Positions 1-64,000 of a stretch of 64,000 nucleotides of DNA are shown here, one piece after another. The DNA is from Paraspadella gotoi. Its lineage: Eukaryota > Animalia > Chaetognatha. Below the pieces are notes generated by a model. It had not been told where the DNA came from and did not search any database. It was given only the letters and a program-made list of their open reading frames with translations. The stretch is taken from contig CM119263.1 in assembly GCA_051294375.1 (NCBI GenBank), positions 22,842,833-22,906,832 on the forward strand. The letters run 5' to 3'. The number at the start of each line of letters is the position of its first letter. The first letter of the stretch is position 1. Made by a program: the position numbers and the translations under genes.

Positions 1-837
1 AATCTCAAGTTTCGCTTTAATCGGACCTCACATTGTGGAGAAATCTTAGGAAAACCGATTCTGACTTCCTCTTACAAACTTATAATTTTGCTAGTTAATT
101 TTTTTTCTTAAACGAGCGAAGGGAATCCACAACTTTCTGTTATTTTAAAATTTCTGGGTAAAAAATATAATAAATTACATTAACATTGGGATATTATGAA
201 AGTGTAATATCTTATGAAGCCTGCGAGAGTTAAATAATTTAAAAAAATGCTTATTTTATTATTGAAAAATAACATCAAAGTGAAGAAGTTGAATGGCTTC
301 CGGCTCCTTTCAGTAAACATCCCTGTTCTCTTCAATAAGATAATATTTACTTTTTGCTAGTAGAAAAGAAGGTTAAATACTTAGGCTGTGATGGGGTAAA
401 TAATATTTTGTAGAATTTTGTAAGCATGCTTGTAAAATCAGACAAACAAATATTTAAGTGACAAAAAATTCACATTTTCTTTATCCAAAAAACTTTAAAA
501 TTTTACTAGAGTACAATTTAGCCTTTTTTCTTTCAGAATCATTAAAAAGAATTAAATTTTCATTTATTCTTATGGGGTATCATTAGTTTTAAAATTCATT
601 ATAATTTTGACTTAGTTTGACACTCACCCTGTAAGAAGGTTTCAGCATGAGTGATTCTAAAATTGTATCTTGTATGTGCCCTCTGATTATGGCTTCATTT
701 TGGTACTATTGCCATCCCTTTATCTTTATTCCTTCAAAAGATATTAGGAAAAATCAGTTTTTTCTCAACCTTCCTTTTAATTTCTTTTTAAATAAAAATT
801 TTGTGATTCAAACCGGACTATTTCATTTAAACCTGAT

Positions 838-1685
838 CATTTTATGTCAAAATCATTATAAAATGAAAAATAGAAAAATAGGACAAGCTCTTCAGACACA
901 AAGCTATCAGAATCGCAAAATTCGAAGTTGCTCATGTAACAGGAACATATAGCAATCCCGTTTGCAATTTTAAGTTTGTAAACTTTCCCTTTCATTTCTA
1001 TAGTAAAAATGAGGTTTGAAAATTCTCCGGAAATGAGTAGTGCATTTCCCCTGGCTTGTTTGATATTAAATCCTTTATCAAATGCCATAAAATGAATAGG
1101 ACAAGCTCTTCAGATGTAACGCTATCGGAATCGTGTGTTTTTACAAGTGTTTTTTAACCGAATTTCTGGCAAACGCGTTTGCAATTTGGGTAGTCAGATT
1201 TGAACGGAATTCTCTATTAGTAATAGTATTAGAAAAAATGTAAAATTTTTTTTAAGCAAGATTCTCGTCTATTTTATGTCAAAATCATTATAAAATGAAA
1301 AAAGAAAAATAGGACAAGCTCTTCAGACACAAAGATATCAGAATCGCGAAATTCGAAGTCGCTCATGTAACAGGAACATATAGCAATCCCGTTTGCAATT
1401 TTAAGTTGTCAACTTTCATTTCTATAGTAAAAATGAGGTTTGAAAATTCTCTGAAGATGAGGAGTGCATTTTCCCTGGCTTGTTTGATATCAAATCCTTC
1501 ATCAAATGTGATAAAACGAATAGGACAAGCTCTTCAGATGTAACGCTATCGGAATCTTGCGTTTTTACAACTGATTTCTACCCGAATTTCTAGCAATCGT
1601 GTTTGCAATTTGGGTAGTCAGATTTGAACGGAACTCTCTATTAAAAAAATGTTGAATCTTTTTTAAATCGAGATTCTCGTCTAGT
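838..1685. repeat. Two diverged direct copies of a ~430-bp unit, probably the internal part of a non-autonomous DNA transposon
   Basis: ATTTTATGTCAAAATCATTATAAAATGAAAAA...GGTAGTCAGATTTGAACGGAA starts at ~839 and again at 1271. Shared motifs (GAACAGGAACATA-like, GGCTTGTTTGATATC, GGTAGTCAGATTTGAA) link it to the elements at 18598-19319 and 20562-21279. Confidence 0.7.
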
Positions 1686-1893
1686 TTATGGCTTCTGAAC
1701 TCTTTTTGCGATAAAATTCGGGTTTCAGCCTAAGTGATATGTGATATGATAACATTTGAAAAACTTTATTCCTTCGGGTGAGCGAAAACCTTCTTTTCTC
1801 CTTTCTAAATATGGAAAGTCAATAATTTTGCTTCGCAGACGTCGGAGTTAACTTCACAACATCGCAATCTCTGGAGAATTTAAAACGTTGACC

Positions 1894-1937
<44 letters not shown>

Positions 1938-2282
1938 GAGAACGATGAAAAATGAATGAGTTGTTATGTCGGTCTAAAAATAAACAAAAAAAGTCGAAGA
2001 GAAATAATTTAAAGGGGGAAAATCTATGGTTCCAACAAACGAGGAATGTTTTGTTCAAATTAGATTAGAAAATGTCCAAAGATAAATTCCAGCAAAGAAA
2101 AAAAAAGTCTCCGCCTCTGTCGTCTCTTTTTTTCTCATTTTCGCTTTCTTTGTGATCGTCTCCCTCTCTCTCCTCTCTTTCACTTCTCTTTCGATCAATG
2201 TTTTGGTTTCAGCTCAACTGAGAAAAACAGAATAAAAACTGGTTTATGCAAGGAAAAGAGGGGAATCACGATAAGAGTCACT

Positions 2283-2346
<64 letters not shown>

Positions 2347-2844
2347 TTCTTTCTTTCTCTTTCCCATCGTTTTATCGTTCCATCGTTTTGTTGCTGACGT
2401 CATGAGCTTATGAAAAAAAAAAAATTTTGAAGTTGAAACCGATTCTAATATTTGAGAAGCTTTAATGTATAATATAAATTTCATACATACTACAATCTCA
2501 TCAAAGATAGAATTGGAACCAAAAATAGAATCGGATCCGCGCTTGTTCACACTCTGAAATAAATTCCACTATGGTTTCATGTTAAAATCCCTGTCTACAT
2601 ACTTAAATGATCTAGTGATGGTAGCTCAGAATAAATAAAGGGAGTGGTGATAGCGAGGAAAAAACAGAAAAGGGGGAAAAAGAGAGAGGCGTTCCTTTAG
2701 TCATCTTTCTATCCATGAATATTAGATGCGTTTGGAAGTTGAAGCTGGCAGCCACTATTTTATTTTTGCAGACGGAGAAAATGGAAAGTTGGACGAAAGA
2801 ATGGAGAAGAAAAATCTTAAAAGAATAGGATCGAGCCTTCCTTC

Positions 2845-3135
2845 AATGATAACCAAATATTGATGCGATGATAACCAAAGGATTGATGCGATGATAACCA
2901 AATGATTGAAGCGATGATAACAAATAATTGATGCGATGATAACCAAATGATCGATGTGATGATAACCAAATGATTGATGTGATGATAACCAAATGATTGA
3001 TGCGATGATAGTCATTCATTGATGTGATGATAATCATTCATTGATACGATGATAGTCATTCATTGATGCGATGATAGTCATTCATTGACGTAGTAAATCA
3101 TTCATCATAAATTAAACAAACAAATGCGTGTATGA
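2845..3135. repeat. ~20-23-bp minisatellite family (TGATGCGATGATAACCAAATGAT / TGATGCGATGATAGTCATTCAT)
   Basis: Tandem units are visible. The same array followed by the same CAAACAAATGCG-like tail recurs at ~24950-25127 and ~43130-43665, with a degenerate copy at ~39790-39960. Confidence 0.85.
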
Positions 3136-3340
3136 GTGAAAGAGAGAGAGAGAGAGAGAGAAAGAAAGAGAGAGAAAGAAAGAGAGAGAGAAAGAAAGAG
3201 AATAAATCCACGAAAATCTCGGATGTAAATTTGGGATTTTTCATTGAGAAAAAAGCGCGGAATAAATGGCGATAATAAAAGTTTTTAAAAGGAAAAAAAA
3301 TCAATTTTTTTTAAAAAAACGATCAAGCAAGAGATCGTAC

Positions 3341-3375
<35 letters not shown>

Positions 3376-3493
3376 GAAAGGGGATATTTTTAAAATAATT
3401 TGTAATGTGGTATTCCTTTCGTTTCGTTGTGTTTTGGTGGTTTTAGCGAAAACAAATTTAGAGTTTGTACTACAACGAATTTTTATTTGACAT

Positions 3494-3537
3494 AAACAGA
3501 CATGTTTCGGCTCTTGTTCAAGCCTTCATCAGTGTTT
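3494..3537 (-). ncRNA. Minimal type I hammerhead ribozyme (Penelope-like element type)
   Basis: The minus strand reads AAACA-CUGAUGA-A-GGCU(UGAACAAG)AGCC-GAAA-CAUG-UC-UGUUU. The core is intact, helix I is AAACA/UGUUU, helix II is GGCU/AGCC and helix III is the palindrome ACAUGU. Predicted cut between 3499 and 3498, with AATAAA just downstream. Confidence 0.85.
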
Positions 3538-4360
3538 GACAGACTATCAAAAACTTTTGCAAAAGTAAATGTGTGAGAGAGAGAGAGAGAGAGAGACAGA
3601 GTTAAAGTTTCCAACAAAGTGGTGAGACAGAATAGTGGTCAGAGGTGAGGACAGGTGAAGGCAAGGACAGATTGAGTGAGTTTTTGAAGAAGAAAGTGAA
3701 ATGGTCAGAACAAGAGAGAGTGAGAGAGAGAGAGGTAATATGATACATTTGTGCAATGTACAACAAAGATATAAGTTTTAAAGTGGAAATAACAATTAGC
3801 TAAATAATAAATTAAATTAAATAAATTTAGATTTATTTGTTTTTATAGTTTTATTAGTTGGACTAGTTATTATTCTTGTTAAATCTTAAAAAACCGCATC
3901 ATTTTGCGTTATCAGGACATTTTTTTAATCATTTTTTCCGCGTGTCGACACGATTTTGCGGAAAATTATTCCGCAAAATCTGTCGACTTTACTAAATCTG
4001 CTAAGCAACCCAAATCGAAAAAAAATAGCGATTTACCGAATTATTTGGAGCATAAACTAAAGAAAAAAAAATATGATCAAAAAAGGTGACGAAGAAAGAA
4101 GAAAAGAGAGAGAAGAAAGATTATGGGCAACATTGCGATACAGAAAGAAAGTAAAAAAGAGAGAAAGAAAGAGAGAGAGAAAGAAAAGAGAGAGAGAAGA
4201 GAGAAACCAAAAGAGAAAAAAATAGAAAAGAGAAAAAAAAAGAGAGAATGAAGGAGAGAAAGAGAGAAAGATAGAAAAGGAGAAAGAAAGAAAAAAAAGA
4301 ACGAGAGACAGAAAGAAAAAAGAAAGAAAGAAGAAAGAAAGAAAGAGAGGAGAGAGAGAC

Positions 4361-4421
<61 letters not shown>

Positions 4422-5815
4422 AAGAATGAAGGAGAAAAGAAAGTTAAGATAATAATGCTTAGTGTTAAGAGATGCCGTTGCTCATCTGTTTATTTTGCTC
4501 ATCATGATTCGTTTTCGACATTTTAATTACTCAAGCCTATCTGTGTGCTACCTTTTCACGTTTCACAGAGAGACCAGTCACAGTGAGACTTCAGCCCTCC
4601 CAAAACGGCCTTTTTACGGGGAAATGAGGCACGTTGTCACTCAGTCACGTTTTGTCACCACTTGTAGCAGATCATGACAACTTGTCACGGGCAATAAATG
4701 GATTTGTGGACAACTGACGGAGGCGGGTGACAAAGGGGCTGACACCCTCACCGACAAAGGGTCTCGGCGTCACTCGCGCCCACTTCCGGCAGTCTCCCCA
4801 GTAATGGCGCGACGGGTCATAAGACGAGATACGCCTGGCAAGGCAGGCTGACTACTAGTTCCTCGATACTTAGATTTAAAGGAAAAAAATCGCTGATTCT
4901 AACTAAGTCGTGAGTGTCTACGCTCGATTTCTTTCTCGCGAAAAGCTTAAAAATTTTCCTTTTTTTTAAGATAATTTTATAACGCCGATTTTATAACGCA
5001 ATAGTTAAAATAGATTTTTTCTGCTCAATTAGTTCAAAAACTCTGAAAGAACTTTTGTCGTAGCGAATTTTGAAGTCTTAGAATAAGCAACAGTGCGTTG
5101 TGCTTAATGACAGAGAGATAACTATTCCAAACCGATTTTTAAAATCAAGAATGACCCGAAGAATTAAATGAAACCCTAGAAAGTAGTAATTTTATTAGTT
5201 TGAAATCAATAGTTTAAGAAAGGCTTTTCGTAGACACTGCCTTGTATGTTATGATAGGGATACATACTGGGGAAAGGTCTATAGGGGCATGAATATAATT
5301 TTAAAATACTTTAATGAAAATTATATTTTTTCTTTATCCTACTTTTTCTTTTTTTCTTTTTTGATTATGTTTTATTTTTTATTTTTATAAAATTAGAAAT
5401 ATATAATTCAGAAAAGTCGACAAAATAGACGAGATGCAAACGTCACGGTTAATAGGAGAATCGGCCGTGGCGTTGCACATTTGTTCAAAGACTCTTCAAG
5501 TCTTTGCGACCTCTATTAAAGCTTGAAAAGAAGCTCGAACGACAAAAGAGCAGTCAAGGTCCCGAACAATTTGCTATTGCGATATCTGTTATTCAGTTGT
5601 TAATATTAATATTAATATATAATATATCTGCCAATTGTAAAAAAACAATGGTAAATGACCAATTTTCTTCGAACCGATTTCGTAAATTTAAACATGAAAC
5701 GTTAATTTTAATTAACGTTAAATACGCAATGGAACGATCTTTGTTCTATAAACTTTTTCAATACAATATAACTTTGTGTATTATATGTAATGTTTATTTT
5801 TTTGGTGTTACTCAC

Positions 5816-6123
5816 CTGTAGGAGCTTTTCTTCCTCAGCATAAACTTGGGCGCGTCGAGGGTTCGGGGCGACGCGCAGATCCGAGGTGAAGCGCCGTTTC
5901 TTGGTGCCGCCCCGTGGCGCGGTGAGAGACACCCCCGCGGGGAGTGACATCCCCGCGGGGAGTTGCACGACCGAGCCGAGGGGTGGTTACCCTCGTGATA
6001 AAACCTCTTGGGCGATGAACCGTACCGGATTCCGGTTGGAGACCTGAGGGTTTGCAAGGTGGGGGTTGCGGGTTGGAAGATGGAACAAGATGAATGATCT
6101 TTGCGAGCGTGCTTGTAAATCAT
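5816..6123 (-). CDS. Possible coding exon of an unidentified gene, low-complexity with SPR repeats
   Basis: GC-rich ORF in AT-rich DNA, from ATG at 6123 to a consensus donor CAG|GTGAGT at 5816/5815. Candidate acceptors lie at ~6186 and ~6210. No domain recognised and no downstream exons confirmed. Confidence 0.35.
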
Positions 6124-7109
6124 TAGGTTTCGGATTTGAGGCTGGAGGCTAGTGGCTAGTGGCTAACTATCAATCGTTTGGGCCACCTGGGAAGTATTTT
6201 TTTCCTTTCCTAGAATAAATAAAGTTTAAGCCATTTGTTTCGCAAAAACTAAAGAGAAAAAACACCTTCATTTAAGTGAGGTTCTCACCTTTGCTCTGCC
6301 AGATGTCACCTCTGGCTGCAAAAGACAGAATTAATATTCTTTTGGTGATTTTTTTTTAGAGGGTAAAGATTCATAGAAACCTACAACAAATATAACGTTT
6401 TTTGATGATTAAGAAAGACAGATGAAAAAAAAGAGAGAGAGAGAGAGAAAAAATTAATAGCGAGAGAAAGATATTGGCAAAAAGCTTAGCCCTTTCTTTT
6501 ATATGTCTTCGCCATTTTTTTTTACTTCTTACTCTTAGCCATTTATATTCCTTTCATTTCTCTCTCCTTTCATTTTCTCTCCTGTCCTTTTTACTTCACT
6601 TTCTTAAATTCGGTTCTGTCTTCATCAAGAGTATCTCTCACTTTTTTTTATTTTCTTCTTCGTATATTCTTCTAATATCTCTTCTACTTTTTTCCACATT
6701 CCTTTTTTTTTCGGTTCCTCCTCAGCATATTTCCTTTTTATACATTATTTTACCCCGATTCTTTCTTTTCTTTCTTTTTTTCTTTCCATCTGTTTTCATC
6801 TTTTTCTTTTTATCGATTCCTTTTTCCTCTTCAATTCATTTTTGTTTTTCATCTCAATTTTTTCTCTTTCGTTATTTCTTTATTTTCACCTCTCTTACTA
6901 TTCTCTCGACTCCTTATCTATTTTCTAGCTTTTCCTCTCTCTTATCTCAACCCACGTGTTATCTTTGAAATATCCTCTCTTTAGCGATTTTTCTCTCTTT
7001 TATTTCTCTCTTTCGTCGCGAGACGAGTGCAGCTTCAATAGCGTTCACCTTCTGCGTTCAATCGAAAAACGCTTTTCTCACTCTTTTCTGTTTACTTTCT
7101 TTCTTTCTT

Positions 7110-7219
<110 letters not shown>

Positions 7220-7587
7220 TTCTCTTCTCATTCCCTTTTTCTTCCCTTCTCGCTTTCTCTCCCTTTGGCCAATCTTTCCCAATCTTTTTTTCATTAAAGA
7301 CCAAACATTGACCTTCGGTCGCCATCCACTTTGGGCGTCGCCATTTTTTCCCCTCGGTTCCGTTTTATTTCTTTTTCCCACCACCAGGTGACTCGGCCGG
7401 AGCCCCAACGATCGGCAACGAACGCTTGAAAAGCGCCTGGCTTCGTGCTGCCAACTGCGTGCGGTTCCAAAGAGCGAAGACCTAAGACCTGGCGCTCTTC
7501 CGCGGCGGACAAGTGATAGCGGCACTCATAGAGCTCCCTTTTTTGCTCGGCTTTATTATTCAAGTTAGACAAACTTCATTCATAATC

Positions 7588-8602
7588 TTTTATGAAATTG
7601 CGTTACAACAATATAAAAATTATCCATTCATTTAATAAATAAGCTATCTTGCCCCTGACTTTGGACAGGCTTTGGTGGTTTAAGGCCTCCATCACTCTTA
7701 CAAGATAATGACATAGCAGGTCCCTGCAAGTTTTCAATCAAGACTCTTTCACAGTCTCGTTTATTCACTCCCAGAGTACCTGGCTTCCCTATCAATGAAG
7801 TGGAAAATATTTCAAAGAATGTTTCAATTGTATGAAAAGACCACTCCCTTAAGTATTAGATCGGGGAATACTTATTGTACTCCGCACTAGCATCAAAATA
7901 CAAGGAGCTGAATTTTATGAAATTGGTACAACCAATATAAAAATTATCCATTCATTTAATAAATAAGCTATCTTGCCCCTGACTTTGGACAGGCTTTGGT
8001 GGTTTAAGGCCTCCATCACTCTTACAAGATAATGACATAGCAGGTCCCTGCAAGTTTTCAATCAAGACTCTTTCACAGTCTCGTTTATTCACTCCCAGAG
8101 TACCTGGCTTCCCTATCAATGAAGTGGAAAATATTTCAAAGAATGTTTCAATTGTATGAAAAGACCACTCCCTTAAGTATTAGATCGGGGAATACTTATT
8201 GTACTCCGCACTAGCATCAAAATACAAGGAGCTGAATTTTATGAAATTGGTACAACCAATATAAAAATTATCCATTCATTTAATAAATAAGCTATCTTGC
8301 CCCTGACTTTGGACAGGCTTTGGTGGTTTAAGGCCTCCATCACTCTTACAAGATAATGACATAGCAGGTCCCTGCAAGTTTTCAATCAAGACTCTTTCAC
8401 AGTCTCGTTTATTCACTCCCAGAGTACCTGGCTTCCCTATCAATGAAGTGGAAAATATTTCAAAGATGTTTCAATTGTATGAAAAGACCACTCCCTTAAG
8501 TATTAGATCGGGGAATACTTATTGTACTCCGCACTAGCATCAAAATACAAGGAGCTGAATTTTTATGAAATTGGTACAACCAATATAAAAATTATCCATT
8601 CA
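7588..8602 (-). repeat. Tandem array of three near-identical 324-bp units plus a partial unit, each full unit carrying a twister-like ribozyme (non-LTR retrozyme-like)
   Basis: ATGAAATTGG occurs at 7917, 8241 and 8565 (period 324). A dispersed monomer lies in the opposite orientation at 51299-51608. Confidence 0.92.
7645..7707 (-). ncRNA. Type-P5 twister ribozyme candidate, array unit 1 (identical copies at 7969-8031 and 8293-8355)
   Basis: The minus strand reads UAUCUUGU-AA-GAGU-GA-UGG-AGGCCU-U^AA-ACC-AC-CAAAG-CCUG-U-CCA-AA-GU-CAGG-G-GCAAGAUA. P5, P2 and P4 form, and both pseudoknots pair (CCA/UGG and AC/GU). Predicted cut at 7682/7681. Confidence 0.75.
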
Positions 8603-10730
8603 TGTTATTATGTTTTTTTTTTTATTTTTAGAATCTCCATTTTTTTATATATGCTGTTTTTTAAAGCCTTATCTCGTTTTCTTACTATTCCTGGATTATT
8701 TCATCAAAAATTAACGCGTTATGAAGGCGTTGTTTTTCTTATTTGCTCTTTTTTCTTCTCTTAGGTTTTTTTCTCACGTTTCCTTTATATCTTTCCCCCT
8801 GTTTTGACGCTAGTTTCCCCCCAAAAAAAATATCCGGTTGAGGACTGAGCAGATCATAGATCTCATGGGTGCATCGAATTCTTGAAAGCGATTTCTTTTT
8901 TGAGCCCCTTTAAAGCGAAAACCACTTTCGTGCGCCCTCGCGAAAGCGATTTGTGTTGTGAGTGCGACGACTTCCCTTTTTCAACCGCGAGGATAATTTT
9001 CTTCCGATGCTAATTAAGGGAACGTGAAGGGAAAAGCAGGGAAGGAAAAGGAGAAAAAGAAAAGGAATACAAAAAGGAAAAGGAAAGAAAGAGCAATGGG
9101 TTCCGATTACCTTCCCGGTTCGTCGTCGAGTTACCCCAATTTCGGGTTATAAAGTTAATCCGCGTTAATCAGGCGAAAGGATCGAGGAGATTAACTTCTT
9201 TTTCTCTATTATTTTTCGATTAATGTTTTTTTCGATGCTGCGAATTTTTTCGATATTACTTTTCGATATCCGAGTTTTCATCATGGAAGGTCGTTGTTTC
9301 TACCGCATCTACGGTTGATGACTTTTCGAGAACCGTCGAGAAGATGGCTTAGCAATAAAAGTCAACGTTTCAAGCTCTCAAACACTCTTGAGAAATACAA
9401 GGCTTTGTTTTCAATTTTACCGAGCATCTGGAGAGAACACGGGCCGTATACAACACGCTTTTCTCTGCAAAGTGTCACGTGATTATGTATCTTTCATTTG
9501 TTTGGTTATTATTTGGGTCTATCTATATTCTCTAACTCCCCGCTCTCCTTCCATACCCCAGTTTCGGAATTTCCTTACCTTCCCTACCCCGCCTCTTTCC
9601 TCTAGTCAACGAATCACTCTCTTCAAGCTTCAGCCCGAAAAAAAAGACGAGACCTTACCTTCTCCCCGAAGGTCGCCGCGACTGCTGAGGTAAATTGGCG
9701 TTGGCGAGAAAGTTGGGGGTGAGGCTTCGGGGTGAGGGGCTGCAGTCGAACTCGAGGGAATCCTCGTCATCGTCTTCTTGGCCCGAATCGCTAGAGGGGG
9801 GGGGTGAGACAAGAGGGAGAAGAGGAAATCGAATGAGGAATTGAGGACGGAAGGGGAGGACCGTCGGAGGAGGAGATGGGGAGAAGAGATGGTACGTGGA
9901 GATGGGAGATTTGAAGGTGGGTTCGGGTGGGGAGAAGAGATGGTGTTTGCAGATCGGAAGGTTTGAAGGTGGGTGCAGATGTAGAGACGAGATGGTATGT
10001 GCAGATGGGGAGGTTTGAAGGTGAGGGCAGATGGGGCGGAGAGGAAGGGCGCCGAAGAAAGAAGAACCTTTTTAACAAAGCGATCTTGACCCGGAAAAAT
10101 AAACTGCAAGACCTTTGAACAACAAAAACAACTTAAACTTAACTAAAAAGTTTACAAGTCGGTGATCTCGGCGTCAGGAATAGATTTTAAAATCTTACCA
10201 TTGTCTAACGGCGTCATCACGAATTAACTTTAGCAAGTTTTATTGGTTCTTTCAGCCGGTGACAGAATACTTCTTTTCTTCTGTTTCGTATACTTTTCTT
10301 TTCTTTTTTCTATTTTCTTCCCTTGTTGTGGGTAACAAGGTTAACAAGGGGGTTATTATTATAACCACTAGTTAATAAAGATGACAAAACGTCATAACAT
10401 GAACGTCGTGCCCAACACAAATTATAACCATTGAATAAATTACTTGATTATGAAAATTACATTGACGAACAATATCTTATTAGGCTTATTATTCCACTCT
10501 TAGTTTTTCTCTTCTCTTCTTGTCTTCTACTCTCCTTTTCAGAGACACAATGAATTATACTTTTCTTCCTCACTCTCTCTTTTCCGGACGTGTGTTCATC
10601 ATTATAACCCTAGTAATGTCTCAGATTGAAAGGAGAAATTACCGAAGTGATTTAACGCCTATTATAGAATTCTCATCACCGATAAAAGCGATTTGATTTT
10701 GATCACATATCAGTTTTATCACATATGTAC

Positions 10731-11339
10731 TAAGGCGTAGTAAAATTTCTAAATTTAACTTTAATTAAAATTCTGAAAGTGAGGAACGAACAACATTATA
10801 CTAATGAACATTTATGTAATAAAAAATTTTTAATAAATTTTACAATTTACGCAGTAGGCCATATTTATACTAGTACTAAACCAATAAATGTTAAAATTTC
10901 AAAACAGTTTTTTCTAAGATTTTTTTGCAGATTTGGATTTGTCATAAAAAGTTGGTAAAAAGAAATATAACTTTTTTTGAAAAATTCGTTCATTAAGTGG
11001 GTCAAAAATTAGAAAAAGCTATATTTTGAGCTGAAAATTAATTTTTTATATATTAAATATAGTTTTTTTAATTTTTAACCCACTTAATGAAAGAATTTTT
11101 AAAAATGATTTATATTTTCCTTTATCAACTTTTGACGAGGAATTCAAATCTGCAATCAAAATTAAGAAAAGCTTATTTTGAAATTTTTCGATTTTATAAG
11201 GATAGTACTATATATAAATATATATATATATATATAAAAAACATAAAATTAATTTTTTTTTACAAATTAATGTTCACTGATGGTATGTTGTTCATAATTA
11301 ACTTTTAGAATTTTCGTATGTAACTTTCACTACGCCTTA
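10731..11339. mobile_element. Non-autonomous hAT transposon (MITE), 609 bp
   Basis: TIRs TAAGGCGTAGT...ACTACGCCTTA and a perfect 8-bp TSD ATATGTAC (10723-10730 / 11340-11347). A second, inverted copy is at 27293-27902. Confidence 0.92.
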
Positions 11340-11729
11340 ATATGTACATATAAAAAGTTTGAACAAACAATGTCAGATCTGCCCACGATCATTAGCGGTA
11401 ATTAATTAATTAATTAATACTATATAAACTAAAATAAAAATTTAATTAATAAATTAATTAATTTGATCTGAAATGTTTGTTTTTACGTCTTTTCACCACT
11501 GACCACGACAAAAGCAACAACGACAATGATGGCGATGATGATTGAATAATTAATTAAATTATAAATAAACTGATTGATTGATTAATTGATTAATTAATTA
11601 ATTGATTGATTGATTAATTGCCGGATTAATTAAATATTTATTAATTAACTGACTAATTGATTAATTAACTGATTAATTATTTGATTAATTACTACATCTT
11701 ACATTTACAAAAAGAAAAAGAAGCATAAT

Positions 11730-12230
11730 CAATTAGTGAAACAGGTTTTTTAGTTTTTTTCCATTTAAACTCATTTCCAATCAGACAATTCTAACGAAAC
11801 ATGATTTCCAGCTTAATCACACACCTTCCTACCCTCATACAAATTTCAAGTCAATCGCCCCATCCACTTATGAGTAATTGGCGTTCAAATAGTGAAATAG
11901 ACTTTTTGGTTTTTTTCCATTTCAACTCATTTCCACTCGCCCGATTCAATCGAAACTTCAAATCCAGCTCAATCACACACTTACCTACCCACACACAAAG
12001 TTTCATTCCAATCCATCCATCCAATCACGAGCAATTGGAGTTTTTTTTTGCTAAGGTGGGACGGACGGACAGACGGACGGACGGACATCGTTTTTTTTGG
12101 CATAATTTATTATAATTAAATGTTCTGACATGATATAAGTGAATGCCCGACAATATTGAGGGGAAGGACCAACGGACCGACAAAGTGAATTTAACAGTCG
12201 GGATCTGCTGATAAGCAAATCCGACTAAAA
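11730..12230. mobile_element. Helentron/HINE-like (DINE-1/pearl-like) non-autonomous element
   Basis: Internal tandem units, a (GACG/GACA)n microsatellite and a terminal hairpin AGTCGGGA...TCCGACT followed by AAAA. Related pieces at ~40060-40390, ~32690-32900 (inverted), ~36960-37030 and ~45330-45400. Boundaries approximate. Confidence 0.5.
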
Positions 12231-12852
12231 ACTAGCAATTGTCTCACGGCATGACTCACTACTTCTTAAGTGGTTTTTTGGTCGGCGTTAACTCTGGTTA
12301 TTAAAAACCGTACGCACCACCAACTCTCCCGGGTGATTAGTCTTTAATCACAGCCATTTCTACCCCCTCTCCCCCTTGGTGATTTGAGCGACGCGAGTTT
12401 CATCTCTTTTTTTTCCTAGAATCATAAAAATCTATTTCGCTCCAATTTTTCCCCCAACGGCCAACGGGTAGCCATAGCCGATGAAATTTAAATGCTCATT
12501 GGTCCATTCACGATGACAGTTCAAACAATCAGAGAGTCCTTGGTTGATTTCATCCGAGTCGCCGATCCAGTTTGATTCCTCTTTAATTCCGATTTGATTT
12601 CGATTCTTGATTCCGATTCCACCTTCGATGGTATACAGCGTTAAAATAATCTTTCATGACTATAGATTATGGTATTCAAATATTTTTTGTCAAAATGCTT
12701 TCTCCTGAGGGTACTAGCCTAATTAAAAATATTATGACAATTTTCAAATTACTTGTTTCACTATTTTCTATTTTTATATTTTATGAAGGATTTACTTTTA
12801 AATCTTAGGCATTATAATTCTTTCGTTTCGTTGTGGTTGAGATTTAGAGAAA

Positions 12853-12999
12853 AGTTTGAAATGAATTCAACAACAATTTATTTGAAACATTAATAACGGA
12901 CACGTTTCGGCTCTTGTTCTTGATGAAGACTTGAACAAGAGCCGAAACATGTCAGTTATTAATGTTTCAAATAAATCGTTGTTAAATTCATTTCAAACT
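12853..12999. repeat. Inverted duplication of a hammerhead-bearing Penelope-like terminal segment
   Basis: Arms 12853-12919 and 12933-12999 are reverse complements. The plus strand has a degenerate core TTGATGA-AGACTTGAACAAGAGCC-GAAACATGTC. Confidence 0.75.
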
Positions 13000-13877
13000 A
13001 AAACTTTTTAATCTATATTCTTTAAATATATATGTATTGCTTTCTTAAAAAAAATTTTACTTATCATATATGTGTAAAGAGAGATCGTACGCGTGCAATA
13101 CTTGGCGTCGTTATGTAAATACTGATCTTTTGAAGAGACAGTAATTATTGATTTGTGTTAGTGACAGAACCGTTCATATAAGCAGTCCCTGAGCTTCGAT
13201 CAGGCTGTAACACCATGTTACAGGCGGGTTAAGCGCCCTGTCGGTAACGTGACCTGTGACCCTCAAAAGATGACGGATAGAGAGCTAGGTGGTACATGAT
13301 TGACTAGTCTTATTTTTTGAAGTTACCTGAAATAATTGCAGATTGCCAAAGTGGTATTAGTAAATCAAACAAGGTTTAAAATATTGCGTCTTACTCCCTT
13401 GAGATCTAAAAATGGAATGTACGAAATCTCGGCCTCCCTCTCGTCTCTCTTCCTTTGTTTATTCTACTTAAACAAAATGTTTACAAAATAGGCGCTGAGT
13501 TCTGGGAATCTATGAAATATTAAACTTTGGAACTGAAGAAATTTAGAGAGACAAAATTTGAACGAAAGTTAATTACTAAATTGTAGCTAATTAAAATATT
13601 ACTAACATCTCCCCCTAAACAAATTGTGTTAAATGGCAAATAGATGAGTAAGCTAAACAGTGAGTACAAATGATCACATGTAAGGCAGTAGTACAAATAA
13701 TCTTAATAGTTATAACAGTATTACAATTGATCAATATTGGGGAAAAGTAATTAGGACAAAAATAAATCTGCGCTGCATCTAATATGAAAAAACGTAACAA
13801 AAACAAAATTGTTTTGAAAATAAGTCGAAACTGCCGGCCAAACAGTAGGAACTAAAATGTAATATAATTAATTATTA

Positions 13878-16155
13878 CACTGTTTTTTTTAACCATGCAG
13901 TCGAAAATTTTCACAATCCTGTACAGTTTCTAGTATAATTTTAAGTGCTTAAACGATTAACAAGGTGTCGTCAATCAGATTTTGCATTAGACCTGCGCAC
14001 AATTTACCGGAAGTTGGCGTGGACTACAATATGGAATTTTCTTTTTACTACAAATTAAAAGTTAGGCAGTTGTTATTTACTTATCCTGCAATTAGTATAA
14101 TTATTTATAAGTAGTACTTAGACAAAAAATGTTCAATAAAGGCTTTTCATCAATAGTGGGCGTGTCCCAAACCGGAAATAGTGCTCGAATATCAATTAAA
14201 TATGTATTATTAAATGTTTTTGATCTATTCTGACTGCTAATGGTTTTTTCTGTTATATGAAGCTTTATCACAAAAGATTAACATCCATATCATAAAAAAA
14301 TTCAATCATATTTATCAATTATTACATCTTAAAAAGATTCGTTTTTTAATAGCCAAAGGACTTTAAACTTTAACTATAATATTCAAAATTTCATTTCAAT
14401 TTCATTCAATTAATGAGACTTTTCTAATTTAACAATTCCTGGTTTTAATTTTTAATACCTTTTACTAATTTAATTTTTTTTATCGGTAATTTTTTTACTG
14501 GCATACCATATTTTTGCTCAAAAACTATAGCCGGAAGTTAGACCCTTTTTTCATAAAGTTTTATGTAAATCTTTAGAGGGAATACCTTATTTTTAAGTTT
14601 TTCCAGGTGAAGGAGAAGAGAAACAATATCCATGCATCAAAAAGTTAATCAGATTTATAATTTTCTTTCTTTTCATTAAAAAAACCTTTAATCCAGCAAT
14701 AAAAAATATTATTTATACATTATGTGAAATCTTTCTTTTGTCGCGTTTTTGAATTAGAAAGAGTTTGAAGTAGTTCAAGCAATGATTTTTCTTTAAACAG
14801 TGAAAATTTTTTTTCAATATCTATCTCTCTCTCTCTCTGGCCTAAACCTAACCTGTCTTCACCTCGACCTCTATCCTTTTCCAAATCTTTGTTGAAAATT
14901 TTTCTCTCTCTCTTACTCTCTTTCTCTCTTCCTTACTCTCACCTAATTTCACTCTCTCTTCCTTTCTCTCCTCTCTCTCCCAAATATTTTTTGTGAAGTA
15001 AACTGTATACAATTCATAAATGTGGATGAAGACTTGAATTAAAAGTTGAAACATGTTCACTGTTTAAAATCTGATACGAAAATAAGAATCAGTTTTAATA
15101 AGCTGTATAAACTTTATTAATTAGTTTTTTTTGATTTAGTTTCATTTAACTTTAGTCCCAAGGGTTTTAGAAGTAAGACGACTCTTATTCAAACCTTGAG
15201 TATATCATATCAAGTTTCATTATAATAAATAATACAGCAATATAAAATTATTAAATATTTTTTCGTTTTGACAAGGAATAACAAATATTTAGTATTAAGC
15301 AATTCATAGTAGAATTTACAAGTTCATTTTATTACTTTCATGCTAATATTTTTATCTTTTGAACAAATCATTTTTCAAGGCAGTTCTTTTGTATTTTGCT
15401 TCTCTCTCTCTCTCTCAACCTGACTTTTTCTGGAACAATTTACTTTTACTCTGGACTGCCTTTAAAAATGATTAGTTCATAAGAATTAAAATGTTGGCAA
15501 AAAAGTAAGAAAATCATACTTATAAATCCTACCACGAATTGCTTAATACTAAATATTTTTTTATTCCTTGTCAAAAAAAGTTTATATGCTTAATACTAAA
15601 TCATTATCTCCTGTGCATATGATGTCTCTTCAACAACGAATTAATTCTGAATTTTAAGTTATTAGAGAACGAATCTTTTGTAACTGATATTTATTTTGTC
15701 TATTTAGAGCTATGATAGTTTTTTATGATATATATGATAATTCTTTGTGATACAACTATCATATGATAATAAAAAACCATTATATTTATAGTAGATCAAA
15801 AACTATTAATATTGCGTATTTTATCAGTTTTTGAGCATCATTTCCGGTTTTGGACACGCCCACTATGGGTAAGAACCTTTTTTTAAAAAAAATTTAAAGT
15901 AAAACCTATTAAATATTGAGAGTAAACTCAAATTTAGGCAATTATTATTTTTATAAAACTATTTTTTTATCTTGCAATTAAAGAAAAGAGAAAAATTCCA
16001 TTTTGTAGTCAACGTCAACTTCCGGTCAATTGTGCGTAGGTCTAACGCAAAATCTGATTGACGACACCTTGTTAATCGTTTTAAGTACTTAAAATTATAC
16101 TAGAAACTGTACAGGATTGTAAAAATTTTCGACTGCATGGTTAAAAAAAACAGTG
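13878..16155. mobile_element. Non-autonomous DNA transposon with ~350-bp imperfect TIRs (CACTG termini, TA flanks; EnSpm- or Tc1-like)
   Basis: TA|CACTGTTTTTTTTTAACCATGCAGTCG ... CGACTGCATGGTTAAAAAAAACAGTG|TA. A partial related copy lies at ~35982-36350. Confidence 0.82.
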
Positions 16156-17252
16156 TATTAATTATATATATATTGGGAACCAGTATGTAAACAAACATCA
16201 AACAATTCACGTAAATATGGCAGTCATTCATAGTCCCGAAATCGTTCATTCATTCATCAATTTTCAATATTTTTTTCACAAATCAACGGAAAATTTTTTT
16301 TCTTGATCTAATTTGTCCATTACATCAATCAAGGAAAACTCATTCTGCTCTTCCTTTTCCTAACCCCAAAATGGTAAGTGTAACGGATCAGTCTATCATC
16401 CTCTTAAAAGGTGCGCAATTATAATTACGTCACCGATTTTCAATAAGAATTAATTGTTTCATAATTTTAATTTAAATTCAAAACAGTGCCGGCAACCTCA
16501 GTTTTCTGAGAGTGCAGAGAGCCGCAATGTCCTTTTAACAGTGCAAAAGGGTAAGAGACTCAGAACCTTAAGGTAAGATTATTTCGCCAGTGCGGGTTTT
16601 TTAGTTAAGTAAAAATATAAAGTATTATTTTTGTAAAATATTTCGTAAACACTAATGCAGAAATTTGTTTTCGTTTGGTCTGCGGCGCCATTTTACACTC
16701 TGCTCGCCAAACTAGGCTGGAAATATGGGAAATCATGTTCCATTCCCGTCACCAATCAAGGCGTTTTCGGCATTTGTCAGCCCGACCCTTCTACTCTTTA
16801 CTTGGTCATTCTTGTTGCATTTTCAATTGTCTGTCTGGCATTGCTCATTGGCATCGTCCGCCTTCAATGTCGTCATTGTGTCGGTAAGAGAAAGGTGCAA
16901 ATTAATTCAGTGCCGAAACATGCAAAAAGAAATCATAATTTCGAAATGAAAAGTGCAAAAGAATTCGTGCAACAGATATTAAAAAGGGTGCAAAAATTTC
17001 AGGATCGTCCAGTTCAAAGTATCATTTGTCCGTTCCCTGTACTCTGCCGGTCGCGCCTCAGCGCAAATCGAAAAACCAAATCGCGGACATTGAAGATCAC
17101 TCCGAAGTTTAGATAAACCCATTCGAATGTTATTTCAATGTAAATTTACACCGTCTTATTTAGGTTCTATAAATATTCGAATTAATTATTCATTGATCTA
17201 AATAATTAATATTCATATTTCTAATTTGTCAAACCATTATCAGGTTGGTTGA

Positions 17253-18007
17253 TGTTACGAGGCTAGGGATCTCGCCCCTGCTCAGCAACTTAAGGATAGG
17301 AAGGAAGAGAGAGGTACCTGAGCTAGTCTTCTCGCCCCTGCTCAGCAACCTAAGGATAGGAAGGAGAAGAGAGGTACCTGAGCTAGTCTGCTCGCCCCTG
17401 CTCACCTACCTGAGGTTAGGAAGGAAGCGATAGGTACCTGAGCAAGTTTTCTCGTCACTCCTCTGCTATGTCAGCTATCTCAGCATAGATCATCTAATGA
17501 GAAGTTGGCGAGAAAACAGAAGAACCAATGACAAGCTTGCACACCTCAGCAAGAGAGAGAGGAGGAAAGAGAGATCTCAGATACCACAGCCCTCAGCCAA
17601 TAGGAGAGAGAGGAGAGCTGAGGGTCCTCAAGGGGTACTCAGGTTCCTTAGCCTTGCACCAATGAGATGCTCTATTTTATGTAGATGAGGAGGAAGGGTA
17701 GGCTAGGTTTTTCTATAAAAAGGAGTGTAACAAGGCTTCTGGGGGCAGTTCAGCGGCCTCCCAAGAAGAAAGAAGAACAACTGCGCCCAGAAAGACCAGC
17801 GGACCTAAGGACTCAGGATCATAGAGGAACTATGCCCAAATCTCCCTGGATAGGAAATCCTTGGCCTGGCAACGTCCCTCACTGTTGGAAATAAAGGATG
17901 CTAATAAACTACAAATAAAACTCTAATAAAACGTTTTTCCTGATAGGAAAAAGTAGCTACTGGGTAGTTGTAGGATTGATCTTTTTTGCGGCCCGAAATC
18001 CGCAACA
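17253..18007 (+). mobile_element. Solo LTR, 755 bp
   Basis: TGTTACG...CGCAACA termini with a 5-bp TSD GTTGA. It has three 60-bp tandem repeats (~17270-17456), TATAAAA at ~17714 and clustered AATAAA at ~17890-17930. Confidence 0.85.
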
Positions 18008-18597
18008 GTTGACTTTGATCGGCAACCTGACAACATGCATGTTTCATTCTTCAATTCGTTTCATCATATCAAATATTAACGTTATTAACGATTTGAATTA
18101 AATTTAAATATATGAATTTTAATTTTCGCTTTCGATCGATCAACTTAAAGTCAATAATTTCTACGAGACTTTAGCTTTCCCACATTTCCTTACAAATCGG
18201 TCGTTCTCGGAATTGCGGTTCAGTATCGCAGAACAGCAGTCGGTCGACGAGTTCCGCTAAAACGCGCGTTTTCTTGACATTCAGGTGAGTTCGGTCCGCA
18301 TCGTACAAATTATTGTCTAACACTAACCGACCGTATCTTTTCGTGCGGAAACAATTTTGTTTAACCATTTCAAAGGTTGAACGTCAAGAAAATAATCTTT
18401 TACAAGTCGATTGAGACGTGAAAATAAAAATATTTGACGTAATATTTTTATATAATATAAGTCGTGATCTACTTATTTGGCTTTAGGTTAATGTTTTGGT
18501 TTTCGAGTAAGCAATATCCAAAAATTCATCGTTATCTACAATAAATCATGTTCGTATGTCAGAGAGGCTAAAACAAAAACAAAAAAATATACTAAAC

Positions 18598-19319
18598 TAG
18601 GACTAAGCTCTGACGACCAAAGCCCGAGGTTTTTTTAATATATTCTTATACCGGCCAAGGTAGAATGATGGCAATATTGTTAATATTAAGTTTCAAAAAA
18701 ATCCGACTATAAATATAGAAAATATTAACCAAAATCTTCGGAAAATTCACCCCTTCTTTGGAAGATTTTCGCCATAGAAGATTTTTCCCGAATGTGACTC
18801 CCGGTTGAAAACTCTTAGAATTCCGATGTTAGCTGCTCTTTTACTTTTACTTTAAATAAAAATTTCACCAAAATGGACTAATTCACTTTACCATGATCGT
18901 ATCATATCAAAATAACCTAATAAAATGTAAAGAAAAATTTTGAGAGCCCTTCAGATACTTTGCCAAAGGATTCCAAAATTGGACCTCATTTATTGAACAG
19001 GAACATACCTCAGTCACGTTTATATCGTTTTCAAGGAAAAAAATTCCTTTCATTTCTATATAAAATCAGAGATGGAAAATTTTTTTGTCCAGAAGCAATC
19101 TATTTGTTCTGGCTTGTTTGATATCAAGATGTTGATGATTTGACAAGAGAAAAAAAATGCGAGCCCTTCAGATGCAACAGGATCGGAATCAAGTGTTTTT
19201 ACATCGATATTTTACCAGAATTTTTACCAGGAGCGTTTATATTGTTTGGTAGTCAGATTTGAATGAAAATCTCCATTGAAAAAGTCTTCCTCGATCTCTA
19301 AGAACGACGTAGACTCCTA
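18598..19319. mobile_element. Non-autonomous DNA transposon, TAGGA...TCCTA ends, apparent 7-bp TSD
   Basis: ACTAAAC flanks both sides. A near-identical copy is at 20562-21279. Confidence 0.7.
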
Positions 19320-20561
19320 ACTAAACGTTTTAGGAAAAAATTTCGTTTCATTGGGAAAAGAAAAAAAAATCTTATATTACCCCCTTATCAACTCGGACAA
19401 AAACAATCATTCGCGCGTACAGATAACTTCGAGGCTGTCCGTTAAGCGAACAACGCTGGCCACCATGTCGGTAACGTGACCTGTGACCCTCAAAAGATGA
19501 CGGATAGAGAGCTTGGTGGTACATGATTGACTAGTCTTATTTTTTGAAGTTACCTGAAATAATTACAGATTGCCAAAGTTGTATTAGTAAATCAAACAAT
19601 TGTTAAAATATTGCGTCTTACTCCCTTGAGATCTAAAAATGGAATGTACTAAAATCTCGGCCTCCCTCTCGTCTCTCTTCTTTTGTTTATTCTACTTAGA
19701 CAAAATGTTTACAAAATAGGCGCCGAGTTCCTGGGAATCTATGAAATATTAAACTTTGGAACTGAGAAAATTTAGAGAGACAAAATTTGAATGAAAGTTA
19801 ATTACTAAATTGGAGGCTAATTAAAATATTACTAACAGCCCCGTCCTTAACTGCTAGGCGACCACCGGGCTAGAACCCCGGACCTTTGGGTTGGGAGGCG
19901 AATGACTTGCCTCCGGCACCAATGGCCGCTGATGAACGGTTGATAGATTTTAGTCCACCATACATCCCCCCTCCCATAGGGAGAAGTCTGTTTCGTCTCT
20001 TCAGTGAATTGTTGTTGGTGGAAAGTGTATCACCAAGTCGAGGCAAGGTGCCTGATGTGTTGTTGGTGGAAAGTGCATCGCCAGGTTGAGGCATGTCGCC
20101 TGAAAGTGTTGTTGTTGGCTTGTTGCTATTGTGTTCGGAAGTCGGGCTCACCAATGAATAGACAGTAATTATTGATTTGTGTTAGTGACAGAACCGTTCA
20201 ATATAAGCAGTCACTGAGCTTCAGATCAGGCTGTAACACCATGTTACAGGCGGGTTAAGCGCCCCATCCCTCTTAACTGCTAGGCGACCACCAGGCTAGA
20301 ACCCCGGACCTTTGGGTTGGGAGGCGAATGACTTGCCTCCGGCACCAATGGCCGCTGATGAACGGTTGATAGATTTTAGTCCACCATACTTTGTTAGTTC
20401 GTTGCCAACCATTTAGAAAAGCTCAGTACTGTTAAAAAGAATACCAGGGATCGCCCGTTAATGGAAGATATTAAGATATTTTTCTACACTCCCCTGAGGA
20501 TACCTACTACGTAAGAAATAAGAAATGAACTTGAAGAATAATTGTCTGATATTATTATTAT

Positions 20562-21279
20562 TAGGATTAAGCTCTGGCAAACAAAGCCTGAGGTTTTTTT
20601 AATATATTCTTATACTGGCCAAGGTAGAAGGATGGCAATATTGTTAATATTAAGTTTCAAAAAAATCCGACAATAAATATAGAAAATATTAACCAAAATC
20701 TTCGGAAAATTCACCCCTTCTTTGGAAGATTTTCGCCATAGAAGATTTTTCCCGAATCTGACTCCTGGTTGAAAACTCTTAGAATTTCGATCGTTAGCTC
20801 ATTTACTTTTACTTTAAATAAAATTTTAACCAAAATGGACTAATTCACTTTACCATGATCGTATCATATCAAAATAACCTAATAAAATGTAAAAAAAAAT
20901 TTTGAGAGCCCTTCAGACACTTTGCCAAAGGATTCCAAAATTGGACCTCATTTGTTGAACAGGAACATACCTCAGTCACGTTTATATCATTTTCAAGGAA
21001 AAAAATCCCTTTCATTTCTATATAAAATCAGAGATGGAAAATTTTTCCGTCCAGAAGCAGTCTATTTGTTTTGGCTTGTTTGATATCAAGATGATGATGA
21101 TTTAAAGAAAAAAAAAATGCAAGCCCTTCAGATGCAACAGGATCAGAATTAAGTGTTTTTACATCGATATTTTACCAGAATTTTTACCAGGAACGTTTAT
21201 ATTGTTTGGTAGTCAGATTTGAACGAAAATCTCCATTGAAAAAGTCTTCCTCGATCTCTAAGAATGACATAGACTCCTA
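20562..21279. mobile_element. Second copy of the TAGGA...TCCTA element
   Basis: Colinear with 18598-19319 and flanked by TTATTAT on both sides (low complexity). Confidence 0.7.
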
Positions 21280-21360
21280 TTATTATTGTTTTTAAAGGTT
21301 TTTAACATCTGAAGAGACAAAATGATTGTTATGTGTAAGTGACAGAACCGTTCAATATAA

Positions 21361-21434
21361 GCAGTCCCTGGGCTTCGGATCAGGCTGTAACACCGTGTTA
21401 CAGGCGGGTTAAGCACCCCATCCCTCTTAACTGC
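21361..21434 (-). ncRNA. Type-P5 twister candidate in a TRIM LTR (partner copy at 21780-21853; another at 20207-20280)
   Basis: Family consensus: GCAGUU-AA-GAGG-GA-CGG-GGCGCU-U^AA-CCC-GC-CUGUAACA(CGG)UGUUACAG-CCUGA-U-CCG-AA-GC-UCAGG-GACUGC. This copy has UGG and GGUGCU (wobble substitutions). Predicted cut at 21411/21410. Confidence 0.68.
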
Positions 21435-21856
21435 TAGGCGGCTACCGGGCTAGAACCCCGGACCTTTGGGTTGGGAGGCGAATGACTTGCCTCCGGCACC
21501 AATGGCCGCTGATGAACGATTGGTGGATTTTAGTCCACCATACATCCCCCCCTCCCATAGGTAGAAGTTTGTTGCGTCTCTTCAGTGAATTGTTGTCGGT
21601 GGAAAGTTCGTCACCAAGTTTAGGCATGTTGCCTGATGTGTTGTGGGTGGAAAGTGCATCGCCAGGTTGAGGCATGTTGCCTGAAAGTGTTGTTGTTGCT
21701 GTTGTGTTCGGAAGTCGGGCTCACCAATGAAGAGACAGTAATTATTGTTATGTGTTAGTGACAGAACCGTTCAATATAAGCAGTCACTGAGCTTCGGATA
21801 GGGCTGTAACACCGTGTTACAGGCGGGTTAAGCGCCCCGTCCCTCTTAACTGCTAG

Positions 21857-21928
21857 GCGGCCACCGGGCTAAAACCCCGGACCTTTGGGTTGGGAGGCTA
21901 ATGACATGCCTCCGGCACCAATGGCCGC
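21857..21928 (-). promoter_or_regulatory. tRNA-derived segment (putative internal Pol III promoter) in the TRIM LTR; not a functional tRNA
   Basis: 72 nt bounded by acceptor-like GCGGCCA/TGGCCGC. The family consensus has ATTCGCCTCCCAA (Gly-CCC-like loop) and a T-arm/B-box-like CCGGGGTTCTAGCCCGG. The anticodon stem does not pair. Also at 21438-21509 and 39450-39520. Confidence 0.62.
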
Positions 21929-24900
21929 TGATGAACGGTTGGTGGATTTTAGTCCACCATACATCTCTATATCATCATTTTGTTATCAATATGGGCGTTC
22001 TGGAGTGAGGGAATTTTTGAGCTGGGACTTACCGTTTTTTTTTTAAATAAAAATTATTTTGATTTACGATGAAGTTTTATAAAAGTGTGCGATCATAGTA
22101 AGTTAAAAATTTAGATATGGCTTCTCATCTTGAAATAGCTTTGATATTTTCATATTACATTTGGATTTAATTATTTTTTTTTGAATTTCCACTTCATTAA
22201 GATTTACTGCAATATGCAAATGAGATTATAGTACTCATTACAATATTCAAATTAGTATATAAAATGCTTTAATCTAATTTACATATTGTAGTATATATTA
22301 TTGAAGATGAAATTCATAAAATTTTTTTAACAAACATGGGAAATCACAAGACCTTTTTAATGTGAAGCTATATCTTAATTTTAATACAAATAAAAATAAA
22401 GTCTTTTACAACCTATGATTGAAAACAATTGGAAAAATTTCCAATTGTAAACAATTGTAACATATTTTTGCCTTTCTTTTATTTTTTTAAATTATAAATA
22501 TATATTTTTTTCTTTTTCTGAAAAAACGAGTTCAGGCTTTGCAGTGACTGTACAGCGGCTTTCCAGCAGCTGTCTTGCTTTGTCTCTCTCTGTCTGTCTC
22601 TCTCTGTGTTTCTCTCTCTCTCTCTCTCTCTCTCTGTACGATCTCTTTCGGCAGTGATTTTGATTCGGGTATTTTAAACATTGAAATTGAAACTTAAATA
22701 ACTATTAATTCTTTTTTCCCACTGATAAATATGAAACTTTCTTTATTTAAAAAAACGGTTGGCATTAGTTATCTTCTCCTTATAACATAGAACTCACTGG
22801 GTGAATTTCTATGCTTTAAAAATACGGTAAGGCATGATTTCTTTCACGTTAATCATTCCAATTACGGTATCAGCCTTTTTTAAGAAGAAACTAAAAACGA
22901 TTTTTCATGGTAAGAACAACTTTTAAAGATAAAATTGCTCGTAAGATCTTTCTGCGGTTTTTAGATATACTACTGCTTAGGCAAAAAATTGGCACGCTAT
23001 ATTATTAAACTTTTTTTTTGTTTTCCACTTCTTTTCTTATTTTCTTTCTTTCTCATTCTCTCTGTGTGAAGTTTTTTGTTGTTTCACGCCCCCATAATAA
23101 GCATTAAATTTTATTTTATTTAGACATAGTCAGTCACTCTTGTCCTTCAACTGTTCTCTCCCTCAATACTATCCATAACTCATTTCTTTGGTGGACGTTC
23201 TCTCTCTCTCTCTCTCTCTCTTTCTTTATCATAATGTTTGGTAAAATTTCTTATAAAATTAACACTGCGCTGAAGAAGACTCGAAAAAGAATCAAAACAT
23301 GTCCATTTTAAAAATAAAACTCATTGTTTCTAAACAAAAATAATCTTTGTTTTCTCTCTCAATTTTATTTCGAGAAAACTTTGGTAGCGTATGATTTTAT
23401 TCAAAGTTTGGTTGCCGAGCAGATTTAAAAAATCGTACAAACGTTGCATTTAGGAAAAAAACGACTCTTTCCAATATTGTTCAGCTGTTTCTTATAATGT
23501 TGATTAACTTTGTACCACAACACAAATTAGGCCGAACGAAGGATTGGTTAAAAACATCTCCACCCGTTTCTAATGATAAAATAGTACCATTTTGGCAACT
23601 TTTAGCCAAAAAAATTATGTCCATTTTTGTCCATTTTTACTTACGACTTCTGATTTGAATGCCAAGGAAAGTTGAGAAAAATTTTTTACTTTGGAAATCC
23701 GTTCTTTCTTATCTTCTTTACTTACCCCTGGGTAGATTTATTAGTTTAAATCATTTATAGTTTGCCTATGAATTAATTTTAAAGTTAACAAGTCAAAAAG
23801 TTGCAGTTTCAGTCTTTATCATAATTTGTTAAACAAAAATAAATCAAATTAATTGAAAGTAACAGAAAATATAGCCTATTGACTAAGCTTTTCACACCTA
23901 TAAAATTATCAAAAAAACTTTTTTGGTTTAGCCACAAATAATTTTTAAAGGCGTCTTTTAATTTGTGACTTTTTGTGACTTGCATTTATTTTTGATAAAG
24001 ATAATATTTTCAACTCAATCATTAGTTTTAAAAGATGAGGTACATACTGACCTTGATTAATAAAAAAAAACCGCACCCTTTTAAGCCAATGGAAAGCGTC
24101 AGGACTTGTTTTTTCTCAAAATCGACATCTGCCGATTTACTAAATTTGCTAGGCAACCAAAATTGAAATAAAAATCATGCGCTACCGTTCATTTTCTTTC
24201 TTATAATGCTTATTAAAGAATTTCTTTGATTTGGCTCAATGTAAATGTTGTGAGAGGGAAGACGAAAGGGAAAACTATAAAAGGAGAAGGGGAGAGAATG
24301 AAAGAGATGGTGAAAGGCAAAAAAACGAAGGCATATGGGGAAAAATACTAAAACAATTGTAAGGTGAGAAAAGAGGGAAAAATGGAAAGAAAAAGAGGGG
24401 AAAAGAAAAGGGAAGAATGAAGATGAGAAAAAAAGGTAAGGAAAGTGCATGAGTGGCAGAAAAAAATAGGGGCCGAAAAATGGTAAGTGACAGCGTGAAA
24501 AGTAAGGGAGGAAAGAGGAATAGGAAAATATAAAGTAAGAGAAGAAAAGATGTGAAGAAAAATAATCAGGAAAAGCGTATGAAGGAAAAAAAATTATATC
24601 AGATAATGTGGCGTCTTACCTAAAAACTTTTATGCAAGTAAAAGACGTGAAGATTCTTATGAGGAATTCGATCTTTAAAAATTATTTATACCATAAAAAT
24701 TCGAACATACTTCTATCTAAAATTATGCAGTTAATGAGATTAGAAAAACAATCATTGAAGAAATCATGTCTTACCGTATTTTTAACTCTTAGAAATTTAC
24801 AATGGGAAGTTCTAAGTGATAAGAAGGAATTGAGACGACCGTTTTTTTAAATGAAGTAAGCTTCATACTTGCCAATGAGATCAAGAAAGATGGTAATTAT

Positions 24901-25407
24901 TTAAGTTCAGATTTCGTTGTCTAAAAGAGTCTGATTGTATGCGAAACCTGTGATGATAACCAAATGATTGATGTGATAATAACCAAATGGTTGATGCGAT
25001 GATAGTCATTCATTGATGTGATGATAATCATTCATTGATACGATGATAGTCATTCATTGATGCGATGTTAGTCATTCATTGACGCAATGAACGATTCATC
25101 ATAAATAAAACAAACAAATGCGTGTATTGAGGCGACTTACCACCGGTCTCTCTCTCTAAACCCTTCCTCTCTCCTCTTTCTTCGAGCCGGTCTATTCCAC
25201 ACGGTCACTTTGCCCTAGCTTTGGCAATGACCTTAGATTGACCGGACACAGTAATAGGACCGAGGCGACCGTAAGGTCAAGTTGGTCCGGGCGATGATAA
25301 AAGTGGATCAGGAGAGAGCTAGTCTCACTTCTTTTCTACTTCTCTTACATCGTCACAATTCTTCACCTTCTCCTCACTTTTATTATTATTATTTTCGTCT
25401 TCTACAT

Positions 25408-25420
25408 TGGTGATCCCGAC
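25408..25420 (+). promoter_or_regulatory. Primer binding site, tRNA-Trp
   Basis: TGGTGATCCCGAC lies 1 nt after the LTR and is a 12/13 match to TGGTGACCCCGAC, the complement of the tRNA-Trp 3' end. Confidence 0.85.
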
Positions 25421-26110
25421 TAAAAGATAAGTAACCTTCTGAACTACATTATAACTGATTGATTGATTTATGATTTGATTGATCTAGTGATTGATCGATT
25501 ATTTTATTTATCAATCGTAAATTGGCGGTTTAACTAGCGAATAAAATCCTGCTCAGTTTCACGGCCTATTTCGCGATCAGTTTATATTCGTTTTTCGGCG
25601 CATTTTGCTTCAAAATATTTTCAACTTTAAAAACTAAACGATTTTCGCAATTTCTATTTTCTCAGACGCGCGCGTCCAACATTTCGTCTCGTTAACCATC
25701 GTCTACCTGGATTACCTCTTCAAAGCTCAAGTTTAATTCTTTTTTTTTTTAGGCGTTTTCAACGATTTCTCTTTTGGCTTAATTTTGAAATACGATACTA
25801 ACCCTAATCAATTTTTATTCCGTTTTTGAAAAATTTTATAACTAGCTCTAAGTTTAAAAATACCTTTTCATTTAATTTTAACCTACGGTATTGTGAGAAA
25901 CCGTCTCGCCAACGCGTTTTTTCATTTTACCGCGCCGTTTAAACAAAGTTTTGTCAGATAATTTTGTAGTTTTAATTCTATAAATATTTACGCGAAAATT
26001 TTTCTTTCGGATTTTTCCCTTGAATGAAAAGATCGAAAAATTTTTGTCTTTTCTGTTCGGCGCAGAATTAGCAATTTTTTACAGTCAATATTTTACAGCC
26101 ATCAGCGATC

Positions 26111-28170
26111 ATGGAACACCTTCTGGATATGGAGGCCCCTCAAGGACGTGGAACCCGCCGCGCCTCCACCTTGCCTTCAGCGGACAATCTCAAACGACGC
26201 CGCACGGAGGACGTCATCACACCACCCACCATCACCGTTGAGGACGCCACCCCAATCTCACCGCCTCCACTATCACCGGACGACGCCTTCAGGACTCCAT
26301 GCGGCGACCAGACGAAAGTCAAAAGCGTGATCACGCCCCCCCGATCCAACGTCGGCTCTTCCGGACCGTACCAGGGTCATCAAACGGGCTGATCCAGACT
26401 TTCAACAACAGGATTCTGGCATTGGAGCGAAGCAGGAAAGCTTCAATGAGAGCGTGAGGTGCTCAATTGAGTACCTCACATCAACACTCCAACGCCTGCT
26501 AGCAGCTCAGCAGGCACCACCGGCGATGCCACACAGGTCCACAGGCGACCTTAGTCAAAGACTATGCCAGTTTGCAGGTCAACAACACCCGGACAACGTC
26601 GACGCGGTAGGAGCCTCCTCCACCGTACCAATGGACTACCAGACGCCAAGCACCAACCGGTCCAAGACGCCTAAGCTGCCGCCTTTTGATGTCGGCAACA
26701 TCAGAGCCTGGCTTGCTGCTGTCGAGGGGTGTTTCCGCCTCGCTGCAGTTACAGACGATCAGCACAAAAAAGATGCACCTTCTAGGCGCAGTACCACAGG
26801 AGCACCAGGTCCTGATCAGAGGTTTTTACACCAATGACCACCCTGTCTCTGGTGGTTACCTAGCTGTGAAAAAGCATCTGAGCTGTTCGCCGAGAAGCCC
26901 CGGCAAAAGGCACAAAAACTCCTTGGTCACCACTCCCTCGCAGGACGCACTCCTTCGCAGTTCGTGGCCGCACTGCGTGCTGAGGTCGAATCACTGACGA
27001 TCGACCATCTCCTCAACGCGATCCTGGCCAAGGTCCTCCCAGCCCATGTGGCCGGAAGGGTAGTCAGCGATGGGGACGAGACGCCGGAAGCGATCGCCAA
27101 GAAGGCGGACGCATTTTACTCTGCCCAAGGTGATCTTCAGATCACCTCAAAACCCATTGGAAAAGTCGTCAGTCATGTCGACACCTCCAACTCGATGGGG
27201 CATCTTTGAGGACGACCTTTCCGACTCAGAGTGCGATGAGTATGCGCCCGACTTGGCGGATGACGCATCCACCACAGAGAATGTGCCTCCACTAAGGCGT
27301 AGTGAAAGTTACATACGAAAATTCTAAAAGTCAATTATGAACAACATACCATCAGTGAACATTAATTTGTAAAAAAAATTAATTTTATGTTTTTTAATTT
27401 TCGCAGTAGGCTATATTTATATATAGTACTATCCTTATAAAATTGAAAAATTTCAAAATAGGCTTTTCTTAATTTTGATTGCAGATTTGAATTCCTCGTC
27501 AAAAGTTGATAAAAGAAAATATAATTCATTTTTAAAAATTCTTTCATTAAGTAGGTTAAAAATTACAAAAAACTATATTTAATTTAAAAAGTTAAATTTC
27601 AGTTTAAAATATAGCTTTTTCTAATTTTTGACCCACTTAATGAAGGAATTTTTCAAAAAGAGTTATATTTCTTTTATCAAATTTTATGACGAATCCAAAT
27701 CTGCAAAAAAATCTTAGAAAAAACTGTTTTGAAATTTTAAAATTTATTGGTTTAGTACTAGTATAAATATGGCCTACTGCATAAATTGTAAAATTTATTA
27801 TAAATTTTTTTTATACATAAATGTTCATAAGTATAATGTTGTTCGTTCCTCACTTTTTAGAATTTTAATTAAAGTTAAACTTAGGAATTTTACTACGCCT
27901 TAGCCTCCACGCACGTGCGCCAGCGTGTGTGCCGCGACTTCCGGACGTGGCCAACTACGCCCCAGGACACAGGTCCGACCTGGCTACCGAAGACCACGAC
28001 AACACAGCAGCGCCGTTTCCCCAACAACAGCAACAGCACTACCTTCTCTCGCCGACCAGTTGCAAACTCTTTCAACTCCTCTCCTGATCTCATCAATGGA
28101 CTTTGTTTCTATCATCGACATTTGGAGACCGAGCAATCAAATGTTACCCAGGATGCAAGCGGGGAAACGG
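26111..28170 (+). pseudogene. gag: Gag, frameshifted and interrupted by a hAT MITE
   Basis: Contains KLPPFDVGNIRAWLAAVEGCFRLAAVTDDQHKK. A C-X2-H-X9-C-X3-C knuckle (CFYHRHFGDRAIKCYPGC, 28104-28156) appears after restoring one T. A slippery GGGAAAC is at 28162-28168. Confidence 0.85.
27293..27902. mobile_element. Non-autonomous hAT transposon inserted in gag
   Basis: TIR TAAGGCGTAGT and an 8-bp TSD GCCTCCAC (27285-27292 / 27903-27910). It is an AT-rich block within GC-rich gag. Confidence 0.93.
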
Positions 28171-31100
28171 CCGATGCCAGCAGCCGGAGGCAGTAAACGC
28201 CGCTGCTGGTAGTACAGAACCCTTACTGCATGTGTAACGACAACAACACAATTTTGACATGGCTTGTGACGGTGGTGCAAGCGTCACCTTGATGGCGCCT
28301 TCGCCATCAGAAAAGCTCCGCGGTGGCTCCGCGCCTCAACTTCATGCTGCAAACGGGTCTCCAATCTCTTCCTACGGCACCAAACAAATCACTATCAGAC
28401 TAGGAAGACGCACATACTCACTAACAACCGTACTCGCTGACGTTACGACCCCTATTCTTTGGAGCTGATTTTCTGATGGAGCATCATTTAGCCGCCGACC
28501 ACAAGCTCGGCCTACTCGTTTGATCTTGATGATTTTTTCAACAATCGCAGGCAAATCTTACCTGGACAGGCCTTTCAGAGTCAATACAGTCAATAATGCC
28601 TATTTCAAATTGATTGACGAACGCCAGAACTCACACAACTAGATTTGACCCTTCGAAGACCATGCACGGTGTAGAAACACCACATTCCAACCGAGGGTCC
28701 GCCTGTCCACTCCCAAGCACGCCGACTTGCACCTGACAAACTCAAAGCAGCCAAAGAAGAATTTGCAAAAATGGAGAAGCTGAGGCATTATACGGAAGAG
28801 CAAGAGTGCTTGGGCATCACCACTGCATGTGGTCAAAAAACCTGACGGCTCACTCAGATGTTGCGGTGACTACAGGCGCCTCAACGCAGTCACAAAAGAC
28901 AACCGCTACCCCATCAAAAATTTGATGGATTTCAACGCACATGTCGCAGGCAAAAAATTTTTCAAAAGTAGACCTTTGTAAGGCTACATCAAGTACCTGT
29001 AGCAGAGCAGGATATTTGCAAAACAGCCGTCATAACTCCTTTTGGCTCGTGGAATTCCCGTTCACCCCATTTGGCCTCAAGAATGCAGGTCCTGATTTTC
29101 AAAGGATGATGGACGAAGCCCTCAAAGATTGTACCACACATCTTTGTATATCTAGATGACATCCTGGTCGCCTCAAGCAATGAAGAAGAACACATGCAAG
29201 ATCTCACACTAGTGTTTGACACCCTGCAAGCAAATGGTTTAGTAGTGAACAGGGCAAAATGTGTACTGGGCGTACCATCACTCGACTTTCTCGTTACCAG
29301 GTAGACGCAACAGGCGTCAGGCCATTGGACACAAAGTTGAACACATCAAGCAATTCCCCCAGCCAACATCAGTCAAAGAGGTTCAAAGATACTTGGGCAT
29401 GCTCAACTACTACCGGCGTTTCATTCCACACATCGCCGAAGTCCGTACACCATTATACCAAGCCTTAAAAGGCAACCCCCGAGTCCTTAAATGGACCGAG
29501 GAAATGACTCAAGCCTTCAACAAGTCGAAAGAAGCTCTAGCAAACGCAACTATGCTTGTCCACCCTGTGGACGGGGCACCTTGAGCCCTGACCGTCGATG
29601 CGTCACTGACGGCCATCGGCGGCGTCCTGGAGCAGAAGATTGGTGGTCAATGGCAACCCTTAGGCTTTTTCTCAGCCCCGCTAGCTCAGAACCAGACAAA
29701 ATGGCCACCTTTCAACCGGGAACTCCTTGCCGCACACCGCTCAGTCCGGCACTTCAGGCCATTCCTGGAAGGGCGCTACTTCGTTCTGTTCCCTGACCAG
29801 AACAGCCTAGTTCCCGCCATACGCAAGAAATCTGAGCCACACTCAATGCGTCAAACATATCAATTATCTGCCATCTCCGAATACACAACAGACATTCGAT
29901 ACAATGAGGGCAAGGCAACGTGGTAGTGGACACACTATCAAGAATCATCAGCCCAGCAAGCAGTGGCCCAGAACCTGAAGGATCATCAGGACCTTCAGAA
30001 ATGCCCTCTTTGGTCGCAACGGTCAACGCAGTTGGCCCCAAGGCGTCGATTTTTGCCGCTTTAGCCGGTGACCAGAGTTCCGACGAGGAGATCCAGCGAC
30101 TCCTGGCGGACGCCCACACCAGCCTGCGATTCAAGATAATTCGCCTGAACGACTTTGACATCATCTGTGATGTCAGTTCAGGCAGGGCGCGCCCCTTGGT
30201 TCCCACAACTTGCGCCGTCGAGTTTATGATGCCATCCACAAACCTAGCTCACCCGAGCGTCAGATGCACAAAAAAGCTGGTAACAAAGAGATTTGTTTGG
30301 CCACAAGCCGCGTCAGACGTGGCAAAATGGGCTCAGGCTTGCCTTGACTGCCAGCGCAGCAAGGTACAACGACACACCCAGGCTCCACTACAACCTTTCG
30401 AAGCACCATCGAGGCGTTTCGAACACATTCACATTGACTTGGTGGTCCCTTGCCCACCTCAGGCGGTTACACGTACCTTTTAACCTGTGTAGACCGTTTT
30501 TCTCGCTGGCCTGAAAGCATATCCCCTTCGGGATATCTCCACAGTAACTGTAGCAACAGCCTTCCTTCAGAACTGGATCGCCAGATTCGTGTACCAAGCC
30601 ACGGTCACTTCCGACCGTGGAACACAATTCACTTCTGAATTGTGGCATCACTGAGCCAAGCTATAGGCTACAAGCTCAACACCACCACAGCTTACCACCC
30701 GCAGGCGAACGGGATGGTCGAACGGTTTCACCGTACCATGAAGGATCATTGAAAGCGCGTTGTGATGCGTCCGGCGCAAATTTGGTTCAATCAACTACCC
30801 TGGGTCTTATTAGGACTCAGGTCCGCACCAAAAAGAAGACCTACAAGCATCACCAGCAGAACTTGTATTCGGAGATACAATAGCAGTCCCAGGCGAACTG
30901 GTAATAGGTACACAGCCAAACAAGAGCAAATGCCCCAAAATGAGCTGCAAAAACTTGAGACATGACGTTGCATTGTTGAGACCAGTAGTTCCTAGTTGGC
31001 ACTCAAACCCACCTGTTCATCTTCTCGCAGTCTTGCCTCAGCAAACTGGGTTTTGTGCTCCGCGGCCAACAGGGTCACTCGCTAGCTACGCCCTACTTGG

Positions 31101-31197
31101 GCCTTACAAACTAGTCTCAAGAGATGACAAGACCTTCACAGTGGACATCCCTGGCCGAGGACAAGAGAAGATCTCCATCGACAGGATCAAGCCAGCA
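28171..31197 (+). pseudogene. pol: Pol polyprotein (protease, RT, RNase H, integrase) with many 1-nt frameshifts
   Basis: Protease CDGGASVT. RT motifs CGDYRRLN, PFGLKNAG and YLDD (29149-29160). RNase H LTVDAS and RELLA. Integrase AHP...CLDCQ, HIHIDLV, VDRFSRWPE, SDRGTQF, AYHPQANGMVERFH and GPY. Confidence 0.93.
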
Positions 31198-31263
31198 AAA
31201 GAAAGAGAAAAAGAAAAAGAAAAAGAAAGAGAAAGAGAGAGAGAAAGAAAGAGAGAGAGAAAG

Positions 31264-31363
31264 NNNNNNNNNNNNNNNNNNNNNNNNNNNNNNNNNNNNN
31301 NNNNNNNNNNNNNNNNNNNNNNNNNNNNNNNNNNNNNNNNNNNNNNNNNNNNNNNNNNNNNNN
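31264..31363. other. Assembly gap (100 N)
   Basis: Run of n. Confidence 1.
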
Positions 31364-32600
31364 CCCTTAAAATTGACATTAATAATAAGCTTAAAATAAA
31401 CTTAACTTAACTCAAAACCTAAGACTTATTCAACCCTAACCCTAAACTGACTACCAACTCAACCTAACCCTAACCCTGAAATCTGAGTTTAGTTAGGCGA
31501 ACATCGCCATAACTCAGGAACGCTAGATGTAGTTCAGTGCAAATCTCCAAAATCGTGGACTAAGCCATGAACCCTCTCCATTTGGTCGATTTACTGTGAA
31601 CTACATCTAGCGTTCTAGTTATGGCGATTCGCCTAACACTGAGAACTCCAGATAGGGTTGAGTGTTGTTAGGGTGAGTTGGTAGTAGTTAGGAGTTAGGG
31701 TTGAGATAGTTTAAGGGTTAGGTTGACGTTAAGATTAAGTTTTTTTAGGCTATTATTAATGTCAATTTAGGAATAGGGAGGAGGGTGTTTTTTGATGACA
31801 AGGAGGCCCGCCGTTGGGTAGGGTTGAGGCACGAGATCGTACGGGGAGCCTGGCCCGATTGAGGGTTAGGGTTGGGGAGAGAGGCCTCTGGGTTATATAT
31901 CGAAGGCAATTAGGCGTAGGGTGGGTACGGAGATGTACGGGTAGGCCGGGCCTGGTTTATGCGGTTAGGGGAGGCAGACGAGTGACGCAGGCTCTGGTTA
32001 TGGCTTAGTGGTTGCGGGAGGAGGGACCCATGGTTGATGCATCGAAGGCGGTTAGGGTGTAGGGTTGAGCACGGAGATTTACGGAGGCTGGGCCTGGGTT
32101 AGGGTAGTGGGAGGCATGGAGTTGAATCGGGAAGGGCCTTAGTTTAGGTTATGTTGGGGCGAGGGGTGCCCGTGGTGATGCATCGAAGGCGTTTAGGGTT
32201 AGCGGTTAAGGCACGGAGAGTACGGAGAGGCTGGGGCCTGGTTAGGGTAGAGAGAGCACAGAGTTGAACGGAAGGCTTGTTTAGGTTAGGTTGGGAGGGG
32301 CCCGTGGTTTGATCATCAAAGGCGGTTAGGTTAGGGTTGCACGCATTGGAGACTGTACGGCTGAGGGCCCAGGGCCCGGGTTACGGCGTTTAGGAGAGGC
32401 TACTGGAGATTGAAACGGGAGGTTTGGTTAGGGTTAGGTTTGGGAAGGAAGCCTTGAAGAGTGATGTTCATCCCCGTGTTATGCTGCAGCTTTTCATTAT
32501 ATTCGCTACTTTTATCATGGCGAGCGCCAGTGGGGGACTGGCGACATCGCCAAAGCCCTGGCGATATCGCCATGGGCGGAAGTCGCCAACCAACTAGACC
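31364..32600. repeat. TTAGGG-containing minisatellite element with a ~400-bp fold-back at its left end
   Basis: Units like AGGGTTAGGGTTGAGGCACGGAGATGTACGG. 31364-31770 is an imperfect palindrome. A cleaner related copy is at ~33890-34260. Confidence 0.7.
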
Positions 32601-34305
32601 GGCTGTTGCCATAATTATAGCATTTTTTCTCCCGGCTTTAAAAGTGAATAAAATTCAAATAACCATATACCTCCTGACACCTAATAATTTTTAGCTTACA
32701 GCAGATTGCGGCTCTAATAATTACTTTGTCGGGTCCGTTCCTCAAATCTTGTCGGTAAGTTCACTTAAATCCATGGTCAGTACATCGAATTATGATAAAT
32801 ATGCAAAAAAAATCGATGTCCGTCCGTCTGTCTGTCTCTCAGCTTTGAAACGCCAATTACTCGTGAGTGGATGGGGTGATTGAGGCAAGATTTAAAGTTT
32901 CAATGGAATCGTGCGGTCAAGTTGGAATAGAGTCACTCTGGTCCATTTTATTAATTCTGTTCAATTTTTAAGTTTCTTTCTCTCTCTCTCTTGCATTGAC
33001 AGATTCTTAATTGATTTATTAAGGTTTCTGTTGATTTGTTAGTCTCTCTCTCTCTCTCGCATTCATGAGCGAATTATCATGCATTTCACTATTATCGCCC
33101 ATCTAGTAAATCCTTATAATTGGCATAATTGAATGATTGATCGTCGCCACCAATAAATGATATCATCAATAAAATGAACTACTCATAATGTAGTCCACAT
33201 TACTATTCATCGGCATCAATGACAATCATTCCAACAATGAAGGGTTATTATCTATGCCATAATTAATAATAATTGTTTAAAAGTGTTTTAAGTTAAATTC
33301 TTGCTGGGCCAGACTGTTGTTTTCACACGTCTTCTCATAGGGAAACAGTTACTGTTCGCATGAACTTGGATACAATCTATTGGCCTTAAAGATAAATACT
33401 GCGCGATAACTAAACCACTCGGCGCATAAGTAAATGAAATAATAGCTAATAATAGTCCTCTGAGAAACTGTTTAAACGAATGGCGGATATTTAGTGGACG
33501 GAAAGCAATCAATAAAATCTGACATAGCAATAAAAAAAGTTTAATACATCTTTACTAATTAAACGGGTGTACGCTCTTTTCCTATGCGAAAAAAAAGTCG
33601 ATCTCCGATGCTTCTCCAAAATTTTTTACTAGAAAAAATCACTTCATCGAGCTAAAAAAATAATATTCAATAATAATATTTAGTTTTACTGACCTTTACC
33701 CTTTATTTTAATATTTCCGAAAAACTGACGCGTGATATACGTCATGTTAACTTTTATTGCAACAAACATTTTTTGAGCACCAAACAAATAAATCCGCAAT
33801 TGTTATCTTTTCGGGGGTTTCTTCGGCGCGAAAAGTCTGAGCGGCGTTCTCAACCTCAACGTCGTCGATTCTCCGTCGAGGCCAAACGCCGATTTTAGGG
33901 ATAGGGGTAGGGAGGGTGTTGTTGATGACCAACAGGCCCGCGTCAGGGTTGAGGCACGGAGATGTACGGGAGGCCTGGGCCCGGTTTAGGGTTAGGGTTG
34001 GGGGAGGGGCCCGTGGTTGATGCATCAAAGGCGGTTAGGGTTAGGGTTGAGGCATGGAGATGTACGGGAGGCCCAGGCCCGGCACAGAGTTGAACGGGAG
34101 GTTTGGTTTAGGGTTAGGGTTGGGAGAGGAGCCTGAAGGTGATGTTCATCCCCGTGTTAGCTGCGCTTTTCATTATATTCGCTACTTTTATCACTGGCGA
34201 GGTCGCCAGTGGGGGGACTGGCGACATCGCCAAAGCCCTGACAGCAACCAACTAGAACCACACCTGCGACTCGTGCGTGAATCGCCGGCGACATCGCTAT
34301 TTGAA

Positions 34306-34561
34306 TGAACTACAACTTAGGGTTGCCTGTGATGCCCATTGGGATGGGGCATCTCACTGTTGGCTTTGGGGGCTTCCGACCCTCAGTGACGCATCCAGTC
34401 ACTGGCGCGGTTACCCTAGGACGGTCTCGCTTTGCCAACGCAGAGGGAAGTCGTTAGGACTGTGGATGGAACACTACGCCTGGGATGGTGTTTTTCCCCT
34501 CTGAGCCAATGGATTTGGCTGACGGATGGTGGACGTGAGGCGGTGTGAATATACCGCCACA
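34306..34561 (-). mobile_element. Family 2 solo-LTR-like element with twister candidate
   Basis: Colinear with 50676-50915. The left boundary is uncertain and no TSD was found. Confidence 0.7.
34359..34439 (-). ncRNA. Type-P5 twister candidate, family 2
   Basis: GUUGGC-AAA-GCGA-GA-CCG-UCCUAGGG-U^AA-CCGC-GC-CAGUGAC(UGGAUGC)GUCACUG-AGGG-U-CGG-AA-GC-CCCC-AAA-GCCAAC. Pseudoknots CGG/CCG and GC/GC. Predicted cut at 34413/34412. Confidence 0.7.
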
Positions 34562-34688
34562 ATATGTTCATTTTAAATTTTAAGTACTTTATAATCATCA
34601 GAAAGAAATTTTAAAATCGAATCGATGAAGTTGTTGTTTCAGTCACCAAATAAAGAAAACTTATTTGTTAATACAAATATAAAAATAT

Positions 34689-35961
34689 TGAAGAGACAGT
34701 AATTATTGTTATGTTTTAGTGACAGAACCGTTCAATATAAGCATTCCGTGGGCTTCGGATCAGGCTGTTTCACCGTGTTATAGGCGAGTTTAGCGCCCCG
34801 ACCCTTTGCACGGTTCCCTAGACACCCCGAAAAAGAAAATAGAAATAACCCATTTTTGAAACACAAAAAAATGAAAAATATAATGTTTTTACTACATCGT
34901 AGTGAAGTCGAAAAATTCTGATCCAAGCAAGTTTTTTTTAATTGAATTTTAAAGTTTTGTTATAATTTTTCATACAAAATAATGAGAAACTAATCATTTT
35001 TCAGTAAGAATTCTAATATTAAAAGCTTAAAATATTAGCAAAAAATAGACAAATCACAATTTTATTTGTATATATTTGGAGAAAAAAAGTGATCACAAGT
35101 CATGTTTGATTAAAAAATCTTTAAATATGAAATTTAATTTATTATTGGCATATTTTCCTATCAATTAAAACCTTTTATGATAAAATATATTGAAAATTGA
35201 CTCAAATATTAATATTTTTGAATATTTTTTTTACTTTTTAAGCATTTTGTGGAATTGTTTTTGTCAATATCTCAAAAACGAATTATCACGGAGAACTGAG
35301 ATTAGACTCAAAAGAAAGATCATAAAATGAGGATTCTTTTGGATGTATAATATTACTAATTATGCTCTTGCTTGATGTTAAATTATTTAAAAATATATAT
35401 ATAAAATTTAACAATTTTATACATAGCATTTCATAGTAGTTATTGGTTGAAGAAAAATTTAAAATTAGGTTAATTTTGAAGCTAAGCAATTGTATGTTAC
35501 ATTTCTATAGTTTTTTATTAAATAAGAATTGATTAAGTCTTTCATGTAGTAATTACAAAATGGTTACTATTTTTGTAATAAATTGAGTTATTTTCAATAA
35601 TAACTTGAGAATGAATAATCGTAGGCTTATGAGAGTGAGTTCAAATTAAAGCTCTCTTTCAGTAGATAATGATTGATATAAAGAAAGTAAAATTTGACAA
35701 AGAATGACAAAGTCGTTGATTAGTTTCTCATTATTTTGTATGAAAAATTATAACAAAACTTTAAAATTCAATTAAAAAAAAACTTGCTTGGATCAGAATT
35801 TTTCGACTTCACTACGATGTAGTAAAAACATTATATTTTTCATTTTTTTGTGTTTCAAAAATGGGTTATTTCTATTTTCTTTTTCGGGGTGTCTAGGGAA
35901 CCGTGTTTGCTAGGCGACTATCGGGCTAGAATCCCGGACCAATGGATTTTAGTCCACCATA
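34689..35961 (-). mobile_element. TRIM family 1 solo LTR, degenerate and interrupted by a DNA transposon
   Basis: TGAAGAGACAG...GTCCACCATA on the plus strand, with TSD ATAT (34685-34688 / 35962-35965). Confidence 0.82.
34809..35905. mobile_element. Non-autonomous Chapaev-like (CMC) DNA transposon
   Basis: ~185-bp TIRs start CACGGTTCCCTAGACACCCC, with a 4-bp TSD TTTG. A one-armed fragment lies at 46866-47325. Confidence 0.85.
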
Positions 35962-38045
35962 ATATGTTATATTATACATTACACTTTTTTTTAACCATGC
36001 AATCGAAAATTTTCACAATACTGTTCAGTTTCTAGTATAATTTTAAGTGCTTAAAACGATTAACAATGTGTCGTAAATTAGACCCATGCACAATTGACCG
36101 GAAGTTGACGTTGACTACAACATGGAATATTTCCCTTTTCTTAAACTTAAAATTTAAGTGAATATTATTTTTATAAGACTTAACTTATCTTGCAATTAGT
36201 CTCATTATTTAATCAGTTTTAATCAGTTTTAGATCAGAGTCGTATAAATTCTAAAACCCTTGGGACTAAAGTTAAATGAAACTAAATAGAAAAAAATAAT
36301 TAATAAAGTTTATACAGCTTATTAAAACTGAGCTTATATTCTTATCAGATTTTACATTTGTCTCACTTTACTGGAAATTGGTGTTTAGTCCATACTCGGT
36401 TAATCTTCTTATTATAAATTGAATATTAAGTAATTACTATTTTCAAAAAAGATTATCTGGCAATTAGTCTATTTTATAAGAATTATTTGACTATATGCTT
36501 TAAACTGACCTAGTGCTCAAATTTAAAGCTAAACATGTGTTATATAAAATAATTTAAAACTTACTACTTATTCTATCATAAAAAATATTATAAATATAAT
36601 AAAAGTTTTTGTTTTAATATTTATGGATTATGTATTAGGCCTTGAACATTTTTTTCCTGATGAATCAGAATGCTTGAATAATATTCCTTTGACATTACTT
36701 TTCAGTCAGCTTTTAGCCATTTTTTCAATCTTATACAAATAATGAAAAGCAACATACCAATATTTAGTTTTATTTAAAAAAATCCAATTAGGTTTTTTCC
36801 CTTTGCTGGCATTCAATGAGATTCATGATTTTCCCCAAGATTTATTTCTTCTGGATTAAAAAAGTTGCAGGTAAAAAGCTGGCTAAATATTAATATTTAT
36901 GTCATTTATATTTTTTTATTATTTTTTTATAATTTGACATTTTTTAGATGATTTAAGTATTTGAGTGACCAAACCAATGAACAGACAAAGGGGATGATAG
37001 AGTTGATTCTGCTTAAGCAGATTTGACTATAAAGCTTTTCTTACCAATTCTCATTGAGAATAAAGGTTTTGCTTAGAAAATCAAAATATCAAAAAAATAA
37101 CAAATCAGACTCTAGCAAAATCGAAAAGCTAGATGCTGATTTTTTTAGAATTCATATTTTTTTTCCTAACTCGTAATCCATTATTCTCAAGTTTCAAAAT
37201 CTTTTTTTCCAAAATCATTCAATCAATTTTTTTATTAATTAAAAATATTTTTTATAATGTTGCTTTCTTTAAAAGAATTAGAAAAAAGGGAAAAATATAG
37301 TAATTATGTAAGGATTTTGAAAATACCTTTAAAATATTAGATAATTAGACACAAGGGGAGTAAGAAGAAAAAAACTTGTCATATTGTTATTCAGATTAAT
37401 TGATTAATTACAAGTTAATAATTCATATAAATTGTGGAAATGATGGGTAAAAAATATTCATCTTGGTCTCGGTTAACTATTAAGTTATCGTTATAGTTTT
37501 GTTTTAATAATATTAATACTTTTTTTGCATTTATAAAAGCAATGGTCTGAAATTTTTTAAGCGTTTCGAGCTATATTGCTTCATCATTTTTCCCATTTTT
37601 GATCCAGTTAGCTTTTTTGTTGATGGTCAAGGGTTATGGTCAGAAACAGTAATGTCCAGTAGTGCACATCGCACATATTAGCAAAAGTAACAACCAATTA
37701 ATTTGGCTCTGAAACAACTCTAAAAGGACAAAATTAGCAGGACACCGTTTTGCCACGTTATTTTTCATTGTGTCATATATGATTTTTTAAACTTAAGTAT
37801 ACCAAAACGAAACAGGAAAATCAACTTTTATCTAAAAGCTTCAGAATCATAGACATATCTTTCATTGTATGTTTAATAACCTTAAGATTATTATTATTAT
37901 TTATTATTATTATTTAGTTTTGCAGTAGAGTACAGTGCTTTTTTTTCAAAATCATTGCTCCTAAACGGATAGACCGATTTTACTAAAATTTATACTAAAC
38001 TTACATCTTTCAATAAACTTCAAAATTCAAACAATTTCAAACAAA

Positions 38046-38143
38046 GGGTAATCGCGCCATTGGCAGGTGGTTCCACTGTGGGTCGGAAGCCCCTACCGCT
38101 TACAGTTTAAATGCCTACCCCAGCTGGGCATCACATGCATCCC
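38046..38143 (+). mobile_element. Diverged fragment of family 2 (3' half of the twister and downstream hairpin)
   Basis: GGGTAATCGCGC...GGGTCGGAAGCCC...GGGCATCAC aligns to the reverse complement of 34320-34416. Confidence 0.65.
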
Positions 38144-38298
38144 GGCTGTTTCTATGACATAGTGTTTTTTTCCTCATCCCCCTCCCCGACAAAAAAAAAA
38201 AAAAAAAACAACAACCAAGAAACCGATTCGCGCAGGATCGACGTTTTGTTTTTTTCCTTAGATCCGAACTGAGATATAAAGCCGCCTTGCGGATTACC

Positions 38299-38614
38299 AT
38301 GAACTCCAGCGGAGACTTCAACCCGTACGCCGCTAACGACGCCCAAATGCTGCACATTGCTCCGGCGGCGGCTGCTGCGGTCGCCAACGCTAGCTCGCTC
38401 AACACTTCTCACCCTTCGACGACGACGACGATTACATCGTGGTCGTCCTCCAATCCTTCCGCCGCAGCCGACGACGACGACGAGAGTCCCTTCGACTGGC
38501 ACTCCGTCACTGTCATCGCCATCGTCTCCGTCGGCACCGTCTTCAACCTCCTGGCGTTTCGTGTCATGTCCTGTCCCTCCATGACGTTCCTCAACGCCTA
38601 TTTTTACCTCAAGG
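38299..38614 (+). CDS. Class A (rhodopsin-like) GPCR, peptide-receptor/FMRFamide-receptor-like, coding exon 1 (N-terminus, TM1)
   Basis: ATG at 38299. The S/T-rich N-terminus has N-x-S sequons, and TM1 reads VGTVFNLLAFRVM. Phase-1 donor AAGG|GTAAAC; joining to exon 2 gives YFYLKVLAISD. Confidence 0.85.
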
Positions 38615-38902
38615 GTAAACTTTACGTTTTGTTTTCGTTGACATGTCTGTGACACATTATGACACATCTCCGGATTTATTTTTTCTCGTCTCTTCTTTCT
38701 ATGTTTCTAATATCAAATAAGTAGAACTAATCGACAAGAATTTTTTTTTTTTTTGCCAAAAAGATAAACATATACCGAAAGAGATTAGAAAAGAGTTGAT
38801 TACTTGAGTTCCGGGAATGAGTGAGTGAGGGAGTGAGAGAAGGAATAAATAAAATGAATATCTATGAAAACTGTGTCGGATCTGCCCACGATAATTTAGC
38901 GG

Positions 38903-39553
38903 TGAAGAGACAGTAATCATTGCTTATGGTTTAATGACAGAACCGTTCAATATAAGGAGTCCTGAGCTTCGGATCAGGCTGCAACACCGTGTTACAGGCG
39001 GGTTAAGCGCCCCGTCCCTCTTAACTGCTAGGCGCCACCAGGCTAGAACCCCGGAACTTTGGGTTGGGAGGCGAATGAATTGCCTCCGGCACCAATGGCG
39101 GCTGATGAACGGTTGGTGGATTTTAGTCCACCATACATCCCCCCCTCCCGTAGGGAGAAGTCTGTTGCGTCTCTTCAGTGAATTGTTGTTGTTGGTGGAA
39201 AGTTCGTCACCAAGTTGAGGCACGTCGCCTGATGTGTTGTTGGCGGAAAGTGCATCGCCAGGTTGAGGCATGTTGCCTGAAAGTGTTGTTGTTGCTGCTG
39301 TGTTCGGAAGTCGGGCTCATCAATGAAGAGACAGTAATTATTGTTATGTGTTAATGACAGAACCGTTCAATATAGCAGTCCCTGAGCTTCGATCAGGCTG
39401 TAACACGTGTTACAGGCGGGTTAAGCGCCCCGTCCCTCTTAACTGCGAGGCGGCCACGGGCTAGAACCCCGGACCTTTGGGTTGGGAGGCGAATGACTTG
39501 CCTCCGGCCACAATGGCCGCTGATGAACGGTTGGTGGATTTTAGTCCACCATA
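38903..39553 (-). mobile_element. TRIM family 1, copy 3, intact, antisense in GPCR intron 1
   Basis: LTRs at 38903-39135 and 39324-39553, TSD GCGG. PPT present, PBS with one substitution. Confidence 0.92.
38956..39028 (-). ncRNA. Type-P5 twister candidate with a consensus core (partner at 39375-39446)
   Basis: GAGG-GA-CGG-GGCGCU-U^AA-CCC-GC...CCUGA-U-CCG-AA-GC-UCAGG is intact. Predicted cut at 39005/39004. Confidence 0.72.
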
Positions 39554-42500
39554 GCGGTAAGCAGCTAATCAGATGTCTGTCTTTCTTTCTTTAAATAAAA
39601 AAAAAGGAATATTTTCTATACATATTATACATTAGATGTGATGTTAAATGTGATGACAATCATTTATTGATGCAAGCAAAGTCAATAAATACAATGTTAG
39701 TAAATCGTTAACGCGATAATAATTAATGACAATTTGTTATTGACAGTTATTATATTATAAAATTGTTCTTCAATTATAACAGATCAAGGATGCGATAAAA
39801 GTCATTGATGCCATGATAGTGATTCATTGATGTGATTATAAATATTCATGGAAGTGATGATAGTCATTAGTCATTCAGAAATACGATGATAGTCATAAGA
39901 TAATCATTCATAATTGAAATGATAACGGTTTATTGTTGCGATAAGAATTTATGGATGCGTCAAGTTAATGTGACGTTTTTTTTTTCCATTTCTGTTCACA
40001 CAATTCCATCGAAACTTCATATCTAACTTTAATAATTAAAACATTTATGAGTAAACATCAGTAAAAAATTTAATTCAATTTGACTTTGATTTTTTCCATT
40101 AAAACTCATTTCCACTCGTATGATTTAATCAAAACTTTGTACCTGCTCAATCATACACTTTCCTAACCAAACAAAATTTTATTTCAATCCATCCATGAAA
40201 TCACGAGTATTTGAAGTTTTTTTTGCTAATGTGGGAATGACGGACGGACGGATGGACAACATTTTTTTAACATAAAATTTATTATAATTTGATGTTCTGA
40301 CATGATCTAAGTGAATGCCTGATAAGATTGAGGGGGCGGACCGACGGACCGTCAAAGGGGATTATAGAGTCGGGATCTGCTGATAAGCATAAACAATTTT
40401 AAACATATTAAAAATAAACATAAACATTAAGAAATTGGGGGAAAGGTGAAGGGGGAAAGGTGAAGGAGGAAAATAAGTGTTGGATTAAGGAAGACTAAGA
40501 AAGCTATATAGAAGAAACCAAAGAAAAGGGCCTGCGTAAAGACACTATTGCGATTCAGGGTGTTCGCTGGGTACATACGTTTCTTCAGAGTGACAAAGTA
40601 GGTATTCAGAAGAGGGACGTTGATTCATTTTTTTTTTCTTCAAAAACTAGTGCAAAATATGAAGTTCTTTTTCGACTTCACTCCCCGAAGTCGCGCGATC
40701 GAGACGTTGCCCGTACTTTGAAGTTTGACGATGAATAACAGAAAGAGAGAAACTTTATTGTACAGAAAAATCCCCTATAACCAATATTCTGGACGGGAAA
40801 AATGTTAAAAGGTAAGTCTTAATCTAAACTACAAAGAAAGTCTTTCTTTCTCTCCAAAAATCGACAACGGCCATGCAAAAGACCGGTAAAATTAATGAGC
40901 TGACCAATAAAAGAAGGCTAAAATAACTCAGATATAATGAGGACTTAAGATAAACCGAAAATCATGAGAGAGAGACAGAAAAATATAAGGGTATGGCATA
41001 ACATTTATCACAAAGCCTGTCACAAATATTAGTAAAAGTAAATGTTCTAAAATTGGATTTGATTGAGAATGAGAATGAGCCAGTGTTGGTTATATACGAC
41101 TACCATTCAATTCATTGTTAAAGTTAAAATGATAATGATTGCGAAGATTGTGAATGTGAGGATTGCTCAATTTTGGACGCATTGCCTTTTCTCTGAGTCA
41201 GTCGACAGTCTCGATTCTCCCAGTTTAATTACACATTTTACGGTTTCATAATTCTTTTAATTCCTCTCTCATGGGAAAGAGGTTTGGCGTCTTATTGTTT
41301 TTTCCCTAAATTAGTTTTTTTTCCCCGCAACTGAAAAATAATTTTTTCTCCTGGATTCATCATAAATTTTTATTAAAATCGCAAAACTACTTAAGATTTT
41401 TTAAAAAGTATTAACTCCAGAATTATAATACATTTAGATTAAAAAGGCAAGTTACTTATAATGAAAAAGTTAAGATTGATTTTATTTCGTTGAGTTTATC
41501 TCGCACTATTTGAAATGGATAAGAATAATAGTATTGTTTGGTTTCTCTTTGAATAGCCTCATCATCATCATCATCTCGAATTTACAAAGGAAATAGAAAA
41601 CAGGATTTTTTCCTCCCATTTAAAATGCTGGTCGTTTTTGGTTCGAAAACGCTGTTCAAATAATCGTCTCGGAAAATGGTCGTCGAAATTGTGCAGGGCC
41701 TCTCAAGCGAGCGGCGAGGTAGGCAATCATGAGGGCAAAGACTTTTTTTGCTCAACGTCATTTGCGAGGGACGATCTTGCATGGAACCGGCATCGCAGCA
41801 GAACAATCTGATTGATGACGCTAACGAGAATCTAAGTTTTTTTCGACGGTGGAGCAACGACAAAGTCTGAGATAATTCTTTCCGCGAAACCGTCAATCAA
41901 AAAAATCGGAATGAAATGTCGCCGAATCCCAGGCGATTTGTCATTCAAGAATCTATATCGCTATGTAGAAAATGTAATTTTTATCAAATACAAAAACAAT
42001 TTTCGCTGGGGGGAAACTTGGCCATATTTCTTTCCACACGCCCACCCTCAGAAAATGGAACCATTCGTCAAAAGGAGATCTCACTCGACGAACTCGCCCA
42101 TCTCCCAGAAACGGGCCGCCATTTTGTCGCCGACGACGCGTAAATCTTGTAACGTCATGCGTCGCGGTCGTTTTCATCGCGTTATCTTAATCGTTTCTGT
42201 AGTTTCGATAGGAGAATAGTTGTTGTCATTTTTGCGTCGGTTTTATCAATGGCTTTTCGTGAGTCTAGTGAAAAAAAGTTTTCTGTCCGCACGGGATAAT
42301 AAAGAATGTTAAACATTAAAAATATATATGTAGTAATTATATAGTAAGATAATTTATCATGGAAGAATTTGCTATTAATTACAATTGACATTGCATGAAT
42401 TAAAAATGCATGAAAACGATATTCGGAATAATAAAAAAGGAAAATGTTATCTTGAGTACCGAAACCTGGAGATAAATGAGCTCTGGAGGCATATGGAAAA

Positions 42501-43984
42501 CAAATCACAAATAAAAACTCTGTTACTTTGTAAATATCTATCAAAGGCAACGAAAAAAAGAAATACTATAAAGACTAATGTTTAAAAAAAAAAGAAATCC
42601 TTCACCCGTAAAGCGTTTTTAATATCATTGGTGTTACGGTCTTAAATTTTATTAACTTTATATTTTCATCTTCTTTCTCTTCGTTTTCCAGAGCGTATTC
42701 AACTCCGGGATCGCCAAAGTGCAAGATAAATTTTTTTCTGTCTCCATAGATTAAAAAATGTAAAAAGAACGGCACGAATCAAGTCGTAACTGCTGTAGTA
42801 CTTCGTTGATAAAATATTTCTACCCCAAATAAGGTTGGGTTATTTTTTTTTAATATCGACTCGGCGTAGAACGAGAGACCTTCTCAGTCTCGCGTATTTT
42901 CCCAACTCGCGGAATCTTTCTTGCCACCGAAAAAGTCATTTTACTAAACAGAGATCCGACGGGCGACTTTCCATTGTGACGCCGCGTACTGTTCCATGTT
43001 TTTCTTGATGGAAATCGTTATGATCGAAACACACCGAGTATCTTTCCATCGATGATTTCCCAATGGGTTTTGTAAAAAATATTTTTAGTATATATGGCTT
43101 TAAAAGTTTTTTATCTTTTAAGATAAAGTTTGATGTAATAGTAATTGATTGATTGATGTAATAGTAATTGATGGATTGATGTAATAGTAATTGATTGATT
43201 GATGTAATAGTAATTGATTGATGTAATAGTAATTGATTTATTGATGTAACAGTAATTGATTGATTGATGTAATAGTAATTAATTGATTGATGTAATAATA
43301 ATTGATTATTGCAATGATAAACAAATATTGATGCAATGATAACCAAATATTAATGCTATGATAACCAAAGGATTGATGCGATGATAACCAAATGATTGAT
43401 GCAATGATAACCAAATATTGATACAATGATAACCAAATGATTGATGCGATGATAACAAAATGATAGATGCGATGATAACCGAATGATGAATACGATGATA
43501 GTCATTCATTGATGCGATAATAATTATTCATTTACGCGATGATAATTATTCATTGATCCAAAGATAATCATTCATTGATGCGATGATAGTCATTCATTGA
43601 TGCGATTATAGTCATTCATTGAGAAGATGAGTCATTCATTGTAAATAAAAATAAACAAATGCGAGTGTGAGAGAGAGAGAGAGAAAGAGAGAGCTGGACA
43701 GCCGCTGCAGAGCGAACTCGTTTTTAGGCGAATCAGAAGAAGCTGCGACGGAAAAAAGAGAGAGCGACATATAATAATAATTAAAAGAGAGAGAGAAATT
43801 GAAAAATTAGAAAAATTGTTTCGTAAATAAAACATAAACAAATGAGTGGAGGAATATAAAACATAATGATGATTGAAAAGGGTTTTTATTTTTTAATGTG
43901 CACTTATGTACGAGATAAGTTTTTCTCCAGTTTAATTTTCCGACTTCTTAGTATAATAATCTCAGTGGTTCTCCACAGACCCGG

Positions 43985-44273
43985 ATAACAAAGTCATAGT
44001 CATAAATGTGGATAAGGCTCTAAGTGGGGTTGAAAAGTGCTATCTTTAAGCCCCACCTGAACGGGTCCTGGGCTTGGAACCACGCCCCCAAGGCGGCTTT
44101 CGGCCGTCCTCACGCTTCCCACAGGGGAGGTACCAGGTTGGGATTGAACCCAGTCCCTAGTGGTAATGAGCTGATGGCTTTACTCAATGAGCCACCGGGT
44201 CACGACAGAAGGTGTCATGCTTATAGACGGGGTGAACCTAGGCTATGCCCGACTAGACCTAAAATATACAATT
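43985..44273 (-). mobile_element. tRNA-headed SINE-like element carrying a twister candidate (family 4)
   Basis: The minus-strand head starts at 44201 with A box TGGCTCATTGAG and B box GGTTCAATCCC. The 3' tail is TATGACTATGAC. The direct repeat ACCCGG (43979-43984 / 44274-44279) may be a TSD. Confidence 0.65.
44056..44125 (-). ncRNA. Type-P5 twister-like motif, family 4
   Basis: CCUGUGGG-AA-GCGU-GA-GGA-CGGCCG-A^AA-GCC-GC-CUUGGGGG-CGUGG-U-UCC-AA-GC-CCAGG-A-CCCGUUCAGG. Pseudoknots UCC/GGA and GC/GC. It has A instead of U at -1 and one P4 mismatch. Confidence 0.55.
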
Positions 44274-44734
44274 ACCCGGGACTCCAATTGACAGTTCAGC
44301 GTGACGAGTATGATTAACCTTCCCCGACCCCCCGTCCAAAAAAAAGTAAGAACCGCGTTGGGAAAATCGAAAGAGCGAAGAGACATTAGAGGAATTGAGG
44401 AGAGAAACGACCTCAAGAAATGATTGGGTGACGACATGGACTTGTGGGGTTATTGGGGCCGGAGAGGAACGAGTTTGGGGAAGTCGTTGGGTGGAGCGAT
44501 AAAAAAAGCGGGATGGAAACTGCAGTTAAATGGCCGAAAAGAAAATGGTCCGATGATGAGACGGAAGTGGTCGCTTTGGAACGGAAATAAAAAGTTGTGA
44601 TCGGAATTTGAAAAGATTTACCGTTGGCGTTGTTGTTTTTTATTGGCGATGGGGGATTAAGAGGATTAAAGATTAATTCCAAGACGGCTGGGCTCGGAAA
44701 GCTCAGTTGGGAACGTCGGGCAACTTTGACCGAA

Positions 44735-44793
<59 letters not shown>

Positions 44794-46682
44794 CCTTTCC
44801 CCATTCCATCTAGCCATAACTGCTCAAAGATCAAGAGTTGAAGACGTCTCCCATGGCCGCAATAATGGATGGGATTTGCCATTTGCCTTTCGACCTCGTA
44901 ACCTCACCTGTCCCCTCCTATTCGCTTCTTTGTCTTCCTCTTTGCAAATCGCCTTTTTTCGAAAAAAAAAAAAAAATAAATAAAACGGGACATGAAAAAG
45001 AAGATAACTACAAGAAAAAAATAAGAAGATAATGGCTACCTCAATCGCGACCAGACGGCGTTTCAAAACAAACATTTAACGTCACGCAGGTTCTGAGATA
45101 AAAACACCATGCAACCATGATACGAAAATAGAAACAACAGGGAACGGTTATTCCAAGGAGTTGCGCCGCATTACTTTTCTTTTTTACATATCATATTATT
45201 TATTCCTTATAGTTTATAAATTTTTTTTTAAAACAAAAGGCGGCGCCAGTAGTCGCTTAGATTTGATTTTTAACAAATGAGCAACAAACTATAGGCTAGT
45301 TATAAGCGTTTTTAACGTAAGTGGGACATATCGACGGACAGACATACCGACGGACCGACGGACCGAAAAGTGACTTATAACTAAAAACTTATGACTAAAA
45401 ACTAAACAAAAACCCTAAAAAACCTTGGTGAGATGCGACAAATCCGACGAAGACGCGAACGCGAAAAATATATTCGACGCTGCGAGGCGAATATCAAAGT
45501 GCAGAAGAAGTTACACACACACACACAAAATATATAACCAGTGACCAGCGTGATCGATGTTTTTTGTAGACGAGAGACATAAATGCTTAGAAAAAAAAAG
45601 AAGCGGGTGAGTTTGCGTCTCTTCCTCGTTCCTTTTTTTCTTGCTTTCGACACTTTTATGTATAACGTCCTCATCCCAAACAGATAAATAATATTATATT
45701 TAAATATTTTACACAAAAATATGTTAACAAATAAATAAAATCGTAAATAATAGTTATTTTAAATCTAAAAAATAAAAATTTTTTTCAACTTTCATACTTA
45801 TATTTCTCGGTGAAATCGAAGAGGGCGAAATATCCATCGATCTTTGTCGTTTAGTCTTTAGAATCGATTTCCCGCGCAATCTCATCGCGCGGATTTGACG
45901 TTCAAACTGACACAGCCAATGGCCAATGGCCAGTGAAGAATTGGAAAAGCTGTGAACGATGGACGAAAAGCGAGTGAAAGTTTTCGTAACCTTTGCCATT
46001 AAGGAGGACTCTGCGAGGACCAACAGGAATTTTGTCTCACGGGCCATTCTGTACAGACCATGGTATACTTTGAAATCGTTTTAGAATCACCCGTCAACCG
46101 TCATCGATTCGTCTCGGCTATAAAAATCCCCGTTCGACGCAGCTACCCCCATTCGGAGCTAAAATCAATTTATCTTCTTGGCCGTTTATTATTTTGATCT
46201 GTTTACGCCTTATTTTCACTTTGTTTACTTGTTCATATTGTACTGTACATATATACATATATTTCCGTATCATCTGGCTCTTTTTAAAGACGTATTTTAT
46301 ATTTAGCTTGTTAAAAAATGAGCAAAATGTTATAAATCTATTTTTTAAAAAAAGGTTCTTCCGGCTCGTTTGTACGCGAAGAGTACCGGCGATGCGAGAG
46401 GACCACTTGTCAACCAGATGACAAAGTATTCATTTTTCATCGTAAACTTATCGTCGTCGGAACGTCGCGTCTTCCTCGAAATACGAATGGCGATGAGGAA
46501 ACCTCTTTCTCTTTGCCGGTGAACGAGTCTTGTCACGTTCACAGCCGCAAATTCGTCCAAGCTGTCGCGACCTTTTTCTTCTCAACGGATTTTTTTCATT
46601 TCACGTTGTATCTTAATGACTTCATTATCTCCGCGATTTGGATGATAGTCACCCGCCCACATTCAACGTCCTCAAAATCGTT

Positions 46683-46719
<37 letters not shown>

Positions 46720-47346
46720 TCGTAGTTTTCCAGACCGATAGCCGACTTTTATTTCCCTGCTAAATCACAATTATCTCGCATTGTTTTAATCTAATTTTTA
46801 AACAAAAAATTATTTTACAATAATTTTAAAATAATTTTTACAGTACGCGTAATTCGTTTTATTTACACGGTTCCCTAGACACCCCGAAAAAGAAAATAGA
46901 AATAACCCATTTTTGAAACACAAAAAAATGAAAAATATAATGTTTTTACTACATCGTAGTGAAGTCGAAAAATTCTGATCCAAGCAAGTTTTTTTTTAAT
47001 TGAATTTTAAAGTTTTGTTATAATTTTTCATACAAAATAATGAGAAACTAATCAACGACTTTGTCATTCTTTGTCAAATTTTACTTTCTTTATATCAATC
47101 ATTATCTACTGAAAGAGAGCTTTAATTTGAACTTACTCTCATAAGCCTACGATTATTCGTTCTCAAGTTATTATTGAAAATAACTCAATTTATTACAAAA
47201 ATAGTAACCATTTTGTAATTATTACATGAAAGACTTAATCAATTCTTATTTAATAAAAAACTATAGAAATGTAACATACAATTGCTTAGCTTCAAAATTA
47301 ACCTAATTTTAAATTTTTCTTCAACCACTTTTAATATCACTTTTAA

Positions 47347-47450
47347 AGACAGGCGGCGCCACTCTGGGTCGCAAGCCCCTAAAGCCAACAGTGAGATGCC
47401 CCATCCAAATGGGCATCATAGGCGACCCGTCTACTTCCTTCGTTGCCATA
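47347..47450 (+). mobile_element. 3' fragment of a family 2 element
   Basis: GGGTCGCAAGCCCC...GCCAACAGTGAGATGCCCCATCC...GTTGCCATA, ending at the same terminus as the 50676 copy. Confidence 0.7.
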
Positions 47451-50263
47451 ATCTTTTATTTTTTATTTCAAAGATGACTCCTTAACCTTTTCTTTCCCGT
47501 CCATTCCTTTTTTACATCCCGCTTTCCCGTCATTCTCATTCTACAGAACTTCTTTGGCGTTCCGTTTAACACTGTGAAGATTATTTTCATTTCTCTTTGC
47601 TTACCGTATTTAGGTTCGTCCATTTTAGTTTTTTTTCCCTTTCTTCTCCATCCTCCTTCTTTCGTCACTCCCATGAATTCCTGTCATTTCTCCCTCCTTT
47701 ATCTTGCCCTTTCCCTTAAATAACCCTCATTGTCCTCTAACATACCTTCATCAGGCCACTACTTATCATTTTTATGAATCCCCCACCCTTTCCTGTCATT
47801 TCTCCTTTTTTCGTCCCGCCCTTTCCCTCAATTAGCACCCCTCTTTCCTCAAACTTACCCTAATCGCTGATGAAATCGGGTCCCTCCTTGTCATCGCTAC
47901 CTTTTTCGTCCCCAACCTTTCTCTAAAGTTGCCACTTCTGTCCTCAAGCTTACCCTTATCAAGCCCTCTTTGTTTTTATCTTTATCCTCATCAACCCCAC
48001 CCTCTGAGTCCCAGCTTTTTATATTTAGTTTAGTTTAGTCCCCACCCTTTCCTTTCATTTTTCCCTTCTTAGTCCCCTCCCTCTCTTACGAATCCCTTCC
48101 GCTTCGCGAGTCAGCGCTAATCATTTTTTCTCGACCTCTGGCGAAACATAAAAGGACGAAGGGTTCGTTGTTGTAGTTGCGTCAGTTGTTGTTGTTGTGT
48201 GGGTGATTGCTTATGTATTTTGGTGTTATGATGGTATTTTCTTTTAGATTTTTTTGTCATACATTATCCGGGCTCTTCTTCCTTACATACTCAATTACGT
48301 GTTAATTTTTTGCTAAAAGAATCCTTGAATGGTAAGTCTTGGGGCGAAATGCTCTTCGGTTTTTGGCAGATCTTCAAAAATATTTTTTTGAAGGGACTCA
48401 ATTGACGAATGTTTTAGACCACTTGTCTTTCGGGAGCTATAGCTCTTGAATACTACTTTTGGTATTGAAATTTTTGTTTTTAATTTAAATTGAGTTAGTT
48501 ATTTTTTCACTTTTTTTTAATTTGGGAATTCCTTTGGTTCATAAAGAAAAGAAGGAAAGATGCGTAACATCGGCGGCAGGAATGAAAAAAATCACGTTAA
48601 AGGTGTGGAAAAACATTTCACCTTCATACCTCAATTCGCTGTACGAGAGCATGCCCAGACGAATGTAAGCAGTAGTCGATAGCGAGGGAGAGCATACTAA
48701 ATATTGAGAATTTTTTACCTCTTTTTTGTATATTTTTCTTGCATAAATTAACTTCCTTCTATCAATCAGTGCTTGCGTGACTCTTTCCCTCCTTATTTTC
48801 CATCAGATTTTTTAAAGATTAATTTGGGTACTCGTTTCGATTGGACCGTGGGCGTGGAAAGTAAGAGCGGAAAAAGGTCAAGACGGGAGCGGTTCAGATC
48901 CGAGGTTCCGCCCAACTCGGATCTAGAAGATCCGCGGAGTATTTTTCAGAAAGAAGAAAAAAAAAAAAGGAAATGGAATCGAGGGCCTCCAGACCCCGAA
49001 CGCCGGAGAATTTCGAAATCCGGCGGGACGGAGAGGCGTTCACTGTACCGTAAATATTCCGGCGCGCATTGGCTAAAAAAAAAAAATGGAGAGAAGTCTT
49101 GACTCGTTGAGACTCAATTGTTACTATTTCTAGACACTCTTCTTGAACCTAAACTGCCATGATGCTCAGACAACGTAATTTGACGATCAGAATGGAATCG
49201 TAAAAATCGTAAAAGAGCCAGTTTGCTTCGTGAACGCGTAGAAAAGCGAACGAGGATTTAAACTGGTGGCAGACAGTCCTGTTGCAACGGTGGTGGTGAT
49301 AATGGTGGTGGTGGTGTATTGGCGTGGTGGCGCAATGACGCGAGTCTAGAACGAAGAGATTTTGACGACCCGACCCTTAAAAATGACCCGACCCGACCGG
49401 ATATAAACATCGGACTCTGACGCAAAAAACGAGGGAATCTTCTTTTCCAAAGAATCGAAAAGACGAAGTCGAGATTTGGAGTGAAAAAAAAAAAGATGGT
49501 GGATGGAGAGAGGGGGAAGTACGGTAGAGGGGGGGGATGGTAAGAGAGGGAGACGAGGAGGTGAGGAAGAGGGGAGAGATGGTAAGCTGCAAGTATTGTT
49601 GGAAAGGAATGGAAGAAGGTCACTGGGTAAGGTTGGATTGCAAATGACCTGGAGTAGTTGAAAAGAAGGAAGGAAATATAGAAAATGAGTGAGTATTATA
49701 TCCGTCTGTGTCTCTCTTTTTTTTTACCTCATTCAAACATAATCTTAAAGTGGCGTTAAGAAATCGTCAAAACAAATAACCGTAGAAAACAAACGATGAT
49801 TTACTACCACTTTTCAAAAAATGTTTTGCTCTTTTCTCTCTCTCTCTCTCTTTCTCTCTCTTCCCTTTATCCCCCCTATTTTTTTTACCCAAATGGTTTT
49901 TGAAAGAAAACATCACGATTGAAGCGACCAAAAAACAGCCATTTCTATCCAAACAGTGATAAAAATTTTATTACAAACAAACAGTAAAGGGAATGTTCGA
50001 TGCGAGGCTCTGTTTCCCTCATCACTTCACACACTTGTCTCAACCTTTCAAGCTTTTCTGACATTAACGCTTTCAGTTTCACACCCTTTTTTTCCGATTT
50101 TTTATAATCTCCACTTATATTTATTTTCTCCTGTTGGTTGTACTCTTTTGATCCAATGAACTTTACCGCTTTTTAATCTTTTCAATCTTTCCTACGTATT
50201 TTAATCTCATTTTATACCTGAACCCATTACATATTCCATTCTGTCTCCACTCGCTCTCTCTCG

Positions 50264-50340
<77 letters not shown>

Positions 50341-50675
50341 CCAGTTGCTTCGTTTAAATCCACCCGCTGCCGTTCTCCTTTCCTCCTCACTGATAACTTT
50401 TCACACCTCACTTCTCACTCCTCCCTCCTCCCTTCACACTCCTCATTGCCCAAGCCAAGTCTTCCCCCCAAAAAAACATTTCTTTTCCCCCTTCAATTTC
50501 TCGCGTGATTTCGCTTTCGCCACATCTCTCTCTCTCTCTCTCTCTTCGTCTGGAATTTTCTGTCTGGATTCTCGCCACGCTCTCGTCGTAAAAAAGAGAT
50601 GTTTACGGTCCGCGCTCGTTTTTCTCTTTTTTGATTCAAACAATGCTAATGATGATGGGGATATAAAGGAAGCAT

Positions 50676-50915
50676 TATGGCAACAGTCGGGTTGCCTGTG
50701 ATACCCATTGGCCTTGAGGGCTTCCGACCCTCAGTGACGCCTCCTGTCACTGGCGCGGTTACCCTAGGACGGTCTCGCTTTGCCAACGCAGAACCAGAGG
50801 GAAGTCGTGAGGACTGTGGATGGAACTCAACGCTTGGGATGGAGTGTTCCCCCTCTGAGCCAACGGAATTGGCTGAATGATGGTGGATGTGAGGCGGTGT
50901 GGATATACCGCTACA
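50676..50915 (-). mobile_element. Family 2 solo-LTR-like element, 240 bp, with a twister candidate at 50708-50786
   Basis: 4-bp TSD GCAT (50672-50675 / 50916-50919). Twister-sense termini TGTAG...CCATA and an A-box-like TGGCTCAGAGG. P4 GAGG/CCUC is perfect. Predicted cut at 50761/50760. Confidence 0.8.
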
Positions 50916-51298
50916 GCATTTTAAAAAAATAAAGAGGTCTGTTTGTTAAGAATTAAGTAGCCGCTTTCGTTAGCGGTGTCGGCGCCATGTAGAATAGCAT
51001 AAGATTATTTTAATTAGCAGTCGTGACGAGAAATTGGGCGAGTATTATCGTATATTATGCAGCGTCGTCTATAGTTTAATTGGAAACGGGGCACAGTCAA
51101 TTTGACATAAAATTTTGATTCTTCCCCGCGCGTTGCTTTTGGAAACAGAAACAACCTTGTACAAAAGATTTTACATTAGAAATAGAATATGAAAGGAAAA
51201 TCGTTATGATAAAATTTGGGAATGAATGAAGAACAAAAATTAATTACGCTGATATGTGAAATGCGAAATAAAAACATAAAACATAAAACATAAAACAA

Positions 51299-51608
51299 TA
51301 TTTTGATGCTAGTGCGGAGTACAATAAGTATTCCCCGATCTAATACTTAAGGGAGTGGTCTTTTCATACAATTGAAACATTCTTTGAAATATTTTCCACT
51401 TCATTGATAGGGAAGCCAGGTACTCTGGGAGTGAATAAACGAGACTGTGAGAGAGTCTTGATTGAAAGCTTGCAGGGACCTGCTATGTCATTATCTTGTA
51501 AGAGTGATGGAGGCCTTAAACCACCAAAGCCTGTCCAAAGTCAGGGGCAAGATAGCTTATTTATTAAATGAATGGATAATTTTTATATTGGTTGTACCAA
51601 TTTCATAA
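51299..51608 (+). mobile_element. Dispersed monomer of the 324-bp repeat, with a twister candidate at 51492-51554
   Basis: Near-perfect reverse complement of the 7588-8602 unit. Predicted cut at 51517/51518. Confidence 0.9.
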
Positions 51609-51826
51609 GTAAATATATTTGTGAGTGCTAAAGTATTTCTAATATAAAAGTTACAAGTTTTTTAGACTAATAAGTATAGTTTATAATTAAATTTATGTAT
51701 TAAACCTGAGTTATTAAAAGTAAATTTATTTTGAATTAAAGATTTTGATATTTAATTCTAAATATTAGCTTCATTTACTGTATTTGTGATTGTATGAATG
51801 TGAGCGGGAGATTAGTATCTTCTGTC

Positions 51827-51893
<67 letters not shown>

Positions 51894-52542
51894 TTTCCTA
51901 TTTCTCTATCTCCGTATTGGATTCTCCTCCCTCCCTTAATCTTCCATCGTCGATCCCCTCGTTCCCAAAATCGATTTCTCTTTTCCCAAATCGTTCTTTC
52001 ATCGCCATTTTCCAGATTTTAGGATAACATCTATTTGCAATTATTTCATTTAATACTTTTAAATTAATAATTCAAGAAAATCAGGCCACGTTTGAAACTT
52101 TAAAATCTATATATATATCAATTTAAAAATAATTTAAACTAATGCTTTCTAATATATATTAATCCAATATTTGATTACAAATGGAGTTTTAACGAAAACT
52201 GGCGCCAATGATTGTGACAACCGTCTAACAAATGCTTATCGCGCCGAATCGATAATGGTTTACGCACCGATTGGTTAGTCGTCGCGCCTGAACGACGCGC
52301 TCCCGGCGCAAAATCAGACGCCGGTTCCGAAGGTCATCGCTCGTAGGGCGCCACCTGATAACGCGAACCAGGGGGCGCCTGATCACAAACGCGATAAGAA
52401 ATTAAAGAGGCGGTTCTTTCGCTTCTTTTCTCTTTGTTTTAGATTGCCTTTTTTTTTCTCGTAGGTTCATTTCCTTTTTTTTAATGATTTATCAACGTTA
52501 TATTACACAAATGACAATCCAATTCACTTTCCCCCTCCCCAG

Positions 52543-52707
52543 TTTTGGCGATCAGCGACATAGTGGTCCTCTGGTACAACCTCTTAAACTGGGTCTCCCT
52601 CCATTTCTTCCCGCGCGACGTCATCACGGATTCGTTCTGCAACATCAAGATGATCGTCGGCGACACTGGATACTTTTGCGCTTATTGGACCATCGTCGTC
52701 ATCGCAG
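52543..52707 (+). CDS. GPCR coding exon 2 (TM2, ECL1, TM3)
   Basis: Acceptor TTTCCCCCTCCCCAG|. Contains the LAISD TM2 motif and the conserved TM3 Cys (FCNIK). Phase-1 donor GCAG|GTCTTT (weak). Confidence 0.88.
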
Positions 52708-53112
52708 GTCTTTTTTTTTTTCTAGAAAGTTACAATTTTCCTGATGCATGTTTCGACCTTTTGTGTAAACCAAATGAAACTATTTACAGTTACAGTATGC
52801 ATATTGTAGTAGATATTCGTTTCAGTCGGTGTCGCAAAAGTTAAAAAGTTACCAGAGCGTTAAAACTCACGAAGAAGTGAAAAAATAAATAAAGAAAGTC
52901 CCCAGATGTTTCATTAAGAAGACTGACACTCTCACAGCTTTAAGATGTATAAATAATTCATTTGACCGATAGATAAATTAAGTGATTAAAAGTGATTAAC
53001 CTTTACTTTTGGTATCTTTAATATCGATATTCGTCCATCTGTTTTCAGCATTTAAAGGATTAAACAATGAAACCATCCCTCGATCATGGTCTTTTTTCTC
53101 CCCTTATAATAG

Positions 53113-53722
53113 GGGTAGCCGCACTCAATGGGGTGAGTCAAAAATTTAGAGCGAGTACTTGCTCAAACGAATATTTAGACATTTTTAAGAATACTTTCAA
53201 TGGACAAAAAATTTCTAATATGGCTCTATAACCTAGTAATTAATTTTTTAATATTTATTTATAGATAGGAAAGGCCAAAAAATTTTTTTAGAATTTTAAA
53301 ATTTTAAGACCAGATTCAGATAGCTCATAAAAAGTTGTCTACACAAAGTATAATTCTTTTTTAAATATTTTTATGATAAGTGTGTCAAAAATAAGAAAAA
53401 CCGTAAAAAATCATCATCATCATCATCTTTCGATGATTTTTTCATTTTTTTGATATTTTCACTTAGAAAACGTAAGAATTTTTAAAAGCTGTAATTATAT
53501 TTCTTGTTTAACTTTTTATGCTCTATCAGAATACATCAAAACAATTTAAGATTTAAAAAAAAATTTTTTGCTCTATATAGTAATATAATATTTTTAATTA
53601 GGATAGTACCCTCAGAAGAAAGCATTTTTGACAAAAAATATTTTAATACCATAATCTATGGTCATGATAGATTATTTTAACGCTGTATACATTAGCATTT
53701 AAATTTCATCGGCTATGGCTAC
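53113..53722. mobile_element. Probable non-autonomous DNA transposon with GTAGCC...GGCTAC ends
   Basis: Short inverted ends. The right part is the reverse complement of segments at ~12468-12720. No clear TSD. Confidence 0.4.
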
Positions 53723-54158
53723 TTATAAAATAGGTCAAGCGGAAAGGCAAAAGGGGGGAAAAAATGATAAAAAGTCCCGTAATGGACGGTTAAGCGTCGG
53801 ATAATAATCCCTCCCCGAGACTCACTTCTCCAGTTTAACTTTTAATAACCTTCGAGGATGGTTAATGTTTTTAAAAGGATTAACTTTACAATAAACAAGC
53901 TAAATAAAGAGAAAAAATAATTAATAAAACTCTGTACTTGCTTTTCAATTACTATAATTAGGTTTCGCTAAAGATCGAAATTTACTCATCGTTAAATCGA
54001 ATTTTTTTACCCTCGCTGAGGGGTTTGCTTTATTTTGTTACAAAATGTATTCGATACGTTTATTGATTAGCGAGACAGATTAATAATAATATTATTATTA
54101 TCATAATATTATTAATATTTACTCAATAACAAGAATGTAAATATAATTCCTTTGACAG

Positions 54159-54388
54159 CCAAACGCTTCATAGCCACGTGGGATCCCCTCCGCGCCCGGC
54201 GTTCCTCCCTCGTCGATCGCAAATGCTGGATCATCCTCTCCTCCATGGTCTTCACCGGCGTTGTCCTCTCCCTCCACTACATTTGGACCACCGGCGTCAC
54301 CACTGGCTCCGACGACGCCGAGAAAGACGACGACGCCGGCGACGTCAGCGTCAAGTACTGCGGCATCATTTATGCAGAGTCCCAGTGG
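54159..54388 (+). CDS. GPCR coding exon 3 (end of TM3, TM4, ECL2)
   Basis: Acceptor TTCCTTTGACAG|. Reads AKRFIATWDPLRAR, with a TM4 Trp and an ECL2 Cys. Consensus phase-0 donor TGG|GTGAGT. Exons for TM5-7 were not found in the window. Confidence 0.88.
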
Positions 54389-57171
54389 GTGAGTGGAAAT
54401 ATGGAAAGATAGAGAAGCACAGAGAAGTGATAATGAAGAATAATGGGCCTCGATTTAAAAAAAAAAAAAAAAAGGGATGGGATGATCAGATACACGAAGG
54501 AAGATAATATTAGTAGTAGGAGAAGGGAATATGCGAAACACTAAAATCCGGACGTTTTACGGAGAGAGAATACGTAAAATTATGGTAATTGAGAATTTAT
54601 AAATAATAAATGAATTTAATAAATTTAATAAAATTTAAGTAAAATTACTCTAGTTAATTTTTTTACTTCCCTAATCCCTATCCGTTGAGGTGAATATAAT
54701 GATTATTCCTTGGAATATTAAAAAAACAAGAACGGGAATACCAATGTGTTGCGCCGCAGTGACTTTATTTTTACATATGACATCACATAACATGAGTAAA
54801 AAACTTTCTTTGCCCGTGCATGTATGACCTGCACTGCATCAAAATTCCGTCTTTTATTCCTTATAGTTTTATGAATAAAAGAAAAAACGAAAAAAAAAAT
54901 CTTAAAGAAAATGATTCCGAGAAAAAGAAATCGAGATTACAAAAATCTAAAAAAAAACTTTTTAAAAAAACTTTGCTTTCTCCCCCTTCTGACTTTATTT
55001 TTAGTCCGCAGATTGGCTTTTCGCAGAATAATTTTTGTTTCAAGGCTAGTCTTGTAGCAGGCAATGTTTTTTAATGACGGAGCCGATTTCAGAGTTTTTC
55101 TCTCCCATAAAAAAGCAAAAGAACTAATTGTCTCCAGACTAATCTCTGTCGAGGAAAAAGAACTCATTTGAAGCCCTGATTGCCAGAAACTTAAATGGTT
55201 GCCATAGAAACCATAACGAGTAAAGCCGGGGCAACCAAAACAACCGCTTGGAATATTTTAAAGCGTCGCTCCCATCCAGTTCATTGAACCGCGTGAAAAA
55301 TGTGAAATCGATTTTTTTTTTGGTGCCGCGATACCCTATAATTGTCCAATGGCTACATATCATCCTGGTTTTCTATTTTTTGCCAGTTTTTCACGTCACC
55401 GTCATCACCTGACATTTTTATGATCGTCGCGTGACTCGAGCGGATGCGCGGTGTCAACCGTAACACTTTTATGTAAAACTATTTGCGTATCTATGATTTC
55501 ATTCATTAGATAATCGTTCAATGCGTTGATCACGCAATCATCTCTTGATCCTCAAGGCGCGGAGTGATCATCGCGTGACGTTTGGAAATTCATCCAGTTA
55601 TCGTCACGTGATCATCCTGGCTTCCCCTTTACACGTGAGACGAGAAAATGATGAATGGCGATGGAGGCGTGGTCTTGACGGGCGGAGGCGTTGATGCATG
55701 TGTCTCTCATCTATCGGCGTCGCGACGTAACGCGGCCGCGCGGCGGCGTATCGCGTTGCCAAGTGACGGACGAGCGCGCGTGCGGACAGACGCTTCGTGG
55801 CGGGGGTTGGGTGAGAAAAGTCTGTATATTTGCGTGACGATTGTCGCTTTATGGCGCTGTGTTTACGCTCGTAAAATCTACTGCCGGAATTTCTGCCGCA
55901 AGAACTTGTTAATCGGTCGGTCGTAGTCGATAAAATTTATAAAACGTGAATTTAAGTGCAGTAATAACTAATATTTTGTGGACGAACAACACGCAACCTC
56001 TGTCAAACCATTGACCTTACTTTCAACTTTACCCTCGATTGTTTTCCCCGAGTTTCTTTATGGTCAATCCTGACCTTCGTAAATATCCATTGTTATAGAC
56101 TTAGCATCTGAGCCTTTTGACTGTTATCGTTATTAACTTGTTGAAAAATAAAATTATTCTTAATCTGTAACTTGTGTCGTCCACAATGTAAAAAAATGAC
56201 TTTTTCCCATTTTAGAGCACTTATCATTTAAATCAATGATATTAGATACACTCTCTCTCTCTCCTCTCCCCACCCCCAATCTTCCAGATGGCAACGATGA
56301 TGTAACTCTTCTTGCATTCCGCTCCATCCATTTGTGTCCTATTTGGAGATTTGCGGAAAGTTGAAATGTCGAAATAAAACTAATTGTGAGATTCACCGCT
56401 CGGTAACCGACTGTTTCAAAGTTGAAACGGTTTTATTTATAAGCAAACTCTCTTACCTCTCACTCCCCTTGGCAGTCAATGCCAACTTCTTTTCCCTTTA
56501 TCTTGTCCAAATCGTCGAATGAATGGCCTCGTGACAGAATCATCCAAAAAATTGTGACGGTCCTCAAGGAGACACGAGGCACGTCTGAAAATGGCATTGT
56601 CCCCCAGCCACTTCCGTCTCTCTACTCATAGTAAATGCTTTCTCCCTTCAATTTAAAATAATTATTATTTATGATTTTATTTATTTGTTAAAATATTTTT
56701 GTGTTGAATATTTAAATATAATATTATTTATCTGTTTGGGATGGGGACGGAAATAAAGGGAAATAAATATGGGGATGGAAATAAAGGGTGCATCCACACA
56801 ACCCAAGGTCCTCACGAGTCTCAGAATTTACGAAGACAATTCAATAGAAACTTTTCCAGGATAATTCATGTCGTACAACCGCAGGAAATGAAAGACTTTT
56901 CGATCACACGAGAAATGTTTTTTAATCGCGATATGATTTTTTTTGCGGCCGAAGGCGAAATTGAAATCAAATTACAAAAAAAAAAAAAAGTTAATCTGCA
57001 TTTTTAATTTTCAGAAACGTGGATGATTAGTGACCCTCTCGGCAAAGAATTAAATCGTTTTATTATTTTTACTTTATGTGTAAAATTGTAAATCCTTTCT
57101 TTTTTGTTGTGTTTGTAGATTAAAGAAACAGTTTGAATAAATTTGCAACAACAATTGGTTTATTGATAGAG

Positions 57172-57206
57172 GATCATGTTTCGGCTCAAATTCGAGCCTT
57201 CATCAG
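57172..57206 (-). ncRNA. Degenerate minimal hammerhead of the same Penelope-like family
   Basis: CUGAUGA-A-GGCUC(GAAUUU)GAGCC-GAAACAUGAUC. Helix II is intact but helices III and I are disrupted. Further relics at ~15024-15060 and ~23270-23303. Confidence 0.55.
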
Positions 57207-57252
57207 CGCCAAATTGTTTTGTGAATTACTCACAATTTTTCTTTTAAAGAAG

Positions 57253-57321
<69 letters not shown>

Positions 57322-58078
57322 AAGTTTCCAACACAGAGTTTGGAAAGGACAGTGATCAGTGGTGCGAATAGGCCAAGGGTAAGGACAGATTGATTTTAGT
57401 TTTTGAAAAGAAAATTTATACAAACTGTACCCTTATTTTTACTTAAAACTTAAAAGGCATTAACAAAGTCGAGCAGTCTTATTTACAATTATATAATATA
57501 TATACATATTATACATATACGTTTTATATCACGATTAAAACTGAATACATTTTTATCGTCGCAATCGCTAAGCGTTTGCGACGATATTGTAACACTTTTG
57601 CGCATAAGTGGCGTCGGCGTCGTCGTCGTTGTCGTCGTCGTCGTCGTCGTCGTCGTCGGCGTTCCAAATTATAGATCACCTTTTTTTATGATTAAATTTG
57701 GGTTTATGAAGCTGAAAATTTATATACAGCTTCTCATCATCGATGTGCTTAAAATTGAGTCTGGACAGTTATTAAATATGTTTTGTTTACGTTTTATCAA
57801 AACAAACAAATTTTCTCTCTTTTATTTTCATATTTCTCTCTCTCTCTCTCTTTTCTTTTAATTACATGTATCTCTCCCTCTCTCTTTTCCCTATTCACTG
57901 ATTCATAATCATAGGGAAAAAACGAGTCTGCAGCTGGCTCTGCAGGGGCTTATTCTTTTTCTTTATTTTCTCCTGCTGCTTTTGCTGCTGCCTTTTGAGT
58001 CTGCAGCTGGCTCTGCAGGGGCTCTCTCTTTTTCTCTCTTTTCTCCTGCTGCTTTTGCTGCTGTCATTTGATTTCTTT

Positions 58079-58116
<38 letters not shown>

Positions 58117-60801
58117 CCTCTCTCTCTCTGTGTTTTTATTAAAAAAAAAAAAATTGAATTCGGATTGAACTCGTAAAATTAGGCATCGCATTCGTGCATG
58201 TTATCATTTTGCTATAGTAACATCGTGTTTTTATTTCACTTTAGTCTTTACTTCACTTCGTCAGTCTGATTCAAGTGTTTAGATAGGTCGCATTCGATCA
58301 AACTAAAAGTAAAACAAAAGTACCTTCAATAATGTTACTCCAGTCTTAGCACTTGCTAAAAATTAAACTCGAAAATAAGTTATTTTACTGTTTTATATTT
58401 ATTCTTTTGACAATGAAAAAATTTTTTTTTTTTCAGAAACTAACTGTAAATTGACAATCGCAAAATAGAATTTTTCTTTCTGTTTATAAATTAATTTTCT
58501 TTTTTTCCCCTTTCAATTCTTTCTTTCCTTTCTATTCTTTCTTTCCTTTCTTTTTATTTTTATTCTTTCTTTTCTTTCTTTCCTTTTTATTCTTTCTTTT
58601 CTTTCTTTCCTTTCTTTTCTTTCTTTCCTTTCTATTCTTTCTTTCCTTTCTATTTTTTTTTCTATTCTTTCTTTCCTTTCTTTCCTTTCTATTCTTTATT
58701 TATTCTTTTCTTCTTTTTCTTTCTGTTTATAATTTTTTTTTTTTCAAAATTGATTTTTTTTAGTATTGTGGAAGACCACGACATAGAGAGTAGGGAGACA
58801 TTTATTATGTATGAGGTAAAACATTGAAGAGACATAACATAGTGAATATGTTGAAACATAGGTAATAACATGTGTACAGTTCGAAGGTTGAAACGGTTGT
58901 GTCTCTCGTGGCTACGGCCACGACGGAAGAAACCCGTTGAAGCCCGGGACGACGAGACCAATGACCGGAGTTCTGAGGTCATGTGGTCGTTGAGGGAAAA
59001 GAAAGAGAGAGTCGAGGTAACTCGGCCTCAGTATCAAAATTTGTCGTCAATCCAGATTTTTCTTATGCAATTGCGACGATCCTTATGCTTTTAAGATTTT
59101 TAATTAAAGCTTTAATTTGAGACCTCTCACAACTTTCTGCGATTTTTAGTTAAATTGAATTATAAATAAAAATTAATTTAAAAAAAAGATTAATCAATTA
59201 GTACTTTTGAACGAATTATTCTTAAAAGTAAAGATGTTCTCAAAATGCAGTTCTACTTATTAGGCTTTAAAACAAATTTCTGTGAGTTCTGAGTTAGATG
59301 GCTAACGTTGAACTCAAATGATAGAATTCTTGTTATTATTATTGTACACGAATTGTCAGATCGACAATCTCGTAAAATAATTTTCCTTGCCACGTCAGGG
59401 ACGTCGTCGTTACGCATCAACCGAAAAAAATGTATGATTCTTGATAAGCGAATAATTTTTTCCCCTTCTCTTACTTACACATCTCTTCAGGGAACCCGGA
59501 TGTATATATCTTGCCTTTTGCACGTATTTGACAATTTATCGACTATTTCTTTCACCGTAACGAGCTCTCGCTACGATACTTTCTCTCGTTGTAAAAAACG
59601 CCTCCCTTTTTTTCCCCCCGTCACGCCGTGCTGTAAACGAGCTGGGAAGATGGCGCTTATCGCTCTGTCTTTTGTCCGTCGGAATTAGATTTAGTTTAAA
59701 AAATATAAAAAGTTAATTAGAAAAGCGTAGAATTGCGAGGCCGTTTCTGCCCTTTAAACTAATCCAAATTAAAAGACTGTTGAAAAATATTTTTTTAAAA
59801 AAGCAAAATTGAAGTATTAAATCATTCTTGGGCGTTATCGACAAAGCTTGATAATGACATTATCAAAGTGAATGAAACGTAAAATGTACTTGTATACACT
59901 ATTTAAAGGTCATGTATCACGACGGGATCCACGAAATTAAACATTCATTCGCCTAAAAAAAAAAATTAAAAAACGTGAGATGCTGTCTGCCACTTCTGGC
60001 GCGGCCTCGGTATTTAGCCGACTCCTGCCAACAATTTATTTTCTCCCCACCTCCTTTTGGTGCCAACTCGTCCGCCATTGAAACGAGAGGTAGGGGAAGA
60101 CCCAAAAAGGGGGGAATAGGGGGTCCCAAGGGTTGGGAGGAAACCCAAAGGGGTCCAGCCGAAAGCCTTAACACCTGATGTCCTCAGGGTGTTATTGTCA
60201 AGGTTCGGGGACTGGATCATTTCGACTGCTTAGTTGTTGCTGCAGAACAGAATTATTTCAATTTCTCTCAAGTTTAGTCAATTAATAACGTTTTTGTATA
60301 TGGTATATTTGTTTCGGCTTTGAGACAGAGACTGAAGCTGAGACTGAAACCTAAGCCCTTCTGAGCTCAGAGTGGGAAATGTTTATCATTTTTCTTTTTC
60401 CTTCGTGAGCCGCGTCGCCCTTCCCCACATTGAATCTTCCTCGCCCCTCGCAAACTCCTTTCCCTGACTAAAAACACGGATTCTTTAACCCGATTTCACA
60501 GTAGGGAACTTTTCCCGACTCACGTTTGAAGTGGAACTTAACTAATTTAATCTCGTTTCCAAGAAACTCTGCTAATTATAATTCTCAAGGTTTCCCCTAA
60601 AGTCTGTTAAAAAGTTTTTATATTTTTTGATAACAAAACGATATAATCAAGTTTAAAGGCGAAGATATAATTTTATGAGATTTAAAAAAAAAAAAAACAA
60701 AAAAAAAACAGTCTTTGCTTAGGATATCATAAGATCATTTCATTGAGGTTTAACTACGTACTTACTTTTATTGCACAAAGCAAATGTAATCTTTCCAAGT
60801 A

Positions 60802-62805
60802 TGTCATCCTTCAGAATCGCCTCCCCCGGGGCGCTGCTAGGGGCGGCTCCGCGGGGTGGCCCGCGGGGCGGCCCCGGGGGCAAGCAAATCCTTACTGCCT
60901 AGGGGCGGCCCCCTGTAGCCTCTTTTTTTGGGCCCCAAGGGGCCACTCCAGGGGGAATCCCCCAGGGGCTAGAAAAACCTTTCCCCTGGGGGCCACCCCC
61001 GGGGGCATGAATTTGCCTGCCCCTGGAACGGCTCTCTCTCCCTCCTATTTCTCTCTCCTTTCCTCTCTTTCTCTCTCTCCCTCTCTCTCTCTTTCTCTAT
61101 CTCTTTTCTTTTTTCATCTTTTATTAAAATAAAATATAAAAATAAAAATAATATTTTTCACTTCAATTAATCAATCAATGAACCAACACCAATATGCATA
61201 ATTTGGTAAACTTGCATAATTTAGTCAAATGACATAATTTGGTCAACTGATATAATTTGGTCAACTTTTAGAATTTGATAAACTTGCATAATTTGTAAAC
61301 TTGCATAATTTGGTAAACTTGCATAATTTAGACAACTTGGATAATTTGGTCAACTTGCATAATTTGTCAACAATCAACTTAACAATTAGCTAATTATTAA
61401 TTTCATCTGTGAGAAATAGAAAGAAAGAAAGAGTGAGAAAATTTTTTTAATAAAATTCAAGTAAATGTGACTTTTGTTTTTTCCATTAAAACTCACTTTC
61501 ACTTGCACAACTTTTTTACCAACATACAAAATTTTATCTTAATTCATCTATGAAATTTATAATAGTAGAATAAAGAGTAGGATGGTTTTTTAATTCACTT
61601 ATAAAAATAATTAATTAATTAATTATTAATATCAGTCTTAAGTCTGTCCCACATTAGCATTAAGCTCAAATTATTCGTGATTAGATATATGGATTGGAAG
61701 AAATCTTGTGTATGGGTAGAAAAGTGTGTGATTGAGCTAGATATAAAGTTTTTGCTCACTCTCTCTCTCAAACCATCAGCCTTTCCTCAACAACGTGAGT
61801 TCATCAGAGGGAATCTATAAACTGACAATTTTAAATTACAAATCTTAAATGAAAAAAATTATTTCACGATGTGGAACTCATTTAATGTTGATCATGAATT
61901 AAAAATCTTGATGAATATTTTTTTTGGGGGGGGACTCCATAATTCACTAAGTAGATCTGTCGATTACTGCCTATTATTTTTTATTTATGATTTATTTAAT
62001 TCTTTTTTGAACATCAAATTATGAATATTTTTTTAAAAAATTATGTTTCTCTCTATTAGTCCATCAGTATGTCCATCCAAAAAAAAAAAGAAAAAAAGGA
62101 AAAAAAAGGAAAGAAAAAAAAAGAAAGATGACTGATTAGCTTCTTACCACTAAATATTGTGGCCACGTCATACATTGTTTGCTCAAACTTGTTTCTATAT
62201 CTTTTAATTGAAATAAAATAATTAAGTTCAAAAATACAAATATTATAATTTTAGATAAAATATGGAATAAACGAGTTAACAATAATTTTAAAAAAAATGT
62301 ATATTTTTTTTAGTTACATAAAACAAGTCTTGAATGATAGAGAGAGAGAAAAAGATAGAGAGAGAGAAAGAAAGAGAGAAAGAAAAAAGAAAGAAAAAAA
62401 AGAAAAAAAGAGAAAAAAAAAGAGAAGAGAGAGAGAAAGAGAGAAGAGAGAGAGAGAGAGAGAAGTGAGAGAGAAAGAGAAAGAGAGAAAGAGAGAGTAA
62501 CAGACAGGGAGAGATTCTCAGATACAATAACATTGTCAGAAAGTATATTTTTTTATCTAAACTTTGCTCTCTCCTTAACTCGCCCCAGGGGGAGCACTTT
62601 TTTGCTCCCCAAGGGGTTACCCCCAGGGGCAGACTTTTTTTGGCCCACAGGGGGCCGCCCCCAGGGGGTTCCCCCTGGGGCAAACATTTTGGGTCTATTA
62701 GGGGCGCCCCCTCAATGACCATTTTGCTGCTCCCCCTGGAATAGCCTGCCCCCTGGGGCGCCGCGCTAGAGGCCACCCGCGGGGCGGAGGATTTGGGAGA
62801 TGACA
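60802..62805. mobile_element. Putative non-autonomous DNA transposon with GC-rich subterminal regions
   Basis: TA|TGTCATC...GATGACA|TA. Both ends are rich in CCCC(A/T)GGGG palindromes, and a ~19-20-bp minisatellite lies inside at ~61195-61372. Confidence 0.5.
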
Positions 62806-63835
62806 TATCTCAATCTTTCACCCGTGCTTGCTCATTGTATGCTCAATGTATCAAAAAGGAATAAACAAAAAGAGAAAACACAATAAAAAAATGTACTGAG
62901 GATAAAAATTTAAAAAAATGAAATGAAATTTGTTTTACGATCCTAAGCCTCTGTATGGTTTGGTAATATTTACAAAAAATATGACCATCAGATTTTATTT
63001 AATAACAATAAACAATGTGCTGGTTATTTGCAGTAATTTTGGTCAGTTAACAGATATTTTCTTTTTAATATCTTGTTGAACTGTAGCAATCATAATAAAA
63101 AAACCTTACAAGACTAAACTAAAGTCTCCGAGGCACATTTTTTGTTCAAGTAGTCTCAGCATTTTGGGATAATTGAATACAAATTGATAGTTTGTATATA
63201 TGGAACAAAAAAATCGTCATTCTAAGTCGTCACTAATTCAACACTTGACCTGAATGTCTTTTGTTTACCGAAGAGACTTCACGAGGCGGATTTTTTATTT
63301 CGTCTTTTTCATCCTGGTTTTTCTCCGACATCCTTTCGGTCACGGATAGTGGCTTTGGCATCCCTTTCTTCCATTGCCTTCTTCGAAATTCAGTCACGAA
63401 AAGGCCTTTAATTTCTGTTCTTTTTTATTCATTCATTCATGTATTATTGTTTTGTTCATTAACATTACTGATAAAACCGATTAAGTCCCAGACATTGGTT
63501 TCTACATTATTTTCTTCGATTTTCGTTGATGAAATCAGCTTTGACCTCCTTATCTTTTTTGTCATCCTTTGGTCTGCGCTTTCTCGTTTCTCTTCCTTTT
63601 ACTATATATTAGTATATATTATTATAAAAGTTATGAAATTTTTTTTCTAATCTTTTTTTAAATTAAAAATTCGGTTTCCGAGAGACAGTCGCATAGATAA
63701 TAGATAGATATTAGATATTTGGACTTGTTTGTCTTCCTCCGTAGTTCTTTTTCCCTGTTTGATTAATTCAAGCTTTTTCCCCACAACAATAACCTCATAA
63801 GTCATCGGGTTACTCACTCTTTCTTTTTTTCCTTT

Positions 63836-63977
<142 letters not shown>

Positions 63978-64000
63978 CCATTATCCCCGTGATTGTTTTT

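What the first reader, a model, noticed from the sequence alone, without database searches (positions are those of the whole stretch)
7645..51554. Four unrelated repeat families share one covarying type-P5 twister ribozyme fold
Seen: each family parses as P5-AA(A)-P2'-GA-pk'-P1-(U/A)AA-P2-NC-P3-P4-U-pk-AA-GN-P4'-P5'. The 3-bp pseudoknot changes but always pairs: CCG/CGG (TRIM1), CGG/CCG (family 2), CCA/UGG (324-bp repeat), UCC/GGA (family 4). The 2-bp pseudoknot is GC/GC, except AC/GU in the 324-bp repeat. Three families share an atypical 3-bp P2 with one bulged base (CCC/GAGG, ACC/GAGU, GCC/GCGU). Established: this order of conserved elements matches the twister core (env22 and O. sativa type), permuted at P5. 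Inference: this genome hosts a radiation of twister-based small retroelements with a variant P2 that standard models may miss.
Basis: partly seen in the sequence, partly recalled or inferred. Interest (0 to 1): 0.92.

Follow-up and report, generated by a model that had tools for sequence, protein, structure and literature searches.

The report
Paired twister ribozymes in animal retroelements
Four small jumping-gene-like sequences in this stretch of what is likely animal DNA each carry a variant of the twister self-cutting RNA fold that the standard database misses and that likely needs two copies paired up to cut; if it does cut, one of them would be an animal counterpart of the ribozyme-bearing LTR elements that I found described only for plants.

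Summary
Observation holds. Eight sites in four sequence families parse as type-P5 twister with both pseudoknots fully paired; shuffles give 0.04 such sites per window. None reaches Rfam's threshold (best 25.8 of 37.6 bits).
Hosts: a high-copy TRIM (LTRs, CsRn1-type PBS, PPT, 4-bp TSDs) with the motif in both LTRs, laid out like a plant LTR retrozyme; a solo-LTR family; a 324-bp tandem repeat; one tRNA-headed, SINE-like copy.
Corrections: 'unrelated' is doubtful for the two LTR families; family 4 is single-copy here and weakest; the bulged-P2 pairs never vary; only 1 of 7 TRIM LTR copies is intact; a model built from three families missed the fourth. Cleavage, dimerisation and expression are untested.
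The scan earlier noted similar motifs in Naiad elements of other genomes, not in LTR elements. Ten literature searches found no twister in LTRs and no dimeric twister.

The parts
7588..8603 (-). 324-bp tandem repeat, 3.1 copies, 99% alike, 37% GC; ends about 90 nt downstream of the predicted cut, the same end as the solo copy
7645..7708 (-). P5-type twister-like motif, 324-bp family; predicted cut 7682^7681; P1 AGGCCU; identical cores cut at 8006^8005 and 8330^8329
51299..51608 (+). Solo, 5'-shortened copy of the 324-bp repeat beside an (AAAACAT)n run; motif with predicted cut 51517^51518
38903..39553 (-). TRIM1 copy a: 5' LTR 39553-39324, PBS, 188-nt internal part, PPT, 3' LTR 39135-38903; TSD CCGC; predicted cuts 418 nt apart
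38953..39031 (-). The one TRIM1 motif that passes the strict descriptor; predicted cut 39005^39004; P1 GGCGCU; the motif in this element's 5' LTR lacks a pseudoknot base
21310..21961 (-). TRIM1 copy b, TSD GATG; both motifs carry P4 mismatches
13131..20388 (-). TRIM1 copy c, TSD AAAG; its 3' LTR is split inside the motif's P1 by a 6.6-kb LTR element (13236-19837)
34689..34805 (-). Decayed 3' half of a TRIM1 LTR
34320..34561 (-). Family 2 copy; motif 34360-34439, predicted cut 34413^34412, P1 UCCUAGGG; 3' end differs from the other copies
50676..50915 (-). Family 2 solo-LTR-like copy (starts TGTA, ends CATA, flanked by ATGC on both sides); predicted cut 50761^50760
38045..38157 (+). Family 2 3' fragment, diverged, beginning inside P1 a few bases before the predicted cut
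47348..47450 (+). Family 2 3' fragment beginning in P3
44140..44194 (-). tRNA-type Pol III promoter boxes: A-box-like 7 of 9 at 44194 and, 44 nt on, the window's only match to my B-box pattern at 44150
   Evidence: box consensus recalled; ARAGORN finds no tRNA
44060..44121 (-). Family 4 motif, single copy; predicted cut 44100^44099; P1 CGGCCG; 3-bp P4, short P5, competing hairpin
25128..31263 (+). Decayed Ty3/gypsy element with a CsRn1-type Gag signature and a PBS one letter from TRIM1's; stands for the likely class of helper; its own LTR has no twister motif

Best explanation
Four small retroelement-like families here carry a variant type-P5 twister fold whose P1 is a loopless palindrome, and these motifs are predicted to self-cleave, likely as two-copy dimers, so that a transcript holding two copies would be cut into a unit-length RNA that is likely circularised and copied by another element's reverse transcriptase. 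Shown: the fold's elements, both pseudoknots, the palindromic P1, the TRIM1 anatomy and its high copy number. Inferred: (1) two copies pair through P1, giving a 6-8-bp duplex and two composite active sites, each made of the 5' half (P5, P2', GA, pseudoknot strand) of one copy and the 3' half (cut site, P2, P4, L4) of the other; (2) the G of GA acts as base and the A after the cut as acid, as in twister; (3) in TRIM1 the two LTR copies release a 418-419-nt RNA without terminal redundancy, which has to be circularised before tRNA-primed reverse transcription by a CsRn1-type gypsy element can rebuild two LTRs, as proposed for plant LTR retrozymes; (4) the 324-bp array yields 324-nt monomers like animal non-LTR retrozymes, probably tied to Penelope-like elements; (5) lone copies would be largely silent, which would spare host transcripts.
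For: 8 of 18 skeleton sites have both pseudoknots against 17 of 3040 in shuffles; all 8 have a self-complementary P1 against 0 of those 17. On a 6-row, 3-family alignment 95.6% of cells pair and 9 of 15 pairs change on both sides; sliding partners drops pairing to 26-53% (rows are related and the structure was derived from them). P1 as an intermolecular duplex scores -8.3 to -11.0 kcal/mol, as a hairpin +3.6 to +5.6. TRIM1: three copies with 4-bp TSDs, PBS, PPT; 15,060, 3,006 and 970 contigs of three runs from three studies lay on it, with many different flanks at the LTR ends. In the 40 substitution rows shown there (53 not shown) none hits GA, P1, the cut site, P2, L4 or either pseudoknot; within the motif they fall in P3 and P5. 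Precedents, from passages read: plant LTR retrozymes (PMC4918200); dimer-dependent hammerheads with palindromic stem III (PMC6765202; PMC7229834); twisters tolerate P1, P2 and P4 imperfections but not pseudoknot or catalytic-base changes (PMC11662667 section 32); tRNA-Trp PBS and 4-bp TSD mark CsRn1-like elements (PMC2582038).
Against: No cleavage, dimer or RNA data. No site reaches Rfam's gathering score. A covariance model from three families did not recover held-out family 2 at E<=1. Only 1 of 7 TRIM1 LTR copies passes the strict descriptor and no complete copy in the window has two intact motifs; the LTR pairs of copies a and b differ at 15 and 14 positions, so these are old copies. Monomer minimum-energy folds of TRIM1 and family 4 prefer a competing hairpin over P2 (pseudoknots are not modelled). 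Predicted circles are only modestly more stable than shuffles (z -2.1 to -2.8), and the TRIM1 circles are 53-56% paired, below the 70% described for retrozymes. P1 is reported to be dispensable in twisters, so a dimer may not be needed. The helper-type gypsy element's LTR has no motif. The host is not identified.
Confidence: 0.6

Rival explanations
1. The motifs are real twisters that cleave as monomers (mini-twisters with a 1-2-bp P1 closed by a short loop); the palindrome is inherited or incidental.
For: P1 imperfections do not lower cleavage in about 1,900 type-P1 twisters, and P1 is called dispensable (PMC11662667); T-variants with a weakened P1 cleave (PMC8501958 passages). Family 4 sits as a single copy behind Pol III boxes.
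Against: The two inner pairs of P1, which cannot form in a monomer hairpin, are Watson-Crick in all four families with different letters. Those papers tested type-P1 or open-ended forms, not a short covalent P1 linker.
Confidence: 0.22
2. The motifs descend from active twisters but are now passengers: the elements move by ordinary LTR, SINE or Penelope-like routes without cleavage.
For: 6 of 7 TRIM1 LTR copies are damaged in the motif; family 2 has a P2 mismatch next to the active site in both full copies; Craig et al. raise the idea that hammerheads may simply parasitise Penelope-like elements (PMC8557442 passage).
Against: Four different sequence solutions keep both pseudoknots and the palindrome; all 4 copies of the 324-bp family are intact; the variant rows shown for TRIM1 spare the core (partial list). 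Damage in old copies is expected after insertion.
Confidence: 0.14
3. The parse is over-fitting of GC-rich hairpin-prone repeats to a flexible consensus.
For: Rfam scores are sub-threshold; the bulge option was chosen after seeing the sites; family 4 has a strong alternative hairpin, a 3-bp P4 and one copy, so chance is more plausible for it alone.
Against: Shuffle rate 0.04 per window against four distinct families; 0 of 123 and 0 of 12 outside pattern matches complete the pseudoknot; Twister-P5 is the only family returned at E<=1 for the whole window.
Confidence: 0.04

Closest known systems
Twister ribozyme, type P5 (Rfam RF02684; Roth et al. 2014, recalled, not read)
   Same: Order of elements, GA and N^AA, the U-nnn-AA-G loop 4, both pseudoknots, open P5.
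   Different: P1 is a loopless palindrome (the Rfam consensus shows 3 pairs around 14 further positions); P2 has 3 pairs and a bulge in three families, a mismatch in the fourth; scores are below the gathering threshold.
Plant LTR retrozymes (PMC4918200, passages)
   Same: Non-coding element with two LTRs, a ribozyme motif in each LTR, PBS, PPT and 4-bp TSD, presumed gypsy helper.
   Different: Twister-like motif instead of a type III hammerhead; likely animal host; PBS of the CsRn1 (tRNA-Trp) type instead of tRNA-Met; smaller unit (418 nt against about 600-1000); circular RNA not shown.
Animal non-LTR retrozymes and Penelope-like-element hammerheads (PMC7229834, PMC6765202, bioRxiv 10.64898/2026.07.22.740005; passages)
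   Same: Tandem unit of 170-400 nt with low GC and one ribozyme motif per unit (324-bp family); a palindromic, loop-poor helix that points to dimer cleavage.
   Different: No hammerhead found by a simple pattern scan of the window; the preprint has 0 occurrences of 'twister'; no Penelope-like ORF seen in the window.
T-variant twisters of Perere-3 (RTE) in Schistosoma mansoni (PMC8501958, passages)
   Same: Twister with a weakened P1 in a retroelement of an invertebrate.
   Different: Those sit at the 5' end of a LINE with P1 as the terminal helix and were shown to cleave; here the motif is internal, permuted at P5, and in LTR, tandem and SINE-like settings.
tRNA-bearing hammerhead repeats of schistosomes (passage in PMC4918200; the name Sm-alpha is recalled)
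   Same: tRNA-type head followed by a ribozyme motif (family 4).
   Different: Twister-like motif; single copy here, no TSD found, SINE status unproven.

Membership tests
Twister ribozyme, type P5 | Conserved core letters in P5-permuted order (GA, N^AA, U-nnn-AA-G) | tested here: met
   8 sites in 4 families
Twister ribozyme, type P5 | 3-bp and 2-bp pseudoknots Watson-Crick paired | tested here: met
   8 of 8 intact sites; changes on both sides across families
Twister ribozyme, type P5 | P4 hairpin and open P5 helix | tested here: met
   P4 3-5 bp; P5 clear in the 324-bp family, family 2 and most TRIM1 copies, short in family 4 and mismatched in the 39004 copy
Twister ribozyme, type P5 | Four-pair P2 | tested here: not met
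   3 pairs plus a bulge in three families, 3 of 4 in family 2; tolerated in type-P1 twisters per PMC11662667 section 32
Twister ribozyme, type P5 | P1 closed as an intramolecular hairpin | tested here: not met
   6-8-nt palindrome with no loop in all four families
Twister ribozyme, type P5 | Rfam RF02684 gathering score 37.6 bits | tested here: not met
   best 25.8 bits
Twister ribozyme, type P5 | Site-specific self-cleavage | not testable with these tools
   needs in vitro assay
LTR retrozyme | Two LTRs, PBS, PPT, 4-bp TSD, no protein gene | tested here: met
   TRIM1, three copies; internal part 185-189 nt
LTR retrozyme | Type III hammerhead in each LTR | tested here: not met
   no hammerhead hit; twister-like motif instead
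LTR retrozyme | Unit-length circular RNA in vivo | not testable with these tools
   only contigs were available
Non-LTR retrozyme | Tandem 170-400-nt low-GC unit with one ribozyme per unit | tested here: met
   324 bp, 37% GC
Non-LTR retrozyme | Type I hammerhead | tested here: not met
Penelope-like (Naiad) pseudo-LTR | Adjacent to, or homologous with the end of, an RT/GIY-YIG ORF | tested here: inconclusive
   no such ORF among the 12 ORFs of 150 aa or more (read by eye); 0 hits for four short window motifs in the PMC8557442 supplement; genome not held
tRNA-derived SINE (family 4) | A and B boxes at tRNA spacing | tested here: met
   44 nt apart
tRNA-derived SINE (family 4) | Dispersed copies with TSD and a shared tail | tested here: inconclusive
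   one copy in the window; a short TATGAC repeat about 95 nt past the cut
CsRn1-clade helper for TRIM1 | tRNA-Trp PBS, 4-bp TSD, CHCC-type Gag | tested here: inconclusive
   TRIM1 PBS is one letter from the window gypsy's; that element's CX2H and CX3C halves lie in different frames; the tRNA identity is recalled, no tRNA gene is in the window; no tree was built

The most novel reading that the evidence does not exclude
A dimer-only 'double twister' has replaced the hammerhead across several retroelement classes of one animal genome, and TRIM1 is an animal LTR retrozyme: a gypsy-mobilised element whose two LTR twisters pair, cut out a 418-nt RNA and replicate through a circle.
Probability: 0.4. 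Interest if true: 0.85.

Novelty: new variant of a known kind. Interest (0 to 1): 0.7.

Why it matters
Twister ribozymes have few shown biological roles; the retroelement link in the papers I read is the 5' end of RTE-type LINEs. Retrozymes are defined by hammerheads, with the LTR type described for plants. A twister in both LTRs of a high-copy TRIM, in a tandem repeat and behind a tRNA-type head would show that the retrozyme strategy does not depend on the ribozyme class or the kingdom. A loopless palindromic P1 would be the twister counterpart of dimer-dependent hammerheads and a built-in two-copy switch. Because Rfam misses these motifs, twisters in animal genomes may be under-counted. All of this is testable with short transcripts.

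Tried and rejected
No whole genome is held, so the genome-wide alignment and R-scape test could not be run. A search for relatives of the gypsy RNase H in viral contigs found none. Sequencing runs: no RNA holder listed; run X9 is only guessed to be RNA, and X10 holds a small share (2 contigs). Copy number and variation in runs were obtained for TRIM1 only; for family 2, family 4 and the 324-bp repeat they remain open. A covariance model from alignment A4 re-found its three training families and the decayed TRIM1 copies but not family 2, and no new site. MAFFT could not put family 2 in register with the others, so one search counts three families only. A simple hammerhead pattern found nothing in the window. 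Host identification failed: the RNase H search returned 30 mostly unnamed homologues, a candidate host exon found none, and the protein atlas did not answer. Homodimer minimum energies are not used as evidence, since any hairpin can open into a duplex. The PMC11662667 supplement could not be read and might list similar variants; Lunse et al. 2017 is not held. I considered and dropped reading family 4's GGCCGAAAGCC as a hammerhead stem: the CUGANGA core is absent.
Full report
Setting. The window is AT-rich (25-49% GC per 2 kb), full of microsatellites and transposon pieces, with one 100-N gap; no whole genome is held. I read it as an invertebrate animal from TTAGGG-like repeats near 32-34 kb and a decayed gypsy element with a CsRn1-type Gag signature, a group described from trematodes and insects (PMC2582038, passages). 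That is inference: searches meant to name the host failed.

Observation. To test the pseudoknots apart from the search I used a skeleton without them: 18 sites in the window, 8 with both pseudoknots Watson-Crick paired, against 17 of 3040 in 400 shuffles. The bulged-P2 option was added with these sites in mind, so the rate is somewhat optimistic. The same fixed letters occur by chance in viral and metagenome contigs, where 0 of 123 parses and 0 of 12 loci complete the 3-bp pseudoknot. On a 6-row alignment of three families, 9 of 15 pairs change on both sides and 95.6% of cells pair, against 26-53% with slid partners; four rows are TRIM1 copies and the structure came from these sequences, so this describes rather than proves. 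Rfam gives no hit at threshold. At E<=1 the only family returned for the window is Twister-P5, on the four 324-bp copies at 25.8 bits. Family 4 scores 12 bits, family 2 gets a partial twister-P1 match of 16 bits, TRIM1 none. A covariance model from three families did not recover family 2.

P1. Between the pseudoknot strand and the cut site lie only 6 or 8 bases: AGGCCU, GGCGCU, UCCUAGGG, CGGCCG. Each is self-complementary from end to end with no loop. All 8 intact sites have this, and none of the 17 shuffled double-pseudoknot sites did. As hairpins these score +3.6 to +5.6 kcal/mol, as intermolecular duplexes -8.3 to -11.0. The simplest reading is a dimer in which the 5' half of one copy completes the 3' half of the other, as reported for hammerheads with a palindromic, very short stem III in Penelope-like elements and amphibian repeats (PMC6765202 and PMC7229834, passages). 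The rival is a monomer: P1 is dispensable in type-P1 twisters (PMC11662667, section 32 read whole).

P2. The 5' strand is 3 nt in three families, fixed by the 2-bp pseudoknot register (AC/GU in the 324-bp repeat). Only its first pair changes on both sides; the two G-C pairs around the bulge never vary. Family 2 has four positions with a C.A mismatch beside the active site in both full copies.

TRIM1. Three complete copies have LTRs of about 233 bp, a 185-189-nt internal part, a PBS, a PPT and 4-bp TSDs CCGC, GATG and AAAG. The motif lies in both LTRs in the element's sense; predicted cuts are 418-419 nt apart. The PBS differs at one letter from that of the gypsy element at 25128-31263, whose Gag signature halves lie in different frames; that element's LTR has no motif. 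In public runs 15,060, 3,006 and 970 contigs of three runs lay on TRIM1, with many different flanks at the LTR ends (189, 130 and 45 contigs at 39324); the best holder may be the window's own source. Of 40 substitution rows shown (53 not shown) none falls on GA, P1, the cut site, P2, L4 or a pseudoknot strand. In the window only 1 of 7 LTR copies passes the strict descriptor; the others carry CpG-type changes, single-base losses, P4 mismatches or an insertion. This anatomy is that of plant LTR retrozymes (PMC4918200, passages) with a different ribozyme, PBS and host. A cut in both LTRs would leave an RNA without terminal redundancy, so circularisation would be needed before reverse transcription; this step is inferred.

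Other families. Family 2 has two full and two 3'-partial copies; one full copy looks like a solo LTR with a 4-bp TSD. Its part upstream of the motif resembles TRIM1's weakly (2 and 12 of 300 shuffles reach the score, among 36 comparisons), and the motif sits at a like position, so the two may be related; this is suggestive only. The 324-bp family is a 3.1-copy array and a solo copy that end at the same place about 90 nt past the cut and begin at different places, the polarity expected of a non-LTR retroelement; its unit fits animal non-LTR retrozymes in size and GC (PMC7229834), which a preprint derives from Penelope-like elements (10.64898/2026.07.22.740005, passages). No Penelope-like ORF is evident in the window. 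Family 4 occurs once, behind A- and B-box matches 44 nt apart; it has a short P4 and P5 and a competing hairpin, and is the weakest case.

What is known. Twisters cleave at the 5' end of Perere-3 LINEs (PMC8501958, passages) and truncated ones are mentioned for RTE elements (PMC7761336, passages). Naiad elements are reported to lack canonical hammerheads, with 0 occurrences of 'twister' (PMC8557442, passages). Passages of PMC10085705, 10.1101/2022.07.19.500677 and PMC13725137 describe no LTR-borne or dimeric twister. Ten full-text searches listed nothing on twisters in LTRs, tandem retrozymes or dimers; I saw most listed papers only as listings, the library lacks most subscription journals, Roth et al. 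2014 is recalled only, and the PMC11662667 supplement was unreadable. This scan's earlier unchecked notes report P5-type twister-like motifs in Naiad elements of other genomes, one with a dimer idea; I had stated the dimer reading before seeing them, and they are not independent support. No note held all the words twister, LTR and gypsy, and no look-alike of this DNA was on record.

Verdict. The motifs work like twister ribozymes by structure (about 0.9 that they descend from real twisters) but fail three tested features of RF02684, so I file them as a variant, not as members. The elements are laid out like retrozymes but lack the defining hammerhead. The full mechanism, dimer cleavage feeding circular intermediates, gets 0.6. 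Novelty: new variant of a known kind. Interest 0.7.

Noticed in passing
window 13236-19837 (-): A 6.6-kb LTR element (LTRs about 372 bp, 357 identities, 15 mismatches; TG...CA ends, its own PBS and PPT, TSD GGGC) is inserted in the P1 of a TRIM1 twister motif; its interior has no ORF longer than 155 aa.
   Followed up: partly
window 25128-31263 (+): Decayed gypsy element with many frame breaks; a 611-bp foldback element sits in it at 27293-27903 with another copy at 10730-11339; its 3' end runs into the N gap.
   Followed up: partly
window 38045 (+): A family 2 fragment begins inside P1, about 4 bases before the predicted cut; one case only.
   Followed up: no
window 39534-39553 and 34539-34561 (-): TRIM1 and family 2 both begin with a short hairpin; TRIM1 starts TATG and ends TTCA, family 2 starts TGTR and ends CATA, departures from the usual TG...CA LTR ends.
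   Followed up: no
window 39135-39324: A few contigs join one LTR end to the other without the internal part (1-3 contigs per run), possibly LTR-LTR junctions.
   Followed up: no
window 31766-34240: Repeats of about 140 bp with embedded CCCTAA/TTAGGG telomere-like runs.
   Followed up: no
window 38299-38622 (+): Possible first exon of a host membrane-protein gene (low-complexity N-terminus, then a hydrophobic stretch); no Pfam hit and no homologue found.
   Followed up: partly
window 2844-3158, 24949-25127, 39789-39896, 43130-43693: A dispersed family built of 22-23-bp GATGCGATGATA-type minisatellite units.
   Followed up: no
window 35444-35906 and 46865-47327; 839-1690: A 463-bp repeat in two inverted copies 99% alike, and a 424-bp tandem repeat related to copies at 18838-19283 and 20802-21243.
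   Followed up: no

What the first reader, a model, noticed from the sequence alone, without database searches (positions are those of the whole stretch)
21310..21961. Animal LTR-retrozyme candidate: TRIM whose LTRs carry a tRNA-like head plus a twister
Seen: a ~234-bp LTR, PBS, ~185-bp non-coding interior, PPT and second LTR. Four insertions have distinct 4-bp TSDs (CTTT, CATC, ATAT, GCGG). Each LTR holds a 72-nt tRNA-like segment directly followed by the twister motif, and the predicted cuts are 418-419 nt apart. The sense strand of the 38903-39553 copy has no TTTT in 651 nt. Established: plant LTR retrozymes carry hammerheads in both LTRs and yield circular RNAs, and Cassandra (5S) and Helenus (tRNA-like) TRIMs carry Pol III promoters. 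Inference: Pol III read-through and double self-cleavage release a ~420-nt unit with 5'-OH and 2',3'-cyclic phosphate ends that could circularise and be reverse transcribed by a Gypsy helper. I know of no description of this combination.
Basis: partly seen in the sequence, partly recalled or inferred. Interest (0 to 1): 0.92.

Follow-up and report, generated by a model that had tools for sequence, protein, structure and literature searches.

The report
Ribozyme-carrying, tRNA-headed mini LTR retrotransposon
A short repeated jumping element in this likely animal genome carries, in both of its end repeats, a tRNA-like stretch followed by a motif built like a self-cutting twister ribozyme, which would cut out a 419-base RNA that likely closes into a circle before being copied; cutting is untested and the copies here are worn.

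Summary
The anatomy is real: 233-234-bp LTRs, a tRNA-Trp-type PBS, a 185-bp non-coding interior, a PPT, and four insertions with distinct 4-bp TSDs. Each full LTR has a 72-nt tRNA-like head followed by a P5-permuted twister-like motif, beyond chance, although Rfam, ARAGORN and my own model miss them. The motif keeps both catalytic residues and both pseudoknots. Its A-U and G-C swaps are tolerated in the rice twister. Its P2 strand is one base short, which is untested, but a bacterial Rfam twister shares this. Its P1 is a 6-nt palindrome that could pair between the two LTRs. No element here keeps two intact motifs. By definition this is a Helenus-type TRIM. By eye, two published wasp Helenus families with the same PBS type carry a type III hammerhead after the tRNA head, unremarked in that paper. 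Best reading: an animal LTR-retrozyme-like element (0.42 for the whole cycle; about 0.6-0.65 that it self-cleaves). Main rival: a dead twister relic. No expression or cleavage evidence. The missing TTTT is not significant. I found no description of this combination in nine literature searches.

The parts
21728..21961 (-). 5' LTR of copy A (234 bp, ends TA...CA)
   Evidence: loose ends at 21961 and 21728
21940..21959 (-). 7-bp hairpin at the LTR 5' end, upstream of the tRNA-like head
   Evidence: (seen in the 3' LTR copy)
21857..21928 (-). 72-nt tRNA-like head: 7-bp acceptor stem, A-box-like stretch 21920-21909, B-box-like stretch 21876-21866, broken anticodon arm; inferred Pol III promoter
   Evidence: not called by ARAGORN or Rfam
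21780..21853 (-). P5-permuted twister-like motif; predicted cut between U21830 and A21829; P4 damaged in this copy
21831..21836 (-). 6-nt self-complementary linker in place of a P1 hairpin; could pair with the same linker of the other LTR
21714..21726 (-). primer-binding site, tRNA-Trp type (13 of 14 letters, counting the preceding T, match the Trp PBS of Gypsy-32_NVi and Helenus-2_SyJa)
21543..21727 (-). 185-bp non-coding C/A-rich interior with a short internal duplication; a 9-bp stretch near the PPT is complementary to the LTR 3' end
21545..21556 (-). polypurine tract, followed by TG and then the 3' LTR
21310..21542 (-). 3' LTR of copy A (233 bp): head 21438-21509, twister-like motif 21361-21434, predicted cut between 21411 and 21410
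21306..21309 (+). TSD CATC (second copy at 21962-21965)
38903..39553 (-). copy B, full length, TSD GCGG; its 3' LTR holds the best-kept motif of the window
19838..20388 (-). copy C, 5' part; its 3' LTR is split inside the P1 linker by a nested 6.6-kb LTR element
13131..13238 (-). remainder of copy C's 3' LTR; TSD CTTT shared with 20389-20392
34689..35961 (-). copy E: damaged solo LTR interrupted by an inverted-repeat element; TSD ATAT

Best explanation
This is a non-coding mini LTR retrotransposon whose two LTRs each carry a tRNA-like head, likely a Pol III promoter, followed by a twister-like motif that is predicted to self-cleave, so that a read-through transcript would lose both ends and leave a 419-nt unit that likely closes into a circle and would be copied by a tRNA-Trp-primed Gypsy helper. 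Shown: LTRs, PBS, PPT, 4-bp TSDs, head, motif order and spacing. Inferred: (1) Pol III starts at the head of the 5' LTR and runs through both LTRs into the flank (first TTTT 4-77 nt downstream). (2) The two motifs cleave, probably as a domain-swapped pair, because the 6-nt linker that replaces P1 is a palindrome that folds into no hairpin but can pair with its twin. (3) The unit has no terminal redundancy, so the join of its ends, which the 3'-LTR/5'-LTR P5 pairing holds together, would replace the first strand transfer; the rest of LTR replication (PBS priming, PPT priming, second transfer, integration) would be ordinary. The copies in the window are decayed products of an older burst.
For: Anatomy and TSDs in 4 of 4 insertions. 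All four positions intolerant in the rice twister (G13, G30, A46, G48), the catalytic G and A, and both pseudoknots are present. Chance: 37 of 600,000 conditional simulations reach tier 5 (about 3e-6 per LTR) and 0 of 600,000 reach tier 6. The two base-pair swaps keep activity in the rice twister: G23A/C32U 0.85, C27G/G47C 0.86; a C.A mismatch at P2 position 3 gives 0.84 (my column count). The same T1 swap is in 7 of 66 unique phage twisters, including P5-type L049, L080, L128. P1 is dispensable. A bacterial Twister-P5 (L169, 58.4 bits, cut-off 37.6) has the same one-base-short P2, as does a CRISPR spacer in a second genome. Read tables show the pairing letters as the majority where window copies are broken. 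The linker self-duplex is -8.5 kcal/mol with no hairpin; swapped cores are 1.3 and 8.1 kcal/mol below two monomers; 3'LTR-5'LTR P5 pairing has probability 0.99. Helenus-2_SyJa and -2_SyUm have a Trp PBS and, by eye, a complete type III hammerhead after the tRNA head.
Against: P2 normally has four pairs, and a change in length was suggested to disturb the active site; the deep scan tested no deletions. 3-base P2: 0 real cases from four viral scans against 66 unique 4-base cases; only 2 of 17 genome hits. No phage twister with a non-G-C closing pair was found. Rfam and my model miss the motif. A T1 wobble that scores only 0.21 is carried by about 24-39% of depth and by 2 window LTRs. The core is no better conserved than the rest. 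No element has two intact motifs. The unit RNA is 53-55% paired, z about -2 to -3, against about 70% in plant retrozymes. The swap preference persisted when the interior was shuffled (mean -1.6 and -7.4 kcal/mol), so the interior helices do not drive it; these models ignore pseudoknots and co-transcriptional folding. Both promoter boxes are imperfect and T4 absence is chance-level.
Confidence: 0.42

Rival explanations
1. Relic ribozyme: the LTR descends from a twister-bearing ancestor, but the amplified master had lost activity, and the element spread as an ordinary Helenus TRIM with a redundant R region, ending transcripts in the flank or by another signal.
For: One-base-short P2 with an unpaired partner looks like a lesion; no insertion there among the 3 indel rows; weak T1 wobble common; no extra conservation of the core; the other animal Helenus families read show no obvious ribozyme by eye.
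Against: P3, P4, P5, T1 and T2 are all intact in the majority letters, with two compensatory swaps; a natural 3-base-P2 twister exists; a second ribozyme class sits at the same place in Synergus families.
Confidence: 0.3
2. Attenuated ribozyme as 3'-end maker: cleavage is slow or regulated, so some transcripts are cut only in the 3' LTR; they keep about 99 nt of terminal redundancy (head to cut site) and replicate by normal strand transfer, with no circle.
For: No T-run terminator after the head, unlike many Helenus LTRs; suboptimal P2 and T1 variants would slow cleavage; modest pairing of the unit RNA.
Against: Both LTR motifs are complete in the transcript and the 5' one is made first; in the swapped form both sites sit in equivalent cores.
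Confidence: 0.22
3. Chance resemblance: the stretch after the head is not twister-derived and the head is not a promoter.
For: No Rfam, ARAGORN or own-model hit; my descriptor was written after seeing the motif.
Against: Below about 9e-8 per LTR for tier 6; element order and residues match the Rfam P5 consensus and the S. mansoni table.
Confidence: 0.03

Closest known systems
Helenus (TRIMp3), Kojima 2024, PMC10886601; closest families Helenus-2_SyJa and Helenus-2_SyUm
   Same: Short non-coding TRIM with a tRNA-like stretch in the LTR, Gypsy-type PBS (Trp in the two Synergus families), PPT, 4-bp TSD; some wasp families also begin TA.
   Different: The head lies in the 5' half of the LTR with no T-run behind it and is followed by a twister-like motif. 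The paper names no ribozyme in Helenus. The Synergus families have a hammerhead-like motif instead and several TTTT runs in their interior (by eye). Motif searches for this element's twister core and PBS in that paper's sequence file found 0.
Plant LTR retrozymes (Cervera et al. 2016, PMC4918200)
   Same: Self-cleaving motif in both LTRs around a non-coding interior with PBS and PPT; 4-bp TSD; Gypsy helper.
   Different: Type III hammerhead, tRNA-Met PBS, 1-1.5 kb, about 70% paired circRNA, plants. Here: twister-like, Trp-type PBS, 652 bp, 53-55% paired, tRNA-like head.
Type-P5 twister ribozyme (Rfam RF02684)
   Same: Order P2'-GA-T1-P1-U^AA-P2-GC-P4/L4; catalytic G and A; T1 and T2.
   Different: Adds P3 and a closing P5; P2 5' strand 3 nt; A-U closing pair; P1 reduced to a 6-nt palindrome; not detected by the model.
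Schistosoma SINE-like hammerhead repeats and Perere-3 T-variant twisters (PMC6765202, PMC8501958)
   Same: Pol III or tRNA part combined with a self-cleaving ribozyme (hammerhead repeats); twisters used by retroelements (Perere-3).
   Different: Both are non-LTR elements without PBS, PPT or integrase-type TSDs.

Membership tests
Helenus / TRIMp3 | Short non-coding element with two LTRs, PBS and PPT | tested here: met
   652 bp
Helenus / TRIMp3 | tRNA-like sequence in the LTR with box A and box B | tested here: met
   7-bp acceptor stem, T-arm, GGTTC in 5 of 6 heads; box A departs from TRGCY; no ARAGORN or Rfam call
Helenus / TRIMp3 | 4-bp TSD and Gypsy-type PBS (animal families) | tested here: met
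   4 of 4 TSDs; 13 of 14 letters to the Trp PBS
Helenus / TRIMp3 | Transcription by RNA polymerase III | not testable with these tools
   No RNA holder listed; also unproven for Helenus itself
Twister ribozyme | U^AA cut site, catalytic G and A, L4 loop, pseudoknots T1 and T2 | tested here: met
   T1 swapped to a pair seen in 7 of 66 phage twisters
Twister ribozyme | P2 of four base pairs | tested here: not met
   5' strand of 3 nt in 6 of 7 stretches, copy E ambiguous; precedent in L169
Twister ribozyme | Invariant G-C pair closing L4 | tested here: not met
   A-U instead; double mutant keeps 0.85 activity in the rice twister
Twister ribozyme | P1 stem | tested here: inconclusive
   No hairpin; 6-bp duplex possible between LTRs; P1 dispensable
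Twister ribozyme | Match to Rfam twister models | tested here: not met
   own core model E 6.4
Twister ribozyme | Self-cleavage | not testable with these tools
   needs an in vitro assay
LTR retrozyme | Self-cleaving motif in both LTRs | tested here: inconclusive
   Motif in both LTRs, activity untested, no element with two intact copies
LTR retrozyme | Type III hammerhead and tRNA-Met PBS | tested here: not met
   twister-like motif, Trp-type PBS
LTR retrozyme | Highly paired (about 70%) unit RNA | tested here: not met
   53-55% paired
LTR retrozyme | Circular RNA accumulates in cells | not testable with these tools
   only contigs available; no RNA holder listed

The most novel reading that the evidence does not exclude
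Animals harbour an unrecognised group of Trp-primed, Pol III-driven LTR retrozymes in which the ribozyme class is interchangeable (twister here, hammerhead in Synergus wasps); here the two LTR twisters work as one domain-swapped double ribozyme, and RNA circularisation replaces the first strand transfer of LTR retrotransposition.
Probability: 0.33. Interest if true: 0.87.

Novelty: new variant of a known kind. Interest (0 to 1): 0.72.

Why it matters
The papers I read place LTR retrozymes mainly in plants and describe animal retrozymes as lacking LTRs, PBS and PPT. A compact element joining a Pol III head, a twister and LTR machinery would extend them to animals and give twister a role in LTR retrotransposition. 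It would also offer a 650-nt system for asking how an LTR element replicates without an R region. The hammerhead-like motif in two already catalogued Helenus families suggests that repeat libraries hold more such elements and can be screened at once.

Tried and rejected
No genome is held for this window, so genome-wide copies could not be aligned. No RNA holder listed; run X9 is only guessed to be RNA and is contigs, so it says nothing on expression. Run X10 (organism B) had 3 contigs laid and is not used. Rfam: 0 hits at gathering in 64 kb; only unrelated chance hits at E up to 10. My covariance model (31 of 56 unique phage twister cores, all with P4 fixed by the search pattern) ranked the motif 10th of 13, E 6.4; it is too narrow to be decisive but is a negative. 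Pattern scans for relatives: 15 viral hits, all chance by eye and without Rfam match; 0 and then 1 chance metagenome hit; one search was a mis-spaced pattern. T4 absence rejected as evidence. Core conservation uninformative (one search used a mis-indexed core and is superseded). One search's linker register was off by one and is superseded for the linker energies. The idea that two long-range 9-bp helices drive end-to-end pairing was not supported: 4 of 150 and 1 of 150 shuffles had two such helices, but shuffling them left the swap preference unchanged. Host taxon: 156 ORFs scanned with Pfam (22 of 24 long and 134 of 158 shorter ones) gave only a Gypsy integrase piece above cut-off; the Atlas gave no taxon. 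A 10-letter match to Ajax LTRs has no twister core behind it and is treated as chance. Earlier-findings look-ups by sequence, place and first word set were empty.
Full report
1. Observation. The element reads on the minus strand. Self-comparison finds two full copies (A 21310-21961, B 38903-39553), one interrupted copy (C, 19838-20388 plus 13131-13238) and a damaged solo LTR (E, 34689-35961). All four begin TATGG, end TTCA and have exact 4-bp TSDs: CATC, GCGG, CTTT, ATAT. Contigs from three public runs break off at the same places (242, 169 and 59 contigs at the LTR 3' end; 104, 87 and 20 at the 5' end), so the ends are general and the family has many insertions; the depth figures are not a copy number. 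The two LTRs of one element differ about as much as LTRs of different elements (216-220 identities of about 234 in all 10 pairs), which points to neutral decay after one older burst (inference). The interior starts with a PBS that matches the tRNA-Trp PBS of Gypsy-32_NVi and Helenus-2_SyJa at 13 of 14 letters and ends in a 12-nt PPT. No host gene was found, so 'animal' rests on the PBS type, the TSD length and CpG o/e of 1.03.

2. The tRNA-like head. LTR nt 34-105 is 72 nt with a 7-bp acceptor stem, a 5-bp stem with a 7-nt loop carrying GGTTC in 5 of 6 heads, and an A-box-like stretch; the anticodon arm is broken and the lowest-energy fold is not a cloverleaf. ARAGORN and Rfam do not call it. 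This fits a worn Pol III promoter as described for Helenus but does not prove one. Copy B lacks TTTT, but so do 1523 of 5000 shuffles; copy A has two runs, and at the one inside box B about 94% of read depth has the other letter.

3. The twister-like motif. Against the Rfam Twister-P5 consensus and the S. mansoni table, LTR nt 109-182 gives in order: P5 strand, P2', G-A, T1 strand, 6-nt linker, U^AA, P2, GC, an 8-bp P3, P4, the L4 loop, P4', P5'. A descriptor written after seeing the motif is reached at tier 5 by 37 and at tier 6 by 0 of 600,000 conditional simulations (about 3e-6 and below 9e-8 per LTR). Only copy B's 3' LTR reaches tier 6; the other six stretches are broken in P4 or L4, so no element has two intact motifs. 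Read tables (40 of 72 substitution rows shown) give the pairing letters as the majority at those places and list no insertion in P2 among 3 indel rows. Four departures from the consensus matter. (a) T1 is CCG/CGG: found in 7 of 66 unique phage twisters and active at 0.86 in the rice twister. (b) The normally invariant G-C closing L4 is A-U: not found in a phage scan but active at 0.85. Both values are my column counts in the text matrix of PMC5113685, checked against the G23A single-mutant value. (c) P1 is a 6-nt linker; P1 is dispensable. (d) The 5' strand of P2 has 3 nt instead of 4. A review relays the suggestion that changing P2 length may disturb the active site, and no deletion data were at hand. 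Four viral scans found no real 3-base case, but 2 of 17 genome hits were: L169, an Rfam Twister-P5 at 58.4 bits with the same missing position, and a CRISPR spacer in the same register. Their activity is unknown. A T1 wobble scoring 0.21 is at 24-39% of depth. Rfam and my own narrow model miss the motif. I put self-cleavage by undamaged copies at about 0.6-0.65.

4. Conservation. Core positions differ in 3 of 104 cells against 42 of 1292 elsewhere (p=1.0; with copy E 5 of 122 against 50 of 1391, p=0.8). That is expected for copies decaying after insertion and has little power, so it neither supports nor refutes function.

5. Mechanism. Predicted cuts lie 419 and 418 nt apart. A doubly cut RNA has no terminal repeat, so minus-strand DNA primed at the PBS could continue only across a join of the ends; after that, PPT priming and the second transfer would rebuild two LTRs in the usual way (established LTR logic, plus inference). 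An earlier AI note on another genome (e1-9132506; unchecked) suggested that P1-less permuted twisters may act in pairs. Here the linker is self-complementary, forms no hairpin and gives a -8.5 kcal/mol duplex. A swapped arrangement of the two LTR motifs is fully nested and lies 1.3 (A) and 8.1 (B) kcal/mol below two monomers, and the 3'-LTR/5'-LTR P5 helix has probability 0.99 in both free ensembles. Controls show that this comes from the duplicated LTR itself, not from the interior, and the models ignore pseudoknots and folding order. The unit RNA is 53-55% paired (z about -2 to -3), below plant retrozymes (about 70%). I give the full cycle 0.42, a dead relic 0.30, a 3'-end maker with normal strand transfer 0.22, chance 0.03.

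6. A parallel case. Reading the animal Helenus sequences in the supplement of PMC10886601, I found by eye that the two Trp-primed Synergus families carry a type III hammerhead directly behind the tRNA-like part, identical in both. The hammerhead core motif occurs 5 times in the file; the 2 other places shown are fungal and lack hammerhead context by eye, and 1 was not shown. The main text has 'hammerhead' only in a reference title. Against over-reading: this was not run through a tool, and those interiors contain several TTTT runs.

7. Comparison and novelty. It meets the stated definition of Helenus. It works like an LTR retrozyme if the motif cuts, but fails membership on ribozyme type, PBS and pairing. 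It is twister-derived but fails two consensus features. Nine paper searches showed no TRIM or LTR element with a twister, nor a ribozyme in Helenus; the library lacks most subscription papers, Repbase and Dfam were not searched, and one review mentions unpublished work on insect elements with type III hammerheads. Known partial precedents are the Schistosoma Pol III hammerhead repeats and Perere-3 twisters.

8. What I read. PMC10886601: main text parts 1-4 of 6, a term search, supplement parts 1 and 5-10 of 11 and two term searches. PMC5113685: whole text and four matrix rows of the supplement. PMC8501958: abstract and sections 3, 5, 17. PMC5408937: passages and section 11. Passages only: PMC9901934, PMC10085705, PMC7761336, PMC13725137, PMC4918200, PMC6765202, PMC11722881, bioRxiv 10.64898/2026.07.22.740005 (its supplements are closed). 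Roth 2014 and Eiler 2014 were not read; the rice-twister numbering is and recall, and the general A/B-box consensus is recalled.

9. Verdict. Observation confirmed, interpretation partly supported. New variant of a known kind; interest 0.72. One in vitro cleavage assay would settle most of the doubt.

Noticed in passing
PMC10886601 supplement DataS1, Helenus-2_SyJa-LTR and Helenus-2_SyUm-LTR: By eye, a complete type III hammerhead follows the tRNA-like part: GTC triplet, 7-bp stem I, CTGATGA core, 4-bp stem II, GAAAC, and 12-bp complementarity between loops 1 and 2. The main text names no ribozyme in Helenus. Not run through any tool.
   Followed up: partly
L169 (71-130, minus) and L167 (CRISPR spacer between repeats at 32-67 and 105-140): A type-P5 twister with a one-base-short P2 in one Vicinamibacterales genome, and a CRISPR spacer in another holding a twister fragment in the same register.
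   Followed up: partly
window 13239-19837: A 6.6-kb LTR element (about 370-bp LTRs, TG...CA, Ile-type PBS by comparison, 4-bp TSD) inserted exactly in the P1 linker of copy C; no Pfam-detectable ORF among those scanned.
   Followed up: partly
window 28193-31197 (+): Decayed Gypsy-type pol (RT, RNase H, integrase by similarity to P0001-P0003); no Trp-type PBS found next to it.
   Followed up: partly
window 34809-35905, also 46862-47327: Inverted-repeat element with 150-nt arms (95% complementary) inserted in copy E, with a near-identical relative elsewhere in the window.
   Followed up: no
window 7588-8603 and 51299-51608: Three near-identical tandem units of about 325 bp (98-99%) and one dispersed inverted copy.
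   Followed up: no
window 39324-39553, 38903-39135, 13131-13238: Several one-base deletions fall in doubled letters, which may be long-read assembly errors rather than mutations; two of them hit loop L4.
   Followed up: no
whole window: CpG observed/expected is 1.03, so no methylation-type depletion; fits an invertebrate better than a plant or vertebrate (inference).
   Followed up: no
window 18598-19319 and 20562-21279: A 720-bp repeat (95% identical) flanks copies A and C and is itself high-copy in the read data.
   Followed up: no
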